Virus record (IMG/VR): IMGVR_UViG_3300048629_000034
Location: 32,001 to 96,000 of that record
Reading direction: 5' to 3' (one strand)
Length of the DNA: 64,000 nt
Source of the DNA: a virus
Lineage: Duplodnaviria; Caudoviricetes
Notes under the pieces: generated by a model
Database searches by the model: none
The model's input: the letters and a program-made list of their open reading frames with translations, nothing else
Told to the model about the DNA's origin: nothing
Program-made: the position numbers and the translations under genes
Shown here: positions 1 through 64,000 of the stretch, one piece after another
Layout of the letters: every line of letters starts with the position of its first letter
Position numbering within the stretch: the stretch's first letter is position 1

Positions 1-285
1 CATTCTTCTTGATGATAGGAATGGATCTTGTAGAGCAGGAATCTTATCCTCTCTCTGTTTCATAATTAGTCTTGATTTATATTTTGATTTATTTGGAAGT
101 GTATCAGGAGTTTTTCCGCCATTAATTAATGTTTGTAGTTTTTCAACTTTAGCAACCATCTCTGAATGCTTAGATGATGCTTTGTCCATATCGCCTTTCA
201 GCTGAGCAACTGTCGGCTCATTTTTCCAACATGGCTGAAGTTTATTTCCGTTATCTTCGTCAAATGTTACTTGCTCTGGACTCAT
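1..285 (-). CDS. Portal protein, N4 gp59-like (N-terminal 95 aa; runs off the window)
   Basis: Manual translation MSPEQVTFDEDNGNKLQPCWKNEPTVAQLKGDMDKASSKH...KSRLIMKQREDKIPALQDPFLSS resembles the N4-type portal N-terminus (WKxEP...LKGD...LxxPFLSS). AGGAG RBS. Not in the ORF track. Confidence 0.75.
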   Translation of the reverse strand, partial: MSPEQVTFDEDNGNKLQPCWKNEPTVAQLKGDMDKASSKHSEMVAKVEKLQTLINGGKTPDTLPNKSKYKSRLIMKQREDKIPALQDPFLSSRRM

Positions 286-626
286 GAATCTCCTATATTC
301 TCTTTTGTGTGATAGATTTGCTATCTCTTATTGCATAATACTACTACAATAATTCTTAACTATGACTTATATTCTCATATACATATTTGAGCCCACACTA
401 GGTATGGACTCTCATATACACATTAAGGAGAAAAATGTTATACGATCTTACCATATATTAAGCTGTATCACTTTTGTCCTAAAGCTCTACTTGATCTCAT
501 ATTGAACCAATGAGTAGCTTTAGGATCTACATATTATACAAAAGGAGAAAATGAAAAAAATGTTGAGAGCACACACTCTCGTTCGGCATATGGTCGCACC
601 GTACATCTTTACACACATTCTTTATG

Positions 627-935
627 CTACATTTTTTTAGCACAATCCTTGTATGTTTTCCCACTCATTGCTCTACTCATAGTAGAAGTACCAACTCCCA
701 TTTTACTAGCTAAGTCAGATACACTAACACCCATTTTGAATTGATCTCTGCACCATATGATTATCTTGCAGTCCAATTTCTTTTTATTTGTAGTTTTTCT
801 TTTTACAGCTTTGTCTGCATATGTAGCTGTTGGCTTAACAAATTTTGAATCTACCTCAGCATTGAATGGACCACGAATTGATTGTGATATTCTAGCTATA
901 ATGTATTCGTACATGCTTTTTATTGTATCGAACAT
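627..935 (-). CDS. Small helix-turn-helix DNA-binding protein
   Basis: C-terminal GVSVSDLASKMGVGTSTMSRAMSGKTY is HTH-like; AGGAG RBS. Confidence 0.55.
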   Translation of the reverse strand: MFDTIKSMYEYIIARISQSIRGPFNAEVDSKFVKPTATYADKAVKRKTTNKKKLDCKIIIWCRDQFKMGVSVSDLASKMGVGTSTMSRAMSGKTYKDCAKKM

Positions 936-962
936 ATTTTCTCCTTTTTTATTTATTGTATT

Positions 963-1601
963 CTATCTAACTTTTAATAAGTTTTCAAGTCTATTATTCC
1001 ATCCATTCAAATAACTTATGTATTTATCCGGATTGCTCGCTACTAATTTAGCTAATTCTAACTGCATATGACTAATGAAGTATGCCTCGAACAGGTATCC
1101 ATATGTATTATTTATATCAACTGCACCAGCTACATTAGCTAATCCAAGTTCAGTTTTAGAACCATACGCACCATCTACTACTAGTTTTGAACCAATAGTA
1201 AACTCATTGTCTATGAATTTATTTACAGTAGATTGTATTGATTTGATTGTATTCTTTGGACTTAGTGTATATGCAGACATAACTGCAACCACTGATTCTA
1301 CTGGATACATATCGATATGTATATTATAGTAGTACTCGTCATAGAACTCACTAACCAATTCTTTAACTATTTCCACATCTATATTGTTATTTATATCGTC
1401 TATTGTTAGTTGGTTCCATTCGTTTGAGTTTAAGTGGTATCCTAATTCATTTGCAATCTGATCTATGTATTCGAATATCTTGGCTGAACTATGTTGTGTT
1501 CTATATATCCCATATGGAGCTGTGATATCACTCTCAGTTGGTAATCTGTGAACTTTAGTTCCTTCTGCTTTGGCTAAGTGTTCTAGTATTTGTTCTGTCA
1601 T
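963..1601 (-). CDS. Endolysin, GH108/lysozyme-like with C-terminal peptidoglycan-binding motif
   Basis: N-terminal HLAKAEG and TAPYGI, internal LVVDGAYGSKT, C-terminal YLNGWNNRL; next to holin-like genes. Confidence 0.65.
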   Translation of the reverse strand: MTEQILEHLAKAEGTKVHRLPTESDITAPYGIYRTQHSSAKIFEYIDQIANELGYHLNSNEWNQLTIDDINNNIDVEIVKELVSEFYDEYYYNIHIDMYPVESVVAVMSAYTLSPKNTIKSIQSTVNKFIDNEFTIGSKLVVDGAYGSKTELGLANVAGAVDINNTYGYLFEAYFISHMQLELAKLVASNPDKYISYLNGWNNRLENLLKVR

Positions 1602-1617
1602 AGTATTGGTTCTCCTA

Positions 1618-2121
1618 TTATTGTAATATAAACATCTTCACAGCTACAGCTATCATACTTCCGGCAACAGCTCTCCATAGCCATGTAATGTTAGCATTCA
1701 TCTCATCTACTTTATCTGTTAAATGCTTTAGGTCATTTTTACTCACTTGGTCCTCACTGATCGCTAACTTTAATGCACTACATCCCTCTGATGTATTGTC
1801 TTGAGTATATTCAGTAAGCTTAAGTATTTTTCCATGATTATAATCAATTTTATCTTCTAGTGTTTTCATGTCCTTCTTGGCTGATTCACTATGGATCTTG
1901 CATGATGAGCCTTTTTTTATTTCATCGAATCTATAATTTGTCATTTGCATGAAATTTGTAAAATTGCTCAGCGAATCGATAATCTCCTCTAGCTTTCTAT
2001 TGTGACGCTCCTGCTCTTTTGCATTGCTTTCTATTACAACTTCAAGCTTGTTCATCACAACTACAAGCTGTCCAGTAGTATCTTCAAGCTTATCTATTCT
2101 ATTTTCTAATTGTTGGCTCAT
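1618..2121 (-). CDS. Coiled-coil protein with C-terminal TM helix (lysis accessory or holin-like)
   Basis: Heptad-rich body ending WLWRAVAGSMIAVAVKMFILQ; within the lysis cassette. Confidence 0.5.
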   Translation of the reverse strand: MSQQLENRIDKLEDTTGQLVVVMNKLEVVIESNAKEQERHNRKLEEIIDSLSNFTNFMQMTNYRFDEIKKGSSCKIHSESAKKDMKTLEDKIDYNHGKILKLTEYTQDNTSEGCSALKLAISEDQVSKNDLKHLTDKVDEMNANITWLWRAVAGSMIAVAVKMFILQ

Positions 2122-2185
2122 TAATTTATTCCATCTGTGTATATTGATTTTCTTTTATTTTATCGAACCAATACTTATGTCAGAC

Positions 2186-2560
2186 TTATTTCTTTGACTT
2201 CATTTGTTTTATAATTCCTTCAGTAGCTCCAGAACCAAAGTAGAACACAATTATACTTATGAATGCTAACCCTATATTGAAGTGGTCGGCTACTGCATAC
2301 ACATCTGATACATTACCACCATTGTACATTACACCTAGTGATACTAGAACCAATACTATTACTAATCCAGTAATTCCAAATGCTAGTACTCTCTGAGCTA
2401 ATTTAAATGGTTCATAAGCCTTTAGTATCTCAATCTTCATCTTTGATTTACTTAGCTCCATATTTGCTTTCTCTTCATCTGTATATACCATTGCATCTAT
2501 AGCCGATATACCTGCATCTATAACTTTATCGCTTCCGAATATTTTACCTAGTATTCCCAT
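2186..2560 (-). CDS. Holin (3TM-holin-like)
   Basis: Start moved to MGILGKIFGS; xTDEEK motif followed by two TM segments ending FYFG. Confidence 0.6.
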   Translation of the reverse strand: MGILGKIFGSDKVIDAGISAIDAMVYTDEEKANMELSKSKMKIEILKAYEPFKLAQRVLAFGITGLVIVLVLVSLGVMYNGGNVSDVYAVADHFNIGLAFISIIVFYFGSGATEGIIKQMKSKK

Positions 2561-2561
2561 C

Positions 2562-2840
2562 TTATTTACCTTTCTTGATTGGACTTCTATGTACATTAAC
2601 AGTGCGTCTGGCTCTCTTAGTATCTATAGTTGATTGCTTCTTTAACTCAGCTAACAGCTTATCATCGTATGTATTAGTTGACTTCTTAGTTAAGTACTCA
2701 GCTCCATTAACTATAATCTCATGGATATCTTCATCATTCATAAACTCAACTATCTTAGCAATCTTCTTACTTTTGTTAGCTGATCTTTGTATGAACCAAG
2801 CTAATCCTTTAGCTATTAGTTTATATAGTAATTCTTTCAT
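2562..2840 (-). CDS. Hypothetical protein (lysis region)
   Basis: 92-aa ORF packed in the operon; STNTYDDKL motif. Confidence 0.5.
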   Translation of the reverse strand: MKELLYKLIAKGLAWFIQRSANKSKKIAKIVEFMNDEDIHEIIVNGAEYLTKKSTNTYDDKLLAELKKQSTIDTKRARRTVNVHRSPIKKGK

Positions 2841-2915
2841 TCGTCACCCCATTCTTTCATGTTTAGTCCTTTTTTATTAAACTTAACAAAGCCCTCCTAA
2901 GAGGACTCTATAAAT

Positions 2916-3224
2916 TTATTTAGTAGCTAGCTCTTTAGCCATTGCTCTAAATGTTTGATATTCAGAATACTCTTCTGGTTTACTATCCCTATCGTTAGTT
3001 AATGCAATCTCTGCTCCAGCAGTATATTGTGTAGCAATTATAGCTTCAACTATATCACCGTAGCTAGCAGATTTATCTACTTTTACTTCATCACATTCGT
3101 ATGTAGTAATTTCGTTGTTAGTCATTTCGTCTATTTTTGATACTGATTTCATATTGAATCTGTAAACTTTTTTACCTTGTACTTCTTCTGTTTCGTTTGG
3201 CATAACATCGTATTGTGCTTTCAT
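2916..3224 (-). CDS. Small tail-associated hypothetical protein
   Basis: 102 aa, directly after RT; IIATQYTAGAEIAL...EYQTFRAMAK pattern typical of small genes following phage tail fibres; not Avd-like. Confidence 0.5.
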   Translation of the reverse strand: MKAQYDVMPNETEEVQGKKVYRFNMKSVSKIDEMTNNEITTYECDEVKVDKSASYGDIVEAIIATQYTAGAEIALTNDRDSKPEEYSEYQTFRAMAKELATK

Positions 3225-3227
3225 ATT

Positions 3228-4268
3228 TTAATTCCTTATTAATATTTTATTGTTGATTCTTCGATTGGCGAAAATCATTCTTAGTTTGTAGGTAGATATC
3301 GTATTCCATAAATTAAATGAATCTGTAATTATTGACCACCCATTATAGGCTGCAACCTTACCCTTTAGCTGTCTATCTCCAAAATTTTCATGATTATTCG
3401 TAATGTCTCTGAACGTCTTTACCATATTTTTCTTGATTTTGTTTCTTATCATAGTATATTGATGAAAGAATCTGAACCCAAGAAAGTCTACTCCTCGCTT
3501 ATTTACTTGGTATACCTGGTAATTGCCTTTTATTGATAACTTTAATTCTTTATCCAAATACTCCTTTATTGTATTAAATACATCATGAAGATATTCTTTG
3601 TCGTCATGCAATATAACTATATCGTCACAATATCTAAAATAATGCTTTACACCAAGTTTTTCTTTGACCCAATGATCAAAATAAGTTAAGTATAGATTAC
3701 CGAAGTATTGGCTCATATAGTTTCCAATCGGAACACCTTTAGTACTATCTATTATTTCATCAAGCAATGTTAATGTGTCTTTGCATTTAATCTTTTTACG
3801 TATTATTTGTTTTAGTATATCATTGTTTATGCTAGGATAGAATTTTTGCACATCTAGTTGTAAGCAATATACGGGTTTATCTTTTCTGATTATTCGTTCT
3901 ATCTTCTTTTTAGCCTTATGAACACCTCTTCCTCTTATTGATTGGTAGGTGTCAGATATTAGTGTTTTAAACCAGATTGGTTCAAGCACTTGCATTATGG
4001 CATGATGTATAACTCTGTCAGGAAAATATGGTAGTTTATATATTTCTCTTTCTTTACCTTTGTCGTTCTTTATGAATATCTCATATTGACTATTAACAAA
4101 GGTCTTACTTTTAAGCATTTGGTGTATTTTTTCTATGTAGAAGTTTTCGTTTCGGTTGAATCGCATAACTTCTTTATAGTGCTTTTTACCAAGCTGAGCT
4201 CTTTTATGAGCTAATCGTATATTATCTATATTGTATATTTTTTCGTATAAATTATTGTATCTTTTCAT
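3228..4268 (-). CDS. DGR reverse transcriptase
   Basis: Start MKRYNNLYEKI; KxRxI, PDRVIHHA, LDVQKFYPSI, GVPIGNYMSQYFGNLYL (DGR-type SQ), YFRYCDD, GVDFLGF. Confidence 0.95.
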   Translation of the reverse strand: MKRYNNLYEKIYNIDNIRLAHKRAQLGKKHYKEVMRFNRNENFYIEKIHQMLKSKTFVNSQYEIFIKNDKGKEREIYKLPYFPDRVIHHAIMQVLEPIWFKTLISDTYQSIRGRGVHKAKKKIERIIRKDKPVYCLQLDVQKFYPSINNDILKQIIRKKIKCKDTLTLLDEIIDSTKGVPIGNYMSQYFGNLYLTYFDHWVKEKLGVKHYFRYCDDIVILHDDKEYLHDVFNTIKEYLDKELKLSIKGNYQVYQVNKRGVDFLGFRFFHQYTMIRNKIKKNMVKTFRDITNNHENFGDRQLKGKVAAYNGWSIITDSFNLWNTISTYKLRMIFANRRINNKILIRN

Positions 4269-4384
4269 TGTCTTATCACCCCTGAATCTTCCCGTTAGGT
4301 ACCAATACATAATAGAGCATAGCAGTGTGTTTTACCAAGAGGTAAGGGAGCAAATCGTTAAGTATTTGTTGTTTTAATTGATAA

Positions 4385-4488
4385 GTTCGGGTACCCACAT
4401 TATCATTCGAATTAGAAGTGGTCCAATTGGTATTCAGATAGAACGTGCCAGTATTCAGCCCATTATTCGCATTCCCGCTAGATAACAT
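4385..4488 (-). ncRNA. DGR template repeat (TR)
   Basis: 104-nt copy of the VR at 4608-4711; 22 mismatches, 21 at TR adenines (minus strand); rich in AAY codons. Confidence 0.95.
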
Positions 4489-4525
4489 GTTAAACTTACT
4501 CCCTGTATATATGTAGGCAGTTTTG

Positions 4526-4571
4526 AGTGGGATACCCAGCCCACTTTATTTATACTATGTGATATAGTATA
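4526..4571 (-). promoter_or_regulatory. Two hairpins downstream of VR (candidate DGR homing hairpin or terminator)
   Basis: TATACTAT-N5-ATAGTATA at 4551-4571 and AGTGGG-N8-CCCACT at 4526-4545, 18-63 nt past the target stop codon. Confidence 0.55.
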
Positions 4572-4588
4572 TACGATTAAACCTTACA

Positions 4589-5935
4589 TTAAGCTTTCTT
4601 AAATTGAGACCGGGCACCCACATCAACATCCGAATCAGAAGCGCGCCAACCGGCATGCAGATAGAACGCGCCAGCACTCAGCCCATGATGCGCAGCCCCG
4701 CCAGATAACATAATTCTATTTCCACTATTTTGCCAGTAATAATCACCAATCTTAGTTGAGCTTCCTGCACCTATAGTATCTGGGAAGAATCCTTTTGAGC
4801 TATTTGCTAGTGTATTTTGATAGCCACTGCTAGCACTCATTGTAATTCCAGCTGATACATAATCACCACTGAATACATCATCAGCAAATCCAGCAGAATT
4901 ATTTGATATATACGGCACATAGTCTTGGATATTGATACCATCTACGAATGTCCATACATTACCGTAGAAGTCTTCTATACCTCTGTATGACATAAATGCA
5001 GCATCTGCAGCAGCGTCATCTGCATCACCAGCATAGTTAATTGCACCAGTACCATTACCTATCGAATTACTTCTACCAGCAATCCCATGATAGCTACCAG
5101 GAGCCCATGAACCGCCACTTAGTTGAGTTCTACCCATACCAATAACTTCTTGTGAATTGAAGTCAGCAAATTCTACCAGCATTAGTAATTGAACAGCACT
5201 TAGTGTATTGAAATCTTGATGACCCCATCCAGAACCATTACTCTTGGCAGTTGTTCTAGCACCGTCTCTAGTTTGCGATACTTTTGGGTACGAACCACTA
5301 ACTGATCTACCATTTGCATCCATTGCATATGCAGCAATGTATATTTTATAGATTTCACTTCCGTTATCTACAAATGCAGGATGAACTGTAGCTCCATCAA
5401 ACGGAAGCAAATTAATCATATGTGAATGCGTTCCATTTTTATATGAGTATTTGTAGTAGAACTTTGGTATCTCTACCATTACATCACCATCAGTACCATC
5501 TAATACAGCAGCACTACCATCTTCTTTGTAATTACTATTTGTTTCTGATAAGTAGTAATTAACTGTACCATTATCAAGTAGTGTACATCTTTTCATCTGT
5601 CTTTGGATATATGTAAAATCAGTTCCACCGATTCTATTGTATATATCACCATTTTGATCCCATGTAACACCATATGGTTGTATCGGGTCTAGTACACTGA
5701 TATCGCCTGAACCAACAATAGAATTACCATTAATAGTTTTTAACTCACTCTCTTTAACAATAGTAGCATCAGCTGGTTCATATCTAGCATCACTTGTAGC
5801 TTTATCATATACGTCTGCAGCATTAGCCTTATCATTACCTAGTGTAGTAATATCAGCTTCAGCACCTTCTATTCTAAGTCTATGAGCTTTAAATTCTGCC
5901 CCGACTTTTGTTCCTATCGATGTCATTATTGACAT
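4589..5935 (-). CDS. DGR target: receptor-binding tail adhesin with C-type-lectin-fold C-terminus (Mtd-like)
   Basis: VMVEIPKFYY, YRGIEDFYGNVWTFVDG and terminal GG...VGAR motifs; VR at the extreme C-terminus; follows tail fibre genes. Confidence 0.9.
   Translation of the reverse strand: MSIMTSIGTKVGAEFKAHRLRIEGAEADITTLGNDKANAADVYDKATSDARYEPADATIVKESELKTINGNSIVGSGDISVLDPIQPYGVTWDQNGDIYNRIGGTDFTYIQRQMKRCTLLDNGTVNYYLSETNSNYKEDGSAAVLDGTDGDVMVEIPKFYYKYSYKNGTHSHMINLLPFDGATVHPAFVDNGSEIYKIYIAAYAMDANGRSVSGSYPKVSQTRDGARTTAKSNGSGWGHQDFNTLSAVQLLMLVEFADFNSQEVIGMGRTQLSGGSWAPGSYHGIAGRSNSIGNGTGAINYAGDADDAAADAAFMSYRGIEDFYGNVWTFVDGINIQDYVPYISNNSAGFADDVFSGDYVSAGITMSASSGYQNTLANSSKGFFPDTIGAGSSTKIGDYYWQNSGNRIMLSGGAAHHGLSAGAFYLHAGWRASDSDVDVGARSQFKKA
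4608..4711 (-). repeat. DGR variable repeat (VR)
   Basis: Encodes MLSGGAAHHGLSAGAFYLHAGWRASDSDVDVGARS versus TR translation MLSSGNANNGLNTGTFYLNTNWTTSNSNDNVGTRT. Confidence 0.95.
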
Positions 5936-6144
5936 ATAGTATCCTTTATTTCTTTTATTTGCGTAAACACGATTACGCTTATTTATCCACTATCATATGA
6001 TAGCACCTCTATGTATTTTACATTATGTATTATACATAGTCCTCGTGTTAGTTTATAGCCTCATTTCGGAGGCTACACGTATACTCTAGTGTATGGCCAT
6101 ATTTTACTATAGCCATACTAAGAATACACTTATATTTATATATT

Positions 6145-7113
6145 CTATTTAGCTGAACTAAATGCTGTATCGAAATCAGCAAGTGAACCAATAGCAGCTA
6201 TACTATCATTTAGTACTTTACCTTGAGCAGCACTAAGTGATATAGATGTATCTGTGCTATCTAGTCCGTTATACACATCTCTTTGAGCTATAGTTGTATC
6301 TATAGCATTTCCATTGTATGTTGGTTCTCCGTTAGCATCTTCTCCGAATTTATCCAATATAGTAGAATTACTATGAGAATGAAGATCAGTAGTTTTTGCA
6401 ACATCACTTGGTAGCGTATACACAGTATCTGTAAATACAGCATTAGCAGGTACTGGAGTTAGGACTTTATTGTCTACATAAACTTGTGTAGTAAAATCAC
6501 TATCGTTAGTAATATCAGAAGTTTTGGTAACCTTAGTATATCCCATAGCTCCAATTTCACTATCTGATAATTTAGTATCATCAAGGAATGAGCTTAAATC
6601 AACACTATTACCGTTAGAAATAGATATAGCAGTACCACTTAATGATAATAATTGACTATCAGTTTCAGATGTCAAGTAACCTGCATCATTAGTTAGTTCG
6701 CTTACTTTTGTAGGAACTGAGCTAATATCAGCTTTATTTGATAATGTATTATTTATTGTTGAAACATCAGAAGCTAATCCAGCTTCAACGCCTTTAGCTC
6801 TAGTAACCTCATAAGTTAAGTCAGTAACAGTATCTTGTGCTGTTGTATCCGAAGCTAATGCAGCTATATCAGCTACAATAGTACTGTCATCGTACACAGT
6901 ATCTGTAAATACAGCATTAGCAGGTACTGGAGTTAGGACTTCCGAAGCTAGTGCCTTAGTATCCAATTCATCAGCGACAGCTACGAAGTTTTGTTGTATT
7001 GGTTCATTCCAATTGATACTATCTCTACCTATAAGGTCTAGGCCTTTATATTGGACAGTAGCATTACTAGGAAGTGCTAACGAACCAGTATCTGTAACCA
7101 AATTATATGTCAT
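6145..7113 (-). CDS. Tail fibre protein
   Basis: PTKVSELTND and TKTSDITND repeats, LSAAQGKVL fibre motif, duplicated VLTPVPANAVFTDTVY. Confidence 0.75.
   Translation of the reverse strand: MTYNLVTDTGSLALPSNATVQYKGLDLIGRDSINWNEPIQQNFVAVADELDTKALASEVLTPVPANAVFTDTVYDDSTIVADIAALASDTTAQDTVTDLTYEVTRAKGVEAGLASDVSTINNTLSNKADISSVPTKVSELTNDAGYLTSETDSQLLSLSGTAISISNGNSVDLSSFLDDTKLSDSEIGAMGYTKVTKTSDITNDSDFTTQVYVDNKVLTPVPANAVFTDTVYTLPSDVAKTTDLHSHSNSTILDKFGEDANGEPTYNGNAIDTTIAQRDVYNGLDSTDTSISLSAAQGKVLNDSIAAIGSLADFDTAFSSAK
6419..6941. repeat. Perfect 49-nt direct repeat (6419-6467 and 6893-6941)
   Basis: TACACAGTATCTGTAAATACAGCATTAGCAGGTACTGGAGTTAGGACTT twice, offset 474 nt (158 codons). Confidence 0.9.
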
Positions 7114-7218
7114 ATATAATTCCTTTCATTTTTATTTTTGTTAGTGCAGGTAGTGCAGCACTGAAAGTATAACTTTATATTATACTTAAAGTGCCATAAA
7201 CCCCCTTAGTAGAGGGGT

Positions 7219-9366
7219 CTAATTACCTGCGCCTCCAGATCCTGCCGTACCCATCGACGCTCCAGACTGGCTAGCTTCGTTGAACATGTATTGGATTTTA
7301 CAAACTTTACCGTCAAATTCACCAGCAGTAACTACATCTAAATTAATAGTAGTTCCTGAGATAGATGCAACATTAACTGCTACAGCTTCAGAATCATTGT
7401 CACCAGCATAAACGATAACTTCTCCGAAGATTACACCGTCAGCGATTGGAGCATAAGTAGTAGTAATTGAATCACCAGAAACAGTTACAGAACCATCAAG
7501 ACCTTCTAATTTCATCATTGGAATCCATAAGTCAGCATATTTTTTAGCTTCTAATTCTGCATATAATACAGAACCAACAGTAGTGTTATCACCTTCGATT
7601 ACGTCAAGTCTTAAGTCAAGTGCATCATCAGCATCTTTTCTAGTAGTCTCTTCAGCAGTGATAGCGTCTTTTCTGTCTTGGATCTCAGTGTCAACTTTAG
7701 TGTCGATAACACCTTCAGCTGTAGTTGCTCTAGACTCTTCAGCATCAACATCAGCGATTCTGTCAGTAGCTTCTTGAGAGATAGCATTAGCATTAACTAG
7801 CTCAGCAGCTTTAGCTCTAGTTTCTTCAACTAGGATGTCGTAAGCAACAGAACCAACAGTTTGATCATCAGCATTTAATGTAGTGATAGCTGCAGCATTA
7901 GCAACTTCAGCAGCAGTAGCTCTAGTAATCTCAGAGTTTAATGCAGTTGTTTGAGCTGTATTGTTTGATGTAATTGTACTATTTAAAGTAGCAACTTCGT
8001 TTGTAACTCTAGTATCAACAACACCATCAGCAGCAATGTATGCAGCAGTCATAGCAGTATCAGCAGCTTTGTAGTCTGTATCTAATTGAGTAATTGCATT
8101 AGTGTTAGCAACTTCAGCATTTCCAGCTCTAGTAGCTTCAGTAGAAATTAATCCCTCAACTCTAGTGATTTCAGAACCTCTAGTAGAGATTTCAGAATCA
8201 ACTTTACTTTCAATTCTAGTTTCTTCACTAACAGATCTATTTTTCTCAGCAGTAACTAAACCAGTTAACTCAGCGAAATCTGCAATTTTTAAGAATGATT
8301 TAGAAGTAAATCCAGATGGCACATAATCTCCACCTTGATCTGGCAATACAACATATACATCTTTTTCAGAAGTTACGTAGTAAGCTTGACCAGCAACTAA
8401 GTCGCCTTCAACTAATGCATCGATTCCCGCTAAATCAGCAACTGAACCTTTCCAAGAAACACCAGCAACTAGTGTACCTTCAACAGCAGATAATCTTCCA
8501 GATAATGCAGAGTCAGCATTTGTTCTGTTAGTTACTTCAGTAGATAGTGCAGCTTCAATAGCAGTCTTGTTACCAGAAACAGTAGAAGTTAATGCAGTGA
8601 TTACACCATCAACTCTAGTAATTTCAGTTCCTCTATCAGTAACCTCAGTAGCAATAGCAGTAGCATTAGTAGCTTCAGCACCTTCAGCTCTTGTTTTTTC
8701 AACAAGTACAGCAGCATCAGCATAAGCTTCAGTAGCAGTTATAGCAGCGATTCTATCAGTTTTTTCAGTATCAACTTTACCGTCGATTCTAGTTTCTTCA
8801 GAGATAGCTCTAGTTTGCTCAGCCTTAACAGCATATGCAACTGAACCAGCAACAGTATCAATATCATTTAATAATGCGATTTCAGCATCAGTAGCAGAGA
8901 TTTCACCATCTAATTTTGTTTCAATTCTAGCTTCTTCAGCTTTTGCTCTTGTCTCTTCGTCAGCAGTAGCAGTAGATGAACCAGACGCTAAGTTTGCAAT
9001 ATCATTTGCCAGTACAGCTTCTTGAGCAAGTGCTCTGTTTTCTTCAACTAAAATAGCAGCATCTCTATCAGTTACTTCTGTAGAAATAGCAGTACCTCTG
9101 TCAGAGATTTCTTGATTTAAATTATCTTCTAATTTTTTTAATGTAGCATTTGAAGCAGATACTCCACCTTTTAAGTCTACGATAGCTTGTGATCTATCAG
9201 CAACTTCTTGGCTAATACCACCTTGTAAATTCTTACCAGCTTCTGCAGATAATGGTTTACCAGTTCCACCAGTAGTTACATCATTTACGATGTCAGAGAA
9301 GAAAATCTTATCTTTTAGTGAAGGTATCGTTCTATTACCAGATTGTCTAATTTTATTAATTGCCAT
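7219..9366 (-). CDS. Long coiled-coil tail fibre or stalk protein
   Basis: 715 aa Ala/Thr/Glu-rich with many ExxRAxAxE and ExxDR repeats; LSAEAGKNL motif; TVGSV knots. Confidence 0.75.
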   Translation of the reverse strand: MAINKIRQSGNRTIPSLKDKIFFSDIVNDVTTGGTGKPLSAEAGKNLQGGISQEVADRSQAIVDLKGGVSASNATLKKLEDNLNQEISDRGTAISTEVTDRDAAILVEENRALAQEAVLANDIANLASGSSTATADEETRAKAEEARIETKLDGEISATDAEIALLNDIDTVAGSVAYAVKAEQTRAISEETRIDGKVDTEKTDRIAAITATEAYADAAVLVEKTRAEGAEATNATAIATEVTDRGTEITRVDGVITALTSTVSGNKTAIEAALSTEVTNRTNADSALSGRLSAVEGTLVAGVSWKGSVADLAGIDALVEGDLVAGQAYYVTSEKDVYVVLPDQGGDYVPSGFTSKSFLKIADFAELTGLVTAEKNRSVSEETRIESKVDSEISTRGSEITRVEGLISTEATRAGNAEVANTNAITQLDTDYKAADTAMTAAYIAADGVVDTRVTNEVATLNSTITSNNTAQTTALNSEITRATAAEVANAAAITTLNADDQTVGSVAYDILVEETRAKAAELVNANAISQEATDRIADVDAEESRATTAEGVIDTKVDTEIQDRKDAITAEETTRKDADDALDLRLDVIEGDNTTVGSVLYAELEAKKYADLWIPMMKLEGLDGSVTVSGDSITTTYAPIADGVIFGEVIVYAGDNDSEAVAVNVASISGTTINLDVVTAGEFDGKVCKIQYMFNEASQSGASMGTAGSGGAGN

Positions 9367-9448
9367 GAATTAATCCTTTATTTTGTTTTGTTTGAGCTGA
9401 GCGTAGTAGGGGCTCAAGTCGCTCTAATCAAGAGCCCCGTAGTTTTTT

Positions 9449-9700
9449 TTATTTGTTATCGTCGACAGCTAATTCAAATTCCTCAACTGTACCGATATCT
9501 GTTGTCGAGCCACCAGCCGCAGACTCCAGGAAGTCTAATCTGGTTATAATACCATCTTGAGTATTAATTACATCTTTAACGACACTAGCTCCTGCTACAT
9601 CATTACTATCAATTATTTTAGTATTAAATTTATCTCTATTTCTTATTATATTTGATGTTGAATCGGCAGACGATGTACTGAAATATCTTCTTGGTAGCAT
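9449..9700 (-). CDS. Small putative virion protein
   Basis: 83 aa in the structural operon; ends IGTVEEFELAV. Confidence 0.5.
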   Translation of the reverse strand: MLPRRYFSTSSADSTSNIIRNRDKFNTKIIDSNDVAGASVVKDVINTQDGIITRLDFLESAAGGSTTDIGTVEEFELAVDDNK

Positions 9701-9996
9701 TATAGACTCGATATATATTTTACTTCACAGGCTTTACCAGTCAAGTTTTCTTCAGCAAGCATCTCCACTCTGGTACCGCTTCTATTGAATTTGCCATCAA
9801 GAACCAAGTCACCACCATCTACTCCAAATATGACCATAGATATTATTTCTCCTCTTGGCTCCATGCTTAGCTCTACCCAGTTAGTATTTCCATCGTTATA
9901 TATTGTTAGATTATCTGTTATACATATAGTTTTGTCAATGCTTTTTATTGTACTTGAGTTGTAACTTTTAGTACTTGTTCTATATAGCACTTTCAT
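9700..9996 (-). CDS. Small putative virion protein (beta-rich)
   Basis: Overlapping ORF; C-terminus GKACEVKY resembles GKVCKIQY of the 715-aa fibre. Confidence 0.5.
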   Translation of the reverse strand: MKVLYRTSTKSYNSSTIKSIDKTICITDNLTIYNDGNTNWVELSMEPRGEIISMVIFGVDGGDLVLDGKFNRSGTRVEMLAEENLTGKACEVKYISSL

Positions 9997-10252
9997 CTCC
10001 TGACATAGTAAACTCTACACCATTCACTCTAAGCTCGTCTCCTCCACTTAGGAATATTTTAGTGCTTAGGAATATCGTCTCGTTTGGTTCTATTTGCATA
10101 TTCATCAGCTGGCTTCTTTGCATACCATTCTTGTCATATATATAAGCCTGAGCATATTTAGTTATCTGTTCTGAATTGAACATAGTCATCCCAACTATAG
10201 CTATCGATATAGTATCTGAAGATACTACATTTTCAGTATATGTTTTTATCAT
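9980..10252 (-). CDS. Small putative virion protein
   Basis: 90 aa; IEPNETI...KIFLSGGDELRV beta-sandwich pattern. Confidence 0.5.
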   Translation of the reverse strand: MIKTYTENVVSSDTISIAIVGMTMFNSEQITKYAQAYIYDKNGMQRSQLMNMQIEPNETIFLSTKIFLSGGDELRVNGVEFTMSGDESAI

Positions 10253-10257
10253 TTTAT

Positions 10258-10545
10258 CTATCCTCCGAATACCATAGCATTTTTCTTAGCTATATTATTT
10301 GCATCTTCAAATGTTGTATAGTTTTCTTTAATGTATTTTATATCACCGTTAACTACATTAGCAGCGTTTAATATATCGTTAGTAGCTACGGCTTCATTTG
10401 CACTTATGAAGTTATCTACAGCTTCCGGAGTTGGAGTATATATCTTATTTTCAACTATTTTATTTATTTCAATCCCCTCTGATATGTTGGCTCTTAATCT
10501 AGCAGTATCTGCTGTTGATAATCTAATGCTTTGGTTCGCCATCAA
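10258..10545 (-). CDS. Small putative virion protein
   Basis: 95 aa ending AMVFGG; AGGAG RBS. Confidence 0.5.
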   Translation of the reverse strand: MMANQSIRLSTADTARLRANISEGIEINKIVENKIYTPTPEAVDNFISANEAVATNDILNAANVVNGDIKYIKENYTTFEDANNIAKKNAMVFGG

Positions 10546-10552
10546 TTAGCTC

Positions 10553-10900
10553 CTATGCTATATTTGTTATTGTATCTGATATAGTTACAGAACCAACTGC
10601 TATCACATCTATTTTACCGTCAGCTTTATTTTTAATCTTTAGATCAAACTCTCCAGATTTAAACGGAAGCATTGATGTAACTGTTGGTTCTAGCGTAAGT
10701 AGTATCACACCATTTGATGCCATTGCTTCATTGTCTAGGTATTGAGTAAATGATACTCTTTCTCCATTTTTAGCTATTACATCTAAATAGCAATCGAATG
10801 CAGACGAATCGACAACACTAGATGTATTATCTAGTACATAGAATGTATGTTGATATGTTGTTCCTCTAAGTATATCTATCTTTTCATCTAATATAATCAT
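10553..10900 (-). CDS. BppU-like fibre attachment domain protein
   Basis: IxRGTTY...GVILLTLEPTVT...FDLKI...GSVTI pattern. Confidence 0.55.
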   Translation of the reverse strand: MIILDEKIDILRGTTYQHTFYVLDNTSSVVDSSAFDCYLDVIAKNGERVSFTQYLDNEAMASNGVILLTLEPTVTSMLPFKSGEFDLKIKNKADGKIDVIAVGSVTISDTITNIA

Positions 10901-10919
10901 CGATTATCTCCTGTTATAA

Positions 10920-11225
10920 TTACGCTTCTGCAGCTATAAATGCATCTTCGAAATCTTCGTATGTACCTTGATCTGCACTTGCCTCGGCTTTCTTTGCCCA
11001 ATGCTTAGCACTATATTTTCCTGATTCAACTTCAACATCTTCACCTTCTTCTGCCCACTTAGCAGCCTTTTCTTTGCTAGCTAAAGCACTATCAGCATTC
11101 TTGCTAGCATTTACAACTTTATCAATATTGTCTCTTACTGGCTTATTATCAGTATCCATTTGTACCATATCGGGATATTTATTATTTATTATATCTGCTA
11201 CTAAATTTGAAAAGCTAGAACTCAT
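10920..11225 (-). CDS. Putative virion fibre-associated protein
   Basis: AAKWAE...YSAKHWAKKA motif seen in tail fibres; ends GTYEDFEDAF. Confidence 0.55.
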   Translation of the reverse strand: MSSSFSNLVADIINNKYPDMVQMDTDNKPVRDNIDKVVNASKNADSALASKEKAAKWAEEGEDVEVESGKYSAKHWAKKAEASADQGTYEDFEDAFIAAEA

Positions 11226-11689
11226 GTATTATTTCCTTGATTGTTATTGTCACATTCATACAGTGCTTCAGAATATGCTTCATCTGTAGTTGAATATTCT
11301 TTGCTATTGTCTACGTTTTGAAGTGCGTCTGTATTGGTTGCTGGCTCAATATATACAGGTACAGTGTTTTCTACGGCCTCATTTAGCAACTCTTCTACCT
11401 TTACACACCAACCAAATCCTGTAGGATTATCGCAATACCTCATATATTCATATATGTATTTTAAGTCAGCACTACCTGGTTGAGCACACAGTAAATCACC
11501 ACTCATGTATGAATCCAATTTTCGTAACCAATTGATATCAATTACATGCTCTATGCCATTGATTGTTCTGATCTCTTTATATGGTATATTTGAACCAACA
11601 ATTGACTGAGCAGCAATTACTCTATTGTCAGAGTTTGGTTCTGATTGTATTTGCGATAGTATGCCTACAGCATTATTTAGCATTAGCAT
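11222..11689 (-). CDS. Hypothetical protein (structural operon)
   Basis: 155-aa ORF overlapping both neighbours. Confidence 0.5.
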   Translation of the reverse strand: MLMLNNAVGILSQIQSEPNSDNRVIAAQSIVGSNIPYKEIRTINGIEHVIDINWLRKLDSYMSGDLLCAQPGSADLKYIYEYMRYCDNPTGFGWCVKVEELLNEAVENTVPVYIEPATNTDALQNVDNSKEYSTTDEAYSEALYECDNNNQGNNT

Positions 11690-12092
11690 TCTCCATTGTA
11701 GTTCCTTTTGTTGTCTTCAGGAATCTATCAACTTTCTTTTCATATTCAAATATGATTTTGTCTGCTTCTTGCTTGTAGTATGGCTTCATTTGTTTTTCAC
11801 CCATATAGCTAGCCATTATATTAGCTATAGCAGGAACTAAGTCATTATCTACATCTATTTCATCTGTTTCAAGCTCTGGAAGTTTTGGCATCCTAATGAA
11901 CATATTTCCAATACCTTGTCTAACTATTGGCTCATCTATGTCTGGAGTAAGTAATTTTAATGCTGTACACTTTGATGCTAAATCACACATAGCCATCTCT
12001 AACCCAGCTAAGAATACATCATCATCTCTAGGAAGCACGACATCACCTGTAAGTAGAATCTTAATCGCAGATTTTAATCTTTTAAGTGTCAT
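11673..12092 (-). CDS. Putative head-tail adaptor
   Basis: Helical 139-aa protein directly downstream of terminase; assignment mainly positional. Confidence 0.4.
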   Translation of the reverse strand: MTLKRLKSAIKILLTGDVVLPRDDDVFLAGLEMAMCDLASKCTALKLLTPDIDEPIVRQGIGNMFIRMPKLPELETDEIDVDNDLVPAIANIMASYMGEKQMKPYYKQEADKIIFEYEKKVDRFLKTTKGTTMENANAK

Positions 12093-12149
12093 ATTATGCT
12101 TCCTTTATATTATTTTATCAAGTATACCTAACGGTTTCTTATCTGCTAC

Positions 12150-15100
12150 TTAAACATAGCTTGAGAATGCGTTGGTTCTATTTCCTATACTTTTTCTTCT
12201 GTTCGCAAACAGTCTCATGCCTCCAGATGCCTGTGTCCCTACATTATGACCAGCATTTTTTGACATCTCTTGACCTGTCATGCCGCTCATTGGGTAGTTT
12301 ATTTGCATCATAGCTATTTGACTAATCAAATCTGGCCCATCATCATGTCTAGAATTATGAACTATGCATCCGTTAACTACAAAGTTGCTGTAACCAGGAA
12401 CCTCTATATCGTAGACAGGCTCATTCTTTCCTGTGTTTTTTATTTCTTCTATAGAAACTAGATCTGCATTCGACAGAGCAATATTTTTGTCGAATAGTAT
12501 GTCCCATAAATTTTTTTCCACATTCTCTACATTCGCATTCGAATTTAATTGTTTTTCTAGCTTCGTCAATACATATTTTTCCGCAATATTTAGTTTTGTT
12601 TGAAACTGGTGAGACAAATTTCTTTCCGCAATTCTTGCACTCTCTTTCTTCTGACCTAAGTAATCTTTTTTTCTCATTATGTATTTTTGTACATTTTGGA
12701 TTGTTGCATAAAATTTGGTTATGGCTTTGTTGCATAACCTCATTTGAACAGATACTACACTTGATAACTTGAAGCGGTTTATAATCGATATTGAATCTAA
12801 GTTTCTTTGCTTTACTTCGACACGATTCTCCGCAATATTTTGCATCGTTTCTTGAGTTTTTGTGCATAATAAACTCTGTTCCGCACCATTTACATATTCT
12901 GTTGATCTTTCTATTCTGTTGTTTTCTTGCAGATGCTTTTTTTCGGTATGATTTGTCTCTGGCATAGAAATGATCATTTGATCCTTTGTGTATTTTTTGA
13001 TGCTCTTGTCTGGTAAGAATGATGAGATTACATGCTTCATTGTTGTCTTTATTTTCGTCAACATGATGCACATCAAACCCTCGCGGGATTGATGTGCCAG
13101 TTTCTCTTTCAAACACTTCTCTGTGTAACCATTTTCTTTTTCCGTTAATATTTCTTGTGGATTGATAGTATCCGTTTGGTTTTTTTCTCCACTTGAATCC
13201 ATATCTTTCATCTTGCATATACTGTTCCTTATCAATACATCCCAATGCCTCAGATCGTCTACTCTTACATAACCTCTTGCTGTCATAACCCTATGACAAC
13301 CCGTAAGCCTCATAATTAGTCCATCTGCGGTAACTAGTTCATATATCTCTTTATTTCCAGTAAATATAGCATTTTTTGGTTTAACATATGCTGAATACGA
13401 CCCATTTGTTGCTAGTACCATATCCTCATTAGTAATATCAGTTATATACTTTTCTCCGTCAATACACTTAACCAAAGTATCAGCAGAGAAACAACCGAAG
13501 CTGTCGTGTTTTATCATCATCAACTGCTCCATAAGTACTTTCATGTCAGGAATATCCTGAAGCTCTCTCGGAAACCATATCTTTCTGTTCTGGAATAATG
13601 GTAGAGTCATTCTGAACCTCCAGTGCTTATTACCACCTTCCAGTCTACTTGTTATCCCCTCAGAGCCAGCTTTACTACCTTTGGCTCTAGCGAATGTGAA
13701 GAATATACCTTTTCTAGGCATTCTCTCTCTAACTGCTTCTAGGTGAGCTCTTTGGTTCCCATCTAATTCTATACCAACTTCTATGTATCTAGCACCAAGT
13801 GAAGTATATAGTTGCGCAAACCTAAATAACTCATCGTATTGATCTTCTATTGTACATTTTCTAAGCGACAAATCCAACATAAAGTGATCCATATTACTAT
13901 TTACAGCCCACACAGCTATACCACTATAATCACCATTTAGATCATTACTTGAAGTAAAATCTGTTGTGATATATATATTGTAATCACTCATTCTTTTTTG
14001 GATATCTACTCTATTGAACCATTGTATGTAGTTCTGCTGTAGCATTTTATCTTCAGATGTACTTGTTCGCAGATAATGCTCTTGCATTAGTTTCTTCATT
14101 GGTTCTGGATTTCCTGCATCTTTGGCTCTTTGTGCTCTTCGATAATCCCTCATACAGTTCGAGAAGCTATGTCTGTCTGGCCATACTGATACAAATTCAT
14201 CCTCTACCATATCTTCTCTTATTGATTCACCTCTAGGGAACACAACTGGAAGCCAAGTACCTTCTTCAATTCTTCTTGTAACGCTATCATTCTTTCCATA
14301 TGGAGTACCAATTATTACTGCGAAGTTTTTATTATTATTTAAACCAGGAAGCACATCGGCTTCAATAGTACTTTCTATGCTTGTCATTATTGATTTACTT
14401 GCTGCAGCCTTCTCGCCCTTTATCAAATCGTCAAATATTGAGGCATCCGGCCTAGCTAGTCCTGACCTAGTTCCTCTAACCCCAGCTTCAGCTCCAACGC
14501 CACCCAATGTGAATGTTCTAAGCATTCTGCCTGGAACAGTATCTTCTGACTTTCCTTGTTTTATTACATGGTCTTCATATGCTCGTAATTCTGACTTTGT
14601 TATTGGCTTTCTAACAAACAATACTTCATTTACATTTAGTTTCCATGACTCGAAGAATTGTTGCATATATGGACTCTCTAGGAATACTTGCTTAATCATC
14701 CCCATTGTGGTTTTTACATTATTCTCCATTGTGTCCCCTACATATAGCATGTAGTTTATTTTTCCGAAACCTGGAAGTTTCCCTTTAATTGCTGCGAACA
14801 TAAATAAATATGTTACAATACTGCTCTTGCTAAATTCCCTGCAAGACAATATTGCTATTCTGTCATTCATTCCAAAGTAATCAATATTACGAACCATAAA
14901 GAATGGCTGAACATTTGGTTGTCTGAATATACAATCAACGAAGAAGTAATGTGGCAAACTATTGCTGTTCTCTGGTTCTCTACCTAGTGCCATACGAATG
15001 AATGCCATAAACTCTATGGCATGGTCACTTGGGATATACCATTTTAACTTTAGATCTATATTATCTAACAACTTATCCATAGTTATTATCTTATCTTCGA

Positions 15101-15212
15101 ATGCTTTCAATACTATTCCATCAGAACCAACCTCCCACTTGTGATGAGGGTCGACTCCATCTGGATATATTGCAGCTACACTATTTGGTAGCTTATCTGC
15201 TGGTATAAGCAT
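12150..15212 (-). CDS. terL: Terminase large subunit, N4 gp68-like, intein-containing (about 640 aa after splicing)
   Basis: YIPSDHAIEFMAFI, Walker A SCREFSKSS, GVRG, Walker B IFDD, IGTP, nuclease YITTDF and C-terminal HDD. Confidence 0.9.
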   Translation of the reverse strand: MLIPADKLPNSVAAIYPDGVDPHHKWEVGSDGIVLKAFEDKIITMDKLLDNIDLKLKWYIPSDHAIEFMAFIRMALGREPENSNSLPHYFFVDCIFRQPNVQPFFMVRNIDYFGMNDRIAILSCREFSKSSIVTYLFMFAAIKGKLPGFGKINYMLYVGDTMENNVKTTMGMIKQVFLESPYMQQFFESWKLNVNEVLFVRKPITKSELRAYEDHVIKQGKSEDTVPGRMLRTFTLGGVGAEAGVRGTRSGLARPDASIFDDLIKGEKAAASKSIMTSIESTIEADVLPGLNNNKNFAVIIGTPYGKNDSVTRRIEEGTWLPVVFPRGESIREDMVEDEFVSVWPDRHSFSNCMRDYRRAQRAKDAGNPEPMKKLMQEHYLRTSTSEDKMLQQNYIQWFNRVDIQKRMSDYNIYITTDFTSSNDLNGDYSGIAVWAVNSNMDHFMLDLSLRKCTIEDQYDELFRFAQLYTSLGARYIEVGIELDGNQRAHLEAVRERMPRKGIFFTFARAKGSKAGSEGITSRLEGGNKHWRFRMTLPLFQNRKIWFPRELQDIPDMKVLMEQLMMIKHDSFGCFSADTLVKCIDGEKYITDITNEDMVLATNGSYSAYVKPKNAIFTGNKEIYELVTADGLIMRLTGCHRVMTARGYVRVDDLRHWDVLIRNSICKMKDMDSSGEKNQTDTINPQEILTEKENGYTEKCLKEKLAHQSREGLMCIMLTKIKTTMKHVISSFLPDKSIKKYTKDQMIISMPETNHTEKKHLQENNRIERSTEYVNGAEQSLLCTKTQETMQNIAENRVEVKQRNLDSISIINRFKLSSVVSVQMRLCNKAITKFYATIQNVQKYIMRKKDYLGQKKESARIAERNLSHQFQTKLNIAEKYVLTKLEKQLNSNANVENVEKNLWDILFDKNIALSNADLVSIEEIKNTGKNEPVYDIEVPGYSNFVVNGCIVHNSRHDDGPDLISQIAMMQINYPMSGMTGQEMSKNAGHNVGTQASGGMRLFANRRKSIGNRTNAFSSYV
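12354..13493 (-). mobile_element. Intein (380 aa) in terL
   Basis: Starts CFSADTLV; block B LRLTGCH-type (MRLTGCHRV); block F/G VYDIEVPGYSNFVVNGCIVHN followed by Ser; inserted just before the catalytic HDD. Confidence 0.92.
12421..13218 (-). CDS. HNH homing endonuclease with four Zn-finger repeats, nested out of frame inside the intein
   Basis: LHREVF...VHHVDENKDNNEACNL...EHQKIH then four CxxC...[Y/L]C repeats; own AAGGA RBS 7 nt before the ATG at 13218. Confidence 0.88.
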   Translation of the reverse strand: MQDERYGFKWRKKPNGYYQSTRNINGKRKWLHREVFERETGTSIPRGFDVHHVDENKDNNEACNLIILTRQEHQKIHKGSNDHFYARDKSYRKKASARKQQNRKINRICKWCGTEFIMHKNSRNDAKYCGESCRSKAKKLRFNIDYKPLQVIKCSICSNEVMQQSHNQILCNNPKCTKIHNEKKRLLRSEERECKNCGKKFVSPVSNKTKYCGKICIDEARKTIKFECECRECGKKFMGHTIRQKYCSVECRSSFYRRNKKHRKE

Positions 15213-15218
15213 TGCTAT

Positions 15219-15989
15219 TTACTCCTGAAACACAAACGTTGGTTCCATATCTATGGCCGCCAATACCGCTGCGTTCTTTGCCATATCGATAGTCTCAATA
15301 TCGTATTCTCCTAGTCCTGCAGTAACATGCTCAAGCACGCTCTCTCCATTGCTGGTTTCACCAACTTTAACTACACACATTCCTGCATTTTTCTCTACAG
15401 TGATACTATCTTTATCTATTCCTAGTTCAGTATGTATTGCTTCAGCTATCTCTTCTAAGCTATCAGTAAGATATCCAATTGATTCAGAAGTTATTCTGTC
15501 TCCTACTCCATACGATACCATTCCATCTTGTCCCCAAGCGTACCATCTATTCTCTTCTTCGTTGAATCCAACAGTAGCTCTCCATGAATGATCATTGGCT
15601 CCCCTGTATCCATTAGTAACTTTAACAGTATAATACAACTCATATGCAAAAGTGATAGGACCTATCATTAATCCATTATATAGAACATCAATCATTACGT
15701 TATCGTAACTAGCACCAAGTCGTCTAGCTTCTCTAGCAACATCTTCAACTGATGTAGCAATAGATAACCTTCTCTCGATAGGCTCACCTTTTTCATCTGC
15801 TCCACATGAGATCACATATTCTAAATCAAATGAACCATCAACTAACTCAGTATCTATCATTTCTGTAATTAAGTCAGTTCTCCATAATTTGTTTAAATCA
15901 TCTACTGTTGTATTGTCTAGTATTGTATCGTCGATTACCTCAGTGTCTATTGTTTGTTTTATTATCTCTAATGTAGTATTCTTGCTCAT
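15219..15989 (-). CDS. Hypothetical acidic protein
   Basis: 256 aa, AGGAG RBS, directly upstream of terL. Confidence 0.6.
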   Translation of the reverse strand: MSKNTTLEIIKQTIDTEVIDDTILDNTTVDDLNKLWRTDLITEMIDTELVDGSFDLEYVISCGADEKGEPIERRLSIATSVEDVAREARRLGASYDNVMIDVLYNGLMIGPITFAYELYYTVKVTNGYRGANDHSWRATVGFNEEENRWYAWGQDGMVSYGVGDRITSESIGYLTDSLEEIAEAIHTELGIDKDSITVEKNAGMCVVKVGETSNGESVLEHVTAGLGEYDIETIDMAKNAAVLAAIDMEPTFVFQE

Positions 15990-16063
15990 CTATTTTCTCC
16001 TTTTGATGATTAGTGTATTTATTTAATTATATTTTACTTTTACTTTGATTAAGTTTAATCAAG

Positions 16064-16309
16064 TTAGTACATCTCCACATATCCGTTTGATCTTACTATT
16101 TTCATATCAGGAAATGTGTCTTGAGCTATATTTACTTTTATTTCTTCCTCTGCATATCTTCGAACCAATGCCATACTGCTAAGATCAATAAACATGGCTA
16201 CTTTTTTACCTATACAAAACCATTTGGCTCCAAGCATTGCTGTTCTGCAGCACTTGTATGCATTATTCTTTTCATCAGCTTCTTTTTTCCATGATGATAG
16301 TATGCCCAT
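16064..16309 (-). CDS. Hypothetical protein
   Basis: 81-aa ORF packed in the operon. Confidence 0.45.
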   Translation of the reverse strand: MGILSSWKKEADEKNNAYKCCRTAMLGAKWFCIGKKVAMFIDLSSMALVRRYAEEEIKVNIAQDTFPDMKIVRSNGYVEMY

Positions 16310-16313
16310 ATAG

Positions 16314-16679
16314 CTACACTCTTGATTCTGTGTCTATTTGGATCATTTTCTTGATATTATTCATTCTCTCTTTAGCCATTCCTATGTGCATGTAATGATA
16401 TGCTAACTCGTTGAAGTTGTTCCAATCATCCTCAGTTGTCTTTTGTCTATATGACTTTTTGTATGTACAATGCAGATGCCTATGACAATCCCAGCATACA
16501 ACTACTGCATTATCTTGACAGTATCGTAACTCTGGATGCGTACTTCCATCAGCTTTATGGTGCACTTGTAGATTGCCAGTATCTCCACATATTGAACATA
16601 CCTTTTGGATCAATAATGCATCTCTTCTCCAATTTCTATATTCCTTAGTCTTTCTCCATTTAGCTGTACCTTTATCCAT
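16314..16679 (-). CDS. HNH endonuclease
   Basis: EYRNWRR, CSICG, LQVHH, N...CWDCH. Confidence 0.8.
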   Translation of the reverse strand: MDKGTAKWRKTKEYRNWRRDALLIQKVCSICGDTGNLQVHHKADGSTHPELRYCQDNAVVVCWDCHRHLHCTYKKSYRQKTTEDDWNNFNELAYHYMHIGMAKERMNNIKKMIQIDTESRV

Positions 16680-16681
16680 GA

Positions 16682-16912
16682 CTATTTATCCTTATCCATT
16701 CCACGGAGCATCTTACTTGTGCATGACTGACATATATTTACTCTCTTGATTACATCACGATGAAGTAACTTTAGTATATACTTTTTAACTAATCTCTTTA
16801 CCCATCTGGATCCAGAGAATGTCATGCGAGTCTTAACTTCCTCTAGGTTTACTCTCATATCAAACGAGTTGAACTCAGTGTTTGTTTTGTTGCATCTATC
16901 GCATATAATCAT
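16682..16912 (-). CDS. Small Zn-ribbon protein
   Basis: CDRC and CQSC pairs. Confidence 0.5.
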   Translation of the reverse strand: MIICDRCNKTNTEFNSFDMRVNLEEVKTRMTFSGSRWVKRLVKKYILKLLHRDVIKRVNICQSCTSKMLRGMDKDK

Positions 16913-17175
16913 ATTATTCCTTTACTTTTTGCAGACCTTCTGATGGCAGCATAGCTATCAGCGTATCTATATTTATCATTGCCATGTATCATTCTATCCA
17001 TGTTATGTATATAATCTCTTATATCATCAGAATTAATAAGTCTATTTACTAGTGCTAGCTCAGTAGCTTCTTCCCACATTATGATGAGTTTTTTCCTTGC
17101 AGAAATAACTTGTTCTTTTCTTATCTGCTCTCTTACTAAGTCATCTACATCTGACTGATCTAGAAAGTCAGCCAT
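16909..17175 (-). CDS. Hypothetical protein
   Basis: 88 aa; starts MADFLDQSDVDDLV. Confidence 0.5.
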   Translation of the reverse strand: MADFLDQSDVDDLVREQIRKEQVISARKKLIIMWEEATELALVNRLINSDDIRDYIHNMDRMIHGNDKYRYADSYAAIRRSAKSKGII

Positions 17176-17184
17176 TAATTATCT

Positions 17185-18045
17185 CTATGTATTGTAGTAC
17201 TCATCATCATCTATTTCTAGCACATCTGCATCTTGTATCTCTTCGATATCAGCTTTCTCTTTTTTGTAGTGTATCTTCTGAGCATCAGCTATATTTCCAC
17301 CGGAACCAAATGCAGCCTTTTGATTAGCAATTATGCTAGCCATATTATCATTCATCTTTTGGTATTGCTCCATCATTTTATCACTGTATCCAACCTCTAA
17401 TTGGATCTGCTTGCTTTCGATCTCATCAGGAGCTTTTGTCATATCATACAAGTTTTTAGCTGCTAACATTTCAACCGTAGGACTAACAGCTTTTCCTGTA
17501 GCACTTATACCGTTAGCCAGCTCATATGACTTTTGTATCGCCCACTCATTATAATGAGCAAACTTTATACTTGTATGCACTGCTCTTTGTGCTCTAATGT
17601 CCTTCATTAGCTGTCTATTATTATATCTGCTTACATGAACATCGTATGGAGTTTTTGTTATCCCAGCAGCTAAGTCATCATGAATCTTTTTTGTCTTAGC
17701 TGGGAATACAACTTCGAATGCCTTGACGTTTGGCATAGTATCACATAATATACAGTATTTTAATGCATTAAGAAAATATTCAATATCGTGCGACTGTCCT
17801 ATTTTACCCATTAGTCCTGAGTGCGATAATAGTTGCTCTTCGAAATCTTCAACATCAATTCCACATTGAGCTTGTGAGTTTTTAATTATATCTACAACTT
17901 CGTCAGTAACCATATGTAGCATATTCTTAGGTACGAACTTCTTTAGCTTTTCTATCGTTATACTATTAGCAGCTATCTTAGCCTCACGCTCTTTATCTAT
18001 TCTTGTCTTTTGTATCTCGGTAACTTGTTTCATATTTGGAACCAA
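17185..18045 (-). CDS. N4 gp69-like protein (putative terminase small subunit)
   Basis: TIEKLKKFVP...VTDEVVD, YFLNALKY, AFEVVFP, VSRYNNRQL, AAKNL pattern matches N4-like gp69; upstream of terL. Confidence 0.65.
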   Translation of the reverse strand: MVPNMKQVTEIQKTRIDKEREAKIAANSITIEKLKKFVPKNMLHMVTDEVVDIIKNSQAQCGIDVEDFEEQLLSHSGLMGKIGQSHDIEYFLNALKYCILCDTMPNVKAFEVVFPAKTKKIHDDLAAGITKTPYDVHVSRYNNRQLMKDIRAQRAVHTSIKFAHYNEWAIQKSYELANGISATGKAVSPTVEMLAAKNLYDMTKAPDEIESKQIQLEVGYSDKMMEQYQKMNDNMASIIANQKAAFGSGGNIADAQKIHYKKEKADIEEIQDADVLEIDDDEYYNT

Positions 18046-18207
18046 CTATCTCCTAGTCTTTATTTATTTTAGTATATCTAATTGCATATTATTTTTTTAT
18101 TATATATTTTCATTTCTTTAATATCATATGCGGTTCTAGTCCATAGCGTTGCCAACCGCTTCGCTAGGCAACTTGGAATCACCACGTGTTGTGAGAGAGG
18201 AACTTGT

Positions 18208-18720
18208 TTATTTGAACGCCAGAGTTTTAGCAGCTCTTTGCATTAGCAATTCCACATTATCAACCACAGGCTCAGGTTCCGGCTCGTAGTCTGCATATTT
18301 ATCGAGTAACTTTTCGTACTCTTCAATCAATCGCTCTTCGCTATTTACATAGAAGAACTCGGTATGCCCACTTATTTTGTCATCCATCATCACAGAACCA
18401 GATAACAATAACTGATGCATTTCCTTCTCTATCTTGCGGAAGCCTTTCGACATCCTATATCGCTTCACACTAGTCCTTGGTATATATCTCCAATGGTTGA
18501 ACATCGACATCACAACCTCAGATAATCTGTGCTGTACCTTACGACTCGTTATCCCCACCTTATATATCGTAGTTGAACCAACACTATTACCATCAGCATC
18601 TTTCTCCAGTATTATATCGTGGAATTTATCTCCGCCCATATCTATGCAGATATCGTGTTGGATCTCAAACTTCATAATATATATAATCTGGTTTTTTGCT
18701 GATAACTTCTCTTTATTCAT
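18208..18720 (-). CDS. T5orf172/MUG113-family (GIY-YIG superfamily) protein
   Basis: IYIM, YKVGITSR...RL, IEKEMH, GHTEFF. Confidence 0.75.
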   Translation of the reverse strand: MNKEKLSAKNQIIYIMKFEIQHDICIDMGGDKFHDIILEKDADGNSVGSTTIYKVGITSRKVQHRLSEVVMSMFNHWRYIPRTSVKRYRMSKGFRKIEKEMHQLLLSGSVMMDDKISGHTEFFYVNSEERLIEEYEKLLDKYADYEPEPEPVVDNVELLMQRAAKTLAFK

Positions 18721-18723
18721 ATT

Positions 18724-19425
18724 CTAGAATCTTTTTTCGTATCCAAGTTTTATTCCATACTGAGGCTTGTCTCGACCTTGAGTAGTTGAATAATAACCAG
18801 AAGCATCGAAGCCTCCGTTCTTATATGAACCACCTATTTCATTTTTCTTATTTCCACCTGGGTCTCTGTCGACATCTGCATACATATTGTAACTGACAGG
18901 CGTTCCGTCTGGAAGGTTATATTTATCTCCATACGATACTCTTCCTCCGTAAGCAGCACGCCCTGCGGAATCTGGTCTCATGTATCTTGTATCAACTTTG
19001 ATATTGCCGAACTTATCTCCAGCATGAGCAATCGTCATATCGCCGTCATATCCTCTATCGTTAGTCATCTTTCTTCCGACATTAGCATATGCAGAACCAG
19101 ACAATGGAGCATTAGCCTGAACATATAAATCAAGTGCCCGTGATACATCACCACCTTGTTCCAATTCTGGCTCAATGTATTGGATCTCGTTCTTTGGTCC
19201 ATCGTATCCAGCTTCAACTGCAGCAAGATAATTAGCCGTATCTTGAGCTACAGCTTCATTATATTGTTCTATCGCAGTTTGAGATGCTATTCTATTTCTG
19301 TCTCTAGCCGTAAGTTCTCCTTTTAACTTACCTAAATCTAATCCAGTGTCATACTGAAATATACCGTTTCTGCTTTTGTCTTTTGTTCTGATTTGCTTCC
19401 GCTTTTTATCTACATATACCGACAT
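18724..19425 (-). CDS. Hypothetical protein with beta-barrel-like C-terminal half
   Basis: Gly/Tyr-rich alternating strands ending YGIKLGYEKRF; no signal peptide. Confidence 0.55.
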   Translation of the reverse strand: MSVYVDKKRKQIRTKDKSRNGIFQYDTGLDLGKLKGELTARDRNRIASQTAIEQYNEAVAQDTANYLAAVEAGYDGPKNEIQYIEPELEQGGDVSRALDLYVQANAPLSGSAYANVGRKMTNDRGYDGDMTIAHAGDKFGNIKVDTRYMRPDSAGRAAYGGRVSYGDKYNLPDGTPVSYNMYADVDRDPGGNKKNEIGGSYKNGGFDASGYYSTTQGRDKPQYGIKLGYEKRF

Positions 19426-19800
19426 ATAATATCCTTATCTTCATAGAACCAATTATACCTTACCGATATCAATTTGTCAACCTTATATCTAGTCCGACCA
19501 TATTTGGCTCTGACGGTATTATAATATTTTGGAGATGTTGTGGTATGGATTAGTCCTGTTATCGTCTTGGTGCCCCCGGGTGTGATCATGGGGAGGTGAT
19601 GTTGGGTTGTTTTATTGGAGGGGGAGGTTGAGGGAAAACCATATTTTGGAAATTTGTAGCATGTATGAAAATGTGATGTTCCCCATATACGGAAGCTCGC
19701 AATCGAAACATACCCCGCCCTATCAATTCAAATTCTAATAACGATACTTATATTTCTAGCAGAGTTACTTTCTCTCGGAAATAATCTTCTCCATATACTT
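19426..19800. other. Divergent late/early junction, probable genome terminus or terminal-repeat region
   Basis: Strand switch; G/C homopolymer tracts (GCCCCCGGG, GGAGGGGGAGG, ACCCCGCCC); matches the N4 gene order with the ends joined. Confidence 0.55.
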
Positions 19801-19803
19801 TGT

Positions 19804-19838
19804 AATACAGTTCCTGTATTTTTTCTATCTATTGGATA
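19804..19838 (+). promoter_or_regulatory. Hairpin promoter candidate P1
   Basis: AATACAG-TTC-CTGTATT then TTTTCTATCTATTGGATA. Confidence 0.65.
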
Positions 19839-19908
19839 AATCCGTTATCCGTTTTAACTGTATCATATAGATACAATCACAACCCATATTACTGTAGGAG
19901 GTATATTT

Positions 19909-20241
19909 ATGGAAAATCTAACTTTATTAATCGTTGTAGCCTTAGTTGGTCTTTATATTGTAAACAGACTTGATTTGTTTGACAATGGTGAAAAGTATGC
20001 GAAAGCTACTTTAAGAAAAGCAGTTATCAAACAAGAAGCTTCTCTTAAGAAGACTGAGGTTTCTGTTGGTAGAAAGAATGCCGAGCTGGCCGAATCTTTA
20101 GTTGACAATCCAATATTGTCAACTAAAGCACTTGGTTCTGTGGTCAATCAAGCTAGTAATATATATTCACAACAAATTGTTGCTGATATACAATCTAGAT
20201 TGAAATCAACTACAACTGGTAGTAACACACCACCAATGTAG
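19909..20241 (+). CDS. Early membrane-anchored coiled-coil protein
   Basis: N-terminal TM helix; AGGAGG RBS; ends NTPPM. Confidence 0.7.
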   Translation: MENLTLLIVVALVGLYIVNRLDLFDNGEKYAKATLRKAVIKQEASLKKTEVSVGRKNAELAESLVDNPILSTKALGSVVNQASNIYSQQIVADIQSRLKSTTTGSNTPPM

Positions 20242-20259
20242 TTGTAGTTGCTGGGGCTT

Positions 20260-20294
20260 AATTGCCTTCAGCAATTTCTTTTATCTATTGGATA
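20260..20294 (+). promoter_or_regulatory. Hairpin promoter candidate P2 (overlaps a terminator-like stem)
   Basis: AATTGCC-TTC-AGCAATT then TCTTTTATCTATTGGATA; same spacing as P1. Confidence 0.55.
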
Positions 20295-20367
20295 CTATAT
20301 ATTGTATCCGTCGTCTATCTATTGCTCTTCTGAGTTAATCTAATTTATATCTTGAAAGGATATTATA

Positions 20368-20796
20368 ATGGCAAAAAATAAAACTGAATCTAAAAATGTG
20401 TTTGTAAACTTAGACAATGGGATTTCTCTGAACGGTCTAAAGACTGAACTGTCTGAAGATAAGTTATTCGAATGGGCTGAAGCATCAGTTGGAATGATGT
20501 TCAAACTTCATTTCAAATCTAAATCTGATGGGTATACAGAGTACCCTGGGATTTCTGATATTGAAGCATCACTAGATGCTCTAAACCAATTTAAAGATGC
20601 TGCTGGCAACAGCAAATTCTTCACCAAATGTCAATCGTCACCTGACATTTGGGCAGCAATTGATGTTGCTGCTGTAAAACAATTAACATTCAATAAGTCT
20701 GGAGTATGGATTACTCTTGGTAGTCCACATATCATCCCAACTGAGGATGAAATCGAGGCTAGCAAAGCAGCTGTAGCTGCCTACCTAGCTGATTAA
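20368..20796 (+). CDS. Early hypothetical protein
   Basis: 142 aa, AAGGA RBS, followed by a terminator. Confidence 0.7.
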   Translation: MAKNKTESKNVFVNLDNGISLNGLKTELSEDKLFEWAEASVGMMFKLHFKSKSDGYTEYPGISDIEASLDALNQFKDAAGNSKFFTKCQSSPDIWAAIDVAAVKQLTFNKSGVWITLGSPHIIPTEDEIEASKAAVAAYLAD

Positions 20797-20800
20797 GTTA

Positions 20801-20826
20801 TCCGAGCTTCGGCTTGGGTTTCTTAT
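20801..20826 (+). terminator. Intrinsic terminator
   Basis: TCCGAGC-TTCG-GCTTGGG followed by a T-rich tract. Confidence 0.75.
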
Positions 20827-20841
20827 TCTTCTTTTTTTTAC

Positions 20842-20957
20842 CTTCTCCATATACATCATTTCACTATCAATCTCATACATCTCAAATCATTACCTTCTCC
20901 ATACACAGTCTTCTATCAATCTAACTTCTACTAATCTATTCTAACTTCTCCATATAC
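20842..20957. repeat. Three CTTCTCCATA[T/C]AC units at 51-52 nt spacing (fourth copy at 19786-19798)
   Basis: Copies start at 20842, 20894 and 20945. Confidence 0.7.
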
Positions 20958-21016
20958 TTCAGGGCAGGGGATAGTGTCAAGAGGAAGTACCGTATTACAG
21001 ATAGTGCAGACCTCTT

Positions 21017-21051
21017 AATTCTCTTCGAGAATTTTTTCTATCTATTGGTAA
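21017..21051 (+). promoter_or_regulatory. Hairpin promoter candidate P3
   Basis: AATTCTC-TTC-GAGAATT then TTTTCTATCTATTGGTAA. Confidence 0.65.
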
Positions 21052-21111
21052 CTCTATATATGATAGAACCAACAACAACCAGCATTATTATACATTATAA
21101 AAGGAAACATT

Positions 21112-21204
21112 ATGGAATACATACAATTTATATTCGGATGGATATTATTTCTATCTATCGTATTAGGCATACCATTATATATGGCATACCAAGATAGGGG
21201 TTAA
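21112..21204 (+). CDS. 30-aa transmembrane peptide
   Basis: MEYIQFIFGWILFLSIVLGIPLYMAYQDRG with AAGGA RBS, downstream of P3; below the ORF-track cutoff. Confidence 0.55.
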   Translation: MEYIQFIFGWILFLSIVLGIPLYMAYQDRG

Positions 21205-21350
21205 TTATTTGTGTCAACCGACTCATCATCGAGACATATTCTATGAAACAGACACAAATGCAGTAACGATAGGGCTTATAAAGCTTTATGGCTCAAATAT
21301 GTGTGTCAGCGACACAATTGCAAAAGCTGACTCATTTGTGTCAACCAGAA

Positions 21351-22127
21351 CTAACATTCTGGCTCCTCATCATCATTTACTTCATATAATAAGTCTTTTA
21401 GAACTGTCGATATATGTGATTTAGATATTTTCAATAGTTTCATATTCGTAACTGCAAGTCTTGTTATCTCATAAGCTTGAGCTAACATTGGATCTCCAGG
21501 TTCTTCCTCTTGCTGATCATCATTGCTCTCCTTAGCCAGCTTCTCGAGATATTCTATATCTTTACGAATTACAGATAGTACATCAGTTAATCTTCCAGAC
21601 ATAGTCTCATACATTCCACCTTTAAATAACAGATCCAATACAGTTGGTCTAGTTTTATTAATGTATGAACAATGCACAAGTAACTTCTTACTAACAGAAT
21701 GTTTCTGAGCAGCCATCATTTGATTTATACCTTTGGCTTTATGTTCTCGGAATGCAGTAATAGCTAATATAGTCTTAGTACTATGGACTCTGGTTCTAGT
21801 CTGACCTATCATTACTTCAAGATCTTCAATCTTAGTATTAGATGGAATTTCAACAGCATATATATCTTCGATACCTGCTTTGATACAACCATCAAGTCTA
21901 TTACGACCATCAACAACAGAAGTTTTACCTCGTTTCTTCCATAACCATATTGGTTCTAATTGACCATCTATCTTAAGTGATTGACCAATAGATTGTCTTT
22001 CATCTTCAGATCCATATGGTTGAGTCCAAGTAACTTTGTGGTAATTCTTGATATCCTGTTGATAATGGTCAGCTACTTTTACAAGCTGCCAAGTTTCAGT
22101 ATTCTTTGCTAATCTAGCTTTTGTCAT
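21351..22127 (-). CDS. ParB/Srx-domain plus HTH protein (inverted relative to neighbours)
   Basis: SLKIDGQLEPI...VVDGRNRL; start moved to MTKARL (AAGGAG RBS). Confidence 0.75.
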   Translation of the reverse strand: MTKARLAKNTETWQLVKVADHYQQDIKNYHKVTWTQPYGSEDERQSIGQSLKIDGQLEPIWLWKKRGKTSVVDGRNRLDGCIKAGIEDIYAVEIPSNTKIEDLEVMIGQTRTRVHSTKTILAITAFREHKAKGINQMMAAQKHSVSKKLLVHCSYINKTRPTVLDLLFKGGMYETMSGRLTDVLSVIRKDIEYLEKLAKESNDDQQEEEPGDPMLAQAYEITRLAVTNMKLLKISKSHISTVLKDLLYEVNDDEEPEC

Positions 22128-22171
22128 ATTGACTCCTTTATTTATAAGGAAAGTATACAGCAATTATACTT

Positions 22172-22450
22172 AAAAGTAACTGAATAAGTAACCGAAAGCT
22201 ATAGCAAATATATATTATAGCTTTTATTTCTTGTAAACTACCACAGTTAACATCTTTATAGCTAATAAATATAACAAAAAGAGGGTAAAAGTAACTGTAT
22301 TTGCACAATTATATTCCAGTTACTTTTTATACAATTACAGAGGTACGCAGTTCCACTTGTAATACTATAGGGCACTGACTTTTTGGTAAGAACATGTTAA
22401 CTGTGGTGGCTAGAGTACCGAAAGCTATAGCATGTTCCAATTATAGCTTT
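22172..22450. promoter_or_regulatory. Palindrome-rich control region upstream of the ParB-like gene
   Basis: Two AAAGCTATA-N12-TATAGCTTT palindromes; a 14-bp inverted pair ACCACAGTTAACAT; AAAAGTAACTG direct and inverted copies. Confidence 0.6.
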
Positions 22451-22697
22451 TGCAGGAATATAAATAGTATTATTTTATATTGCATGGAGTCAATAGTGTG
22501 CTCATCCGCTAACGCTACGAGCACATTCTCCATCACAAATAGGAGAGAAGGAAAATACATAAAACTAGCATAATTTCTTTCCTTCTAAAAAGGACAACCT
22601 CCACAGAGCCCATCTGATGGGGCCTACACGACTATCCACGACCAACTTTGCCACAACAACCTGGCCTATACAGACTCTATATAAAAGGAAGCACAAA

Positions 22698-22910
22698 ATG
22701 CACAACCAAACTCAATACCAATCAAACCCACTACAGGACTCATTAGACATCCAATTCAGCGAGATTAACCTAATCAACAGTACATCATATGCAGCGGAGC
22801 TAAACACCAGTAAACTCAAGCTATCGAACAAATACGAACAGCGCATAACTAAGTCAAAGCTATGGCATAATCCTTCAATGGCTGAGCTCATATCTGCGAT
22901 CAAATCATAA
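22698..22910 (+). CDS. Hypothetical protein
   Basis: Start moved to MHNQTQ (AAGGA RBS). Confidence 0.45.
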   Translation: MHNQTQYQSNPLQDSLDIQFSEINLINSTSYAAELNTSKLKLSNKYEQRITKSKLWHNPSMAELISAIKS

Positions 22911-23054
22911 CCATCTAACCCACAACAGAACCTCTTCCGTTACAGGGTTGGGCTAGCGTCAGCGGTGCCCAACATATCTATTAGAACCAAATAGTCAGAA
23001 CATGTAATAAATTAAATTATAAAAAAAGAAATAGATAACAAACAGCTTCTTTTT

Positions 23055-23089
23055 ACTACGCTTCGCTTCGTTTTTCTATCTATTGGATA
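23055..23089 (+). promoter_or_regulatory. Hairpin promoter candidate P4 (imperfect stem)
   Basis: ACTACGC-TTC-GCTTCGT then TTTTCTATCTATTGGATA; same spacing as P1-P3. Confidence 0.55.
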
Positions 23090-23260
23090 TCTTTGCCACT
23101 CCTACATTAGGCAATTATATCTAGATAACGGAAATTATCCATAACATAACAATAGTAGTTATGGAATATATTTATCGAACCAATGACGACTCCTACAATA
23201 GTTGTTGGTTCTATTAAGTATATATCGCATTATATACAAATCAAATACAAAGGAAACATT

Positions 23261-23551
23261 ATGTTAGAAATAGGAATAGCAATAGCTGCAGGTATATATA
23301 TCTGGATGAATCGTGAGAGAGTTAAAACTTACTCATCAACTCAAGAGGAAGCGTCTAAAGTGGCAGCAAAGAAAGCTGAAGTAGATATGCAAGAAGATCT
23401 AGCTGAGCTTGAAGAAGAAGTACTGGAGACAATCCAAAATAATAACGGTAAGTGGCATTCAGTTAAATCAATTGACAAACTAATTAGAGAAGCTAAGAAG
23501 AAAACACTAGCTGACCTGCAACAAGTACCAACAAATACACCACCAGTGTAA
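23261..23551 (+). CDS. Early membrane-anchored coiled-coil protein
   Basis: Start moved to MLEIGIAIAAG (AAGGA RBS); ends NTPPV. Confidence 0.7.
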   Translation: MLEIGIAIAAGIYIWMNRERVKTYSSTQEEASKVAAKKAEVDMQEDLAELEEEVLETIQNNNGKWHSVKSIDKLIREAKKKTLADLQQVPTNTPPV

Positions 23552-23666
23552 ATTCATAGAACCAATTATCAGTATTGGTTCTGTTGAGTTTATTATATAT
23601 CGCATAGTAAACCAAATCGTTTTATGTATCACAGATAGTGAGAACCAATCATCCAAAGGAAACAAA

Positions 23667-24332
23667 ATGAGTAAATTAACTAAAGAACAACTAATCGCAC
23701 AAATCGCAGAAGCAGCTAAAACTAGAGCAATCGAAGCATCAGATAGAATTGAAGAGATCAAACTAACTAATGAATTAACATATATCCAGTCAGATAAATA
23801 TCTAGATGATCAAGTTAAGTTAGCCGATGATAAAATTCTGCTGGCTATAACTAAGCCATTGAATGCAATCAGTGATCTATCTTTCACTAGATATAAAGAG
23901 TTTATGTTTGGTTCACAACTTAATGAATTACTTGGAGCTATCAGAACTGTACAATTCCAGAAGAAAGAGGGCCATGTTCCACTAAATGAAGCTATCCTAA
24001 CTTCTCCAGAGCTAGAGCAATTCATTAATATAATCGACCTGCATGGATCTGAATTACCTGAAGCTATGGGCAGACAGACTTACTTTGATAAGTTAACTGG
24101 AACTATTGTGTCTGGTACTATTGGTGATGCTGAGCAAGCAAGAGATATCTTATCTACAATATGTAGAGAACTTGGATTGTGTAATGTATCACTAAGCAAA
24201 GTGTCGCATGCGCACTTTACATTATTAGAGGACAAAGCTGTAATAAGAGCAAATCAAATGCTGGAAGACAACCAATTATTATCTGGTGAAGCAGTATCAG
24301 CTTCTGAAGACATAGTATACCAAACAGCATAG
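23667..24332 (+). CDS. Hypothetical helical protein upstream of the RNA polymerase
   Basis: 221 aa, AAGGA RBS, terminator-like stem at about 24340-24372. Confidence 0.7.
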   Translation: MSKLTKEQLIAQIAEAAKTRAIEASDRIEEIKLTNELTYIQSDKYLDDQVKLADDKILLAITKPLNAISDLSFTRYKEFMFGSQLNELLGAIRTVQFQKKEGHVPLNEAILTSPELEQFINIIDLHGSELPEAMGRQTYFDKLTGTIVSGTIGDAEQARDILSTICRELGLCNVSLSKVSHAHFTLLEDKAVIRANQMLEDNQLLSGEAVSASEDIVYQTA

Positions 24333-24407
24333 GCTCAAGTTAGTGGGGAGTGATCCCTGCTAAACATTTTTTAACACTATAATTAACTATAATTGAAAGG
24401 ATAGTAA

Positions 24408-26309
24408 ATGAGTAATAACAACACAATGACAATAAGAGAAAGACTAGCAGAGAGAGTAAGTTTTAGAACACAACTGCAAGAGCATGGAAAGCTTCTATTG
24501 CCTTTAGAGATAACGGATAGACTAACATTCGAACCAAGTGACAGGCTATTACTTATGTGGCAGGCAATCTGGAATAACTACCTAAGGAATCACAGTAGTA
24601 CACCTACTCCATATTGGTATGATGAAGTAAACAGTCCAGCAGAATTTAATCAATTTACTAAAGCATGTTGTGATGCTGGTTGGATCAAATCTATAGTGGT
24701 ACCAACTAGACACTGGGCTGAACTTGAATTAGTTGAGTCTAAGCTTCATGAATATATCGAACCAGCTATGATACTTCATATGAGAGGACACAAGAAATTC
24801 GTTAAATATGTAATGACTGAAACTAAAGCCGAATCTAATATCTTCGGAGACACTCCAAGTGAAACAATAACTAAAGCATCTCGTACTAGAGTTAATGGTA
24901 AAGTATCTGATACAGGTATCACTAGAACTGGATTTGCTAAGGCAGGTAAATCTAAATTCAAATTCGATACAGCTAAACTAGTTGAATATTATGATGCAAT
25001 CATTGCTAATACTACTAAAGGTATCGCTAAAGCAGTGGCGAAGCATAACATCAAGCTAGATGGTGCAGATTATCAATCAATCAGTACTGATATAGTAGAC
25101 TACTATATACATTCTGATGGAGTATATCAACTGGGTGCTAATATAAATGATTCCCGTGGAAGAGCAATCAGTTCTGCATTAACTAGAGTATTTAATCCAA
25201 TCGGCTTCAAGGACGCTAGAGCATTACTATTATTAGAACCAAAGCTAATAACTGATCGACCTGAGTACCTACATGCAATATATCTATTTATAGCTGAACT
25301 AAATGGTATCAAGCGATGTGAATCAGAACAAGAGAAGGCAAATCTAGGTAAGAAATTCTATATCAACAGAGAATTACCTGAGTTAGATCTAACTGATGAG
25401 GAGGACCTAAAAGATCTACATGAACTTATTTGGTTGGAACGACTGTATGACGAACTGGACGAGCTTAAATCACTATCTAAAGATGCTGCTTGGAGAACTT
25501 GTGTACCTTTAGAAAATGACGCCGGAGCTTCACTTCTACAGTTCGATGCAGTATTACTTAATCACAAACCATACATGGAAAGAACCAACTTATTAGTTGA
25601 AACTGGTATAACTGATCCTTGGTATATCGATGGACTAACTAGACCTCAAGTGAAATTTACTTGTACACCGTATTTGTATGGCTCTAGTCAGACTCCAGAA
25701 AAACTATGGTCAAAGAATAAAGTGCCGTTTATTAAACGTGATGTAGCACTTATGTCGCATCATCTTAGAAACGGTGACTATGCAGTAGCAAACTTATTTA
25801 AGAACTTCATAATCGATAATGTACAACCTACAGAGTCAATGAAAATCAAAATATGGAATGAAGAATTTACTATTGAATGTAACAGATTCAAGAATGTAGG
25901 TGATTATACTAAGATATACAAACTGTATAATTCAACTACGGGTACAATTGAACGAATAGCTCATACACATACACATAAAGTACCTGATTTGGTTCAATTC
26001 AGAAGATACTTCAAAACACTTCTAACTCATAATCTTGATTCACAAGTAGCTAACAATGTATGTAAGCAATTGGACTGGTCGCTATCTATCCATGATGCAT
26101 TTGTAACTTATGCTACAGATGCGAAGTTGACTAGACAATTATATGCAGAGCAGATTGAGGCAGTATATGCAGACAGACAACAAATCTTAAATGATTTCTT
26201 CAAGTCTATCAATCTTCATCCAAGAGCTATGAAACAATGGAAACAGTTACAAGAGCAAATCATACCGCTAGAAGGTGATTTCAAATGTAATGATATGGCC
26301 CTAAAGTAA
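24408..26309 (+). CDS. Single-subunit T7/N4-type DNA-dependent RNA polymerase (633 aa)
   Basis: DSRGR, motif A ENDAGASLLQ, motif B RPQVKFTCTPYLYGS, HNLDS, motif C SIHDAF. Confidence 0.88.
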   Translation: MSNNNTMTIRERLAERVSFRTQLQEHGKLLLPLEITDRLTFEPSDRLLLMWQAIWNNYLRNHSSTPTPYWYDEVNSPAEFNQFTKACCDAGWIKSIVVPTRHWAELELVESKLHEYIEPAMILHMRGHKKFVKYVMTETKAESNIFGDTPSETITKASRTRVNGKVSDTGITRTGFAKAGKSKFKFDTAKLVEYYDAIIANTTKGIAKAVAKHNIKLDGADYQSISTDIVDYYIHSDGVYQLGANINDSRGRAISSALTRVFNPIGFKDARALLLLEPKLITDRPEYLHAIYLFIAELNGIKRCESEQEKANLGKKFYINRELPELDLTDEEDLKDLHELIWLERLYDELDELKSLSKDAAWRTCVPLENDAGASLLQFDAVLLNHKPYMERTNLLVETGITDPWYIDGLTRPQVKFTCTPYLYGSSQTPEKLWSKNKVPFIKRDVALMSHHLRNGDYAVANLFKNFIIDNVQPTESMKIKIWNEEFTIECNRFKNVGDYTKIYKLYNSTTGTIERIAHTHTHKVPDLVQFRRYFKTLLTHNLDSQVANNVCKQLDWSLSIHDAFVTYATDAKLTRQLYAEQIEAVYADRQQILNDFFKSINLHPRAMKQWKQLQEQIIPLEGDFKCNDMALK

Positions 26310-26325
26310 TCTCATTAACTATCTA

Positions 26326-26365
26326 ATTATATCTATACCGAAAGGTGTAGGTATAATTTTTTTTT
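26326..26365 (+). terminator. Intrinsic terminator after the RNA polymerase gene
   Basis: ATTATATCTATACC-GAAA-GGTGTAGGTATAAT followed by a T run. Confidence 0.75.
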
Positions 26366-26756
26366 ACAATGAAAGAAAATGGATAGAATATTATAGGTAT
26401 AATCTTATGATATCTATTTTTTTACGAAAGATAGAAAGGAAAATTATGAACCAATTTATATTAGTTTTGCTATTAATTATTTTTTTGGGATATATTTTAT
26501 ATATATTCATACCTGTACTAGTAATTGGATACATTATCTACCGAGTATATAAATACAACACACAATGCACTAAGGAATAACACATGACAATGCTTAACCC
26601 AAACTTTAGACTATTAGTAAACACTATCGGATTAATTATCGTATTTTATATTATGACAATTATATCTGAATATTTTTTTTATTTATTAATCGGGATAGCC
26701 GCTTATTGGTTCTACAATAATGCAAACACACCATCAGACCAGAGTAAGCTGTAATC

Positions 26757-27206
26757 ATGGGACTAATAGCAGCAATAGTAATATTAGTAGCATTATTTGA
26801 ATATTTCAGTAACCATACAGACAATCAATACGATGACTACAAATTTACAGCAAGTAAAACTAAATGGTTCAATGAATTAGAAGACAAGAAAGACGAGTAT
26901 AATGATAAATTATATAATTCAACTAATAGTTCTACTCTCATGTACATATCAAAAGAAGACAAACGGGAGTATATGAAATCAAAAAGATGGAAGACACTTA
27001 AGCTACTAAAATATTATGAAGTAAAAGAAAGATGCGAAATGTGTAACACTAAAGCAGAACCAAATGATCTCGAACTTCATCACAATACTTATGTATCATT
27101 AACAAATGAGCCTCTATCTCATCTTAATTTGCTCTGCAGATCATGTCACCAAAGCATACATGATAAATACGGATATGATAGATCAACTCTATATCCAATC
27201 AATTAA
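26757..27206 (+). CDS. HNH endonuclease with N-terminal TM helix
   Basis: EYMKSKRWK, CEMC, LELHHNTY, LCRSCHQSIH. Confidence 0.75.
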   Translation: MGLIAAIVILVALFEYFSNHTDNQYDDYKFTASKTKWFNELEDKKDEYNDKLYNSTNSSTLMYISKEDKREYMKSKRWKTLKLLKYYEVKERCEMCNTKAEPNDLELHHNTYVSLTNEPLSHLNLLCRSCHQSIHDKYGYDRSTLYPIN

Positions 27207-27377
27207 AAACAAACAAATAAACATAACGTAAATACAATAATCCACATATACAGAAACTATCCTTTCAAGATAATTTCCAAAAAATCCTTACAAATTTTTA
27301 ACAAAATAAACAACAAACTCTGTATGTGTGGATCATTGTGTTTACAAACACTTATATTAATAACAAAGGAACCAACT

Positions 27378-27662
27378 ATGGTAAATAGTAAGACAGAAAA
27401 CAAAATAGTAAAACTAGACGGTTGTGTATTAGGGCACCTTCAATCAAAAACACCACTTGATCTATATTATGAAACAATGATATGGGACATAGAAGACGAC
27501 TTCTTAATGCATTTTGCTCTTATGGGGTTTACCAGCGAAGACCTAATAGAAGTAAATAGAATAGCTAAAGAATCAACTAAAGATGAAGCTATATCAAATA
27601 TAATGCAAATGGCAGATAGATGCAACTGTATGGGTCAAGCATATAAATTTCTTTGCCTATAA
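27378..27662 (+). CDS. Hypothetical protein
   Basis: Start moved to MVNSK (AAGGA RBS). Confidence 0.55.
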   Translation: MVNSKTENKIVKLDGCVLGHLQSKTPLDLYYETMIWDIEDDFLMHFALMGFTSEDLIEVNRIAKESTKDEAISNIMQMADRCNCMGQAYKFLCL

Positions 27663-27686
27663 TTTTATAACAAAAGGAACCAAACT

Positions 27687-28217
27687 ATGAAACACATATT
27701 ATCAATCTTACTACTAACTGTATCTTTATACGCAGTAACAGAGAAACAAGCACTTCAAGAATGGAGAAACTTTTCTCCTGATCAAATGAGAATTATGGTT
27801 AAAACTTGGAACTACGGTAAGGAACATAACCTACCGTGGAGTTTGACAGCCATTGCTTGGAAAGAGAGTAAATTTGGTTTGGTATGTGTTCCATTAAAAC
27901 CGAATAAATCATCGGATTATGGCATAACTCAGATAAACTTAAATGAGTATTTTAGAAAAAATAAAATTCCAAACACAAGATGGAATAGATCAAAATATGC
28001 GACAATGTTTATTCGAGATGATGAAAAAGCACTTGAAGAAGCTGTTAATATACTAGAATACTATAACAGTATTCGACCAAAAGGATATGGTTGGAGATGG
28101 GTCTGGGCCCGATACAATCAAGGTCACAACGTTGATTATGTTGGAAAAAAATATGCTCGTGATATCGCAACATATATCAGAGTAATGAAGAAAATTACAA
28201 AAGGAGAATATAAATGA
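27687..28217 (+). CDS. Secreted lytic transglycosylase (SLT-like)
   Basis: Signal peptide; AIAWKES, DYGITQIN, ARYNQG motifs. Confidence 0.8.
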   Translation: MKHILSILLLTVSLYAVTEKQALQEWRNFSPDQMRIMVKTWNYGKEHNLPWSLTAIAWKESKFGLVCVPLKPNKSSDYGITQINLNEYFRKNKIPNTRWNRSKYATMFIRDDEKALEEAVNILEYYNSIRPKGYGWRWVWARYNQGHNVDYVGKKYARDIATYIRVMKKITKGEYK

Positions 28218-31200
28218 AAAGACAATTGTTAGTTAAAGTTACGCAAGAAATATATGATGTTAGAAATAGAATAACTAAAGAGCTTAAATCTCTACCTAAT
28301 GGGCAAAAGATGAGAAAATCATACATAGATACATTAGCAATGATGATGTCAGAAGTTGTATGTTTAGATGACTCTCTTGTGGATATGCATAATACATTCG
28401 AAAGTGACAAAGTTATTGCATTTGATGTTGATGAAGAGATTATTGATAAAGCAAAATCAATAAAAGACTACGAAGGAATTAGCATATCAACTCAATACTC
28501 ATTAGGAATAGTGGAATTAAATAAATTAGATATGGATAGAATTATAGACATTATATATTCAACTATAATTAAAAAAGAAGAAGTTGAAGTGTGTGCAAAC
28601 ACTACATCTAATGATGAAAACGATCAAGTATATATTGGTTCTACTAATTTAATAATAATATCAGATATGAAAGAAGCAACTAAACTTGTAGCAAGTTCGG
28701 ACTATATTATTCATGGAGTATATATAGAGACATGATTGTATTACAGAACCAACAATTAGAACAACAACAAATAAGGACCAAAGAATGACGCTAAACAAAT
28801 TCATGAAGATAAACATGGAGACACTAGAAGAGATATACTCTCTGAAACAACCATATAACCAGTTACCATTTAAACAATGGTGCGAAAATATATTTAACTA
28901 TCCATCGGAAAAAGCTAAATCTTTCGCTGAAACAAATTTCAATATAGCATGGGGGGATAAGTAATGTCAGTATTTAATTCACCACCATCTGCACCATTTC
29001 TTATAAATTTAATTGAGATATATTCTAATGAACAAAAAGAATATGCAATTCACTCAGAACCATACATAGTTTATACTAGAGTAATTAACGATCTATCTAT
29101 GATACTAAATGAAATATACAAGGATGTAGGTGGATATGATGTGGAGGCAGTAATATGCGACAAGTAGTATTAGAATTTAACTCTGGAATCTTGACAGAAT
29201 ATTTTGCAAATACTGTAAGATTTCATGGTGAAATATCATCTGAATATTACAACAAATTAATTGATAGACTCGCTAATCTTGGCTATGATATAATCGAAAG
29301 ACATGTGTAGAAAAAGGAAATATGAATGGTAACAATGCATGACAAGGACAGCTTTGAATACAAACTTATGCTTGCAAGAAAAAGAAGAATGGCAGTTAGT
29401 AATTATTTATTAAGTGAAGATTTAGATGAATATGGCGAATACTCACACAAGAACTTAACTCGTCTTATTGAAAAAATAGACGCAGAGATAAAATATCTAA
29501 AGCCTATATGTATAGAAAGATATAGAAACAAAGTATAAGCTTAGTATTATTTATGTATTATATTGAAAAATAAACAATAAAAAGATAAATAATGAATAGA
29601 GAATTAAAAGATCAAAGAACATATAAGATACTCATATTTAAGAAATTAATAGAGGATTTTATATCCCTAATTGATCCAGAAACCAAACACAAACTATATA
29701 TAGAGTACACTAATGGTATTGATGAAAAAAACACAAACAATTTGTATGCACTGTCAAAGAAAATGAATTACCAAAACTGGTCTGAATATATACTATACTC
29801 AACCATGCTAGGTAGGATTTTAAATACAGAATTAACTCAATATCTACCTAAAGTTCTAACATTCGAGGAGATAGCACTACTCTGCAAGACTGGAACAAAG
29901 CAACGTGCAGAACAGTTAACAAAAGGTGCCATAGCGAAGATTAAACATAGTAAAAATTTTGACATATTATCGAATTTTAAATTGAGCTTTGAAACAAGGT
30001 ACAATTGTGAACAGATAAAAGACGTTGATGGCGAACATTAACTAGTAGCGGGCGCAGTGGATATTACCCGACTATTAAACGTAATTTGTTTATTTTATTT
30101 TTCCAAAATATAGTAGATATGCGACAATTAATATCGACTACATTACAATTCTAATAGGCATTACAATTGTAAAACTCTCATGAACCAACAAAAAACTATA
30201 ATAAGCAGTGTCTTTAGCTATTCAATACTTATTGTAGTTCTATTTTGGTTCATATTTTAAATACTCCATATAGACATGCACTCAATATCATACAAACATA
30301 TAAAGGGGTGCCTTGTACTAAAATTGCTCCCTGATTTACTATCATAGAAATGCGCACTCTGATACGAGTGTATGTCTATATGGATCACTACAAATAACAA
30401 AGGAAATAAAAATGTCAATATCATTAGCTAAACTTAGCAAATATGTAGGAGAAAATTCTAATTATTTTGCATCTATGAAAACAACATCAATTGAAAAGTT
30501 TAATTGGATCTTCTCGTTCGATACTAAGAACCAAATCACCTCAATAAACATGGCTAGAGACTTCCAGGAAGAAACTTTTAGAATGATATATGAACATTAT
30601 AATTCGTTCTCTAAAGACACACACTATGGAACATGGTTAGGAAAGTGTGGTATATACTCAAATAATCTAGATCAACAGGCAAGAAATAGAATAATTTCAA
30701 TATCAAGAGGGGAAGCATTATCTATGTTTGGACATAGGTGGAATTTTACGAAAAGCTGTTTAGAAGAAAGAAAACATATAGAAGCGAAAATAGATAATAT
30801 TAGAAATAATATTTCAGTAGAAGGAACCAATATATCATTCAACATAAAGGAGTCGGATCAGAAACTAATTCTTTATGTATTATCCAATGCGATGGATGAA
30901 TTGTCAATAGATATACAAAAGGGAGAAAACAAATGACAGATAGAGAATTAGCGTTCAAATGTAATTTAGATGGAAACTACTTTACTATAATGAAATATAG
31001 CAATATAAATAAGTATAATTATTTTACAAACAGAGATAAAAATAAATACAACTCTGTGATTAAAGCATCAGAGCGAATTGAAATAATGTATCTAGCTGCA
31101 GAAAAACTATATTATATGTTCGATTCTGAATATAAATTATCAAAATGGATGCAAAAACACAATATAACTAACGGTTTCAATCATCAATCTGGAAACAGTT

Positions 31201-31313
31201 TAGGGTTAAGCATATTTAGAGTAAAGGATGATGGTTACTTTTCTACAAAATATCCGTTTATTATGAAGCTTGAGAAGATATATAAAGCAATGGAAAGTGA
31301 AAATATGCTATAA
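28214..31313 (+). other. Cluster of hypothetical ORFs (28214-28735, 28964-29167, 29326-29538, 29592-30041 sigma-region-4-like HTH, 30412-30936, 30933-31313)
   Basis: Co-oriented ORFs; 29592 has LTFEEIA...TKQRAEQL...AIAKIK; 30412 and 30933 share a similar N-terminus (NYFxxMK). Confidence 0.55.
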
Positions 31314-31336
31314 TAAAGCAATTATACGCACACAAA

Positions 31337-31610
31337 GTATTCATATTATCAAGCTTATCGGTTTATCGAAAAAGTACGGCGTAGCATCTCCGTTAAGATG
31401 CTAAAATAATTAAAATTATGATTTTTACGAATGGTAAAAACAAAATAATTAAAGTTCAACTTTTAAAGAATAAAGTTCAATGTTTAATGATCATAAGTTT
31501 ATAATTTTAAAGAATAAAGTTTAACCTCTGTATAAATCTGGAATAAATAGCATAAGGAATTACTTTTCCTAGATAAAGCTACCAGCAGATAAGTTTGATA
31601 ATGTGAATAC
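31337..31610 (+). ncRNA. Candidate structured RNA: 23-bp closing stem around a 7-nt periodic A-rich loop
   Basis: 31337-31359 pairs with 31588-31610 with two G-U wobbles; internal AGCATCT/AGATGCT hairpin; repeated TAAAGTT-like units at about 31449-31525. Confidence 0.6.
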
Positions 31611-31636
31611 ATAACTACAAATTAAAAGGAATTAAA

Positions 31637-32248
31637 ATGGAAAAAATAAGTTTAACGAGATTACTAGCAAAAATTAAAATGTATAATAAACGATTAGCTA
31701 AGGTACAATTTTCTCCAGCTTTGCTGGCTAAAGGAAATAAAGAATTAGTAGAATTATCAAAAGAAAATGAGACATGTTTAGATGAATTGACTTCATACAC
31801 CTCTATTTATGATAACACCAACAATTTAAAAATTGTATTGAATGATGCAAATAATACAACTAAATTTGATGCAGGTCCACTTGGAAAAATTAGTATTGCA
31901 CAAGCGATTATTATTAAAAATAATGTTGATAAATTAGTAATTATTAATAACCAATTAAAAGGTGAGTTAGCAACAGCTCAATATCACAGGGACGAACATA
32001 ATGAGAATTTAAATGCTAAAATTGAAAGATTAATGTCTTCGAAAGCATCATCTGGATCAAATGATAAAAAGTTTATTTCAGAAATTACTAATAGTTTAAA
32101 TAGTATTGAAAAAGCTGCTATTGTAAATGAAGACAAAATTAAAGAAAAAATTGAAGAATTACAAAAAGATATTGATTTTATTAAGGATGAACTAGATATG
32201 TATTTATCTGAAGTTAATGCAAGTACTTTTGTTGAAGTTGAATCATGA
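31637..32248 (+). CDS. Long coiled-coil protein
   Basis: MEKISLTRLLAKIK...ISIAQAI...LSEVNASTFVEV; helical hairpin pattern; directly after the candidate RNA. Confidence 0.7.
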   Translation: MEKISLTRLLAKIKMYNKRLAKVQFSPALLAKGNKELVELSKENETCLDELTSYTSIYDNTNNLKIVLNDANNTTKFDAGPLGKISIAQAIIIKNNVDKLVIINNQLKGELATAQYHRDEHNENLNAKIERLMSSKASSGSNDKKFISEITNSLNSIEKAAIVNEDKIKEKIEELQKDIDFIKDELDMYLSEVNASTFVEVES

Positions 32249-33463
32249 AAATAAAACAAACGAAATCGGACAATTATAAGTTAATATTAAGTAAACGTGA
32301 GTTATTATTATTACAAGAAATCTTAAATAACAGTGATGTAACATTAGATGAAGGTTTTGATTTATGCATCATAAATAATGAATTATGCCCAAACGAAAAA
32401 TATGAAAATGTTATGTTAGCAGAGGAAAAATCTACACGAATGTGGAAACAAATTAAAAATATAACAAGCATATAAATAAAAATGCTGCCCTGATATTCTC
32501 TAGGGTAGAATTGTTTCGAATGTGAATATTCGATGGACAATACCTGAGGCTGATGAAGTATAGGGACAGCCCATGACACGAGGTGAATCGATGAAACTGT
32601 GTCGTACTAGAGTTGCATATGACAGTATTTTAATACTAAGTCAGAGTGATGACTGTGTTATATGTTCTAGTAACTTAAATAAAAAGGATTATGTATGAGA
32701 AGTAATGAATGGCCATCGTGCGATGAATTAAACGGTGTTGGTGGGATTTAATATTAATTAAGGATATTATTGATTCAATTATAGGAGCAATGTATTGTAA
32801 TTGGATCTGTAGTATTCTTAATTAATATTAAAAGGGCAATAAATGAATCAAGTAAAATTAGAACATTTATCATCGAAAAATGATAATCAATATTTCTGGA
32901 TGATTTCAAATGAAAATCTTCAGACAAAAGTGATGCAATATCATAATAATGAATACACACCAAATGCTTATTTTGGTGACAATCAGTTATGGTGTCATGA
33001 AGATAATAATCAAGCGATGGATAAATATGATATTTTTGGACCATTATTACCACCAGAAAGAATGATTGAAAATTCTAAAAAAGAAAGGAAAATAAATGAG
33101 TAATAATTTTAATATTATATTTACTAGTATCGTGATGCCTACAGTGTTTATAGTGCTTGTGTTTACTAGTGAAACATCAGACTCTGATGATACGTTCTTA
33201 ATATGTTCAACTTTATGGGCTGTCACAGGGGTTATTATGGGGTTCATCGATAGAAATTTTGTAAAATGATAAAAAATGAAAAATTCAAATTAACATTATT
33301 CATAATATACACAATATTATACGAATGTTTGATTTGGGGTCTTGTTGCAAGCTCAATTTATTACTTGGAATGGAGCGAATGGACTGTTGTCATTGGAATA
33401 TTAATGTCAGGAGTCCAATTAGACCCATCTTATTTCGGACTTGATTATGAAATAAAGGAATAA
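32245..33463 (+). other. Small hypothetical ORFs (32245-32475, 32843-33103, 33266-33463) and intervening DNA
   Basis: Short co-oriented ORFs, some hydrophobic. Confidence 0.45.
32485..32673 (+). ncRNA. Candidate multi-hairpin RNA
   Basis: GC-enriched intergenic tract with consecutive stems CTGCCCT/AGGGTAG, TCGAAT/ATTCGA, GGCTG/CAGCC, GACAC/GTGTC, TACTAGA/TCTAGTA. Confidence 0.4.
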
Positions 33464-33539
33464 TGTGGTACAATTAATTAACATTTTAGATATTTACATA
33501 ATTGGATTTTTATTTACTTTACTGTTTTTAGAAATAATT

Positions 33540-34300
33540 GTTGCCTGATATTTGTGCGTCACTCTGACCTAAACTGGAGACTAATCCACTGAAGTCTTTA
33601 AAGTCGCTGAGGTAACCAATCCGTCATCCTATGGCTCATCCATATTAAAATTTTTGAAGTAGTGGGCGACTTCAAGCGAGCTACTACCATAAGCAGTGTA
33701 ACAAACAGTTAGTCTCTACTAGAACGTATTGTACGGTCTATGTAAGCTAACCTTTTTATACATCTATAATTTGTGTGATCAAATAGCTCAATGGATAGAG
33801 CGCTCATAGTTCGCTTGCAAGCATTATGAGAGATTAGAGTTCGACTCTCGTTTGATCAACTAAAAGACAGGAGCCAGCAATGTAAGTATCAGTTTGATAT
33901 GAATCACTGGAAACCCTACACTAGGGGAGATAGTCTTTAAAAATAAAATACAGTGAGTTAGTTACGGGATAAGCTCCGTACACGGTTGGATATTTTATAC
34001 CAAGAATAGAAATATTGCTATTAGTGAATTAGTAGTAAGTGTACATGTTGAAAGTTACACAATTCGCTAGACAGGTTACGCTTACCTGCCGACACCGACC
34101 CGTTGGTTTATATAAGACGACGGTCTATAAAAGAACCTTATTATTGTGTATTAGATTGATGCACGCGCAACTAATTGTGTGAATTTTAGAGGGAGAAGTC
34201 TAGCGAGACTTAACACCAAAGAGTATCCTTGAGATCAATAAAAAAGCTAGTAGAGTCTAATCAACTTTATGTATTCGGTCTCCTTTTGTCGGAGGCCAGT
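33540..34300 (+). ncRNA. Large ORF-free structured RNA region
   Basis: About 760 nt without ORFs, higher GC; nested pairings GAGACTAA/TTAGTCTC, CACTG/CAGTG, AAGTCGCT/GGCGACTT and many local hairpins. Confidence 0.5.
33777..33858 (+). tRNA. tRNA-like element with elongated anticodon arm (no assignable anticodon)
   Basis: Acceptor GATCAAA/TTTGATC, D arm GCTC-AATGGATA-GAGC, TTCGA loop with weak T stem, no CCA; preceded by TATAAT. Confidence 0.5.
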
Positions 34301-34302
34301 AT

Positions 34303-34378
34303 AAACAGTATAGCGTAATGGTTGGCGTGCTGAGTTTGTCTCAGAGTTTATTGGTTCAAATCCAATTACTGTTTACCA
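34303..34378 (+). tRNA. Atypical tRNA, possibly Gln(TTG)-derived
   Basis: Acceptor AACAGTA/TACTGTT, T arm ATTGG-TTCAAAT-CCAAT, CCA; anticodon arm CTGAG-TTTGT-CTCAG has a 5-nt loop. Confidence 0.55.
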
Positions 34379-34384
34379 CTTTAA

Positions 34385-34458
34385 GCTTGTTTCGATTAAT
34401 GGTAAATCAGCAGTCTGGTAGTTTGCAGCCGAGGGATCGATACCCTCAACAAGCCCCA
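34385..34458 (+). tRNA. Atypical tRNA with GGT (Thr) anticodon
   Basis: Acceptor GCTTGTT/AACAAGC, C discriminator then CCA; D arm GATT/AATC; loop CT-GGT-AG; T loop ATCGATA. Confidence 0.6.
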
Positions 34459-34623
34459 CATTAAAAATAAACACTGATGAAAGTTTATCGCGTACGACTA
34501 GATGCAAATCAGTCCTTTGTGCTACGATCAGAGACGGACATATTAATTTAAAGTAACTATTAGCAATGAAATAATTGTTACTTTTTATTAAACTTCAAAT
34601 ACAACAAATCAACATACAATCAC

Positions 34624-36050
34624 ATGAAAACAAAGGCAGACTCAATGAAATTAAATGTAATCAAAATATATTCTGATGGAGATTTCAAAGTACCAAACTC
34701 TATTACAATAGGATACGACTCATACATAGTTACTACGAATGTAGAAGAAACATTATCTCAATTATTAATTGAAACAACACAATCCATTGATCCAACAAAC
34801 TACAGAACAGAGTATCTACCTGATTTAATAGCTTATTTCTTTAAATTAACAGGACCGATGTCTTCAGGAGTGGCATTGTCTGGAAATCACAGTATAGAAT
34901 CAAAAGAAGTAGAAGTTAAATCGCATCAAGAAATTACAGACGCAATTAAATTAGTAAGTCAATTCATATAACAATCACAACATCAATTAATATATGCAAG
35001 TCTATATGTAATTAGACTTATCCCTCTGAGAACCATATAGACTTACATATATTAATTAAACACATAATCAAAAGGAAGAAGGAGAACAAAATGTACGCAA
35101 TATTACATGCAGGAAAGAAAATTAAACATAATCAAAAGGAGATACACGAAATATTTCTATCTATCTTGAGTGGAGAAAATATCGAAGAAGAAGAGGCAAA
35201 TAAAAATATAGCATTAGGTGATGAATTGGAACTAACCTTACTTGTGAATGAATTTTTCGAGACGAAAGAAGATGCAAAAAAATATCTTGATGAGTTTGGG
35301 AAAGATCTATCAATTAGAGCTACCTTAAAAGAATTGTCTGTAAATGGAACACCAACAATTAATCAATTGAACAAATTAAATATTGATGATAATGATACGA
35401 TAGGCGGGCTAGCTGCTTTCATTATTGAAGTACCATTTATTGCATCATACACAACAACACTAGAAGAATTGAAGAACCACATAAACTAAAAGGAGTAAAA
35501 GATGAAAGATAAAATATGCAGAGATAAGCCATTAGATTTTGATTGTACACAAAAATTAGAAAATATTACAAAGGGAATGCATCTACAATCAATAGCAAAC
35601 ATAACAAGTGTTGTATGTTTAGTTATCGACTGTAGAGGCGAATATAATATAGGTGCAGTATTGAACCACTTAACAACAGTTATGGGAAAAAAAATAAACT
35701 ATTATTTTAATGCATCTGAAATAATAGCATCAGAAGTAATAGGGATATATGCTCATGGTTTATTTCCAAGAGGGGATGATGATATGAATAAAATATCAGG
35801 AATAGAATATTTACACAAATATGCATATACACATAATCCAGTGTCAATACAAAACAAGCATGTAGAAAAAACACTATTATCTCTAAAAAAAGAACAACTT
35901 CATGCACTTGGTCTCACGAAAGAAGCCTTTGCTAAAAACATAAAAACTATAGATGGTACTCACAGGGAGTATTATAAAGGATACTCTGATGCAATGAAAA
36001 AAACATTTTCAAGTCTAGAACTAGCGCTTATTCAGGGAAAGCATCGATAA
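34624..36050 (+). other. Three hypothetical ORFs (34624-34971, 35091-35489, 35502-36050)
   Basis: Co-oriented ORFs with RBS; no recognised motif. Confidence 0.55.
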
Positions 36051-36060
36051 AGGAAAAAGC

Positions 36061-36828
36061 ATGAGAATTAAACAATTAGGGAATGGTGGAGGTTTAAATC
36101 CTCAACTGACAAACAGTAGCTTCTTAATAGAATATACATCAAATCAGTTTTTATTGTTTGATTGCGGATTCAATATTATGGATCGATTAATAAAATTAGA
36201 AGAAGACTCAGTTAAACACGATGCATCATTCAGAATATCTAAAATAGATATAGTTTTTGTTAGTCATACAGATGATGATCATATAGGTAACTTACAAACA
36301 TTGATCTACTGGAATTATTTTAAGAACCAAAAGAAGATGGAAATCATTTCACACAATGAAGTATTTGATATTATTGATAAAATGAATACTATTAAAACAG
36401 CAGGTATTGTTGAAGATTTTAAATACTTCATTAAAATAGATATTTCAAACAGAAAAGAAGTGTATTATAATCTTGTTTCTGACTCTATGCTTAAATTGAC
36501 GTTCATTAAGGCATACCACGGATCTAGAAAATGTTATGGATTACTTGCAATCAAAAGCAACAAAGCAATATATATATCAGGAGATACTGTAGCGCATCCT
36601 TCAATAGAGAATACAGTAACAAAAGAAATTAAGTTACAACAAAACATTTCCGGATCAAATCTAAACTCAATTATGTTTCATGATTATAGCCACTGGGATT
36701 GTCCAAGTAAAAATGTTCATGCTTGTAAAACAAACTTCGAGGAAGAATACAGTAAAGAATTTAGAGATAAATTAATCAAGTATCATACAGGTGAGGATGA
36801 CTTCAATAAAGACTGGAGAATACTATAA
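36061..36828 (+). CDS. MBL-fold metallo-phosphodiesterase (Apyc1/RNase Z-like)
   Basis: LGNGG, NSSFLI, LFDCG, SHTDDDHIG, HG, SGDT, FHD, VHA, terminal YH. Confidence 0.75.
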   Translation: MRIKQLGNGGGLNPQLTNSSFLIEYTSNQFLLFDCGFNIMDRLIKLEEDSVKHDASFRISKIDIVFVSHTDDDHIGNLQTLIYWNYFKNQKKMEIISHNEVFDIIDKMNTIKTAGIVEDFKYFIKIDISNRKEVYYNLVSDSMLKLTFIKAYHGSRKCYGLLAIKSNKAIYISGDTVAHPSIENTVTKEIKLQQNISGSNLNSIMFHDYSHWDCPSKNVHACKTNFEEEYSKEFRDKLIKYHTGEDDFNKDWRIL

Positions 36829-37103
36829 TGCCAAGACAAGCTCAATCACTAAAACGTGCTACAACTAAGTTTGTAGCTAGAACAGCAACAACTAGAACAA
36901 TTAATCATTTATTTGGATCTAGTCTTATTGGTTCTATAGCCAAAACGATAGCTAATCACTTAATTAAGTCAGCAGATCAGAAAATATCTCAATCGTAAAA
37001 CATTTGACCGCAATGTCATAAAACTACAATAGTTCAATTGAGATATTGGTGACCATAGTATTTGGTTTAACAACACAAACAAAAAAAAGAGGAAACAAAC
37101 AAA

Positions 37104-37598
37104 ATGGAAAAAACATTCACAGCACAAGAGGTGCAAGCTATAGCTACACAAGCAGTTGAAAATCACGTATCAAACGGAGGAAACGGTATCGTTTCTAAAG
37201 CATTAGATGGTGTAACAGCAACAGGAAGAGCAATCGCAGAGGAAACTCAAGCAAACGCTAAAAGAGAAGCTGGTAGAAGACTATACGATAACATTGAGGA
37301 GTTAATTAACAGCTATATTCTATCTAAAATGAATTTCATGCAAAGATGGTTAACTTCGGATAAAACTAAAAGAATGGCAGTATTAGTTGGTACATATACA
37401 GTTATTCACGCTATTAAATCTGGTGGTTTCGGATTAACTAATTATAGAATAAATCACGCTATGTTAGATTTATTATCATCTGAATGTAATGCAAGAATCA
37501 TGTCATCTGTACTAGGTGGATTTGACACAAATATTGCTAAAGCATTATTTACTAAACCTGAAGTTACTGAAGTAGTTTCAGAAGTAGCAGGAGCATAA
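37104..37598 (+). CDS. Hypothetical protein, first gene of the E1/JAB locus
   Basis: 164 aa; its stop is 2 nt before the peptide gene start. Confidence 0.65.
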   Translation: MEKTFTAQEVQAIATQAVENHVSNGGNGIVSKALDGVTATGRAIAEETQANAKREAGRRLYDNIEELINSYILSKMNFMQRWLTSDKTKRMAVLVGTYTVIHAIKSGGFGLTNYRINHAMLDLLSSECNARIMSSVLGGFDTNIAKALFTKPEVTEVVSEVAGA

Positions 37599-37600
37599 TT

Positions 37601-37735
37601 ATGGCAGCACAATCAGTATCAGATGCTGTAGCTGCTGCATTAGCGGCTGCAGGTACAACAACTACATCAGGAACTACTCCTACAGTGACAACTACGGACT
37701 CAGAAACTCTATCTGTATCTAGTAAAGGTCAATAA
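37601..37735 (+). CDS. 44-aa low-complexity peptide ending SSKGQ (candidate modifier)
   Basis: MAAQSVSDAVAAALAAAGTTTTSGTTPTVTTTDSETLSVSSKGQ; AGGAG RBS; A/T-ending codons like the highly expressed genes; below the ORF-track cutoff. Confidence 0.7.
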   Translation: MAAQSVSDAVAAALAAAGTTTTSGTTPTVTTTDSETLSVSSKGQ

Positions 37736-37820
37736 ACTAAATCATAGTATTTAGATAGATGGTTCTTAATATTCTGTTATTAGAACCATCTAGTGTGTAT
37801 ACTATACAAAGGAACCGATC

Positions 37821-38237
37821 ATGACAATAAACAAAGATTATATTTTAGACCTGCTTAATAATCCAGATAATGGAAACAGAGAGTACCAACTCATAGTATT
37901 CATTCTAAAAAGTGCTGACGAACTAGATAAACTTTATTCTAAACTATTTAGCTGTGTAAAAAGTTACGAAAGGCACAGAGCGGCAGACGTAGTATCATTC
38001 AAAAACTCATTAAAACAACATGCAAAAAATAAAGAAGACTTCTGCTTGTTTATAAGGTTAACTTCGAACAACACTAAATTAGGCTCAATATCTCATAGTG
38101 ACTTCGATTATTTCAATAATCTCTGTGACAAAATTGATGGATATGTATATTATCAGGACTTAAAAACATTAATAATAAGAGACATACCTCGACTTCTACA
38201 TGAACCAAATGCATTCATACTACATGATACTAACTAA
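37821..38237 (+). CDS. LHDTN-tail family protein 1
   Basis: Ends AFILHDTN-stop. Confidence 0.75.
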   Translation: MTINKDYILDLLNNPDNGNREYQLIVFILKSADELDKLYSKLFSCVKSYERHRAADVVSFKNSLKQHAKNKEDFCLFIRLTSNNTKLGSISHSDFDYFNNLCDKIDGYVYYQDLKTLIIRDIPRLLHEPNAFILHDTN

Positions 38238-38267
38238 CAAAACAATCTCAATAAAAAGGATAAACAA

Positions 38268-39272
38268 ATGACACAAGAAAACATAAACTTTAGCAAAAAC
38301 TATTTAGCAGAACAAATCAAATCACGATATGCTATGTTTCCACGAATTAGAGATGGTAAGTCTAATCTAATTATAGACTCTATAGCTCCACATTGGATAT
38401 ACAATAAATTAAAACAAGAGCATCTAGATGATAATGGTAGAGCAACTATAGGCGATAAAAAACCTAAAACAGCATATGCTATATCAGCATACTTTGCAGA
38501 TATCTTTAGAGTACCTAAAGTGCCACTAGCTGATCTACTTGACATACTTGGATATAAACCAAAAGAAATAAATTCTCTTCTATACAAAGTTGCAAAGAAG
38601 AAACATGATATTTGTTTAGTTGGATATGGTGGATCTGGACAAAACTTCACTTACTGGCTAACTGAAATGGCTGGATTACTTGGTAAACAGAATTTATTTG
38701 AATCATTAACTATATATGAGAAAGAACATGTTGAGTATTCAAACATCCTTAGATTTCCAAAAAATGTATTAAATCACAAAAATGGAACTACTCACAAACT
38801 TCATACAATGACAAATGAAGGAATATTGGCTAGAGCAACAAATTTAATTCCAGATTATATAGACCAAGAAGGCGTAGACAAATTATTAGAGGATAAACCA
38901 AACACTATATTCTATGGTGGTGGATCTATACCTACTATGGAAATGTTGTCTAACTACAATTTTGTATCTGCAACTCATGGAAACAATGACTGTACTTTAA
39001 TTGTTAAGCCAGTACAGGACAGTAGAATTCAAATCGAATCTTATGGAGTAATTATGCTATCTTCATTCTTTATGAACCAACTTAGAATGACTATAGGTTT
39101 TCTTGAGTTCTTGGCTCAGGATGATATTGATTGGACTCAAAGAGTATATCTTGACTATAACTTTACTACAGCAGAAACTAGAAGAGATAAGCACAAATAT
39201 AACTGGCAACTAGAACATAGTCAAACAATTGGACTAGAAGAAAATGACGAAGGAGACACTAATGTTAACTAA
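38268..39272 (+). CDS. Divergent ThiF/E1-like adenylating enzyme
   Basis: ICLVGYGGSG nucleotide loop, LTIYEKEHVEYSNILRF (equivalent to DxDxVExSNLxRQ), downstream Lys. Confidence 0.75.
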   Translation: MTQENINFSKNYLAEQIKSRYAMFPRIRDGKSNLIIDSIAPHWIYNKLKQEHLDDNGRATIGDKKPKTAYAISAYFADIFRVPKVPLADLLDILGYKPKEINSLLYKVAKKKHDICLVGYGGSGQNFTYWLTEMAGLLGKQNLFESLTIYEKEHVEYSNILRFPKNVLNHKNGTTHKLHTMTNEGILARATNLIPDYIDQEGVDKLLEDKPNTIFYGGGSIPTMEMLSNYNFVSATHGNNDCTLIVKPVQDSRIQIESYGVIMLSSFFMNQLRMTIGFLEFLAQDDIDWTQRVYLDYNFTTAETRRDKHKYNWQLEHSQTIGLEENDEGDTNVN

Positions 39273-40683
39273 TGACAAAAAATTAGAACAACTATTATTT
39301 GAAGAGGAAGCTGGTAATTTCTATGATATCTATTCTAAAGAGGAAAATGTAGGAGAAGATGATATAGACAAGAATCTTCATAATAATTGCGAGATAATAT
39401 TTACAACAAAGTATAACATACAGCAAACTCAAGACTTACTTACAGCAGGTAAATTTATTATGGATATAGATCCATTAATGGATAATTATAGCAATGAATA
39501 TTTTAGTGATATTACCTCGAAACTTGATGGAGACGATTTTTTAAATAATATTCTTAGGACCTCAGTTGAAATTGAAGGACAATATTCTTTTGCAGATGCA
39601 ATAAATATTATAGCAAATGTAAAAATACAAATGGGTGATGAGTTTTATGGTGCATTGTTAATAGAACCAAATAAACAATACACATTTAATCCTCTACATC
39701 ATTTAGTAGCGGTTGAGTATCTAAAGCACAGAGATGATAATGACACATTTAATGTATTTATATTTAGCAATTCTAATGTAGACAAATTTAATCTTGAAGA
39801 CAATGCTAAGGAAAGAGCAAAAAACAATATCATTAATCAATTGGGAATGTATGCAATCAGAGGAATTGTTAAAAGCAGAAGAATTATTGACGAGTCAAGA
39901 CAATCATTTATTGATAATGTACTTGAAAATGATAAACACGTGCTTAAAACAAAAATATCTTATTCTGCAGAGAGAAATGACAATGGAGACGAAATATATG
40001 TAGTGCCACAACAACTTCTAACGAGTGGCTTAGCAATACCGTATTATGGAACAACATTGTACAAAGTAACAACAAATTCATCAGGAGACAGAAGTTCGTA
40101 TGGTTCACACATTACACCAATGCTTGGAGTAAATACAGCATCTGGATGGTCAGGGAGAAAAGTAGATCATGCAAAAGATATTACTTTTGACTCTGTTTGT
40201 ACAGGAAACGAAGTTTCAACAACTATCAAAGGAATTTTAACGCATAATCATTCTAATCTTTCATCTCCATATTTTAGTAATTGTGTAATGGAAGGGTGGC
40301 ATGAATTATCGCAGGAGGCAATAAATACATCACTAATGATATATAAGGATCTTCTTAACAAGGATACATGTAACAAGCTTGGATTTGATTGTGATGAGGC
40401 TCATAAATTAAACACAAGCAGCGACAATACTGACAAAGCGGAAAATGAAAAGTTAATTGAATCATGGTCAAGCTGTCCATTTAATGACATATCATCTTCA
40501 GAGCCGTGTCCAGCACTGGTATCTTTAAAAGAATATACAGATTACTTGATTGGAGATTCACTATCTAATTTAACAGCTGGAGAAATATTACTTAGATACA
40601 GAGAAGCAAATAAATACCTATCTGGAATCGATACAGACTACACAACGCCAGATGGTGCTAAATGCGAACCATGTACAGAATAA
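39262..40683 (+). CDS. Putative prokaryotic E2-like protein
   Basis: HITPMLGVN...SVCTG...NLSSPY recalls the E2 HPN...xCxG...NxxSP layout; lies between E1 and JAB; start moved to MLTNDKK (AAGGAG RBS). Confidence 0.45.
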   Translation: MLTNDKKLEQLLFEEEAGNFYDIYSKEENVGEDDIDKNLHNNCEIIFTTKYNIQQTQDLLTAGKFIMDIDPLMDNYSNEYFSDITSKLDGDDFLNNILRTSVEIEGQYSFADAINIIANVKIQMGDEFYGALLIEPNKQYTFNPLHHLVAVEYLKHRDDNDTFNVFIFSNSNVDKFNLEDNAKERAKNNIINQLGMYAIRGIVKSRRIIDESRQSFIDNVLENDKHVLKTKISYSAERNDNGDEIYVVPQQLLTSGLAIPYYGTTLYKVTTNSSGDRSSYGSHITPMLGVNTASGWSGRKVDHAKDITFDSVCTGNEVSTTIKGILTHNHSNLSSPYFSNCVMEGWHELSQEAINTSLMIYKDLLNKDTCNKLGFDCDEAHKLNTSSDNTDKAENEKLIESWSSCPFNDISSSEPCPALVSLKEYTDYLIGDSLSNLTAGEILLRYREANKYLSGIDTDYTTPDGAKCEPCTE

Positions 40684-40699
40684 AAAAAAAGGAATACAA

Positions 40700-41929
40700 A
40701 TGAAAAAACAAACATATAGACAACCTAAGCCGCAAGCCCAATTTGACTATCTAACTAGACAATTTAAAACTAGACAAAAAGATTTAATTAAGGATAATAA
40801 ATCAACAAATAACTATGGTATATTATTATTGAACCAACAAAACCTGGACAACATCAGACATAAATCAGAGGTAAATATTACAACTCATGATGAATATGGA
40901 TTTCATTACAGAGCTTTAGTAGCTAGAGTTGTAACTGGATCGGGGAATACATCTGAGTTTCTTGACATTTGTATTCCAACTGTATATTATAATTACAAAC
41001 AAGAAGTGTCTGGAGGAGAAGTTGAATTTCATTTAGCGGATGTTGAAGCAGCGGCAAACGAAGTAAAACCTCTATCAGATATGATGGTTAACAAACTATT
41101 TGAATCTGACATTTCACTGGGGACTAGACTTAATAATCTATTTAATGAATTGAAGATAAAAGCAGAGTATTTCGATGTAGGGGTTAACTCTATTCATATG
41201 CATCCAGCAGGACTACATAGATTCTCTGGTGGAGACCTTGACACTGATCATACTAATCCTGGAATTTGTTTTCCTCTTAGTAAAGCAGAAAAAGAAACTA
41301 ATTTTGCATCTATTGTAACTAGACGAGGTAAAGGAGTTATTCTTGGACATACTGAATATAGAATTGCAGATGGCGATGTATCTACAAATGAACCAATCAA
41401 TTACTATCACGGTAAATCAATTACTTTAGTAAAAGGATATGCTCCAACAGACGATAGAACTACTATGCAAAAGTTACTTGGATTTAAAGTAGATGAACCA
41501 ATTAAATCATATACTGTATCTGACGGTTTAGACTTGTCTGACTTTGCAAACAAAGTAAATGAACTATTCAATGAGTCTGATTATGTTGCATTTGATGATA
41601 CTGTAATTTCAGATAATGTATCTAAATATGTATACAAACCAAAGCCAGTAGCAAAAAAGAAACCAGCAATTGCAGCTTCTAAGCAAAAAACTATTACAGC
41701 CAAACATGTAGAACTAAAGATAGTATATACAGATAAAACCACTGGAGATAAATATACTCAAGATGATATTGATGACATAATTGAAGAACTAATGTATTCG
41801 AGTACTGGAGTAAGCAAAGCAGAACTTATGCAACTAGAATACAAAGAGCTAGTAGATAGATATGAAGAATATATTATGAGACCAGGAAGCTACTCTTTTG
41901 GAGGATTTGGGTATGATTATGACTATTAA
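40700..41929 (+). CDS. JAB/JAMM metallopeptidase-like protein
   Basis: N-terminal Glu (HDEYG), QEVSGGEVEF, SIHMHP-x5-FSGGD; start moved to MKKQTY. Confidence 0.75.
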   Translation: MKKQTYRQPKPQAQFDYLTRQFKTRQKDLIKDNKSTNNYGILLLNQQNLDNIRHKSEVNITTHDEYGFHYRALVARVVTGSGNTSEFLDICIPTVYYNYKQEVSGGEVEFHLADVEAAANEVKPLSDMMVNKLFESDISLGTRLNNLFNELKIKAEYFDVGVNSIHMHPAGLHRFSGGDLDTDHTNPGICFPLSKAEKETNFASIVTRRGKGVILGHTEYRIADGDVSTNEPINYYHGKSITLVKGYAPTDDRTTMQKLLGFKVDEPIKSYTVSDGLDLSDFANKVNELFNESDYVAFDDTVISDNVSKYVYKPKPVAKKKPAIAASKQKTITAKHVELKIVYTDKTTGDKYTQDDIDDIIEELMYSSTGVSKAELMQLEYKELVDRYEEYIMRPGSYSFGGFGYDYDY

Positions 41930-41946
41930 AAACAAAGGAAACCACA

Positions 41947-42813
41947 ATGGAAATTAAATTCGACGATTATGTATCAGCAGCAGAGCATTTGCCAGAGAAA
42001 GCAGATAACACTTTCTTTATCAGTCCATCTGCATTTTATGATTTTATAGATAAAAAGCATCTTTGGTTCAGACAACAATTTATGAAGGAAGATCAATTTG
42101 AAGGTAATACTGGATCCAATCTTGGTAACATAATTCACAAAGCATGTGAAATGTACACACAAGAAGTAGATGTAACTGATGAGCAAATTAATGAGTATAT
42201 TGATTCATTACCAGATAATGATGAGATAGACAAACAAACAATCAGAGATAACTACAGATCAATGATTGATACTGTATTGACTAGATTTTTAATGGATACG
42301 AATATTGATGAGACAGAACAATTTATTGGCTATGATTTATCTGAACATGTAACTGTGGGTGGAACTTTCGATTACACTAGAACAGATAGATCTGGCAGAC
42401 AAATTATTGGCGATTACAAGACTACAGCAAGTAAGTTACCTCCAAAGAAAATCGAACAGAAACATAAAATGCAAGCATTAATATATGCATATATTATGGA
42501 TAAATCAGATCTATACATGCGACCAGATATGTTAGAGATTGTATATATCACAAGGCATCATGATCCAGTTATCAGCGAGAAAACAGGCAAGCCAGGCAAA
42601 GAATATTTTCCAGATGTATCTGTACTTCAATATGAAATTACAGATAATGATATGGCATATATTGATTCATTAATGAGATTATGCGCGGAAACTATGCATT
42701 TCTTCTTTGACAATCCAGATAAAGCATATATCATATTTACTGACTACAGACTAAAGGGTGAATTTTTCGAAACATATAAATATACTGAAGAACAGGAACA
42801 ACCACTGTTCTAG
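41947..42813 (+). CDS. PD-(D/E)XK exonuclease (RecB/Cas4-like)
   Basis: SPSA, GNIIH, E...GTFD, GDYKT, QxxxY. Confidence 0.85.
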   Translation: MEIKFDDYVSAAEHLPEKADNTFFISPSAFYDFIDKKHLWFRQQFMKEDQFEGNTGSNLGNIIHKACEMYTQEVDVTDEQINEYIDSLPDNDEIDKQTIRDNYRSMIDTVLTRFLMDTNIDETEQFIGYDLSEHVTVGGTFDYTRTDRSGRQIIGDYKTTASKLPPKKIEQKHKMQALIYAYIMDKSDLYMRPDMLEIVYITRHHDPVISEKTGKPGKEYFPDVSVLQYEITDNDMAYIDSLMRLCAETMHFFFDNPDKAYIIFTDYRLKGEFFETYKYTEEQEQPLF

Positions 42814-42826
42814 AAAGGAGAGCAAA

Positions 42827-43317
42827 ATGTATTCAGATGATACAATAAATGGAATGACTTATGAAGAGTATTATAGAGCATCTGTAAACGAAGGGTTAAT
42901 TGAGTCTGGTTATATTTTAATCAATAAACAAAGCAAATATATACATCCAATATCATTCAAATTTATGAATAAATATTATTCGTCTAACCACAAAAGAGTT
43001 GATAAGTATTCATACAAGAATGAATATTGGATAAAACATACACAGCAGTCAGATCTGTATAAAATATATATGATTTTAACTAATAAAGTACACAGGATAA
43101 TTTAATTATGATTTCAAATTTAACACATAAGTTTCTAGATATAACAAACATGTGGATGATATATGGTTTCTATGGTAAATTCACTCGAACAACTTCACAT
43201 ACCTGGTTCTATCAGGAATACGAACAATTAGGTGGACTATACTCTAATACAACAATAACCCCAAAATCAACACTACATTGGTGGAAATTATGGCTACTAG
43301 GAGACAGTAATGACTAA
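42827..43317 (+). other. Two small hypothetical ORFs (about 42827-43105 and 43108-43317)
   Basis: Co-oriented; the first probably starts at MYSDD (AGGAG RBS). Confidence 0.45.
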
Positions 43318-44002
43318 TGAAATACCAGCACATATATTGGTTAAAGACCCATTGTATATATATTATTACTTACAAGAACCAAAAGACTCTAATAATGTAT
43401 TCGAGAGAACAGCAGAGTTAGTATCTGATGAAAAAAGTCACAATACTATAGCAACAATCAGATGCTCAACGATTAAGAGAAGTGTTTTAAATAATAATAC
43501 AATTATACGTGGATCATATGACAGTTATATAGACACTTACGATAACTCTATTCATAAAGTATCACTTATCTCATCTAAAACATTAGCAATTGAATCTAAA
43601 GATAATTCAAGCACACATCTAGAGTTAGCTATTGTAAATTGGTTATTGCAAGATGATTCATACAAACTTCAGTTAGATGCAATAGTAAAAGACGCAAGTT
43701 ATTATAATCCGGATGCTGGACCATCAGAGCAAACTGTATATTTTGAACCAATACCTGATATAGAGCAATATATTACTAATAAATTAAACAAAGTTCAGGC
43801 ATACATTGATAATCCGAATACTATAGAAGAATGTAAAGATCTTAGATGGTATAAGAATAAGCAGGGAATTACGAAGAAAGTTGCATGTGAATTATGCCAA
43901 TACAATTCTGTATGTAAATTTTACAATAAATCTAAATCAATCAGCAACAGAAAAGCTAAATCAAATATAGCAAACAGACTAAAGAATTTGAAGAATCTAT
44001 AA
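43310..44002 (+). CDS. Degenerate Cas4-like protein with C-terminal Cys cluster
   Basis: IRGSYD but no DxK; C-terminal EC...W...ACELCQYNSVC. Confidence 0.45.
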   Translation: MTNEIPAHILVKDPLYIYYYLQEPKDSNNVFERTAELVSDEKSHNTIATIRCSTIKRSVLNNNTIIRGSYDSYIDTYDNSIHKVSLISSKTLAIESKDNSSTHLELAIVNWLLQDDSYKLQLDAIVKDASYYNPDAGPSEQTVYFEPIPDIEQYITNKLNKVQAYIDNPNTIEECKDLRWYKNKQGITKKVACELCQYNSVCKFYNKSKSISNRKAKSNIANRLKNLKNL

Positions 44003-44091
44003 CTGGTTCTTCAAATTCAATACATATAAAAGAAATTTACTATATTTTTTATATGTATTGAACAACCAGATAAGCAAATAATGAATAGGAG

Positions 44092-44484
44092 ATGAGTATA
44101 AAAAGACAAAATAACAAAACATTTATTTGTGAGATAGGGATGGAACTAAATAGACTTCCAAGGAATGGATATTTACTTATGCAAGCTTCCAATAATAATG
44201 AATGGCTACAACTTACTAGCACTTTACGTGAAAATCATAAATATTTAGGCGTGCCACTGTCTAAAGAAATGCTAAATTTATTTGAGGACACAAGAAATAA
44301 AGACTTTTTTATGTTATGTATTCAAAAAAATCAACACCACGAATTAAAGTTATCATTAGTATCTAAACTTTACGTAAACAGTTTAAGTTTTAAAAAAATG
44401 AATTATATATATAAGATATTTGACATTTCTACATTCTTTAAAAAAACAACAACAAATCAATTCATACTACACGACACTAATTAA
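44092..44484 (+). CDS. LHDTN-tail family protein 2
   Basis: Ends NQFILHDTN-stop. Confidence 0.75.
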   Translation: MSIKRQNNKTFICEIGMELNRLPRNGYLLMQASNNNEWLQLTSTLRENHKYLGVPLSKEMLNLFEDTRNKDFFMLCIQKNQHHELKLSLVSKLYVNSLSFKKMNYIYKIFDISTFFKKTTTNQFILHDTN

Positions 44485-44503
44485 TTAATATAAAGGAGAA
44501 TGA

Positions 44504-44845
44504 ATGCTAAGAAAAATATCAGAATGCAAAATACTAAGCGAACTTGAAAAAGTAATTGACAACAACAGAAGAGTTGTAATACTAGCTGATAATAAAGAAG
44601 AGTGGGATGATATTTTACGGTTTATATTTTCTCAACAAAAGTATGAATTAACAGCATCAACTTCTAAATTAGACACTTGGTTGCCATATTATGTAAAGTA
44701 TAAAAGAGACGCAATAGTAATCACAAGGTTAAACGACACATTGAGACTTACTCACACAGAGCGTATATATGCCAAAGAAAGCTCTGATATTATAATAAGC
44801 ATAAACAGAAGAGATAACCAATTCATACTGCACGACACAAATTAA
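44504..44845 (+). CDS. LHDTN-tail family protein 3
   Basis: Ends NQFILHDTN-stop. Confidence 0.75.
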   Translation: MLRKISECKILSELEKVIDNNRRVVILADNKEEWDDILRFIFSQQKYELTASTSKLDTWLPYYVKYKRDAIVITRLNDTLRLTHTERIYAKESSDIIISINRRDNQFILHDTN

Positions 44846-44854
44846 GGACATTAT

Positions 44855-45191
44855 ATGCTAGACAAATCATCGCAATATAAAATATTAAATGAGCTAAAGC
44901 AAGTTATAAATGACGACGAAATAGTAATCATATATACAAGGAGCAAAGAAGAAATGGGAAGAAGCCATAAAATTTATATATTCTCAGCAAAAATATAGTT
45001 TTTATAAAACGGGTTCACTATTAGAATGGATAAGTTATTATAATGTAAAAAGTAGTTTTTGTATATTCTTGTACAGAAAAAACGAAAAACAATTCTATAT
45101 AAAACATGGAGTCCTTAAGTATAAAACGAAATATAATACGATAATTAAAGTAAACAAAAACAGTAATTTTATCTTACATGACACAAACTAA
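44855..45191 (+). pseudogene. LHDTN-tail family member 4, frameshifted
   Basis: MLDKSSQYKILNELKQVI...KEE, one extra A at about 44953, then WEEAIKFIYSQQKY...NFILHDTN-stop; 337 nt; close paralog of 44504-44845. Confidence 0.75.
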
Positions 45192-45224
45192 AAAATAATA
45201 CATATAAAAGAGGAGATTGATTAA

Positions 45225-45542
45225 ATGAAAACAAAAATTACGAAAAATATATTAACAAAACAAGAATTATTTGAAGAAGTAGAGAATAGATACAACTATC
45301 ATAATGAGAAGCCTGCAAAATGTACTGATACAACAAATAATGTTGCATGCAAGTCTAAAAAACTATACCTTCATTATCTAGAAAAATACGATAAAAACAA
45401 AGATTCAAATTTATTCGATTATTTCAAATGGTTGAGAACACAACGAGCAGAAGTATTTAATCTACCTAAAACTACAATCAAAAGAAGGACAAGAATATGG
45501 GAAGTGAATGCAAAGACAACACTGAACTATCTAGACCATTAA
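45225..45542 (+). CDS. Hypothetical basic protein
   Basis: 105 aa, GAGGAG RBS. Confidence 0.55.
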   Translation: MKTKITKNILTKQELFEEVENRYNYHNEKPAKCTDTTNNVACKSKKLYLHYLEKYDKNKDSNLFDYFKWLRTQRAEVFNLPKTTIKRRTRIWEVNAKTTLNYLDH

Positions 45543-45559
45543 CAAAATAAAGGAACCAA

Positions 45560-46804
45560 ATGACATACAACAGTAAGCAGATACAAGCAATAAATATGGC
45601 ATCAAGCCTAAAACATAAGGTGTGCTACATATCAGGAGCTCCAGGAACTGGTAAATCTACATGCCTTAAACAAATCATTGAGAACATAGGAGCTAATGGT
45701 TCTGAAATAGTTGTAATGGCTCCGTCTCACAAAGCTAAACAAGTAATTGAAAAAACAATAGACGATAAGTCACTTGAGTATATGACAGTGCAGAAATATT
45801 GTGGACTTAAACCAAAAATAAATAGTAAAACAGGAATCCAGACTTTTGTAGAAGAGTTTAATCCGAAGGAACAGACATGCGATGTTGCAGTAGTAGATGA
45901 AGCTAGCATGTTGACGCAGAAAATGCTAGACAAAGTTATGAGAACAAGCAATCATGTAATTCTATTAGGAGACATTCATCAGCTTGAAGCAATAGAGGAT
46001 CCAATACCTGAACAAACTTTGTCAGATATACCAGTAATAGAATTAACTGAGCAGATGAGACAGAAATCAATCCATTCTGATCTGTATAAAGTTATTCAGA
46101 TTTTTCTTAAGCGTAAGAATAACAATACAACTCGTACATTTAATTTTGATACTGAGTCTGATGGATCTATCATTGTGCACAAAGATCTAAGCGATTTTAT
46201 AGATACATTTATTGAATCTAAATCTACAAGCAAGAGAATCATTGGATTCAGAAATGTATCAATTGACTATATTAATTCTGAAATTAGATCAAAACTATCA
46301 CTACCTGATTATCCAATAGTTGGAGATATTATAGTACTTCAGCAACCTATAACTAGACGAGGGAAGAAGAATAATAGAGTAGTTAAGGAGATTGTGTATA
46401 ACAATGGGGATGAATTAACAATCAAGAAAATCACACCAGTCGATAATAACACTGACTATCCAACATTCATGATGGCAGAATGTATCAGACACGGAGATAT
46501 GGAAACTAGAGAAATCAAAATACCATATGACTCAATCAAGTTTAATAACAATCTGCAGAAATTAGCAAATTCAATCAACAATGGAACAAACAAGAGATTA
46601 TGGACAGAGAAATATTATCCATTGAAAGAATCTGTAGCCCACTACAAATTCAACTACTGTGGAACTACACACAAAGCTCAAGGAAGTACTTATGACGAAG
46701 TATATATCTTGCATAAGGACATGATTGTAGCCGGAGATAATTATAACAGACTTATGTATGTTGCAATTTCGAGAGCTAAGACTGTAGCACATATAAAGGA
46801 TTAA
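45560..46804 (+). CDS. Dda/RecD-like SF1B DNA helicase
   Basis: GAPGTGKS, APSHKA, VDEASM, GDIHQL, LTEQMRQ, TTHKAQGST, YVAISRA. Confidence 0.92.
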   Translation: MTYNSKQIQAINMASSLKHKVCYISGAPGTGKSTCLKQIIENIGANGSEIVVMAPSHKAKQVIEKTIDDKSLEYMTVQKYCGLKPKINSKTGIQTFVEEFNPKEQTCDVAVVDEASMLTQKMLDKVMRTSNHVILLGDIHQLEAIEDPIPEQTLSDIPVIELTEQMRQKSIHSDLYKVIQIFLKRKNNNTTRTFNFDTESDGSIIVHKDLSDFIDTFIESKSTSKRIIGFRNVSIDYINSEIRSKLSLPDYPIVGDIIVLQQPITRRGKKNNRVVKEIVYNNGDELTIKKITPVDNNTDYPTFMMAECIRHGDMETREIKIPYDSIKFNNNLQKLANSINNGTNKRLWTEKYYPLKESVAHYKFNYCGTTHKAQGSTYDEVYILHKDMIVAGDNYNRLMYVAISRAKTVAHIKD

Positions 46805-46806
46805 TT

Positions 46807-47211
46807 ATGGATAAGCTTCTATTGCATAACCAAAACTGGAACAACATAGAAAAACTAGCAGTAAAAGAAAACGACAAATTAATAATATTCATAAATATAA
46901 ATAATTTAAATACATTTAATACAATAACGGATCTATTCGGAAGACAAATAGGATCGATGGATGATATGCGTTATTATTTTACTGAAGATAAACAATACGT
47001 ATCTTTGTATTTACACAAAGATCGCAATGGAGATCCCTCTCAAGGATGGACAGGTACTAAAGAGATAGATCTACATGCGGATATTATAAAGGTATTAAAC
47101 AATGAGTTCTATTCAAACATTTATCCAGCAGCCATAAAATGCATTATTGACGCTAGGCATATATCAAATATAAATACAGACCAGAGGATAATTTTACATG
47201 ACACAAATTAA
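46807..47211 (+). CDS. LHDTN-tail family protein 5
   Basis: Ends RIILHDTN-stop. Confidence 0.75.
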   Translation: MDKLLLHNQNWNNIEKLAVKENDKLIIFININNLNTFNTITDLFGRQIGSMDDMRYYFTEDKQYVSLYLHKDRNGDPSQGWTGTKEIDLHADIIKVLNNEFYSNIYPAAIKCIIDARHISNINTDQRIILHDTN

Positions 47212-47572
47212 CGAAAAAGCATTAGCTAATTTTCTTAAATATCAAGCAGATGGAGACAACATAGACAAAGATGTAATTATTGTTGAATCTATTGATGAAT
47301 GGAATAAGATATTTGAATGTCTATATAAATATAAAATATACGGACAGAGATCTGGTCTGTCGTTAAAAGAATGGGAAAGTGTATATAGAAGATGCAATAA
47401 TAATAATGGGGATTATGCGCTAAGGTTAGCTAGTGAAATAAACCTAAATCATTCAAGTTCTGATTGGATGATAGCGAACTACATTGAAGACACAAACGGC
47501 AAAGCAATACATTTCAAGGATATACCTGGAGTACACAGATTGAATCAATTTATTCTGTACGATACAAATTAA
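47198..47572 (+). CDS. LHDTN-tail family protein 6
   Basis: Ends NQFILYDTN-stop; its ATG lies inside the previous gene's HDTN codons. Confidence 0.75.
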   Translation: MTQINEKALANFLKYQADGDNIDKDVIIVESIDEWNKIFECLYKYKIYGQRSGLSLKEWESVYRRCNNNNGDYALRLASEINLNHSSSDWMIANYIEDTNGKAIHFKDIPGVHRLNQFILYDTN

Positions 47573-47591
47573 TACACAAGGAGGCGCTATA

Positions 47592-47987
47592 GTGAAAGAT
47601 ATTAATTCAATAAATAATATTGACGAACAACAATTAAGTGGCTTAATGAAAGAATTAAAGTCAAACACCAATAATAGCTTTGATGCTCTATTTATATATA
47701 ATATTAAAGATTCAGATAGTTTTCATGATATTATGAAGTTGTGGGGAAGAGGAGACATTTGTGGAAAAGATCACATTGGATATCCTCGGGCATTAAGTCT
47801 CGAACAGGATGGAACACAAGGATGGGAAGAACAATTTAAATATAGCATTACTACGAATGATCAGATATTACGTCAAGCTGAAGTTTTTTATATTAAATGG
47901 AAAAAAATGTATTCGCTAGACTACAATACGCTATTAGATGGCAAAAATAATAATCTAAATCAATTTACATTATACGATACAAACTAA
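47592..47987 (+). CDS. LHDTN-tail family protein 7
   Basis: Ends NQFTLYDTN-stop. Confidence 0.75.
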   Translation: MKDINSINNIDEQQLSGLMKELKSNTNNSFDALFIYNIKDSDSFHDIMKLWGRGDICGKDHIGYPRALSLEQDGTQGWEEQFKYSITTNDQILRQAEVFYIKWKKMYSLDYNTLLDGKNNNLNQFTLYDTN

Positions 47988-48011
47988 TCAACACACAGAA
48001 GGAGAACCAAT

Positions 48012-49823
48012 ATGACACAAGAATATAAACTCAGAGATTATCAACAGGAAGCTGTAGACGAAATAGACGCTGGATTTTCATTTGGAGAAGATGAAATCAT
48101 ACTTGAAGCATGTACATCATTCGGCAAAACAAGTGTAATATGTGAACTAGCTAGAGTACATAAGAAGTCAGTTACTATTCTTGTGTCATTAACTCCATTA
48201 GTCCAACAAATAAGCAATACACTAACACTTATGGGAGTTGATCATTCAATCATTAAAGCAGGTCGTGATAGTGAATTTGATCCAAATGCACGAGTGCATC
48301 TTGCTATGGCTCAAACATTGCATTCACGAATCAAAGCAGATAAGATGGAATTTACAACTAATTTGCTTATTCAGGATGAATATCATATATCTTATAATAC
48401 CAAGCGTACAGATGAAATCAAGCAGGTACTTAAACCTAATAAGATATTGGGTCTAACTGCAACTCCATACGATGCTAGAGGATACAGATTATCTAATACA
48501 GCAGAGATTGTGGCTACAGCACACGAGAAGGATCTTGAGTCTCAGGGTTTCCTAGCTCCAGTCAAATACTATATACCAGAATGGTCTGAAAAAGTAGATT
48601 ATGATAGAGTAAAGAAGAACGGTGGTGATTATACTGGTACAGCATTGAATGAAATTGTAAATACAGAGACTCATATAGAACAAGTAATTCAGTCAATGAA
48701 TAAACTTAATGCACAAAACAAGAAAACTATTGTATTTTGTTCTACAATTGAGCAGTGTGATTATATTACAAATAGATTAAAACAGCATGGATATTTAGCT
48801 GAATCATTTCATAGTAAAATTGGTAAGCAAAACTCAGAACTAATGCTTGATGTATTTACAAATAATGCTGATAATTATATTGAAACAGGACCAAAGAAAA
48901 AACTATCTGAGCTTGAATCTGGTTCTTTATTTGACGACAAACCAGTCAAACCTCAGCCTAGAGCAGTCAAATGTTTAGTATCGGTGAGTAGACTAACAAC
49001 GGGCTTCTCTGTTGAAGACATACAACTTGGAGTAGCAGTCTCTAAAACTTTAGTTAGATCTAAATTTGTACAAATGGCTGGCAGATTGCGTAGAATACAT
49101 CCAGATAAGCAATTTGGTGAATTTCTTGATTGCGCTCAACTTATATCTACACATGGATTTCCTGATGAAATATATGTTCCTCCACCTAGAATTGGAATAT
49201 CATTAGCAGATAAGAAGGCATTAGCTGATGCAACTAAGAGTATACCTGATATCAGAATTGTATGCGATGACGAATTATCAGAACCAATTACATTAGATAA
49301 ATATAATCTTCGTTTGGTTGAATTAAAGAACACAAAGAAACGTCTAACTCAAATGGATGTTCCTGAGCTTAGAGATAAACTATTAGTTGAATCTGATTTG
49401 CTAACTACATTCTCTATTATTACTGTATTATTTGATAAAGTATTATGTGAGCCTATGCCTGACAAATGGGGAAACGACTCAAGGGGTTATGTAGCTTCAA
49501 ATGGTAAAACAGTTGTTGGCTTCGTTAATCCCCGTACAATCGAATGGATAGCGTCTAAATGGATGGAAGCATACGAAACTCTACCACAGTATTTTAAAGA
49601 TAAATATCTTAGAGCACTTAAGACTAGATCTATTAATGCAATCAAACAGAATAAATCTATATATTCTCTTGGATTCTTTATTGAATTTCTTATGGAGCAA
49701 GACTCATTTGACCTTGAGATTGAAGATAGTACGACTAAAGAAGAACCAAATATATATGATAATGATCATACTGACAATGCAGATGATTATGAAATTGATG
49801 AGGATGGAGATATTCCATTCTAA
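48012..49823 (+). CDS. SF2 DExH helicase with acidic DIPF tail
   Basis: LRDYQ, TSFGKT, DEYH, GLTATP, QMAGRLRR; ends DEDGDIPF. Confidence 0.9.
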   Translation: MTQEYKLRDYQQEAVDEIDAGFSFGEDEIILEACTSFGKTSVICELARVHKKSVTILVSLTPLVQQISNTLTLMGVDHSIIKAGRDSEFDPNARVHLAMAQTLHSRIKADKMEFTTNLLIQDEYHISYNTKRTDEIKQVLKPNKILGLTATPYDARGYRLSNTAEIVATAHEKDLESQGFLAPVKYYIPEWSEKVDYDRVKKNGGDYTGTALNEIVNTETHIEQVIQSMNKLNAQNKKTIVFCSTIEQCDYITNRLKQHGYLAESFHSKIGKQNSELMLDVFTNNADNYIETGPKKKLSELESGSLFDDKPVKPQPRAVKCLVSVSRLTTGFSVEDIQLGVAVSKTLVRSKFVQMAGRLRRIHPDKQFGEFLDCAQLISTHGFPDEIYVPPPRIGISLADKKALADATKSIPDIRIVCDDELSEPITLDKYNLRLVELKNTKKRLTQMDVPELRDKLLVESDLLTTFSIITVLFDKVLCEPMPDKWGNDSRGYVASNGKTVVGFVNPRTIEWIASKWMEAYETLPQYFKDKYLRALKTRSINAIKQNKSIYSLGFFIEFLMEQDSFDLEIEDSTTKEEPNIYDNDHTDNADDYEIDEDGDIPF

Positions 49824-49838
49824 TATAAAGGAAATACT

Positions 49839-50297
49839 ATGAGAGAAATAAATTTTTTATTACAAATAAACGACATGGATCCATCAGGACAAATAAGAAG
49901 AATCTCTAGAGAAATAGAATGTGATAATTACGACAAAATGTCAGTACCAAGATATGTTGATTTCTTCAAAAACGAAATAAAAAAAGCATTAAATATTAAA
50001 CTAGCTCCAAAGTTATTTAGTGACAAAACACATCGTAAGTTCACTATAAAGACAAAAGATCTATTTATAAACCATGCTAATATATCAAGAGATCCATATG
50101 CCATGAACAATGAAATATGGGCAGCAATGACTTTATTTATAGAAGATGATAGAGATAACCCTCATATCGATAGTTTAAATTATTACAAATCACATAATAG
50201 TGATGATGCAGTTCAATTGTTGTATAAAGCAATAGCAAGAAACACAGATACTACAGAAACTATTACAGATAGGATAATTTTACATGACACAAACTAG
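49839..50297 (+). CDS. LHDTN-tail family protein 8
   Basis: Ends RIILHDTN-stop. Confidence 0.75.
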   Translation: MREINFLLQINDMDPSGQIRRISREIECDNYDKMSVPRYVDFFKNEIKKALNIKLAPKLFSDKTHRKFTIKTKDLFINHANISRDPYAMNNEIWAAMTLFIEDDRDNPHIDSLNYYKSHNSDDAVQLLYKAIARNTDTTETITDRIILHDTN

Positions 50298-50655
50298 AAT
50301 TATAGACACTAATAAACTAATAAATTACATAAATAATAAAGCAAGCAATAAGCATGAGTGCATAATCAAAGTAAATTCTAATGATCACTGGATCAGATTA
50401 ATTTTCTCAATATTTGATAATGGTAGTGATATTGGTTTATCACATAGAAATTCTAGTAGAAACCTATGGGCCACTTACTTTAGTAAAGAATCTCATACAA
50501 ATAATTGCATATATTTATTTATTGACAAAAGTAAGTGGCTTTCGTATTCAGAAGAAGGTTTCATAAATGAGCACAATTTAAACGATCATGTAGTTGATTT
50601 TAAATACTTTCTAGTTGAAGACAAACCTAACTTCAAATTACATGATACAAACTAA
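50284..50655 (+). CDS. LHDTN-tail family protein 9
   Basis: Ends NFKLHDTN-stop; ATG inside the previous gene's HDTN codons. Confidence 0.75.
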   Translation: MTQTRIIDTNKLINYINNKASNKHECIIKVNSNDHWIRLIFSIFDNGSDIGLSHRNSSRNLWATYFSKESHTNNCIYLFIDKSKWLSYSEEGFINEHNLNDHVVDFKYFLVEDKPNFKLHDTN

Positions 50656-50666
50656 AAGGATACAAC

Positions 50667-51041
50667 ATGACAGAAAGAGAAATTCTACTTAAATTCGTAA
50701 AGAATGAACTAAAGAAGAATATATCAGATAGAAAAGTAATTATTTGCGAATCATTCATTGAATATTCAAACTTTCTTCATTGGACGGATGCACATAAAGT
50801 AATAACAAATATAAATGACTCAAGAAATGATATGGATGAATGGATAGCGGAATTTGAATTCTACAAAGACACAGGAAAGATAGTAATCTTTTTAGAACTA
50901 AATGACTCTATAGCTATAGACAGTATGAAGTATTTAGAAATGTGCGACCAATACGATGACAGAAGGACAATATATTCTGAAATAATTTCATCATGCAACA
51001 AGGAAAACAAAGATATGTTTATATTACACGACACAAATTAA
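50667..51041 (+). CDS. LHDTN-tail family protein 10
   Basis: Ends MFILHDTN-stop. Confidence 0.75.
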   Translation: MTEREILLKFVKNELKKNISDRKVIICESFIEYSNFLHWTDAHKVITNINDSRNDMDEWIAEFEFYKDTGKIVIFLELNDSIAIDSMKYLEMCDQYDDRRTIYSEIISSCNKENKDMFILHDTN

Positions 51042-51050
51042 GGAGAACCA

Positions 51051-52095
51051 ATGACAACATACAAACAATTAGAAAAACAATGTCAATCTATAGCAAATGA
51101 CTTATCAAATGGTATAGAAGTGACAGAAGATAATGTAGATTACTATCCAGATCTATCTATTGGAGATAATGTCTCTGGACATGATTATTTATCACATGAT
51201 ACACAAGATGATTGGACATATACAATAAGTAGATCAGGGGACTATAGATCAGGAGAAGTAGCAATGGCTTTAGGTGGTCCAAGTATATGGATAAATACAA
51301 ATACAAGAACCGTAGAAGGCTATTGGGGCTCAGATAGAGTAACTATACCATATATTGATAATATTGGCTTAGATGATGCTCTATGTGAGTTTTACGAATG
51401 CGGAATAGGAATGAATCTAAATAAGTAACAAATGATAGACAAAAAAAGGAGAACAATATGGGACGATATTACAGGGACACGATAAATGACGAATTTTCAG
51501 GTAAATTTTATTTTGGAACACAAGATAGTGATGCAGCAGATAGATTTGGAACAACAGCTAATGAACCACAATTCATATATTATTATTATGGCGAAGACGA
51601 CTTAGAAGAGGTACAAGGTGAGTTAAACAATATAGAAGAGTATCTATTGAATGAAATTGGTTCGGAACTATTTGTCAAATACAATATAGCTTCACTAAGA
51701 GGAACCAAGACAGAAACACACATAGATAAGAGATTTAATAATATGTGGGATTTTATGAATAATGATATCGACAAATGTGAGCATATAGATAAAAACAAAT
51801 TTATTTCTGAATTTGCTGATTTTGAACTAGGAGCTAAAATCGAATATGCAATATTAACAAATGGAGAATGTGAACTGGAGTGTGAGTTGTAATGGGAAAT
51901 ATATTAATCACAAACAAAACAGACACACACTTGCTATCTGACAATACAGATCATATTGATATTCATTTAGATGAAGGCAAATATGTAAATATCGTAACAG
52001 CAAACAAGAAATACATTGTTATGGTAGAGAATGGTTCTATATCAGTATATGACGAATCTGATACATTTTTGAATGGAATTGAACTAGGAGAATAA
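51051..52095 (+). other. Three hypothetical ORFs (51051-51428, 51458-51892, 51892-52095)
   Basis: RBS-bearing ORFs; GGPSIWINT and MGRYY...GKFYFGTQDSDAADRFG look like conserved phage hypothetical proteins. Confidence 0.6.
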
Positions 52096-52097
52096 CT

Positions 52098-53045
52098 ATG
52101 TTGCAAACAGCAAATGATGCACCAAACTTTACAATAGTGTTGCCAGTTGATTGTCAGGCAGATTGTGTATTTTGCTCATGGAGAACTAGCAATCAGGACA
52201 AACAGAAAATGGACGATGATAAATTTTTCAAAGCAATTATTCATACATTGAATAATTTGCCATCTAATTGTACAGAATTAACAATTAGTGGGGGAGAACC
52301 AACAACATATCCATATTTAGAGCAAGTATTAAAACTAATACAACTACATAAGAAAGAGAACATTAAAAAAGTAGTATTTACTACAAATGGACAGAATCTA
52401 TATTCCTGGGCTAAGGACAGTCTATTTTTAGATGTAGTGGATTATGTAAACATAAGCAGACATCACTATATCCAAGAAGACAACGACAGAATAATGAGAA
52501 TACGAACTATAAATTGGAATACTATATGTTCAGTATCGGATAGATTATCTAAAGCTGGAATTAGAACCAATATCAATTGTATATTAAGTACATCTGTAAT
52601 GAAAGAATACGATTATGAATTTTTAGCTTGTTTCATAGATTATGCTAGAAATCATAGTATTAATTCTATAACATTTAGAAAAGATTATGATGATGGATTC
52701 GGAATGCATTATCTGGAACAGGAAATACAAGAAACATATAAACCATTGCATATTGGAGAATGCCCTGTATGTAGAAAATCTAAATACCTTATTAATGGTA
52801 TGGAAGTATTATTTACTACATCAGAATTTGAACCAACAGCATACTATGGATCACAATCTATATATGAATTTATACTTCAACCTAACGGAAATCTAACATC
52901 AGATTGGGAAGGAAATAGTACAGTTGAGCTAGATACGAAACCTAAACTTAAACAATGTACTGATAATACTTCTAATCTGAATCTAACTTCTAGAGGATAT
53001 TTAGCAGGCTCTGGTAGAGGATGTGGAAGCAGTGGATGTAGATAA
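52098..53045 (+). CDS. Radical SAM enzyme
   Basis: CQADCVFC, ISGGEPT, TTNG, NISRHHY; Gly/Cys tail. Confidence 0.9.
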   Translation: MLQTANDAPNFTIVLPVDCQADCVFCSWRTSNQDKQKMDDDKFFKAIIHTLNNLPSNCTELTISGGEPTTYPYLEQVLKLIQLHKKENIKKVVFTTNGQNLYSWAKDSLFLDVVDYVNISRHHYIQEDNDRIMRIRTINWNTICSVSDRLSKAGIRTNINCILSTSVMKEYDYEFLACFIDYARNHSINSITFRKDYDDGFGMHYLEQEIQETYKPLHIGECPVCRKSKYLINGMEVLFTTSEFEPTAYYGSQSIYEFILQPNGNLTSDWEGNSTVELDTKPKLKQCTDNTSNLNLTSRGYLAGSGRGCGSSGCR

Positions 53046-53072
53046 ACATATAATAGCATTAGGAGAATAATT

Positions 53073-53411
53073 ATGCCATTCAAACACGAATCTATGCATA
53101 TACCAGCTAAACACGATAAGAGGGTTAAACTATCTGATCAGGATAAGGCAGATATCAAGCGTTTATACTTTAGTGACGACAATCTGAGCCAAAGAGATTT
53201 AGCAAGAATGTATAATGTATCTCGCAGATCTATTATATTTGCTATATATCCTGAGCGTAGAATTGCTAATTATCAAGCTCGTGTAGCTAGAGGTGGAAGC
53301 AAACAGTACTATGACAAGGATAAGCATACGGAAGCTATGAGAACTCATAGGAAACATAAACAGGAATTATACCTTGACGGTAAATTAATTGAACAAACTA
53401 TAGGAGAATAA
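53073..53411 (+). CDS. HTH protein
   Basis: KLSDQDKADIK...LSQRDLARMYNVSRRSI. Confidence 0.7.
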   Translation: MPFKHESMHIPAKHDKRVKLSDQDKADIKRLYFSDDNLSQRDLARMYNVSRRSIIFAIYPERRIANYQARVARGGSKQYYDKDKHTEAMRTHRKHKQELYLDGKLIEQTIGE

Positions 53412-53412
53412 A

Positions 53413-54237
53413 ATGGGCTGCTGGAACGGGACTTGCGGAATAAGTCAGATGAGTATAAATGCAGGTGATCCTGTAAAAGTAATTATGATACAAAATCAGA
53501 TATATGTAGGAGAGGCTGCAGGGTATTGTTATCCAACAGGAAATGCATTGCCTATCTCATTCGCTTTTGATGCTGTATATGATGACTATGGATCATTTGA
53601 AGACATGAATAATGGATTAGGATTCAAATTATTTGAAGAATATTTCAATCATCAATTAAATGTCAGAGATGGTATCAGAATAACAGCAGATGCATTTGGT
53701 GACAAGCATCTCGGAATACCTGAACATGACCATAGTAATCTTACTTCAAAGCAAATTATTGGACTTATCGAACGAGATAGAGTTCTAACTAAAGATGCAT
53801 ATGGAGATAAAGATGGTGTACTTATGGGATTTATGTTTATACATAAAGATATATATGACAGTGTAATTAGAACCAATCAACACATACACGACATGTGCAG
53901 TAAAGAGTTAACAGAACGAAGCACAAGCTGGAGATATGAATACAACGGTCACTCTGTGTTTAATAGTATGAGTAATGTAAATACCCATGCATTTGAATAT
54001 TATTTTGAATTATACTCACAGAACCAAGATCAATATGATCTATCAGAATTTGCTGAGTTGATGTCTGAATTTGTATCTATTACCAAAGCTATGGATATGC
54101 TTCGTAAATCATGGGGTGGACAATCTGGTAAAGGCAGTCAATCTTGTGATTTTGAATATACTAAACGATTAATCGATGGTATGCAAAGACTAATCAAACG
54201 ATATGAAGATGAATATAATCACATTAATGAAGAGTAA
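53413..54237 (+). CDS. Conserved phage hypothetical protein
   Basis: MGCWNGTCGISQMSI...YDDYG; 274 aa. Confidence 0.6.
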   Translation: MGCWNGTCGISQMSINAGDPVKVIMIQNQIYVGEAAGYCYPTGNALPISFAFDAVYDDYGSFEDMNNGLGFKLFEEYFNHQLNVRDGIRITADAFGDKHLGIPEHDHSNLTSKQIIGLIERDRVLTKDAYGDKDGVLMGFMFIHKDIYDSVIRTNQHIHDMCSKELTERSTSWRYEYNGHSVFNSMSNVNTHAFEYYFELYSQNQDQYDLSEFAELMSEFVSITKAMDMLRKSWGGQSGKGSQSCDFEYTKRLIDGMQRLIKRYEDEYNHINEE

Positions 54238-54309
54238 TTTTATTTGCTTATGTATTGGAGGCACCATACCGTAGTTGATACGATATGTTTCATATTGTAT
54301 CATTAGAGC

Positions 54310-54339
54310 TTGACAAAGTGTAACCGTTTACGATACAAT
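54310..54339 (+). promoter_or_regulatory. Sigma70-type promoter with overlapping GATAC[A/G]ATATG repeats
   Basis: TTGACA-N18-TACAAT; inverted pair at about 54274-54302 and a third copy over the -10 box. Confidence 0.6.
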
Positions 54340-54376
54340 ATGATTGAAGTAAATAAACAATCAAAGGACTATCTAT

Positions 54377-54898
54377 ATGAATGATATTATATCTAAAGCA
54401 GTATCTGTTGTCAATCCAGACACAGGGGAAGTCAATGAATACAGTAATGTACTTATTGAGAACAACAAGAAATTCATACAATATAAACGAGGATGGACAC
54501 GAATGTATAGAGACGGAACCAATCACAATATACAACTAGAAAAAGGCAAAGTTATTGAGAAATTTGAGATAGGATATGATGGAATTGTGAGGGAATTACG
54601 AAGCCCATTGGAACATGATATATTTACGGCAATAAGAGATTCGTATATACCAAGAACCAATACAATAATATTTAACCAAACCAAATTAGCTAAAAAATTA
54701 AATACAAGCAGAGTTACGGTTGCTAGAGTAGTTAGAAAATTGAAGGACATGAGTTTTATTCGAATTGATGACGATACATTAAAAATGAATCCATTTATTT
54801 GGATAGCTCCTAATCTGTCGAACGATGATATACATATATTACAAGAAGACTGGAAACGATTAATTGGGTATGAATACATGCAATCACTACAATCATAG
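54377..54898 (+). CDS. RepL-like winged-HTH protein
   Basis: VVNPDTGEV, NQTKLAKKLNTSRVTVARVVRKL...KMNPFI. Confidence 0.65.
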   Translation: MNDIISKAVSVVNPDTGEVNEYSNVLIENNKKFIQYKRGWTRMYRDGTNHNIQLEKGKVIEKFEIGYDGIVRELRSPLEHDIFTAIRDSYIPRTNTIIFNQTKLAKKLNTSRVTVARVVRKLKDMSFIRIDDDTLKMNPFIWIAPNLSNDDIHILQEDWKRLIGYEYMQSLQS

Positions 54899-55125
54899 CA
54901 AAAGCAACCCAGCTCCTGAATTATATTTCCAAGCACGACGGGCTACGAAATGGAGTCTGAAACTTTCCCAACGAGGAGCGTAGCGACGGTAGTTGGTTGG
55001 GAAAGTTCTAAGCGAAATGAAGTCAGTCCGTATGTGCATATGGATTGGTAAATAAATTTGAATCTGAATATATAAAAAGAAAATACAGTCCAATGAATAT
55101 ATTGGTTCTAGCAAAGGAGAATTAA

Positions 55126-55587
55126 ATGAATGATTTATCACACTATCATTATGATAGCAGAGACTACGGTGAAGATGATTATGACTATGTCAAATCTAAA
55201 GCAGACGAGATACTAGAGTCGTGTGACTTTATATATATTATTGGTTCTAGGCAAAGATGGAACGGTACTAGTAATATTACATATATAATAGAACCAATGA
55301 GTCTAACTGGAATATTTCATGATTTTATAGAAGTGTCTGAATTGGTTCTAAATGTATATGAAAATTCAGTTAAAATTGATAATATACATAATGATGGAAC
55401 TAATAGATATGAGTTTATTCCAGTATGTAGCAATAATGCAACAGAAAAGTACCTAGAAGGCATTATCTCATCTTATTCGACTGATTGTATGGATGAATAT
55501 AAAGAATGGCTTATAGAGGAAGAGAACCAACACAACAAAGACAAAGACAATATGATTGAATATATCTTATCTGAGTTAATTGAGTAG
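55126..55587 (+). CDS. Hypothetical acidic protein
   Basis: 153 aa, AGGAG RBS, HNDGTN motif. Confidence 0.55.
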   Translation: MNDLSHYHYDSRDYGEDDYDYVKSKADEILESCDFIYIIGSRQRWNGTSNITYIIEPMSLTGIFHDFIEVSELVLNVYENSVKIDNIHNDGTNRYEFIPVCSNNATEKYLEGIISSYSTDCMDEYKEWLIEEENQHNKDKDNMIEYILSELIE

Positions 55588-55756
55588 GTTAACATCAGGT
55601 GCTGGACTACGTCCATCAATTCGCTTCGCTCATATCCTGCGGAGCTTTGTCCTTCTGACAGACCAATAGAGGGGAAACAGGGGCTTGCAGCCCCTATCTC
55701 CCCTGTTTTGGATTTTCACCCCTCAACCCCAGCTATTGTTATACAGGAATTATGGA

Positions 55757-55938
55757 ATCGCACAAAGTATATATATTATATAAAGAGCGATTTGTATAAA
55801 TGATCAAAATATTACAAATCATAAAATCATAAACAGCACATTAATGTGCGATTTATCAATTATTTTTAGCACATATGTGTGATTTATGTAAAATATCGCA
55901 CATATTTAAGTCAACTTTAAGTAGTTTACTTGTATAAT
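55757..55938 (+). promoter_or_regulatory. Campylobacterota-style promoter with GCACA[T] operator-like repeats
   Basis: TTTAAGTCAACTTTAAGTAGTTTACTTGTATAAT; ATCGCACA/TGTGCGAT copies and the palindrome GCACATTAATGTGC. Confidence 0.55.
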
Positions 55939-55975
55939 TCTTATGTAGACAAAACAACACAAAAAAGGAATTAAT

Positions 55976-56755
55976 ATGACATTTAAAAATGGAGTCAAAA
56001 TATTAGAACAGAATAAATCATTTGAAATAAATGAAGAGCTAGCAGGTGTAGTACCAATGGCGCTACCCGATGATCAGTTAGCATTAAACCATGATATAGC
56101 GGTAAATGGACAATTAGACCCAATTATATTATGGAGAGGAAAAATTGTTGACGGTAGATGTCGTCAAAAGGCATGTTTATCTTGTAATGAAAGAATTAAA
56201 TATAAAGAATTAGTAGATGAAATGACAGAAGATGAAGTTAAGTCATTTGTAAAATCAGTAAACACTAGAAGAAATTTAACTATGACACAGAAAGTAATTG
56301 TAGCATTAAGGGATTACTTAGACAAAAAAAACACTGGCAAAAAAGGAGTATCGTTTCCTAAGATAGCAAAAGAATGGGGAGTGAGCGCCAATATAGTAAA
56401 AAATGCAAAATACATTAGTGAGCATATGCCAGAGCTATTAGAACCATTATTTAATGGACAATCTGTTTCTATAGAAAATTCAAGTGGAAAAGAGATAAAG
56501 ACAACCAAAATAACTAGCATATATGCATATATTAGAAAAATAAACGAAAACGCTACATTAAATGATATTCATGCTTGGGATGAAGATTCTTACATACTTA
56601 CTCAAGAAGGTAAGGAATGGTACTATAAGCAATTAAAATTATGCGGATTAACAGACGTACCACTACAAATAAAAATGAATTATGCGGAATTAGCTAATTA
56701 TAAATTCCATAGCAAACTAAATAGCTTAACTGGTGAAATAATATGTCAAAATTAA
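55976..56755 (+). CDS. ParB/Srx-domain plus HTH protein
   Basis: DIAVNGQLDPII...IVDGRCR, SVNTRRNLT, IAKEWGVS. Confidence 0.8.
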   Translation: MTFKNGVKILEQNKSFEINEELAGVVPMALPDDQLALNHDIAVNGQLDPIILWRGKIVDGRCRQKACLSCNERIKYKELVDEMTEDEVKSFVKSVNTRRNLTMTQKVIVALRDYLDKKNTGKKGVSFPKIAKEWGVSANIVKNAKYISEHMPELLEPLFNGQSVSIENSSGKEIKTTKITSIYAYIRKINENATLNDIHAWDEDSYILTQEGKEWYYKQLKLCGLTDVPLQIKMNYAELANYKFHSKLNSLTGEIICQN

Positions 56756-57531
56756 CTAAAATCACAGAACTAAAAAAAGATAGTAAAGGAGCGTTAGTAG
56801 TAAAAACTTATAAGACATATTACACAATATATAGGATACTTTTTGTTGATGAAACAATGTACATAGGCAAAACATTGAACATAAAAGAAAGACAAAATAC
56901 GCACAATAATAAATGGGGAAAAAATCAAATAAAATCATTTAAAATTTTATTCGGAAAAGAAGAAGATTCATCAAAAGAAAAGAAAATGATAATCAGATAT
57001 ATAGATAAATTTGGAAAAGAAAACATAAGAAATATAAATATTAATCCACAAACAACAATAGCACCTGAAGAGTTAAAAACATTTCCTATATGGGAACATG
57101 AAACAGCATCTCAACTTGCTATACGAGCATGGTATTATTATATTGAACCTACAAATACGTGTACAATGGCAGAAGCTGCAAAGAAATTTGGAGCTTCAAT
57201 AGCAAACATTAAACGTGCAAACAAAATAGGTGGAACGAAATCAAAACATTTTAAGAGACCAGATATTCTTGACATGATTTTTCATGGAGAAAAATTTACG
57301 ATAGAGCATACTAAAACAGACTCTTTAGCTACGATTCAAAATTTCCTAGAACAACAATACCTTGACAGAAAAAGTGAAGAGACAGGAATAAAGTTATCAG
57401 AAGACAACTTGTCAGAAACAGAAGAAGAATTTGTCACAGCAATATTCTTAAAAGTATCAAAAGAATCAATAAGAGTACAAAAAGCAATAGCAAAAAGAAT
57501 TTACTCGTCATCAATTAAATCTGAAGACTAA
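56743..57531 (+). CDS. GIY-YIG nuclease domain fused to a ParB-type HTH region
   Basis: TIYRI...MYIGKT...RQNTH, then SQLAIRA...AAKKFGAS...RPDILDMIFHG...TDSLATI. Confidence 0.65.
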   Translation: MSKLTKITELKKDSKGALVVKTYKTYYTIYRILFVDETMYIGKTLNIKERQNTHNNKWGKNQIKSFKILFGKEEDSSKEKKMIIRYIDKFGKENIRNININPQTTIAPEELKTFPIWEHETASQLAIRAWYYYIEPTNTCTMAEAAKKFGASIANIKRANKIGGTKSKHFKRPDILDMIFHGEKFTIEHTKTDSLATIQNFLEQQYLDRKSEETGIKLSEDNLSETEEEFVTAIFLKVSKESIRVQKAIAKRIYSSSIKSED

Positions 57532-57595
57532 ATAACACTTAGAACCAAACAATACTGACTAATAGCATATGTTTGGTTCTACACAATAAAGGAGA

Positions 57596-58529
57596 ATGAA
57601 TATGACTAAGAGAGAATTATTTAATGACATACATGAATTTGATTGCATGAACAACTCATCAATATATGGACTAGTACACGATATAGTGGATAGAACAATT
57701 GATTACTGTAAATCACAGACTTGTAGTAATTGCAATTGGTATCATACTGAAGTATGCTGTAACGACAGTAGCCCATTATGCGCAGATTTTGTAGATGAGA
57801 ATTATGGGTGTAATTTATGGGAACAAGTAAAGGAGAAATAAATGACACGAGTACTAGATAAATTAATTGATAAGCTAATACAACTTAACAACTATTTGAA
57901 GAGAAAGTATCCAGACAAAGACAAGCAAGCAAGAGGCAAGAAAATATTATTAGATATGATAGAGGAGATGCAAAAATGATAGAAATGTATGCAAATATAG
58001 TAATGGAATCGGTATCGATATTATTAAAATTTATAAAATATGCAATATATATTATGTTCTTTGCTTATATGATTTGGTTCTCGTTCATATACAGATTCGA
58101 ACATACAAAACTTACTGAGACAGAATTACTAAGTGATTTTATCTCAATACCAATAAACAAATTAAAGGCGAAATAATGAATATTTTTACTAAAATAATAA
58201 ATTGTATAGCACCAAAACAATTAGATACTGAAATAAAATACACACCATCGAATAAATTTAAATTAACAATAACTTCGAATGGATCAATAAGAATTAAAAT
58301 TCCTGAAGGGATGAATTCAAATCAAGAGAGAGTTTGGGTTGAGCGTTGTAAATCAATTGGACAACACTTCTTAAAACATCCATTTGAATACACATTACGA
58401 ACAGATGCTCGAATTCCTATGTCTGATATGGTATTAAGAACCAGTGATAAACATCGACAGTTTTTGGTTCGAAATCACAAAGTAACATTAATTGATAAGA
58501 AGGAGAAAATAAAATGGAAAGAAAATTAG
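57596..58529 (+). other. Small hypothetical ORFs (57596-57841 Cys-rich, 57976-58176 TM, 58176-58529)
   Basis: Co-oriented short ORFs. Confidence 0.5.
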
Positions 58530-59623
58530 CAAGTGTTCAAATAATAAAAGAAATCAGACCAATTCCAGGAGCAGATGCAATTGAATTATGCATTGTGAAG
58601 GGTTGGCAATGTGTATCAAAAAAGGGAGAATTTAAAGTTGGAGACACATGTGTTTATTTCGAAATTGATTCTTTTTTACCAATTGAGGATAAATATGAAT
58701 TCTTGAGAAAATCATCATATAAATCTATAAAAAGACCAGATGATTCTATTATGGAAGAAGGTTTTAGATTAAAAACAATTAAATTAAGAGGACAAATTTC
58801 TCAGGGTTTAGTTTTACCTATTGATATATTAGAGCTTGGTGGGAATGATACTGAATTTCAAATAGGAGAAAATGTTACTGAAAAACTTAATGTAACTAAA
58901 TATGACCCACCTCTTCCAGCTCAACTAACAGGCCAAGTTAAAGGAAATTTTCCAAGTTATATTAAAAAAACAGATCAAGAAAGAATCCAAAATATTTTTG
59001 ATGAATTAAAAGAAACAGATAACGACACAGAGTGGGAGGTTTCTATTAAATTAGATGGAACTTCTTGTACCTACTTTATTGTAGACCCTGAAGATTTAGA
59101 TAAATACGATTGTAAAATTAATTTAGAAGACCCAAAAGAAGTTGAGGAATCAAGAAGATTTGGATATGTTGGTCATTGTAGTAGAAACCTTGAAACAAAA
59201 GACACAGGATCAACTCCTTGGAAAATAGGAAGACCTATTTTAGATTCATTACAGTCTGAATTTTTTGGAAGTTTTGCTATTCAAGGTGAACTTATTGGAT
59301 CTGGTATTCAAAAAAATAATGAAGGATTAAAAAACCAAGAATTTTATTGTTTTGATATTTGGGATATAGATAAACAAGAATATATGAGTAAAGAACGTCG
59401 AGACAAAATTTGTAACAGTTGCACGACTTTATCTATTAAACAGGTTCCAATTTTAGGTATTCATAAATTATCAGAATTTGATACAATTGAAGATATTTTG
59501 GCGTTTGCTGATGGACCAAGTTTAAATCCTAATTCTAAAAGAGAAGGTGTTGTGTTTAAGAGTCTAGATGGTAAAAAATCATTTAAGGTTATTAGCAATA
59601 AATGGTTACTGAAAAATGATTAA
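58514..59623 (+). CDS. RNA ligase, DRB0094/Rnl5 family
   Basis: RKLAS...IPGADAIE OB domain, LRGQISQGL, KTDQERIQN, KLDG, QGELIG, REGVV, FKVISN. Confidence 0.92.
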   Translation: MERKLASVQIIKEIRPIPGADAIELCIVKGWQCVSKKGEFKVGDTCVYFEIDSFLPIEDKYEFLRKSSYKSIKRPDDSIMEEGFRLKTIKLRGQISQGLVLPIDILELGGNDTEFQIGENVTEKLNVTKYDPPLPAQLTGQVKGNFPSYIKKTDQERIQNIFDELKETDNDTEWEVSIKLDGTSCTYFIVDPEDLDKYDCKINLEDPKEVEESRRFGYVGHCSRNLETKDTGSTPWKIGRPILDSLQSEFFGSFAIQGELIGSGIQKNNEGLKNQEFYCFDIWDIDKQEYMSKERRDKICNSCTTLSIKQVPILGIHKLSEFDTIEDILAFADGPSLNPNSKREGVVFKSLDGKKSFKVISNKWLLKND

Positions 59624-60879
59624 AATATTTTTAACATTGATGTTCTGTGTATCTTTATATGCAGAACAAACAACAATACATTTAAATAAAAATTACTATG
59701 CTAAAGATATATCATCTTTTGGATTTTCCAATGATTACTATAAGTTAATATGTATAAATAATATAATATATATTGATGGTATTAGACAATTAGCGGTATA
59801 TATTGATTACAGAACACTAAAACCCGTTAGATGTAATTTAAAGGAGAAATAAATGAATATTAGTAAAGAATTATTATGTGAGATATCGGATATTGAAAAA
59901 AGTACAATACAAAAAATTCACTTTGAAGATAATCAAATAGTTGTGAATTGTAGTAGATTCGATAGTACCGGAGTTACTGGAAATCATTGGACAAGACGTA
60001 TCAACATATATGAATTACAACATAAAATTAAAGAGTGGGCTTTTAAAAACGGATACAATGTTTTATCTGGATATGACCAAGATGATAATATATGGGCATT
60101 AATTAACCATATCTATGGTGAAGGTGGGTGTCAAGCTCAAGAAGAATTTAATGCTCCAACTGAATTTGAAGCAGTCGTTAAAGCTGCAGACTATATTTTA
60201 GAGAAACTACAGGAAAAATAAAATGGAAACTAAATGTCCCAACTGTAAACAATATCAAGAACTAAATAATCACAAAATAAAAAAAGCTGCAAAGTTAAAC
60301 GAAGTAAAACAATTTTCTTGTGACAACTGTGGATTTTCAACAAGAATAATGTGCAAAATACAAGAAAAAGATAGAATTGTTGTATTTTATGCAATGTCAG
60401 ATATCGAAATCAAACAAAATTAAAAGGAGACACAAAGATGATAATTAATTTTAAACAAGTAGGTGGATCTTCACATGATTTCATGAATGATGTTGCAAAC
60501 AAACTAGGTACAGAACCAACATATGAAAATCTAGAGAGGTATTTATCTTGGTATGAGGATGGAGATACAATGGTATATACATTTAAAGCAGTATTGATCT
60601 CTAGTAAAGAGGAACAATCTAGACTAGACAATATTGACTTAGTTGACAGAATAAAGGAGATATCAAATGACTGATACAGATGCAAATACACATGCAATGA
60701 ATGAGTACTTAAACAAACAACAGGAACGAGAAGAAGCTTTTGATAATCTATTAAGTGAAACTCTGTCGGACAGAATACAACTAGAGGGCATAATTGAAGA
60801 AATTAAACTTACAGCTAAAGACTATAGTGGATATGACTTCACAGAAGACATAGAAGAGATGATAAAGGATATGTTGTAA
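59616..60879 (+). other. Five small hypothetical ORFs (59616-59852, 59853-60221, 60223-60423 Zn ribbon, 60438-60674, 60667-60879)
   Basis: Tightly packed ORFs; 60223 has CPNC and CDNC. Confidence 0.55.
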
Positions 60880-60917
60880 CGCATAAGCAGACATATTAAA
60901 CAAGAAAGGAGAACAGT

Positions 60918-63032
60918 ATGAAAATACAGGCAATGATAGATGAACTATGCACTATGGGTAAACGAAAGAATGATCCATTAATGATTGAAACAATATTATA
61001 TTACTTTGGTTCTATTATGTTAAATAAGTATAAGCTCCGTAAGGGATTACCTGGAATGAAGCCATATGTGCGTTATTATACAGTATTTTTTGGAAACTCA
61101 GGATTAGGAAAATCATTTAATACTAAGCAAATAGAGAAACTGTGTGGATTAAATACATACAGCGAACTTATGCATAATTCATTTATATCTAAACTACAGA
61201 AGATGCCAGACAGACCAGACGGAATTGAAACTACTATGCGATACATACCTAAATCAGTTACAATTGGTCTTGAGGGATCTAAAGAGGGATTATTCAGTGT
61301 TGTTGAAGCTCAGGCTTTTAGTGACTTTGGTTCGTTGAATCTTATATCCGAGGAGTTTGGAGAGGCCGTATCATCATCATCAGAAATGATGTCTAAACTG
61401 AAGCAATTATATGATACTGAATATCAAGCGAAAGTTGTAAAAGGTAATAGCGAAACTGGAGGAATGAATCACGATGTAAACAATATTATATGTAACTTTA
61501 TGGGACTTGGATCTAGAGAAGGATTTGATGTAGAAGCAGAAAAGGAATTATATAGAATAGTAACATCTGGATTGTATAGACGATCAATTATTATTGAATC
61601 TAACTTGTATGTTGAGAAGAACGAATTCGAAACAGATTTCGTGAAGACAGCACTATGGATTGAAGACATAAATAAGATATTCAGAGAAGATGCAATTGCT
61701 AGAGTAGATTCATCTACAAATTATATGATGGATCGAGAATTTGACTATGAAAATGACTATATTGACTATATAGAGCAAATAGATGATGCACTAGTTGATG
61801 ATGCGGTAGATGATAGACTAAATAAATTTAAGCAGTATTCAACTGGATCTCTCGAATTAATTATTGATATATCTCATATCATTGCATTCTATGAGGGCAA
61901 GCTTGTTGTTACATCTGACCATCTGGCTCAAGCATATAATTTCTTTACTCGAACCAGAGAGACTGTAATCGATACGTTCTCGCCTAAACTACCGTATAAG
62001 CTAATGTATGAACTTCTGAAGAAGAAGAATAATCTAACCGTATCTGAGATGTGTGAATTAGAACCAAATATACCATCAGCAGCAACTAAAATCAAAGACA
62101 ACTTATCTTTATTGGATGAATTATGTTATAGACGTGATGAAGTGTTGGTTCGGCATGAAGGAAAAGTATTACGATTCTCTATTGAACCATTACCTGAGAC
62201 AGACTTAAATAAACTTAGGATATCTGTATCAAACGATGGAAAGATGGAGAAAGCAGTTAATTTTGTACCATATGAAATCAATTGGAGCGACCTAAAGAAA
62301 GTATGTATATCTGAAAATATTGATTCATTTTGTTTGTGTCACTTTGATGATAGTGCACAAGCTCCAGATGGACACCGTAAGCGTGACAAATTCATCGAAG
62401 GACAGAATGTTATAGCATTTGATATAGACGACGATAAGCTATCTATAAAGGACGCTCAGGCACTATTGCATGAATACACTTACTTCATTTATACAACTAA
62501 GTCTCACCAGAAGGAGAAGACTGGAGCTGCAGCATGTGACCGATACAGAATTGTAATTCCTACAAAGAACCAATTCTATGTGTCACCTGAAGCACACAAG
62601 CAGCTATATATCAATCTAGAGGAGTTTTTGTGCATACACAATAATGATACACAAACACGAAATGTAAGTAGACTTTGGTTCACTAATTCAAACAATTCGC
62701 AGACGTTCGAAAACTCTGGTGAACTATTTGATGTGACACCATTTATACCTGATACGGATAAGTCTGATAAGTTCAAACAAACCTTTAATCAAGCAACTTC
62801 TAACGTTGATTTTGATACAATGGACATACGAGAAGCTGGAATGCTTAAGTGGTTTATAGCCAACACATCAAATGGAAATCGACATCACAATTTAACCAAA
62901 TTGTACTACTTTTATCGTGACCTTGGATCTAACAATATCGATCAGAAGGTAGCAAATGCAAATGCATTATTATCGGAACCAATGAATGATAGAGATATGA
63001 AAAATATATATTCAATAGGGAGAAAATCATAA
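60918..63032 (+). CDS. P-loop plus AEP-type primase fusion (N4 gp43-like)
   Basis: GNSGLGKS and SEEFG in the N-half; FDIDD, YTTKSH, RYRIVIP and GNRHHNL in the C-half. Confidence 0.75.
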   Translation: MKIQAMIDELCTMGKRKNDPLMIETILYYFGSIMLNKYKLRKGLPGMKPYVRYYTVFFGNSGLGKSFNTKQIEKLCGLNTYSELMHNSFISKLQKMPDRPDGIETTMRYIPKSVTIGLEGSKEGLFSVVEAQAFSDFGSLNLISEEFGEAVSSSSEMMSKLKQLYDTEYQAKVVKGNSETGGMNHDVNNIICNFMGLGSREGFDVEAEKELYRIVTSGLYRRSIIIESNLYVEKNEFETDFVKTALWIEDINKIFREDAIARVDSSTNYMMDREFDYENDYIDYIEQIDDALVDDAVDDRLNKFKQYSTGSLELIIDISHIIAFYEGKLVVTSDHLAQAYNFFTRTRETVIDTFSPKLPYKLMYELLKKKNNLTVSEMCELEPNIPSAATKIKDNLSLLDELCYRRDEVLVRHEGKVLRFSIEPLPETDLNKLRISVSNDGKMEKAVNFVPYEINWSDLKKVCISENIDSFCLCHFDDSAQAPDGHRKRDKFIEGQNVIAFDIDDDKLSIKDAQALLHEYTYFIYTTKSHQKEKTGAAACDRYRIVIPTKNQFYVSPEAHKQLYINLEEFLCIHNNDTQTRNVSRLWFTNSNNSQTFENSGELFDVTPFIPDTDKSDKFKQTFNQATSNVDFDTMDIREAGMLKWFIANTSNGNRHHNLTKLYYFYRDLGSNNIDQKVANANALLSEPMNDRDMKNIYSIGRKS

Positions 63033-63266
63033 ATGAATTTAAGCGAACTACTTGTATTCATAATGTTAATAGTTATGATGATACTACTAACTGGATGTGG
63101 ATACGATAGAAACGAAGATGGAGTATATATGACTAGTTTTAATGCTAATCGTAGAATATGTGTAGACGGCTTTACATATGTAGAACTAGCGAGAGGAATA
63201 ACGGTTGTGCTAGATAAGACTGGACATACAATTCCATGCTCGATGATACCAAAAAAAGGAGAATAA
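63033..63266 (+). CDS. Small lipoprotein
   Basis: Hydrophobic leader with LTGC lipobox. Confidence 0.65.
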   Translation: MNLSELLVFIMLIVMMILLTGCGYDRNEDGVYMTSFNANRRICVDGFTYVELARGITVVLDKTGHTIPCSMIPKKGE

Positions 63267-63267
63267 A

Positions 63268-63522
63268 ATGAAGAAAATATTAATAGTATCACTATTAAGT
63301 GCAGGAGCATATGCGGGAAACTTATTTAGTACAATAAGTGGAATGGGTATGGAAGAAGTTAAAACTAATTCTTATACAATTGATACAGTGGGTATTAATC
63401 CTAGAGTTTATCAATTTAATCCGAAAGACAATAAAGATTATTTATGCGTTATTGTCTTTCCAAATAGTGATGGTGAACATACAGCAGCTGTGCCAGCGAT
63501 GCAATGTTTTAAAGTTAAATAA
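63268..63522 (+). CDS. Small secreted protein
   Basis: MKKILIVSLLSAGAYA signal peptide; Cys pair. Confidence 0.65.
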   Translation: MKKILIVSLLSAGAYAGNLFSTISGMGMEEVKTNSYTIDTVGINPRVYQFNPKDNKDYLCVIVFPNSDGEHTAAVPAMQCFKVK

Positions 63523-63715
63523 TGATTGGCATAATGGATGGACTAGTATATATGGTTCTATTGACTGGATGGCTGCTTGGAATAGTAGTATCAACTGGTT
63601 TTTGGTCAGTGTTATTTGCTGTTACAGTACCACCATATGCTATATATTTAGTAATAGAGCGTGTTGTACTTAAGTACGGATTATTATAAATAAAAACAAA
63701 TAAAAAGGAATTAAA

Positions 63716-64000
63716 ATGGCAATACAGCTACATAAAGCAGGAGACACTGCAAACAAACAAATAAAATTACTTTTATGGGGGGCATCTGGCTGTGGAAAAA
63801 CTAGATTCTCAACTGGATTTGATGATGGATTTGTAATCGATTATGAATCAGGAACAGCATCAGCGGCAAATAAGGATATTACAGTATATAATGCTAAGAC
63901 TGCTAGAAACTTTACTGAAGCAATAGAGCATATGATTGAGAATGAATCTGAATATTCAACTGTAATTGTTGATTCTCTTACCGTGTATGGGGAGAAGTTA
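63716..64000 (+). CDS. AAA/Sak4-like ATPase (partial, runs off the window)
   Basis: Manual translation MAIQLHKAG...LLWGASGCGKT...IDYESG...TVIVDSLT; AAGGA RBS. Confidence 0.8.
   Translation, partial: MAIQLHKAGDTANKQIKLLLWGASGCGKTRFSTGFDDGFVIDYESGTASAANKDITVYNAKTARNFTEAIEHMIENESEYSTVIVDSLTVYGEKL

Follow-up and report, generated by a model that had tools for sequence, protein, structure and literature searches.

A heptamer dispersed through an N4-like phage genome

The window analysed here is a 64,000-nt part of the 113,115-bp genome of an N4-like phage (G000). Two genes and the following copies of GAACCAA, or of its complement TTGGTTC, are relevant to the analysis:

504..62982, both strands (66 on +, 34 on -): dispersed set of 100 copies of GAACCAA, coding and intergenic, about one per 640 bp
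34351..34357, - strand: TTGGTTC within the T arm of a tRNA-Gln (tRNA at 34303-34378), an incidental copy
45560..46804, + strand: SF1 RecD/Dda-like helicase, N4 gp37 homologue (Pfam AAA_30 and UvrD_C_2; tblastn 4e-15)
48004..48010, + strand: copy between a Shine-Dalgarno site and ATG (aaggaGAACCAAtATG), an example of this arrangement
60918..63032, + strand: gp43-type primase-helicase, the proposed reader of the word (PHROG 2135 DNA primase, E 1.9e-54)

Residues 2724-3450 of the N4 virion RNA polymerase gp50 match a 1675-aa ORF at genome positions 108031-110382 (tblastn, E 2.9e-13). With this predicted homologue, a gp43-type primase and a gp37-type helicase, the phage is N4-like (Schitoviridae in the wide sense) as judged from its genes. 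A blastn search found no match to 7.9 kb of the genome among cultured phages.

The exact count of 100 copies in the window compares with 6.42 ± 2.42 (maximum 13) in dinucleotide shuffles, about 15 times chance. This bears out the preliminary description, which had claimed some 95 copies against 6-7 predicted, spread over both strands and over coding and intergenic DNA. Indeed, the copies occupy all six reading frames as well as intergenic DNA, and the whole genome holds 167 of them (93 on +, 74 on -). The word is sharply defined: its one-base variants are at background, save for a weak tolerance of T and G at position 7, with GAACCTA depleted (4 versus 19.8 expected) and the other 20 one-base neighbours at 0.5 to 1.75 times expectation. 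An A precedes the word in 55 of the 100 window copies (AGAACCAA, 55 versus 2.4 expected). Spacing in the window is random-like (CV 1.0) and no significant clustering was found, the densest group being six sites in 700 bp (P = 0.39).

The enrichment survives codon- and protein-preserving shuffles

By the preliminary description's own criterion, loss of the enrichment once codons and dipeptides were preserved would speak against it. We therefore compared the genome with a synonymous shuffle in which every protein, and hence every dipeptide, and the codon usage of each gene were held constant. The enrichment stayed, with 167 copies against 39.1 ± 5.1. The shuffle yields 27 sense and 9.9 antisense copies where 75 and 57 are observed, an excess of 48 and 47, respectively, although the two baselines differ 2.7-fold. 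Strictly intergenic copies number 33 against 1.6 expected, a density of 2.3 per kb compared to 1.3 per kb within genes. A codon or dipeptide artefact is thus ruled out. The pull on codon choice can be seen directly where Glu-Pro is followed by a codon starting with A: GAACCA is used 39 times and GAACCT once, whereas the overall CCA:CCT ratio is 518:235. GAACCAA is a selected DNA-level signal of the phage, which bends synonymous codon choice and even dipeptide content.

Four stretches lack the word: the intein/HNH region, the ParB/GIY-YIG pair at 55976-57531, the RNA ligase gene and the 31-34 kb region. Their emptiness had been taken as a sign of recent acquisition. The stretches are indeed free of GAACCAA; however, the largest gap (4.3 kb) is close to the mean maximum under random placement (3.8 kb), and the word is about as dense in genes that have N4-like homologues as in genes that lack them (1.49 versus 1.20 per kb, p = 0.22), so an absence from recently acquired DNA is not supported.

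Inverted pairs and gene-start copies

Four hairpins formed by inverted copies had been named beforehand, and all are real by DNA folding (z between -2.8 and -5.5):

23177..23230, + strand: inverted pair GAACCAA..TTGGTTC (hairpin), then TATATATCGCAT; z -2.8
23559..23605, + strand: second hairpin AGAACCAAT..ATTGGTTCT with a 9-bp stem, plus the TATATATCGCAT module; z -4.1
30182..30251, + strand: long intergenic hairpin, outer stem ATGAACCAA/TTGGTTCAT; -12 kcal/mol, z -4.9
57542..57579, + strand: intergenic hairpin AGAACCAAACA..TGTTTGGTTCT, between the GIY-YIG gene and its neighbour; z -5.5

Two tandem modules open the rightward (early) gene arm; the hairpin at 23177 is part of the first, and that of the second, at 23559, lies directly 3' of a stop codon. 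Convergent inverted pairs are in excess (19 versus 7.7 expected). An excess is also present in G001, G006, G007 and Vibrio phage pVco-5, but not in N4 or Acinetobacter phage XC38. Inverted pairs of an abundant word may have been secondarily recruited as intergenic hairpin stems. The copies reported between ribosome-binding site and start codon are likewise genuine: the layout seen at 48004 recurs at 27677, 45553, 51045 and, on the - strand, 1606, and in total eight genes of the genome have GAACCAA between the Shine-Dalgarno site and ATG, all in the sense orientation.

The word across the N4-like family

Related words are enriched in other N4-like phages: GAACCAG in N4 (110 versus 26 expected), AACCAA in pVco-5 (215 versus 95), TAAACCA in XC38 (76 versus 21), CTGGTTC in G006 (62 versus 6) and TGAACCA in G007 (117 versus 18). 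N4 passes the codon shuffle too, and its intergenic count is 8 against 0.5. Among 47 non-redundant N4-like sequences, 24 have z > 3 for the word and about half have a variant of it (GAACCAG, RAACCAA, TAAACCA or TGAACCA) as a top word, as do N4, pVco-5 and XC38 but none of the controls. All 13 control phage sequences have z <= 1, with T7, lambda, T5, T4 and Staphylococcus phage K between -1.7 and +0.3. Several low-GC N4-like sequences with a gp43 homologue (L046, L067, L097 and G005) have no enriched word. GAACCAA is thus this lineage's version of a word of the N4-like phages (Schitoviridae and deep relatives) with the core (G/A)A(A/G)CCA. The word belongs to the family independently of the host, and its presence in phages of unrelated hosts argues against a host-tuned signal such as a host Chi or an uptake sequence. 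Its occurrence on both sides of the deepest split in the primase tree, where G000 falls in a deep sister clade, also marks it as old. We found no paper reporting this word (searched as GAACCAA/TTGGTTC and GAACCA/TGGTTC). Three further sequences, G002-G004, had appeared to be relatives with other enriched words. They were set aside: they share only a 715-aa fibre-like protein with this phage, and their GGACC words are collagen-like GPQGPEG repeats.

Density, site turnover and strand polarity

The density homeostasis, site-turnover tests and strand-polarity comparison described here are new. For the four-word set RARCCA (R = A or G), density is 4.0-4.7 per kb in every GC bin from 27 to 56% GC (Spearman rho -0.07, p = 0.62); the chance expectation climbs with GC from 2.3 to 3.6 per kb (rho 0.71, p = 3e-8), and the word does not exceed chance frequency in relatives rich in GC. 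Between relatives 69-93% identical, word sites are conserved above other 6-mers (odds ratios 1.7-5). G000 and its deep relative G001 share none of 20 sites, yet the word is enriched in both. The sites are exchangeable and under weak purifying selection, kept as a density and not as fixed positions.

Per strand, the word recurs every 1.0-2.8 kb in six genomes, again with random-like spacing (CV 0.77-1.05). Five of the six show a mild strand preference (N4 69:41, pVco-5 110:50, G000 93:74, G006 36:26, XC38 45:31). The favoured strand is the early-gene sense strand in both gene arms, such that polarity follows the genome, not transcription. The bias is about 60:40 and independent of gene direction.

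Candidate reader proteins

The predicted primase-helicase combines an MCM-like AAA+ N-terminal half, an AEP primase domain and a C-terminal helical bundle (residues about 614-703), which aligns with the PriCT-1 domain of N4 gp43. N4 gp43 itself carries Pfam PriCT_1 (1e-9) and DUF3987 and finds the primase of this genome with E 6.8e-20 (tblastn). The tblastn matches of the primase are almost all from Schitoviridae, the best at 23-26% identity. The structure model has a pLDDT of 84 and retrieves MCM (~1e-6) and the AEP domain of the S-2L PrimPol (6zp9_A, 3.8e-5) in Foldseek; the C-terminus alone, folded from a single sequence, has a pLDDT of 34, and a PDB sequence search with a four-sequence profile found nothing. 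On the primase tree, word variants require 7 changes, compared to 12.8 for shuffled labels. Such loose tracking and clustering cannot single out the primase, because any vertically inherited gene would cluster likewise. To our knowledge, the N4 primase has never been characterised, and our literature search found nothing relevant on the specificity of N4 gp43.

The gp37-type helicase, also part of the conserved replication set, is a possible alternative reader. The ParB-like and HTH proteins, which the preliminary description had put forward for this role, are particular to this genome (the ParB/GIY-YIG pair matches only G001 and G005). They lie outside the shared gene set of the family and are therefore poor candidates for reading a family-wide word.

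A putative template word of the gp43-type primase

We consider the likeliest reading, with a probability of about 40%, to be that the gp43-type primase-helicase encoded by the phage itself reads this word on its template. Among the self-marking roles listed beforehand (a coating or partition site, a Chi-like signal, a primase or modification site, a mark of phage DNA), the idea of a selected, phage-owned DNA signal thus stands, with a primase site as the best candidate. The primase would recognise the word and start there, the lagging-strand template being 5'-TTGGTTC-3' and the primer beginning (G)AACCAA. A word of 6-7 bases would by chance be far too rare in AT-rich DNA, at about one per 20 kb per strand in the present case, so we propose that selection raises its density until each strand has about one copy per 1.2-1.5 kb, a distance that would match Okazaki-fragment spacing.

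The DNA-level enrichment, its spread through the family regardless of host, the set density, the exchangeable sites and the polarity by genome strand all speak for priming, as does the separate rise of the sense and antisense orientations. A gp43-type primase is a hallmark gene of exactly the N4-like family, which makes it a plausible reader, and sequence alignment and the predicted model suggest a template-reading module made of the AEP domain and the PriCT-1 bundle. In pRN1 ORF904, a helical bundle reads the template word GTG (PMC5862659, PMC8718748). The NrS-1 phage PrimPol, an enzyme of related type, has the mapped word 5'-TTTGGTTA-3', which has TTGGTT in common with TTGGTTC (PMC8718748); 5'-GTG(A/G)-3' is another word of this enzyme. 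Several observations count against priming. The primase words of T7 are barely enriched in T7 (GGGTC 94 versus 57, TGGTC 141 versus 125) and NrS-1 has a single TTTGGTTA in 37 kb. Priming does not predict the excess of convergent pairs, and the random-like spacing, the modest strand bias and the gp43-bearing low-GC sequences with no enriched word also weigh against it. Nor is such a word present in a distant non-N4 siphovirus that encodes a small AEP/PriCT-1 protein.

If the primase reading is true, this would be the first clear case in which the long recognition word of a replication enzyme has reshaped the genomes of a whole virus family, adjusting codon choice, dipeptide content and the spacers between genes so that site density stays constant at any base composition. 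Lagging-strand initiation could then be approached directly in the well-studied model phage N4. N4-like contigs could also be recognised in metagenomes by a simple sequence signature, and the recoding or engineering of such phages would have a rule to follow. Even with another protein as the reader, the word would indicate that this much-studied family has a conserved protein-DNA interaction not yet described.

Alternative explanations

The word could instead be bound, as double-stranded DNA, by a conserved phage protein with a role in coating, condensing or organising the genome while it replicates or once it is packaged; such a protein would need a set site density along the whole molecule. 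A density held constant regardless of GC, exchangeable sites, a near-equal excess in both orientations and enriched intergenic DNA would all fit. However, no family-wide candidate protein was found, and an orientation-blind reader predicts neither a consistent strand bias nor an excess that is just as large in the orientation whose coding baseline is 2.7-fold lower; we regard this as unlikely. Slightly less probable is a Chi-like signal for the phage's own recombination or end-processing machinery (gp42 exonuclease, gp37 helicase, Sak4-type annealase, SSB), which would make this machinery pass from degradation to recombination-dependent replication, or would shield the ends of phage DNA. The complement TGGTT is GT-rich, like preferred recombinase substrates, the word is short and asymmetric and its orientation is biased along the genome, the family has conserved helicase and recombination genes, and weakly selected exchangeable sites resemble Chi. 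A host Chi is excluded by the single core found in phages of E. coli, Vibrio, Acinetobacter and uncultured hosts, which differs from E. coli Chi. Against a phage Chi, the strand bias of Chi in bacteria is stronger than 60:40, known 7-8-base Chi words are several times less dense, and we know of no phage-encoded Chi reader.

A cue for loading, pausing or termination in N4-type single-strand-templated transcription is improbable. Here the virion RNA polymerase, RNAPII or single-strand-binding cofactors would read the word, with the inverted pairs, as hairpins, being the functional form. The convergent-pair excess in five of the genomes fits, as do stable hairpins just past stop codons or before promoter-like boxes, and hairpins are the promoter currency of the N4-like family (PMC4496689, PMC9163698). 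Yet over 80% of copies are solitary and within genes, on either strand, and the strand preference holds irrespective of gene direction. N4 and XC38 lack the pair excess, and the promoter hairpins known from N4 and LUZ7 differ in sequence and have loops of 3-4 nt (PMC9163698). We give similarly little credence to a family-wide 'self' label read by a conserved N4-type protein that would confine, for example, replication, recombination, nuclease sparing or packaging to phage molecules; if true, a sequence-based self-recognition system would be written through N4-like genes. A target of phage DNA modification, or another mark separating phage from host DNA, is less probable again: a word well above chance frequency in phage DNA might act as a mark, and a radical-SAM protein is among the unusual enzymes of this genome, but in GC-rich relatives the word is at chance level and therefore could not mark self there. 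Restriction-like targets are, moreover, normally avoided and not enriched, we know of no modification enzyme common to the N4-like family, and none of our results suggests a mark that sets phage apart from host DNA. Finally, the word might have no function and reflect biased repair or gene conversion by the replication machinery of the phage, a form of molecular drive comparable to very-short-patch repair. This we consider very improbable. The strong depletion of GAACCTA would agree with drive, but it mirrors the choice of CCA over CCT in the same context, the remaining neighbours are near expectation, and word sites are conserved above background; the enrichment shrinks exactly as chance density rises with GC, which fits need and not drive.

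Comparison with known systems

The template word of the T7 gp4 primase is 5'-(G/T)(G/T)GTC-3' and T7 primers are ACCA, which a primer starting (G)AACCA would resemble. Like the primase words of T7, pRN1 and NrS-1, the N4-like word is short and asymmetric and would be needed on both strands, and its reader would, like those of pRN1 and NrS-1, be an AEP primase that carries a helical bundle (PriCT-1). Unlike those words, which have 3-5 bases (8 for NrS-1) and are barely or not enriched in their own genomes, it has 6-7 bases, is enriched 4- to 15-fold and shapes coding sequence, its recognition by gp43 being a proposal.

E. coli Chi (GCTGGTGG), read by RecBCD, shares with it the features of over-represented asymmetric 5-8-mers in and between genes, exchangeable weakly selected sites and strand polarity. 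However, Chi is specific to the host and its nuclease, whereas the N4-like word follows the phage family across hosts, is weaker in polarity and higher in density and is not known to have a reader. DNA uptake sequences (Neisseria DUS, Haemophilus USS) are a property of competent bacteria, spread by uptake bias. This mechanism does not apply here, because lytic phages of unrelated hosts share the word family-wide, and the uptake reading was rejected. In their layout, uptake sequences are nevertheless similar, with about one copy per kb on both strands and in all frames, a higher frequency between genes, and inverted pairs recruited as hairpins after genes.

The word is enriched independently of protein and codon content

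The preliminary description had counted roughly 95 copies of GAACCAA/TTGGTTC by eye where 6-7 were expected. The exact count in the window is 100, compared to 6.4 ± 2.4 in dinucleotide shuffles. The window covers bases 32001-96000 of one 113,115-bp contig, the genome of phage G000, which carries 167 copies in total, 93 on the plus and 74 on the minus strand. In the window the word is sharply bounded: the GAACCA part is strict, the seventh base is A in 100 cases, T in 19, G in 14 and C in 5, and the sole flank preference is for a preceding A (55% of copies). Copies occupy all six reading frames, sense and antisense, of the G000 gene set (125 genes, 87% coding, from our own simple gene caller), and 35 lie at gene edges or outside genes.

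A codon or dipeptide artefact, the objection raised in that description, does not account for the excess, which survives a synonymous shuffle within each gene that preserves every protein, every dipeptide and codon usage. This shuffle predicts 27 sense and 9.9 antisense copies where 75 and 57 are observed, and a genome rebuilt from it contains 39.1 ± 5.1 copies rather than 167. A codon-order shuffle predicts only 12.7 sense and 4.9 antisense copies, and intergenic DNA holds 33 against 1.6 expected. These enrichments are conservative because the word itself inflates Markov and codon nulls. The coding sequence of G000 is bent by the word. Where Glu-Pro is followed by a codon starting with A, it is encoded by GAACCA 39 times and by GAACCT once, against a genome-wide CCA:CCT ratio of 518:235; as the counterpart of this choice, GAACCTA is depleted (4 vs 19.8 expected). 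Glu-Pro (84 vs 57) and Gly-Ser (175 vs 126) dipeptides are both raised in G000. Sense and antisense copies exceed the codon null by the same margin (48 and 47) despite baselines that differ 2.7-fold, suggesting that each strand has its own requirement for the word.

The word belongs to a phage family rather than to a host

No nucleotide match of G000 to cultured phages was found (blastn, 7.9 kb query). Its 704-aa protein at window 60918-63032 is a gp43-type primase (PHROG 2135, E 1.9e-54), gp43 being the primase-helicase of coliphage N4; nearly all of its tblastn matches are to Schitoviridae (23-26% identity), and the primase tree groups G000 with uncultured contigs in a deep-branching clade, which a long branch separates from classical Schitoviridae. 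Related words rank at the top in other N4-like phages.

Top words ranked against order-2 Markov expectation (observed vs expected), with strand bias of the word
Coliphage N4: GAACCA, 220 vs 86; GAACCAG, 110 vs 26; strand bias 69:41
Vibrio phage pVco-5: AACCAA, 215 vs 95; strand bias 110:50
Acinetobacter phage XC38: TAAACCA, 76 vs 21; strand bias 45:31 (record deposited in reverse orientation)
N4-like sequence G006: CTGGTTC, 62 vs 6; strand bias 36:26
N4-like sequence G007: TGAACCA, 117 vs 18; strand bias 60:57
G000: strand bias 93:74

In N4, GAACCAG also exceeds the codon shuffle (37 vs 9.8 in sense, 31 vs 9.9 in antisense and 8 vs 0.5 in intergenic DNA), and G001, a relative of G000, has GAACCAA 29 times in 35 kb compared to 5 for the reversed control word. 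GAACCA was not enriched in T7, lambda, T5, T4 or Staphylococcus phage K (z -1.7 to +0.3). We scored 47 non-redundant N4-like sequences, retrieved with a primase alignment, for the set GAACCA/AAACCA/GAGCCA/AAGCCA; z exceeded 3 in 24 of them and was at most 1 in all 13 controls. The word belongs to the phage family, not to the host; we assign a probability of about 0.9 to the view that this DNA word is under selection, intrinsic to the phage and independent of the host. Our literature search found no paper reporting it in N4-like phages.

The four-word set stays at 4.0-4.7 per kb across all GC classes between 0.25 and 0.60 (Spearman rho -0.07, p = 0.62), whereas its Markov expectation climbs from 2.3 to 3.6 per kb with GC (rho 0.71, p = 3e-8); reversed control words track their own expectation. 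Enrichment therefore compensates for base composition, which is why GC-rich members look unenriched, and the constancy suggests that a certain density is needed. Word sites outlast other 6-mers when relatives of 69-93% identity are aligned (odds ratios 1.7-5; for example 46% vs 16% conserved, p = 1e-7, and 93% vs 72%, p = 2e-4). Over 11.6 kb of orthologous coding sequence that could be aligned, 0 of 20 sites are common to G000 and G001, yet both are enriched. Selection on any single site is weak, and one site can stand in for another. The word is biased to the strand that carries the sense sequence of early and middle genes, in both gene arms alike, which points to a process with a direction along the genome and not to transcription.

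A different word is seen in some N4-like lineages: the palindrome GCCGGC is 5-9-fold over-represented in three GC-rich or mid-GC loci, L070 (20 vs 2.3), L079 (52 vs 10.6) and L088 (74 vs 10.2).

The gp43-type primase as a candidate reader

N4 gp43 contains Pfam PriCT_1 (1e-9) and DUF3987. A model of the G000 primase, built from 26 aligned sequences (mean pLDDT 84), resembles MCM-type AAA+ helicases in its N-terminal half (Foldseek about 1e-6), matches the AEP domain of cyanophage S-2L PrimPol in its central domain (6zp9_A, 3.8e-5) and ends in a C-terminal helical bundle. The helical bundle of pRN1 ORF904 is a PriCT-1 domain (PMC5862659); in the account given in PMC8718748 (citing Boudet 2019), this bundle binds the template word GTG and readies initiation. 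The same account gives 5'-TTTGGTTA-3' as the mapped template word of the AEP/helical-bundle enzyme of phage NrS-1 (citing Zhu 2017). TTGGTT is common to that word and the complement of GAACCAA, and TGGTT to that word and TGGTTTA, the complement of the XC38 word.

By analogy with these enzymes, the gp43-type primase may be the reader, a tentative assignment that we hold at somewhat under even odds. For a word of 6-7 bases, chance alone predicts only about one copy per 20 kb on each strand of G000; the observed per-strand spacing is 1.2-1.5 kb in G000 and 1.0-2.8 kb across six genomes, although it is not regular. Selection to Okazaki-scale spacing would produce the enrichment and, we propose, would explain why it fades as GC rises. 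Against this reading, the primase words of T7 and NrS-1 are not, or barely, enriched in their own genomes, and no enriched word was found in some low-GC N4-like members that have gp43 (L046, L067, L097 and G005). Another protein conserved in the family, acting in replication, recombination or transcription, may instead read the word.

Placement and hairpin pairs

GAACCAA spacing in G000 is random-like (CV 1.0) with no significant clustering, and the largest gap is 4.3 kb compared to a mean maximum of 3.8 kb under random placement. Four stretches described as motif-free are indeed empty, but random placement predicts as many gaps of 2-3.5 kb. Density also differs little between genes that have homologues in other N4-like sequences and genes that have none (1.49 vs 1.20 per kb, p = 0.22). 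We do not accept the proposal that recently acquired DNA lacks the word. The 3.3 kb at window 31000-34300, which ends at a tRNA-Gln (34303-34378), contains neither the heptamer nor any of about 7 expected GAACCA hexamers; there is borderline evidence for a younger insert.

Copies between the Shine-Dalgarno site and ATG, reported previously, were found in 8 genes, all in sense orientation, and the hairpins named at the same time do fold (z -2.8 to -5.5). Close pairs favour convergent GAACCAA..TTGGTTC (19 vs 7.7 expected within 120 bp), an excess that needs a second explanation beside the primase. We take it that an abundant word may have been recruited into intergenic stems, as Neisseria uptake sequences likewise have been.

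Hairpin features in the window
23177-23230 and 23559-23605: two tandem hairpin modules, heading the rightward gene arm
22185-22232 and 22410-22452: another hairpin type, present twice (ACCGAAAGCTATAGC..TATAGCTTTT), within the intergenic DNA from which the two gene arms diverge

Each tandem module is a GAACCAA..TTGGTTC hairpin followed 10-15 nt downstream by TATATATCGCAT, a 12-mer with no other exact copy in the genome; the modules are candidate early promoters or terminator-promoter cassettes.

Other genes in the window

3228-4310, minus strand: 360-aa ORF with a reverse-transcriptase domain (Pfam RVT_1, E 2.3e-15)
7219-9366, minus strand: 715-aa coiled-coil, fibre-like protein with repeated RAxAAE motifs
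12150-15212, minus strand: large-terminase-like ORF split by an intein (Pfam Intein_splicing, E 2.8e-16)
52098-53045, plus strand: radical-SAM protein, weakly similar to QueE-like and anaerobic RNR activase families

The reverse-transcriptase ORF sits amid structural genes, has a 31%-identical homologue in G001 and may represent either a diversity-generating retroelement or a reverse transcriptase of the defence type. A 274-aa ORF (12421-13245) also lies in a different frame of the terminase/intein DNA. The radical-SAM protein could bear on nucleotide or DNA modification. The fibre-like protein looks like a mobile structural module because it is common to otherwise unrelated phages (G002, G003 and G004; 27% GC), at 44-62% identity. 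The palindrome AGTACT occurs at about 3 times its expectation in G002 and G004 (27% GC; the records behind loci L011 and L013), with 256 vs 86 and 184 vs 57 copies.

Follow-up and report, generated by a model that had tools for sequence, protein, structure and literature searches.

A terL intein with a complete HNH endonuclease gene nested in a second open reading frame

The terL gene in the 64,000-nucleotide stretch of phage DNA analyzed here (the window), carried by an uncultured phage of ~113 kb, contains an intein whose middle section is open in two reading frames at once. This arrangement raises the question of what each frame encodes, and of how the terminase large subunit (TerL) could be produced from a gene whose reading frame runs straight through another. 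The first-pass annotation, made from the letters and a list of open reading frames, had proposed a cis-splicing intein that carries its homing endonuclease as a separate, out-of-frame gene, with the overlapping portion of the intein frame serving no function, and the stop counts, selection, predicted folds and replicate lineages described below all uphold that proposal.

The TerL precursor is encoded on the minus strand (12150..15212) as a single 1020-aa ORF in which N-extein, intein and C-extein share one frame, and it matches the PHROG family for the terminase large subunit (phrog_38, E = 6.8e-38). The N-extein (573 aa; 13494..15212, minus strand), delimited by its sequence and by comparison with intein-less homologs, ends in ...MIKHDSFG, and the C-extein (67 aa plus stop; 12150..12353, minus strand) begins with SRHDDGPDLISQ, a conserved motif of the TerL nuclease domain. 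Subtraction of the 380 intein residues predicts a mature TerL of 640 aa; TerL homologs that lack the intein are 634-642 aa long and up to 58% identical. The intein-less alleles that the first-pass annotation had proposed to look for exist, and their junction reads FG↓S(A/R/G)HDD (for example ...AFG↓SAHDDG, with the arrow at the insertion point), corresponding to ...DSFG↓SRHDD... in the window, such that the insertion is precise, in frame and at a conserved site. One such empty allele (L012) and the occupied allele L013 encode TerL proteins that are 84% identical. An intein occupies this site in only two of ~120 TerL clusters, that of the window and P0042/L013, a patchy distribution. A megablast search of the phage collection with the entire terL gene returned zero matches, the N-extein used as a query in viral contigs recovered no related loci, and a word-index search that used just the intein region gave only four weak matches and missed P0042.

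The intein itself spans 12354..13493 on the minus strand (380 open codons), and its coordinates, as first annotated, were borne out on the sequence. The codon of Cys1 is 13493-13491 and that of the terminal Asn 12356-12354, and the remaining class-1 residues are present: block B (T64-G-C-H67), block F (VYDIEV), block G (...CIVHN, with H379-N380) and Ser+1. Pfam Intein_splicing (PF14890) covers residues 589-953 of the TerL ORF (60.2 bits; cutoff 35.8). Foldseek searches with the AF2 model matched the HINT lobes to the Ssp and Npu DnaB and the RecA mini-inteins (E = 2.5e-6 to 1e-4; TM(target) 0.5-0.58). The N-terminal lobe (residues 1-91; 13221..13493, minus strand) is beta-rich, with pLDDT 80-90, and matches the DnaB mini-inteins at E = 2.5e-6 to 9e-6; the C-terminal lobe (residues 341-380, containing blocks F and G; 12354..12473, minus strand) has pLDDT 72-88 and can be aligned to the C-intein pieces of the fractured relatives described below. 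The intact catalytic residues, in a gene as essential as terL, suggest that the window intein is capable of protein splicing. A group I intron was also considered for this insertion and rejected, given the open frame and the HINT motifs.

Between the lobes, the intein frame (residues 92-340; 12474..13220, minus strand) reads through the HNH gene and specifies a hydrophilic linker with no recognizable fold or family. The insert had no match in Pfam or PHROG, in agreement with the original observation that this part of the frame lacks a motif. A conserved fold within the in-frame insert, which would have argued against out-of-frame nesting, was likewise not seen: pLDDT stays below 50 (26-49) and the alignment is shallow, with only two sequences. 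The read-through peptide is more hydrophilic than a synonymous null in the window (z = -3.6) and in Acinetobacter phage Highwayman (z = -3.4), and not significantly so in L013 (z = -1.2), a pattern that is suggestive and no more.

The second frame contains a complete gene. The nested ORF (265 aa plus TGA; 12421..13218, minus strand) begins with ATG at 13218-13216 and ends with TGA at 12423-12421, and the start codon is 275 nt past the start of the intein (275 mod 3 = 2), which places the gene in the -1 (+2) frame of TerL. It lies between splicing blocks B (T64-x-x-H67) and F (VYDIEV), as the first-pass annotation had stated, with its last ~15 codons overlapping the first strand of the C-terminal HINT lobe. 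The predicted ribosome-binding site was also confirmed: a Shine-Dalgarno (SD) sequence, AAGGA, occupies 13226..13230 (minus strand), 7 nt 5' of the ATG, and SD-like sequences are found 5-9 nt from the HNH start in L013, L002, L017, L018, L001 and L004 as well. RNA folding around the HNH start at five loci gave no structure exceeding that of shuffled sequences (z = -1.7 to +1.5), and regulated occlusion of the ribosome-binding site is unsupported.

The product of this ORF is recognizably an HNH nuclease, with matches to Pfam HNH_3 (PF13392; E = 7e-12, 45.2 bits, cutoff 24.8) and to the PHROG HNH family phrog_15471 (E = 1.6e-28). A catalytic beta-beta-alpha-metal motif of the form HH...NN...N...H...H is located at residues 51-77 (12988..13068, minus strand) and is followed at residues 109-251 (12466..12894, minus strand) by four zinc-ribbon repeats, CxxC-x(13-16)-C-x(3-4)-C, with ligands C109/112/129/133, C154/157/171/176, C194/197/212/216 and C230/233/247/251, which presumably form the DNA-binding module. 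All 12 invariant columns of an alignment of 25 HNH homologs are preserved in the window copy, among them H52, N60, N64, H73, H77, C109, C112, C129 and C133. The model of the HNH-frame protein, which is covered by 25 sequences as opposed to two for the linker, reaches pLDDT 91 and shows the zinc repeats as confident strand-strand-helix units. Its best match in the PDB by fold is I-HmuI (1U3E), at a weak E value of 6e-3, and a sequence search of the PDB gave no match. The nearest relative of the window copy is P0125, and the closest identities are 36-44%. The nested HNH is missing from the protein databases searched, and gene callers overlook it.

To encode two open frames over this distance is not a trivial consequence of base composition. 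The shared region is 798 nt long with a GC content of 33%, bearing out the earlier estimate of ~800 nt free of stops in two frames. When the HNH protein was re-encoded with the phage's own codon usage (20000 resamples), 9.2-9.5 stops were expected in the intein frame; none is present, and zero was reached in 0 of 20000 resamples. The third frame contains 28. The same holds for all nine contiguous lineages, window included (0 stops in the intein frame in 9/9), against null means of 5.8-10.4 in those that are AT-rich, whereas fractured and free-standing relatives from the same HNH family have 8-14 stops in the equivalent frame. The remaining frame contains 9-49 stops in every lineage. These data demonstrate that the intein frame has been purged of stops and that the two-frame layout is real and maintained by selection.

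The first-pass annotation had also suggested comparing selection in both frames. We measured pN/pS rather than dN/dS, since the closest HNH relatives are just 36-44% identical and dS is saturated among the relatives compared. In comparisons among L001, L013 and the window, pN is 0.40-0.42 and pS 0.77-0.93 for the HNH frame, as against 0.48-0.53 and 0.46-0.48, respectively, for the intein frame; the encoded amino acids are 40% identical in the former and 17-24% identical in the latter. Of the two frames, only that of the HNH gene evolves under purifying selection.

Eight further lineages have the two-frame layout, and the relative frame is the same in every one. L013 has it in the same TerL family and at the same site as the window, and the other contiguous nested cases are found in Acinetobacter phage Highwayman, Tetrasphaera phage TJE1, C. 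difficile phage phiCDHM19 and Rhodobacteraceae phage LS06-2018-MD07, and at IMG/VR loci L022, L027 and L030-32. The nested HNH gene is without annotation in the records of the four named phages. Other relatives are fractured, with split inteins (Vibrio phage 1.238.A, L001, L004-6, L010 and L033), and these carry the incorrect label "hint domain protein." In three of four fractured lineages, the N- and C-pieces remain in one frame with the HNH gene at +2, and L033 has the appearance of a recent break (three stops, one frame slip). Free-standing HNH relatives adjoin terS/terL or sit between terL and the portal gene; the identity between one of them and a nested copy is 51%. On the HNH tree, nested, fractured and free-standing forms are intermingled, and the free BP10 gene groups with the nested Highwayman gene within a clade that contains nested TJE1. 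These changes of state, together with the patchy distribution among TerL proteins, hint that the HNH enzyme may cleave or nick element-free alleles site-specifically and so lead to gene conversion.

Our data are best explained by a terL gene that is interrupted by a mobile composite, consisting of a class-1 HINT intein and a complete I-HmuI-like HNH gene in the -1 frame between its lobes, a reading to which we assign a probability of about 0.8. Ribosomes translating TerL would pass through the HNH gene out of frame and produce a hydrophilic, unstructured linker of ~250 residues between the lobes, which would associate, allowing intein and linker to be spliced out in cis and leaving the 640-aa TerL. 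Separate ribosomes would start at the internal AAGGA/ATG and produce the 265-aa enzyme. During mixed infection, this enzyme would cut or nick an intein-less terL near FG↓S-x-HDD, and recombinational repair would then copy intein and HNH gene into the cut allele. For the window element, splicing, separate translation, cleavage specificity and homing are what we infer from the sequence.

Alternatively, the HNH ORF could be recently inactivated or unexpressed, leaving a mini-intein with a long junk linker that is fixed in its lineage and immobile. The presence of an intein at this site in just one other TerL cluster is compatible with such a relic, and a recent decay would be invisible to pN/pS when the closest HNH relative is 44% identical. 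However, the ORF is full length, it has kept every family-invariant residue and zinc ligand, it is preceded by a canonical, correctly spaced SD sequence, its model reaches pLDDT 91, and three lineages show purifying selection. An unused 265-codon ORF at 33% GC would also be expected to gain stops soon, as the 28 in the third frame illustrate. We therefore consider a relic improbable.

HNH proteins of HK97-like cos phages act with terminase as packaging accessory nucleases, and the position of the free-standing relatives, beside terS/terL or between terL and portal, could indicate that the nested protein is likewise a domesticated helper of packaging and not a homing enzyme. By fold and family, however, it belongs with the homing enzymes of the I-HmuI type, which have a modular zinc-ribbon DNA-binding tail, and a patchy distribution combined with a place inside an intein at a conserved motif is the pattern of a selfish element. 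Moreover, the closest TerL homologs have neither intein nor HNH gene, indicating that the HNH gene is dispensable, and a helper role is very improbable.

A role for recoding is more doubtful still. A canonical X_XXY_YYZ heptamer, A_AAA_AAC (~13180-13186), is present in the TerL frame 33 nt from the start of the HNH ORF; a -1 shift there would enter the HNH frame and produce an N-extein-IntN-HNH fusion. The heptamer is not conserved at the equivalent place in L013 or L002, where the SD sequence and start codon are conserved instead, and the base composition scatters similar heptamers through the gene. In addition, folding of the RNA around the HNH start showed no significant structure there, and a fusion lacking the C-intein would be a dead end; we regard frameshifting as highly improbable. 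Finally, two compensating indel errors that mask a canonical intein whose HNH domain is in frame, an arrangement known in the literature and for which an A7 run 32 nt past the HNH ATG and an A6 run 20 nt before the TGA offer candidate positions, are the least credible explanation of all, because A runs occur throughout this Lys-rich gene, the HNH ORF has its own SD sequence and ATG, translation of the HNH frame alone would predict ~9 stops in the other frame, where 0 are seen, and the layout recurs in eight further independent assemblies, including those of cultured phages.

How the mobile composite of intein and nested HNH gene arose is a separate matter. The first-pass annotation had envisaged a free-standing HNH gene invading a mini-intein, and this origin is plausible given that free relatives adjoin terminase genes and that one shares 51% identity with a nested copy. 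A further, tentative proposal, which we hold at somewhat less than even odds, is that the contiguous dual-coding form, rather than being a rare accident, is the hub state of a large and ancient terL intein/HNH family, from which fractured forms would derive by decay of the read-through frame and free HNH genes by escape. The intein frame, whose relation to the HNH frame is identical in 9/9 contiguous lineages, would on this proposal always be the HNH frame + 1 because that frame has 3-5 times fewer stops to purge than the other. Besides this shared frame, hints for the hub proposal come from the fractured lineages that keep their pieces in one frame, from the seemingly recent break in L033 and from the intermingling of forms on the HNH tree. 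If the hub proposal were correct, the usual order, in which invasion by a homing-endonuclease gene (HEG) fractures the host gene, would be reversed for this family, and the family would offer a natural series for studying the birth of split inteins.

The locus is a natural case of ~800 nt of dual coding under two selective forces, with one frame selected for an enzyme and the other merely for being open and possibly soluble, and it indicates that an intein can tolerate ~250 residues of meaningless linker between its lobes. The free-standing, nested and fractured siblings form a comparative series for how inteins gain endonucleases and how split inteins arise, and their intein lobes are candidate cis- and trans-splicing pairs for protein engineering.

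The architecture itself has already been described. Gosselin, Arsenault & Gogarten (bioRxiv 10.1101/2025.01.02.630785) reported actinobacteriophage inteins whose homing endonuclease occupies a reading frame of its own and proposed that a free-standing HEG invaded the intein. As in the window, the same-strand nuclease ORF lies between the lobes in "frame 3" (+2 in our notation), the extein/intein frame is open, the in-frame insert has no recognizable structure, TerL is among the host genes, and free-standing relatives exist. Their same-strand nucleases are endonuclease VII-like (IPR004211), however, whereas the window gene encodes an I-HmuI-like HNH_3 (PF13392) protein with four zinc-ribbons and had no match to Endonuclease_7. 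The hosts are also outside the SEA-PHAGES actinophage set (an uncultured phage and phages of Acinetobacter, Clostridioides and Rhodobacteraceae), and tblastn searches with the window and Highwayman HNH proteins recovered no mycobacteriophage-type members and none of the actinophage clusters of that study. The window therefore shares the architecture and differs in nuclease subfamily; because the concept was published in 2025, it contributes breadth and not a new principle, to which we add the stop-purging statistic, pN/pS in both frames, the canonical SD sites and the fractured sibling loci. The initial remark that out-of-frame cases have seldom been noted holds for the literature (one 2025 preprint), but in sequence data the layout is common.

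In the fractured genes of Dassa et al. (2009, PMC2677866), a free-standing endonuclease gene separates the two halves of a split intein. They resemble the window in that the host gene is an essential phage gene (terminase is one of them), the endonuclease gene lies between the N- and C-intein parts, and its ends overlap the flanks. That form is matched exactly by the relatives of the window in Vibrio phage 1.238.A, L004-6 and L010. In the window, by contrast, the host gene is unbroken, and because a single 1020-codon ORF runs through, splicing is expected to occur in cis. The endonucleases in that study were GIY-YIG and Vsr-like, and an HNH version was predicted only. The ShiLan element (Arsenault et al. 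2025, PMC11855218), an out-of-frame HNH within the DNA methylase of a mycobacteriophage, likewise has an HNH ORF that overprints, in a second frame, an insertion kept free of stops in the host-gene frame, but it lacks both an intein splicing domain and any detectable ribosome-binding site, whereas the window contains a bona fide intein and an HNH gene with a canonical SD sequence. The window enzyme belongs to the same catalytic family as canonical HNH inteins and the I-HmuI-type intron-borne and free-standing HNHs, and like them presumably homes into a conserved motif of an essential gene, yet unlike the HNHs of canonical inteins and introns it is encoded by an independent cistron that overlaps the coding sequence of the intein.

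The terminase large subunit gene (terL) is a single ORF of 1020 codons (12150-15212, minus strand); residues 104-567 of its product match the terminase large-subunit family phrog_38 (PHROG search, E 6.8e-38) and Pfam Intein_splicing covers residues 589-953 (60 bits, above its cutoff of 35.8). Reading the DNA placed the Cys1 codon of the intein, TGT, at 13493-13491 and its Asn380 codon, AAT, at 12356-12354 (both minus strand), exactly the borders proposed in the first-pass annotation, with ...KHDSFG / SRHDDGPDL... flanking the insertion point. With block B (T64-G-C-H67), block F (VYDIEV), a block G His-Asn end and Ser at +1, the element is a standard class-1 intein. Removal of its 380 residues leaves 640 aa, and intein-less homologues of 634-642 aa read ...FG/S(A/R/G)HDDG... 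across the junction, such that insertion into terL is precise; the intein-less alleles that had been proposed as a check (~640 aa, precise junction) exist. The site is occupied, patchily, in 2 of ~120 TerL clusters.

Nested in the intein is a 265-aa HNH ORF that runs from an ATG at 13218 to a TGA at 12421-12423 (minus strand, -1 (+2) frame), with AAGGA 7 nt upstream of its start. SD-like sequences lie 5-9 nt ahead of the start in the window and at six related loci (L013, L002, L017, L018, L001 and L004). The ORF matches Pfam HNH_3 (7e-12) and the HNH family phrog_15471 (1.6e-28) and encodes four zinc-ribbons (CxxC...CxxxC). When 1.84 billion representatives were scanned in full, 4493 relatives came up, the best with 44% identity along the full length; no entry was identical, so gene callers have not called this ORF. 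Invariant in a 25-sequence alignment that includes the window are H52, N60, N64, H73, H77 and the four Cys of the first ribbon. The AlphaFold2 model built from this alignment (mean pLDDT 91) has as its top solved-structure match the phage homing endonuclease I-HmuI (1U3E; weak, E 6e-3), followed by multi-zinc-finger DNA binders. The residues that make up the predicted catalytic sets of both the intein and the HNH protein are intact. A role for the HNH protein as a packaging helper is unlikely, because its family and fold argue against this and the element is dispensable, and the idea that the gene is a dead relic is improbable, since everything measurable in it is intact.

To obtain a null for stop codons, the HNH protein was re-encoded with the phage's own codon usage in 20000 resamples. 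The intein frame, which has no stops across the HNH gene, would be expected to contain 9.2-9.5 (sd 2.1), and none of the 20000 resamples reached zero; shuffling codon order gave a similar result. The third frame contains 28 stops. The double open frame thus exceeds chance, and it is the intein frame in particular that has been cleared of stops. We calculated pN and pS from aligned codons of the window, the JGI contig Ga0256829_1008278 (L013) and Vibrio phage 1.238.A (L001). In the HNH frame pN was 0.40-0.42, pS 0.77-0.93 (saturated) and amino-acid identity 40-42%, compared with 0.48-0.53, 0.46-0.48 and 17-24% in the intein frame. Purifying selection was thus found in the HNH frame and not in the intein frame: the HNH product is conserved at the protein level, the intein-frame product only in staying open. 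AlphaFold2 modelled intein residues 1-90 (pLDDT 80-90) and 341-380 (72-88) confidently, as lobes that match the DnaB and RecA mini-inteins in structure comparison, and residues 92-342 at 26-49; the alignment is just two sequences deep in this middle part, so the low pLDDT is weak evidence alone, but is in line with how substitutions are distributed between the frames. The middle has no Pfam or PHROG family match, and the possibility, raised in the first-pass annotation, that it has a fold of its own received no confident prediction. Compared with synonymous re-encodings of the HNH gene, the peptide read through in the TerL frame (12474-13220, minus strand) is shifted towards hydrophilicity (Kyte-Doolittle -0.75 versus -0.26 expected, z -3.6). 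The shift recurs in Acinetobacter phage Highwayman (L002; z -3.4), is not clear in L013 (z -1.2) and is absent in the fractured locus L004; the linker may have been selected for solubility.

The same layout is present in relatives. L013, whose TerL (P0042) shares the family and insertion site of the window (TerL 54% and HNH 36-37% identical), has its HNH gene at +2 behind the SD GGAG, with 0 stops versus 8.9 expected; L012, with a TerL 84% identical to that of L013 and no intein, provides the empty site. In other terminase families, contiguous forms occur in Highwayman, Tetrasphaera phage TJE1, C. difficile phage phiCDHM19 (10.4 stops expected), Rhodobacteraceae phage LS06-2018-MD07 and the IMG/VR loci L022, L027 and L030-32, always with the HNH gene at +2 and 0 stops in the terL frame. 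None of the four GenBank records (Highwayman, TJE1, phiCDHM19, LS06-2018-MD07) annotates the HNH gene. L027 (IMGVR_UViG_3300000234_000005, 754-4311) encodes an N4-type TerL of 1186 aa with two inteins, an in-frame LAGLIDADG-type one close to the N-terminus and, at ...KHDD/C...VVHN/CIDT, a contiguous one with a nested HNH gene, and is the contiguous counterpart, at nearly the same site, of the fractured arrangement in Vibrio phage 1.238.A. Production of the HNH protein as a -1 frameshift fusion could be imagined from an A7 run (13180-13186, minus strand) that, read in the TerL frame, makes a slippery A_AAA_AAC heptamer 33 nt inside the HNH ORF, but the heptamer is absent at the matching place in L013 and L002 and similar A runs occur throughout this Lys-rich gene, making such a fusion very improbable. 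Compensating sequencing indels, which the first-pass annotation had named as a possible source of the two-frame layout, are contradicted by the absence of stops from the second frame and by the recurrence of the layout in eight independent lineages.

In fractured siblings (Vibrio phages 1.238.A/B and 1.245.O; L004-6 and L010), the stretch of the terL frame that spans the HNH gene has 10-14 stops, the N- and C-parts are separate ORFs in frame with each other, and the HNH gene is again at +2. In L033 (IMGVR_UViG_3300003155_000091, 1979-4248) there are 3 stops and the two terL pieces are in different frames, while the open C-piece ORF still reaches 430 nt inside the HNH gene; this may be a recently broken intermediate, though few stops are expected anyway in a GC-rich locus. 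That the two pieces share one frame in three of four fractured lineages suggests descent from contiguous forms. Vibrio phage 1.238.A (NC_055735, 739-4467), a cultured member of the Schitoviridae, has two inteins in terL: a LAGLIDADG-like, in-frame one near the N-terminus and a fractured one, in which the terL N-part ends at 3615, the HNH ORF (3501-4211) lacks annotation and 'hedgehog/hint domain protein' is the sole label given to the C-intein plus C-extein. Because this phage is viable, we infer that its intein halves must trans-splice. Free-standing HNH genes adjoin terS/terL or lie between terL and portal genes (L003, L007, L008/9 and Acinetobacter phage BP10); their +1 frame contains 8-12 stops. 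The BP10 gene (L015, OP585104, 2477-3118, upstream of terS) is 51% identical to the nested HNH gene of Highwayman (3471-4118), and BP10 TerL lacks an intein; both phages belong to the genus Obolenskvirus and, as a naturally occurring pair, would suit a homing cross.

No insertion lies more than a few codons from the conserved TerL nuclease motif H-D-D/D-x-x-D-A; the sites take three slightly different positions. The HNH tree contains two clades with strong support (100/99), and in both of them nested, fractured and free genes are intermingled. In all family members the expected stop load is 3-5-fold lower in the +1 than in the +2 frame of the HNH gene (9 versus 43 in the window). Stops in the +1 frame can be removed synonymously, except at Met before Ile, Met, Thr, Asn or Lys, and the HNH proteins of contiguous forms contain no such dipeptides. 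The constant relative frame may reflect this stop-load constraint channelling independent events, or plain inheritance. The terL gene of the window's TerL family is an intein hot spot. Inteins occupy two or more other sites (e.g. GIGA/...HN/TGGRGSR, and after the Walker-A region) in homologues P0030, P0032, P0048, P0063 (1368 aa, seemingly with two), P0114, P0119 and P0120; precomputed Pfam lists LAGLIDADG (PF14528) in P0030, P0048 and P0063 only, the other four being without any Pfam annotation.

The borders, ORF, SD and lack of stops confirm the earlier observation of an intein with an HNH gene nested in another frame, and the two open frames, intact catalytic sets and HNH-frame selection support its interpretation. 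Cis-splicing would remove intein and linker to yield active TerL, and the HNH protein, translated from its own start on terL mRNA, would cut or nick intein-less alleles and so cause the entire composite to home.

The principle is not new, as the element belongs to a recently described kind. In the literature searched there is one direct precedent, the work of Gosselin, Arsenault & Gogarten (bioRxiv 10.1101/2025.01.02.630785) on actinophage inteins, including those in TerL, in which an endonuclease VII-like ORF lies 'in frame 3 relative to the intein'. The authors describe LAGLIDADG and Vsr-like examples on the antisense strand as well, found no structure in the in-frame region and propose invasion by free-standing HEGs. 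The window element shares this architecture; its His-Me nuclease subfamily and phage group differ. In ShiLan, an HNH gene lies out of frame within a methylase gene, but with neither an intein nor an RBS (PMC11855218). Among the fractured genes described by Dassa et al. 2009, the nucleases are GIY-YIG and Vsr-like, and HNH was predicted to be capable of the same (PMC2677866). The window element is a clean, statistically strong example, usefully complemented by its siblings in free, nested and fractured form and by the frame rule.

Follow-up and report, generated by a model that had tools for sequence, protein, structure and literature searches.

In type II CBASS, the E2-E1 fusion protein Cap2 and the JAB protease Cap3 act on the C-terminus of the CD-NTase (PMC10097602; bioRxiv 10.1101/2022.03.31.486616). 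The modifier in CBASS is an entire enzyme, Cap2 carries catalytic cysteines and the system serves bacterial defence, whereas the phage module described here has a free peptide of about 40 AA as its candidate modifier, separate genes, an E1-like protein without a conserved Cys, and belongs to the phage itself. The Bil antiphage operons comprise the Ubl BilA, the E2 BilB, the JAB protease BilC and the E1 BilD (PMC10557695). They are bacterial, BilA is a folded ubiquitin-like protein and the gene order is another one, and the phage module differs in each of these points; for this comparison, the PADLOC models gave no hit on the phage module. The Bub pathways, with BubAB, BubCD and BubE (PMC11601596), use a JAB-E1 fusion, a Ubl-E2 fusion, serine oxyesters and a beta-grasp modifier, while the carrier candidate of the phage has an invariant Cys.

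Outside these systems, Pup acts with PafA and Dop. Pup resembles the phage peptide in being a small, probably unfolded modifier whose last residue is changed or removed before ligation, but its ligase is glutamine-synthetase-like and attaches it via a side-chain carboxylate, whereas the phage enzymes are of the ubiquitin type. A search of the 113-kb genome for the Pup ligase family PF03136 returned nothing at E <= 1, while the control, Corynebacterium glutamicum, was matched. In the pairs MccB/MccA and PaaA/PaaP, a short ribosomal peptide is likewise activated at its C-terminus by an E1-superfamily enzyme; these peptides, however, have a terminal Asn or undergo processing at Glu-Glu-Asn and give antibiotics, and neither a JAB protease nor a Cys carrier is involved. 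An assignment to the PRTRC systems (operon type 6d) was rejected, as NCBIfam and Pfam, applied at E <= 1 to the three enzymes from three loci, gave no PRTRC or Prok-E2_D/Prok_Ub hits.

To our knowledge, there is no well-studied E1/E2-type modifier without a beta-grasp fold, the nearest exception being the CD-NTase tail of CBASS, and no paper describing a peptide tagging module of this kind was found in the literature searched. The comparisons reported here favour, with a probability of roughly 0.6, a module of ubiquitin-type activation and conjugation that is encoded by the phage and uses a peptide of about 35-48 residues as its modifier in place of a beta-grasp protein. This reading lacks any biochemical or expression support.

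Layout of the phage locus

The analysed stretch of DNA, here called the window, comprises 64,000 nt of the approximately 113-kb genome of an uncultured phage. A preliminary description, made from the sequence alone, had reported consecutive genes with E1-like, E2-like and JAB motifs and, upstream of them, a 44-AA peptide ORF with a good RBS and the ending SSKGQ. All of these genes and motifs are present on the + strand (Table 1), and the related loci make the observation stronger than the single sequence could show. Its interpretation of the operon as a tagging system is supported by sequence comparison, with cleavage, adenylation and conjugation all being inferred.

Table 1. Features of the candidate peptide tagging locus and its surroundings (window coordinates).
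Feature	Position	Strand	Remarks
Small basic protein gene	36828..36998	+	56 AA, C-terminal half hydrophobic; possible accessory gene
P164 accessory protein gene	37104..37598	+	164 AA, motif GGFGLT.YRINH; always immediately 5' of the peptide gene
RBS of the peptide gene	37589..37593	+	AGGAG, 7 nt 5' of the ATG
Candidate peptide modifier precursor gene	37601..37735	+	44 AA, Ala/Thr/Ser-rich, ends SSKG-Q
Stem-loop	37744..37805	+	Straight after the peptide stop; core stem approximately 37757-37791; from folding against shuffles
Inserted gene	37821..38237	+	138 AA, ends FILHDTN; outside the module, missing in L002 and L089
E1-like gene	38268..39272	+	334 AA, ThiF/E1-type adenylating enzyme, GYGGSG and VEYSNILRF
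Middle gene	39262..40683	+	473 AA, VCTG and NLSSPY, invariant Cys313; candidate carrier/E2-like
JAMM/MPN+ metalloprotease gene	40700..41929	+	N-terminal approximately 270 AA plus variable helical C-terminal region

The four-gene core of peptide, E1-like protein, Cys protein and JAB protease is syntenic wherever a contig reaches far enough, and the order of the three enzyme genes is kept in every locus long enough to show it. The one exception is locus L012, in which a JAB gene was looked for and not found. The start codons of the middle and JAB genes are preceded by GAAGGAG and AAGGAA, respectively. The enzyme motifs are invariant or near-invariant in alignments of 15 to 89 homologues with 20-40 % identity to the window proteins and are therefore not due to chance. 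The surrounding genome is the early/replication region of lytic-type phages of about 100 kb.

The stop codon of P164 is separated from the peptide ATG by only 2 nt. The P164 family was recovered from 11 locus entries, corresponding to about 7 distinct contigs, and invariably in this position; in other loci the slot is filled by a protein of 85-108 AA with the motif 'KY.I.VNG'. The C-termini of both proteins are variable and shaped by the overlapping RBS, and P164 has no match in Pfam or PHROG. In four loci (L005, L024, L037 and L089), small proteins resembling the 56-AA basic protein are encoded directly 5' of the P164-type gene, a similarity judged by eye without statistics. Apart from the upstream P164/VNG gene, no E3-like gene or other conserved candidate was evident in the loci.

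The family is restricted to phage-like contigs, comprising the window phage and no fewer than 27 related contigs of phages; a search of 185,579 species genomes matched only two short contigs of a single MAG.

The peptide gene and its relatives

A homologous ORF of 37-54 AA, or a tandem version of it, lies 5' of the E1-like gene in all 28 distinct loci for which upstream sequence is available. The absence of the ORF from homologous loci, which the preliminary description had named as an observation that would refute its idea, was thus not found. The peptide gene directly precedes the E1-like gene except in the window and in L010, where one gene intervenes in each case. All peptides follow a common plan: the N-terminal stretch is helix-like, the middle is rich in Thr and Ser, and the C-terminus carries (K)SG or KSGSG. 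A Gly occupies the column of the window Gly43 in 27 of the 28 peptides, and this column is followed by one to eight variable residues in every one of them. Since none of the precursors from the 28 loci stops at the conserved Gly itself, each needs a protease, and every locus but L012 encodes a JAB protein. For the window peptide, the predicted mature form consists of residues 1-43, with the Gly43 codon at 37727-37729 and Gln44 as the removable tail.

In L012, 4.1 copies of a 171-bp unit follow each other, each ending in ...KSG and running straight into the next, and the final copy is followed by a single Lys; L031 contains two head-to-tail units ending in ...GSG. This is the pattern predicted by cleavage after Gly. 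Polyubiquitin genes are similarly built of Gly-ended head-to-tail units with one extra residue on the last, but their units are 76-residue beta-grasp domains, whereas those of L012 and L031 have 44-57 residues and are of low complexity.

The predicted mature peptides span 34-48 residues (36-48 in the 24 aligned sequences and 34 in L005, which was read manually) and have a Thr/Ser/Gly-rich middle. A beta-grasp domain takes about 65 residues or more. The earlier statement that the peptide is too short for this fold therefore holds on length, without a structure prediction. The other hallmark of beta-grasp modifiers, a C-terminal Gly exposed by processing, is met by the conserved Gly and its ever-present tail. 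Synonymous codon differences equal or exceed non-synonymous ones in several locus pairs, e.g. 18:11 and 17:12, indicating that the ORF is under purifying selection.

The window peptide is the only copy in its genome, has no Pfam match and is the most divergent member of the family. A profile built without it and its closest relative, L002, ranked it first among 1167 window ORFs, yet with an E-value of only 1.4, while the L089 peptide matched this profile at 5.5e-5. What places the window peptide in the family is therefore synteny together with its resemblance to the L089 peptide (z 8.1; score reached by none of 2000 shuffles). The key position in L002 is occupied by Ser instead of Gly (...SSKS-ESTI).

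The peptide genes have a strong RBS and stop/start coupling to the gene 5' of them, with GGAG or AAGGAG located about 5-13 nt before the start in the 24 aligned genes. The stem-loop after the window peptide has an MFE of -23.3 kcal/mol (z -5.2 against shuffles), and a hairpin is found at the equivalent place in all 25 loci that were folded (z -2.1 to -8.2). Such a hairpin would hold the peptide in excess over the enzymes.

The three enzymes

The E1-like protein is a diverged member of the ThiF/E1 superfamily, as shown by sequence comparison; that it adenylates is inferred. Aligning the family core to 26 genuine ThiF domains with hhalign gave a probability of 94.2 % (P 1.2e-7, 147 columns), compared to P-values of 0.61 and 0.77 for the negative controls. 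Pfam ThiF (PF00899) gave no more than weak hits in 4 of 15 members (best E-value 0.02), and the Atlas structure neighbours include ThiF at a TM-score of 0.50-0.57, with all named neighbours being ThiF or BilD_N. In the 15 aligned sequences, G119, G121, G122, N159 and R162 are invariant, K177 is near-invariant, and these residues align with the ThiF motifs, of which the GxGGxG loop, the acidic residue at the end of beta-2 and SNLxR with its Arg are all met. The D-x-D of ThiF is replaced by E-K-E in the window. The chemistry of adenylation may differ from that of ThiF, because the Asp column of the ThiF 'VVDxxDN' motif holds a near-invariant Tyr216, with YGAP(D/N) in most homologues and YGGGS in the window, although the local alignment may be shifted here. 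No invariant or near-invariant Cys is present in the same alignment. The protein is therefore classed as a ThiF/MoeB/BubCD-like adenylating enzyme and not as a canonical Uba-type E1 with a thioester Cys.

The JAMM-type MPN fold of the protease is shown by sequence comparison and confirmed by fold; the best matches include Cap3, BubCD and a Bil-type deubiquitinase. Sequence profiles alone are weak (hhalign P 0.05; Pfam Prok-JAB in 3 of 17). The zinc-site pattern H-x-H-x7-S-x2-D with an upstream Glu is met by the window motif H-M-H-P-x5-F-S-G-G-D. H166, H168, D179 and E65 are invariant and S176 is near-invariant in 17-22 sequences, with the placement of E65 in the active site not being established, and the length of the motif spacer varies between 7 and 12 residues across the 17 aligned members.

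The middle protein belongs to a family of 196 clusters at 50 % identity and remained unnamed in all four libraries searched. Cys313 is the single invariant Cys in 89 sequences and lies in a loop that follows a beta-meander and precedes three helices. This order of elements is that of UBC, which has a helix, a four-stranded meander, the Cys loop and C-terminal helices; the UBC fold itself is only weakly supported, and a role as E2 is inferred. Among the weak matches of this protein, UBC recurs more often than any other known fold, with UBC chains in 12 of the top 50 rows of a comparison against 48,161 chains, and a giant-virus E2 appears, again weakly, at rank 18 in BFVD. The HPN motif that precedes the catalytic Cys of E2 enzymes by about 8 residues is missing, as no His-Pro-Asn occurs in the family; instead, (S/T)-P-M-x-S-x-N with an invariant N291 is found about 22 residues, variable in length, before C313. 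The protein is thus only a candidate carrier or conjugating (E2-like) enzyme, with weak support from the UBC matches.

Measured against the preliminary description, the E1 call held by profile-profile comparison and Atlas neighbours, the JAB call held by fold, and the caveat of a missing crossover Cys in the E1 was correct; the E for D noted at the DxD position corresponds to the E-K-E of the window. The E2 call, which had been labelled weak, gained an invariant Cys and weak UBC matches without the HPN motif.

Proposed pathway and rival explanations

In the favoured reading, the JAB protease would cut the precursor after the conserved Gly, i.e. between Gly43 and Gln44 in the window and between the units in tandem precursors. 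The E1-like enzyme would then adenylate the new C-terminal Gly with ATP, probably in the manner of MoeB, ThiF or BubCD and not of Uba1, since it has no conserved Cys. The acyl group would move to Cys313 of the middle protein as an E2-like carrier, and the peptide would finally be linked to an amino group of an unidentified phage or host protein. The JAB protease may also undo this linkage. A bolder version, which could as readily prove wrong as right, is that a family of phages of about 100 kb runs its own tagging of host or phage proteins during infection, using a 'mini-ubiquitin' of about 40 residues, a tailed or polymeric precursor, JAB trimming, a Cys-less E1 and a new E2-like Cys enzyme.

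The alternative that survives best, though unlikely, accepts trimming by the JAB protease and adenylation by the E1-like enzyme but regards the middle protein as an acceptor or substrate, a scaffold or another Cys enzyme, with ligation occurring straight from the acyl-adenylate. The invariant Cys in a loop of UBC order, the share of UBC chains among the top rows and the giant-virus E2 in BFVD argue against it.

Much less plausible is that the peptide is a sulfur carrier, whose Gly would become a thiocarboxylate for biosynthesis after trimming and adenylation. CysO/Mec+ and QbsE/QbsD/QbsC work as trimmed, adenylated thiocarboxylate carriers. The combination of a tailed, Gly-ended carrier, a JAB protease and a Cys-less ThiF-type enzyme matches this pattern, and such operon classes have been described (PMC1779556). 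However, no rhodanese domain, cysteine desulfurase or sulfur-assimilation gene was found in any locus, known carriers are beta-grasp proteins, and tandem polyprotein precursors are not known among them.

Also very unlikely is that the peptide is a precursor from which a ribosomal natural product or peptidyl-nucleotide is made, with the E1-like enzyme modifying its C-terminus in the manner of MccA/MccB or PaaP/PaaA and the JAB protease carrying out maturation. E1-like enzymes do act on short peptides, the N-terminal helix could be a recognition leader, and a hairpin after the precursor gene is typical of such clusters. Against this, the conserved end is a Gly with a variable tail and not Asn, the loci contain no conserved transporter or immunity gene, and the module lies in the early/replication region of lytic-type phages.

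That the peptide is no substrate at all, but a regulator or small structural protein, with the enzymes acting on the C-terminus of another protein in the way that Cap2 and Cap3 target a full-size enzyme at its tail (PMC10097602), is improbable because no other conserved protein of the loci ends in a conserved Gly plus tail, the C-termini of VNG and P164 vary with the overlapping RBS, and tandem units cut at Gly would make no sense for a regulator.

If the tagging reading is correct, the beta-grasp fold may be dispensable, as ubiquitin-type enzymes would need just a Gly-ended C-terminal tail, and the module would be a minimal genetically encodable tagging system. Bil, Bub and CBASS are bacterial defences against phages, and a version owned by a phage points to viral use of the same chemistry, possibly for marking host or virion proteins or for countering Ubl defences. 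The family is large and unannotated, and four small genes make up the putative pathway.

The 138-AA gene between the peptide and E1-like genes was not mentioned in the preliminary description and is missing at this place in the two closest relatives, L002 and L089. Its C-terminal tag, FILHDTN, recurs on the genes at 44092-44484 and 44504-44845.

Peptide gene and precursor form

The preliminary description had identified a 44-aa ORF upstream of genes for an E1-like enzyme, a middle protein with an E2-like Cys motif and a JAB-like peptidase, and had interpreted its product as a modifier precursor. All ORFs are present as described, and a purine-rich ribosome-binding site lies ahead of each proposed enzyme start (38268, 39262 and 40700). 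The peptide ORF has an AGGAG 7 nt upstream and starts 2 nt past the stop codon of the 164-aa accessory gene (P164). The genome contains a single copy of it.

The closest relative, L002, whose peptide ends in ...SSKS-ESTI, at first seemed to refute the proposed peptide, but a systematic survey of small ORFs reversed this impression. Record look-ups and pattern searches in viral, metagenomic and genomic collections yielded some 40 loci, of which approximately 28 are distinct. In 28/28 distinct loci whose sequence extends upstream, the E1-like gene is preceded by a 37-54-aa ORF or its tandem form; the two genes are adjacent everywhere but in the window and in locus L010, where another gene separates them. 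The aligned peptides comprise an N-terminal stretch with a hydrophobic face, a central Thr/Ser-rich segment that includes a short V-x-V/T element, and a (K)SG or KSGSG motif towards the C-terminus. The Gly corresponding to Gly43 of the window peptide is present in 27 of 28 peptides, and in every precursor it is followed by 1-8 unconserved residues, so that none ends at the Gly.

Tandem precursors were observed as well. In L012 the peptide gene repeats a 171-bp unit 4.1 times (95% matches); every unit ends in ...KSG, and one Lys follows the last. L031 encodes a partial and a full unit, both ending in ...GSG. Such arrangements are difficult to account for without cleavage of the product after the Gly, a step that remains inferred. 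A double-glycine leader was considered and rejected, since both the tandem arrangement and the variable tails point to cleavage at the C-terminal Gly.

Codon comparisons indicate purifying selection on the peptide ORF. When the window and L002 peptides were excluded, the resulting profile detected independent peptides in L091 (E 5e-16) and L089 (E 5.5e-5). With this profile, the window ORF ranked first of 1167 ORFs, yet only with an E-value of 1.4. This rank, together with a z of 8.1 against the L089 peptide, identifies the window peptide as a divergent but linked family member. Neither the peptide nor P164 had a usable match in Pfam, PHROGs, PADLOC or NCBIfam. A stable hairpin follows the peptide stop codon in 25/25 loci (z -2.1 to -8.2), consistent with a need for peptide in excess of enzyme.

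The gene just before the peptide is of two kinds, encoding either a Lys-rich 85-108-aa 'KY.I.VNG' protein or a 164-204-aa protein as in the window, and its stop codon usually overlaps the peptide start codon. The VNG protein resembles ThiS only weakly (a Pfam ThiS E-value of 0.052 in one member; an hhalign probability of 20% across 14 columns). Both kinds might be chaperones, adaptors or targets. A programmed frameshift joining P164 to the peptide was rejected, as stop/start coupling and a strong ribosome-binding site account more simply for the layout.

Enzymes, distribution and neighbouring genes

None of the three enzymes has a usable match in Pfam, PHROGs, PADLOC or NCBIfam. Although Pfam alone is silent on the window's E1-like protein, its family core aligned to genuine ThiF domains with 94% probability (P 1.2e-7; controls P 0.6-0.8), and its Atlas neighbours belong to the ThiF and BilD_N families. 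The nucleotide loop and SNLxR motif are invariant; departures from ThiF are the lack of a conserved Cys and a Tyr in place of the 'VVDxxDN' Asp. For the JAB-like family, hhalign against 28 genuine Prok-JAB domains aligned the motif alone (P 0.05), which made a fold search necessary. Searches of PDB sequences with the E1 and JAB profiles returned only chance-level matches, and the middle-protein profile returned nothing. Likewise, neither Foldseek on the PDB nor an ESM Atlas shape search gave a convincing match for the middle protein, and a survey of 301 sampled genomes for Prok-E2_B, intended for a reference E2 profile, found none.

For the middle protein, a 50%-identity library contains 196 representative clusters at E <= 1e-3; for the E1-like protein, few homologues could be detected in a set of 5.8 billion proteins. 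Among 185,579 species genomes, the family occurred only on two short contigs, both assigned to a single Peptostreptococcaceae MAG. All sufficiently long loci except L012, in which no JAB gene was found, preserve the gene order E1-like, middle, JAB-like, and stop and start codons often overlap. In two loci the JAB-like gene appears as two ORFs, possibly through an intervening element or a frameshift, or because the gene is genuinely split.

The window's 138-aa gene, situated between the peptide and E1-like genes, is an insertion, as it is absent from the two closest relatives. Together with a Cys-rich gene at the same position in L010, it shows that insertions are tolerated there. The 138-aa product carries the C-terminal tag FILHDTN, which is common to several otherwise unrelated small genes. 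Several loci have a metallo-beta-lactamase (MBL)-fold gene near the module; for the L002 homologue, a match to the anti-Pycsar Apyc1 family is on record, whereas that of the window protein is only faint (E 0.073). An MBL gene almost always adjoins E2-E1-JAB triple-module operons (Iyer et al. 2006). Several loci also encode, immediately ahead of the P164-type gene, a small basic protein whose C-terminal half is hydrophobic and which is possibly a module member. In a scan for promoter and terminator consensus sites, these were no more numerous than in shuffled sequence.

Coordinates of the module and of associated features
Feature	Locus	Position	Strand
P164	window	37104-37598	+
Peptide	window	37601-37735	+
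Inserted 138-aa gene, FILHDTN	window	37821-38237	+
E1-like	window	38268-39272	+
Middle protein	window	39262-40683	+
JAB-like	window	40700-41929	+
FILHDTN-tagged genes	window	44092-44484; 44504-44845	
Inserted 295-aa gene between peptide and E1-like genes	L010	3197-4084	
MBL-fold	window	36061-36828	
MBL-fold	L002	4009-4755	
MBL-fold	L008	6288-7064	
Small basic protein	window	36828-36998	
Small basic protein	L005	2918-3145	
Small basic protein	L037	3021-3185	
Small basic protein	L089	3135-3290	
Two-ORF JAB-like	L016	7044-7478 + 7834-8760	
Two-ORF JAB-like	L032	7056-7508 + 7537-8469	
Large terminase	window	12150-15212	-
Reverse transcriptase	window	3228-4310	-
RT-like	L010	8582-9325	
RT-like	L011	8294-9043	
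RT-like	L091	6925-7842	

Proposed pathway and alternatives

The closest known systems are type II CBASS Cap2/Cap3 (PMC10097602), Bil (PMC10557695) and Bub (PMC11601596), and the operon classes of Iyer, Burroughs and Aravind (PMC1779556) are also relevant. None of them uses a free short peptide as its modifier, nor does any belong to a phage. The literature searched contained no description of this module family. The interpretation as a new variant among ubiquitin-like conjugation systems is supported, with its chemistry inferred.

We favor a ubiquitin-type pathway with a peptide modifier, at a probability of roughly 0.6. The JAB-like peptidase would trim the precursor, the trimmed peptide would be adenylated, the Cys carrier would take it up, and it would then be transferred to a target. 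Sequence comparison shows the gene set, the conserved Gly with its tail, the tandem form of some precursors and the families to which the enzymes belong; all chemical steps, and that a target exists at all, are inferred. Overall, the observation in the preliminary description is confirmed and its interpretation supported, but the E2 assignment is still weak.

Among the alternatives, all given less weight, direct ligation of the peptide without an E2 is unlikely. A role of the peptide as a sulfur carrier, its being a peptide natural product, or a CBASS-like action of the enzymes on another protein are more improbable still.

Genome setting

The source IMG/VR record, of which the window covers bases 32001-96000, is 113 kb long and about 90% complete. 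PHROG matches include a large terminase, a tail protein, helicases, a primase, an RNA ligase and a reverse transcriptase. The module lies in a plus-strand gene block, surrounded by genes for replication and nucleotide metabolism; a PD-(D/E)XK exonuclease gene follows directly downstream. The region has no resemblance to INPHARED cultured phages at the DNA or protein level (blastn and tblastn, four queries).

At 1020 aa, the product of the large terminase gene is unusually long; residues 104-567 account for the terminase match, and a weak helicase-like stretch comes after it, possibly reflecting an insertion or fusion. The window's reverse transcriptase matches phrog_1423 (E 2e-109), and RT-like genes, that of L091 being RVT_1, lie shortly downstream of the JAB-like gene in three loci.

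Follow-up and report, generated by a model that had tools for sequence, protein, structure and literature searches.

C-terminal docking tails are known from replisome proteins, namely the ...DDDIPF tail of bacterial SSB and the acidic tails of T7 gp2.5 and gp4. SspB has an adaptor tail, a C-terminal ClpX-binding peptide that is joined to an independent body by a flexible linker and tethers it to a constant machine, and C-terminal peptides are also known that load cargo into encapsulins with the HK97 fold. The known Bil systems, which comprise a Ubl (BilA), an E2 (BilB), a JAB protein (BilC) and an E1 (BilD), are bacterial defences and not phage genes. Enzymes of the MccB family adenylate the terminal Asn of MccA peptides, which are 7-56 aa long and are encoded just upstream of the enzyme (PMC4010828).

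In this study we analysed a stretch of 64,000 nucleotides (hereafter the window) from the 113,115-bp genome of an uncultured N4-like phage. A six-frame scan of the 64-kb window for L[HY]DTN gave exactly 10 matches, all on the + strand and all immediately 5' of a stop codon. The ORFs concerned end at 38237, 44484, 44845, 45191, 47211, 47572, 47987, 50297, 50655 and 51041, the same ten ends for which the original prediction had proposed a common C-terminal tag; their lengths of 113-152 aa also agree with the expected range of about 110-150 aa. The back-translated tail pattern was observed 10 times, against 0.02 expected from 100 dinucleotide-preserving shuffles, and no copy of L[HY]DTN-stop outside these ten was found across the whole viral genome. 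The ten genes are as follows; the scores are from profiles built without the tail and ranked among 62 proteins of the same genome.

m1, 37821..38237, + strand: 138 aa, tail AFILHDTN; profile 14.7 bits, rank 1 of 62.
m2, 44092..44484, + strand: 130 aa, tail QFILHDTN; profile weak, 6.1 bits, rank 1, 5 of 200 shuffles as good.
m3, 44504..44845, + strand: 113 aa, tail QFILHDTN; member used for the structure model.
m4, 44855..45191, + strand: frameshifted copy, tail NFILHDTN; closest to m3.
m5, 46807..47211, + strand: 134 aa, tail RIILHDTN.
m6, 47198..47572, + strand: 124 aa, tail QFILYDTN; profile 21.1 bits, rank 1; 14-nt overlap with m5.
m7, 47592..47987, + strand: 131 aa, GTG start, tail QFTLYDTN; body missed by the profile.
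m8, 49839..50297, + strand: 152 aa, tail RIILHDTN, TAG stop.
m9, 50284..50655, + strand: 123 aa, tail NFKLHDTN; profile 16.0 bits, rank 1; 14-nt overlap with m8.
m10, 50667..51041, + strand: 124 aa, tail MFILHDTN; profile 7.6 bits, rank 1, 1 of 200 shuffles as good.

The frameshift that had been suspected in the copy ending at 45191 was traced to one extra A within a run at 44952-44954, and in this sequence m4 is the sole frameshifted copy. A Shine-Dalgarno-like site is present at all ten genes, and scans for promoters and terminators gave results at or below chance. The first member, m1, has a 44-aa micro-ORF on one side and an E1-like gene on the other, and the members are grouped as tandem triplets, of which m2 to m4, beginning with m2, is one. 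Within these groups, m5/m6 and m8/m9 are translationally coupled: the RBS (AGGA) and the ATG of m6 and m9 sit inside the final codons of m5 and m8, respectively, and the two junctions are 96% identical over 26 nt. All ten genes lie in the + strand early/replication block, outside the structural block; most are found among helicase and nuclease genes, and nine of the ten sit 2-9 kb from a module of E1-like and JAB-like genes (the E1/JAB module).

This setting bears on the reading that the tail is a packaging signal, which, like the cargo peptides of encapsulins, would bring the proteins into the capsid so that they are co-injected. The giant RNA polymerase that N4-like phages package and inject is encoded in this genome as well, and the C-terminal position of the encapsulin peptides provides a precedent. 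However, none of the members is encoded in the structural block, and the virion RNA polymerase itself does not carry the tail; we regard the packaging reading as extremely improbable.

Relatives of the family were sought in several ways. No match of nine members to Pfam reached the cut-off, and the best E value of the same nine against PHROGs was 0.0036, which is not significant. A megablast search with 15 kb of the locus against cultured phages gave no match, and a word-indexed protein search with m3 returned only m3 itself. When 1.84 billion representatives were searched exhaustively with a profile, the nine window proteins were the only matches, and those of a second uncultured phage (hereafter the sister phage) were missed; a combined profile of 14 sequences matched only members from these two phages. 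A scan of IMG/VR for TTACAYGAYACAAAYTAR gave 16 matches, all out of frame and in ORFs of 5-21 aa; a scan for tail DNA of the sister type gave 119 single matches in unrelated proteins; and the Dda-like helicase, when used as a query for related loci, gave no close relatives. Nothing relevant was found in the literature on a phage family with a constant tail. The tail family is found in these two uncultured phages only, and the claim that its motif belongs to no described family has held in Pfam, in PHROGs and in the large protein searches, which yielded the sister phage only.

The core genes of the sister phage are 34-69% identical to those of the window phage, and it has at least six small genes that end in F-x-L-x-Q-T-N-stop (FKLAQTN, FELAQTN, FELTQTN, FILEQTN, FVLAQTN and FILQQTN). 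The consensus heptapeptide of the window phage is [F/I]-x-L-[H/Y]-D-T-N-COOH, and the core common to both phages is [F/I]-x-L-x-[D|Q]-T-N-COOH, whose L, T and N do not vary among the 14 intact members that were aligned, nor among the 16 tails that were read directly. At position -3, all 10 tails of the window phage have D and all 6 of the sister phage have Q, so that each phage has a uniform tail of its own. These six members with a uniform tail of their own strengthen the original reading of a constant tail, although, in a comparison of two genomes, the D/Q difference could come from one founder gene per phage and not from co-evolution with a receptor. No orthologues of the tail-bearing genes were detectable by BLAST between the two phages, and none of the insertion slots of these genes is shared. 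Body profiles across the two phages were mostly non-significant; the match of the group A profile to the sister protein s5 (7.0 bits, 4 of 200 shuffles as good) is no more than suggestive of homology between the bodies. With 10 and at least 6 paralogs, lengths of 73-152 aa over both phages, divergence faster than that of the core genes and variable slots, the genes have the features of a lineage-specific multigene family.

The codons of the tail vary at synonymous positions (Leu CTA/CTG/TTA, His CAT/CAC, Asp GAT/GAC, Thr ACT/ACA, Asn AAT/AAC, stop TAA/TAG), and their choice approximates the codon usage of the genome. As had been proposed from the same synonymous variation, this pattern indicates that the tail is selected as a peptide. 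Alternatively, conservation might act at the level of the nucleic acid, for example if the tail codons serve in translational coupling or as a site of recombination at which genes are gained and lost, and the peptide would then be a by-product. The tail codons of m5 and m8 do contain the RBS and start codon of the gene that follows, within the nearly identical junction described above, and the difference in gene slots between the two phages would suit such a site. Thr ACA is also somewhat commoner in the tails (8 of 10 in the window phage and 5 of 5 sister tails whose DNA was read, or 13 of 15 together) than genome-wide (46%), and these five sister tails all share CAA ACA AAT TAA. Against this, codon choice is free at Leu, His, Asp and Asn, a start codon is overlapped by only two of the ten tails, the sequences 3' of the stop codons are unrelated among the copies, and every copy of the motif is in frame and at the C-terminus. 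DNA repeats among the members are limited to the tail codons, with 67-83% identity. We consider an origin of the conservation in the DNA or RNA very unlikely.

The bodies have diverged to a much greater extent than the tail. Comparisons of body to body by BLAST were insignificant save for m3 and m4 (35% identity, E 1.6e-15), the only clearly similar pair in the family. There is no invariant column in the aligned bodies, and the family alignment has no conserved stretch of seven columns. When the last 10 residues were removed and leave-one-out profiles were searched against the 62 proteins of the same genome, m1, m2 (weakly), m3, m4, m6, m9 and m10 ranked first, whereas m5, m7 and m8 were not recovered. 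The faint common pattern that had been proposed for the bodies was thus upheld in part, for the seven of the ten that are mutually recognisable without the tail, and not for the other three. Since the body pI spans 4.8 to 9.5, the members have no common property besides the tail; a uniform acidic DNA mimic was rejected on the same values. The family shows selection holding seven terminal residues while the bodies drift past recognition.

A structure model was built for m3 from the nine-sequence alignment (pLDDT 74); it was the sole usable model, that of m5 (pLDDT 48) being unusable. The predicted topology is alpha-beta-alpha followed by beta-hairpin-alpha-beta, in a compact alpha/beta body whose residues 7-99 have pLDDT of about 70-87. 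The last 11 residues, with residues 103-111 of the tail among them, are below 50, a value that, coming from a shallow alignment, is no proof of disorder. In this model of moderate quality the tail appears as an unstructured appendage on the compact body, and it does not fold back as a core strand, an arrangement that the original prediction had named as one that would count against it. A Foldseek search of the model against PDB gave a best E value of 0.095, a VIA-wide fold search gave a best Z of 5.0, which is under the stated noise level, and BFVD and Atlas gave only uncharacterised small phage proteins; Atlas look-alikes of m6 were uninformative. The structural look-alikes of m3 are 86-101 aa long, cover residues 6-101 only and end without the tail. 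These results bear on the possibility that the tail is integral to its own protein, as a back-folded strand or ligand element, or inserts into a neighbouring member to form homo- or hetero-oligomers. Co-assembly would fit the tandem triplets and the coupled pairs m5/m6 and m8/m9, and the low pLDDT, read as above, leaves room for it. However, a groove that receives the tail should be conserved as well, yet the tail is the only conserved element, and the tail-less look-alikes also argue against it. We consider an integral tail unlikely.

We also examined the neighbouring module. The E1-like protein has the ThiF/E1 signature GxGGxG ... ExDxVExSNxLR; sub-threshold ThiF matches were found in four of nine homologues, and its Atlas look-alikes carry BilD_N/ThiF (TM 0.50-0.57, scores <0.9), whereas its profile did not match a solved E1, ThiF or MccB sequence. 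The JAB-like protein has a JAMM signature with E81, HxHP, S192 and D195 conserved, and a further protein of the module has an invariant Cys. Judged from these signatures, the module is a real one with a BilD-like E1 and a JAMM protease, and in its BilD_N/ThiF-like E1, invariant-Cys protein and JAMM protease it resembles the Bil systems.

The original prediction had tied the tail genes to the E1/E2/JAB locus, and this link was not supported by the co-occurrence check: the module occurs in about 35 other phage contigs without a recurrent tail family within about 10 kb, and the family and the module are found together only in the window phage and its sister. The module of the sister phage is flanked by s1-s3 and s4, with s6 about 13 kb past it in contig coordinates, and no family member occupies the slot before the E1 gene that corresponds to m1. 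The tail proteins differ from the modifiers of such systems as well: the terminal residue is Asn in 16 of 16 tails (10 from the window phage and 6 from the sister), and no Gly occurs among the last seven residues. Because the tails end in Asn and not in Gly, the tail proteins are not the modifiers, and a Ubl of the Bil type was rejected on this ground and on the lack of co-occurrence; no beta-grasp or Ubl was found among the structural matches of the single, moderate m3 model.

The tail might still dock the proteins, as interchangeable substrate receptors or as substrates, onto the Bil-like E1/Cys-protein/JAB set, or the E1-like enzyme might adenylate the C-terminal Asn in the manner of MccB. 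The position of m1 directly 5' of the E1-like gene, the sister members that flank the module and the conserved E1 and JAMM residues favour docking of this kind, and the adenylation of a terminal Asn on peptides encoded just upstream favours the MccB variant (PMC4010828). In contrast, nine of the ten members lie away from the module among helicases, s6 is more distant still, and the contigs with the module alone are numerous. An Asn-ended protein directly upstream is true of m1 only (1 of 16 members, none in the sister phage), the folded proteins of 113-152 aa (73-152 aa with the sister) differ from the short MccA peptides, and the enzyme looks BilD-like rather than MccB-like. We consider a link of the tail to this module, in either form, distinctly doubtful. 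A more specific proposal, in which the tail would be a recruitment peptide with which fast-evolving phage receptors deliver host proteins to the phage E1/Cys-protein/JAB set, is more doubtful still, and we think it improbable; if true, a bacteriophage would possess targeting machinery akin to a ubiquitin ligase, with adaptors that can be exchanged.

That the tail is constant while the bodies vary suggests a docking tag of a kind not described before. Our best explanation, to which we give about an even chance, is an accessory family, specific to this lineage and fast-diverging, whose C-terminal motif would dock all members on the same receptor. In each protein a short polar linker would join the compact body to the heptapeptide, which would be free at the C-terminus, and the residues that precede each tail are indeed polar, with many Asn, Lys and Thr. 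The conserved residues alternate (F, L, D/Q and N, plus T), a pattern that would be expected of an extended strand of which one face and the terminal carboxylate are buried in a groove of the receptor. The single receptor could be a host or a phage protein, and the variable bodies would supply differing specificities or activities. A search of the annotated phage genes for a clamp, a protease or a PDZ-like receptor gave none. A beta-clamp-binding motif of the QL[SD]LF type was rejected: Gln precedes the tail in only four of the ten copies, the invariant part is L-x-D-T-N, and, as noted, a clamp gene was not found in the phage.

The tail might instead act as a C-terminal degron for a protease of the host or the phage, and so give the proteins a common short lifetime or a timed removal. 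A free terminal peptide, hydrophobic and then polar, on otherwise unrelated bodies would suit this, and uniformity within a phage with a difference between phages would be expected if the tail were tuned to a host factor. However, to our knowledge the tail is unlike the known bacterial C-terminal degrons such as the ssrA-type LAA, and a protease gene was not found in the phage; a degron seems distinctly unlikely.

The docking motif that we prefer resembles SspB in the combination of a variable body, a flexible linker and a short C-terminal peptide. It differs from SspB in that the tails have no sequence resemblance and in that there are only putative adaptor bodies, with no protease or unfoldase found in the phage. 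Should the tail prove to be a docking tag, it would be a compact, transferable handle that links many small proteins to one machine, and a pull-down with the tail peptide would be a direct route to that machine. The SSB and T7 tails are likewise short, free peptides at the extreme C-terminus and belong to a context of replication genes, with a docking role like that proposed here. They differ in that one hub tail serves many partners, whereas here many bodies have one tail, and in that the motif of the window phage is hydrophobic and then polar with a final Asn, not acidic with a final Phe. Note that, separately from this family, the SF2 helicase and the PD-(D/E)XK nuclease of the phage both have SSB-like ends, ...DEDGDIPF and ...EQEQPLF, respectively.

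Six-frame scanning of the window found L-[H/Y]-D-T-N exactly ten times, always on the + strand and with a stop codon directly after it, and all ten ORF ends listed in the original prediction were matched; no additional copy was found in the entire 113,115-bp viral genome, of which the window covers bases 32001-96000. In 100 dinucleotide-preserving shuffles the back-translated tail pattern matched 0.02 times on average, whereas the real sequence has 10 matches. A Shine-Dalgarno-like site lies in front of all ten copies (genes m1 to m10, numbered in order). Nine of the tail-bearing ORFs are intact (113-152 aa); the remaining copy, already described as frameshifted, is as follows.

44855-45191, + strand: m4, the tenth copy, whose frame is broken by a single additional A in the run at 44952-44954

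The frameshift lies within GAAGAAATGG (44948-44957), where one A is surplus for the E-E-W reading seen in m3, and could reflect a pseudogene or a homopolymer sequencing error. When m4 was read through the break, m3 was its clearly similar partner (35% identity, E 1.6e-15), the only such pair among the ten members; BLAST found no other significant similarity between the bodies.

The sequences indicate that the conserved element is the peptide, as had been proposed, because codons vary at near-genomic usage, the direct DNA repeats among members (67-83% identity) are limited to the tail codons, and the DNA 3' of the stop is unrelated from copy to copy. The tail Leu is encoded by CTA, CTG or TTA, both synonymous codons are in use for each of His, Asp and Asn, and the stop is TAA or TAG. 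Two qualifications apply to a peptide-only reading. The tail Thr is ACA in 8 of the 10 copies (46% genome-wide), and in the variant tail R-I-I-L-H-D-T-N of m5 and m8 the ribosome-binding site (AGGA) and ATG of the next gene lie within the tail codons. The 26-nt junctions m5/m6 and m8/m9 are 96% identical, so the two pairs are one duplicated, translationally coupled two-gene unit. That the tail as a whole is such a nucleic-acid-level junction is nevertheless highly improbable.

After removal of the last ten residues, m1, m3, m4, m6, m9 and m10 still came top of 62 proteins from the same genome in leave-one-out profiles, and m2 did so weakly; the bodies of m5, m7 and m8 were not recovered. Body pI values lie between 4.8 and 9.5. 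For m3, an AlphaFold2 model from a nine-sequence alignment (pLDDT 74, pTM 0.68) predicted a compact alpha/beta body at residues 7-99 and an unstructured stretch in the last 11 residues (pLDDT <50); an integral structural or self-assembly role for the tail is unlikely. The m5 model failed (pLDDT 48), and the structural view of the bodies is thus that of m3. No convincing fold was found for the m3 model in the PDB (Foldseek best E 0.095), the best VIA Z of 5.0 is under the tool's stated noise level, and the structural matches in the ESM Atlas and BFVD were all small uncharacterised phage proteins (residues 6-101, TM 0.57-0.70).

The family matches no curated family or solved fold; Pfam and PHROG gave no match, in line with its placement outside any described family. 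With m3 as query, a word-indexed search across 5.8 billion proteins returned m3 and no other protein; an exhaustive profile search, run on 1.84 billion representatives, recovered the nine window proteins alone. A sister phage was located via the neighbouring E1-like gene, which has a 63%-identical homologue on a 113,848-bp metagenomic contig; this contig is also present in further samples, among them a hydrothermal-vent metagenome. This sister phage, syntenic to the one studied here and 34-69% identical to it in core genes, carries at least six small tail-bearing genes (73-111 aa; s1 to s6), whose tails stand directly before the stop.

Sister tails: FKLAQTN, FELAQTN, FELTQTN, FILEQTN, FVLAQTN, FILQQTN

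The core common to both phages is [F/I]-x-L-x-[D|Q]-T-N-COOH, in which L, T and N never vary, either in the 14 intact aligned members or in the 16 tails that were read directly. At position -3, the ten copies of this phage all have D and the six of the sister all have Q; at position -4, the copies here have H or Y and the sister copies vary. A 14-sequence profile search recovered the members of the two phages and nothing else. No orthologue of any m gene was BLAST-detectable in the sister, and the two phages have no insertion slot in common. The profile of group A, a subset of the m bodies, ranked s5 first of 78 (7.0 bits; 4 of 200 shuffles as good), which is only suggestive of cross-phage body similarity. 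Starting from one founder gene, the family may have undergone a separate expansion in each phage; alternatively, several body types may be older than the phage split, their tails having changed in parallel. Under either scenario the tail stays constant within a genome, and divergence is faster in the bodies than in any core gene.

A family of very large phage proteins (942-1786 aa; IMG/VR L039, L053, L087, L100, L123, L126 and L138) ends in ...EVLELLQQTN. These proteins surfaced solely through the L-x-Q-T-N that the DNA pattern imposes, and are probably unrelated to the tail family.

The ubiquitin-like enzyme module near m1 is real.

37104-41929: five-gene module (164-aa protein, ~44-aa micro-ORF, BilD_N/ThiF-like E1, 479-aa protein, JAMM protease)

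Conserved across the E1-like family are GxGGxG and, after it, ExDxVExSNxLR; sub-threshold ThiF matches occur in 4 of 9 homologues, and its Atlas look-alikes have BilD_N and ThiF domains (TM 0.50-0.57, residues 27/97-318). The JAMM signature (E81, H182-x-H184-P, S192, D195) is conserved throughout the 425-aa family; the 479-aa family has one invariant Cys and no canonical UBC motif. The module resembles a Bil-like conjugation system carried by a phage, and is conserved, at 30-63% identity, across about 35 phage contigs. Apart from the sister, it recurs in four contigs and in 31 metagenomic loci (30-48% identity), each with a 160-270-aa protein, a 40-45-aa micro-ORF, an E1-like gene and two ~450-aa proteins.

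The tail-bearing proteins had been suggested as possible E3-like adaptors or substrates of this E1/E2/JAB system. An unbiased scan of ORF C-termini in all of those loci found no recurrent tail outside the sister phage. There the interval between the micro-ORF and the E1 gene, the place of m1 here, is empty, and s6 lies ~13 kb (contig coordinates) beyond the module. These results argue against the link, and docking of the tail to the E1 module is distinctly unlikely. The tails end in Asn, not Gly, so the members are not Ubl modifiers. An MccB-type reaction, in which a ThiF-like enzyme adenylates the Asn that ends a peptide whose gene immediately precedes its own (PMC4010828), was also considered and is unlikely: the members are folded proteins rather than 7-56-aa peptides, m1 alone is directly upstream, and the enzyme looks BilD-like. 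The sister JAB-like protein (L025, 12477-13664) ends in a tail-like ...DFISTN, an ending not found in other JAB-like orthologues; the likeness is probably a coincidence.

The best-supported reading, to which we give about an even chance, is that the tail acts as a short linear motif for docking at the C-terminus. It stands at the very end of each protein behind a polar linker, and is predicted to be free. Conservation at alternating positions and at the last two residues fits an extended strand that buries its carboxylate and one of its faces in the groove of a receptor, and uniformity within one phage with difference between phages would be expected if each member must fit one receptor. The nearest functional analogues are the C-terminal docking tails of SSB, T7 gp2.5 and gp4, and the ClpX-binding peptide of SspB; the logic here is inverted, with one tail on many bodies. 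No clamp, protease or PDZ-like protein was found among the annotated phage genes, and a degron is improbable. The observation itself is well founded, and the difference in tail between the two phages is striking; carried by only two uncultured phages, the family would be a lineage-specific phage accessory family bearing a linear motif.

The members are located in the + strand early/replication block, which includes the following genes; a capsid-loading signal is the least probable reading of the tail.

PD-(D/E)XK nuclease, Dda-like SF1 helicase, SF2 helicase
primase, N4-type SSB, resolvase, ribonucleotide reductase

The SF2 helicase (48012-49823) ends in ...DEDGDIPF and the PD-(D/E)XK nuclease (41947-42813) in ...EQEQPLF, acidic tails reminiscent of the C-terminal docking peptide of bacterial SSB; their orthologues in the sister end in ...DDDMDLSNCPF and ...ESTPLI, respectively. 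The genome is N4-like, with two large ORFs matching the virion RNA polymerase family (E 4.9e-65 and 3.5e-121). They lie outside the window, one at each end of the linear contig (genome 2035-10314 (-) and 107887-112914 (-); L183 and L184; 2759 and 1675 aa), and cover different parts of the profile, which suggests a split or permuted N4 vRNAP. The start context GGAGAACCAATG occurs at many genes (47988-48011, 51042-51050 and elsewhere), and the heptamer GAACCAA, over-represented across the genome, is at least partly this RBS-spacer context. The metallo-beta-lactamase-fold protein at 36061-36828 is a candidate cyclic-nucleotide-degrading anti-defence enzyme, since its 44%-identical sister orthologue has a precomputed Pfam match to PF23023 (Anti-Pycsar Apyc1). 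Accessory genes fill the ~10 kb that separate the SF2 helicase from the primase (51051-60900), among them a radical SAM enzyme (52098-53045), an HTH protein and a GIY-YIG nuclease; the sister equivalent is down to three genes (~2.5 kb). A more distant relative of this phage group has a reverse transcriptase (RVT_1; L029, 17688-18437) just downstream of its own SF2 helicase.
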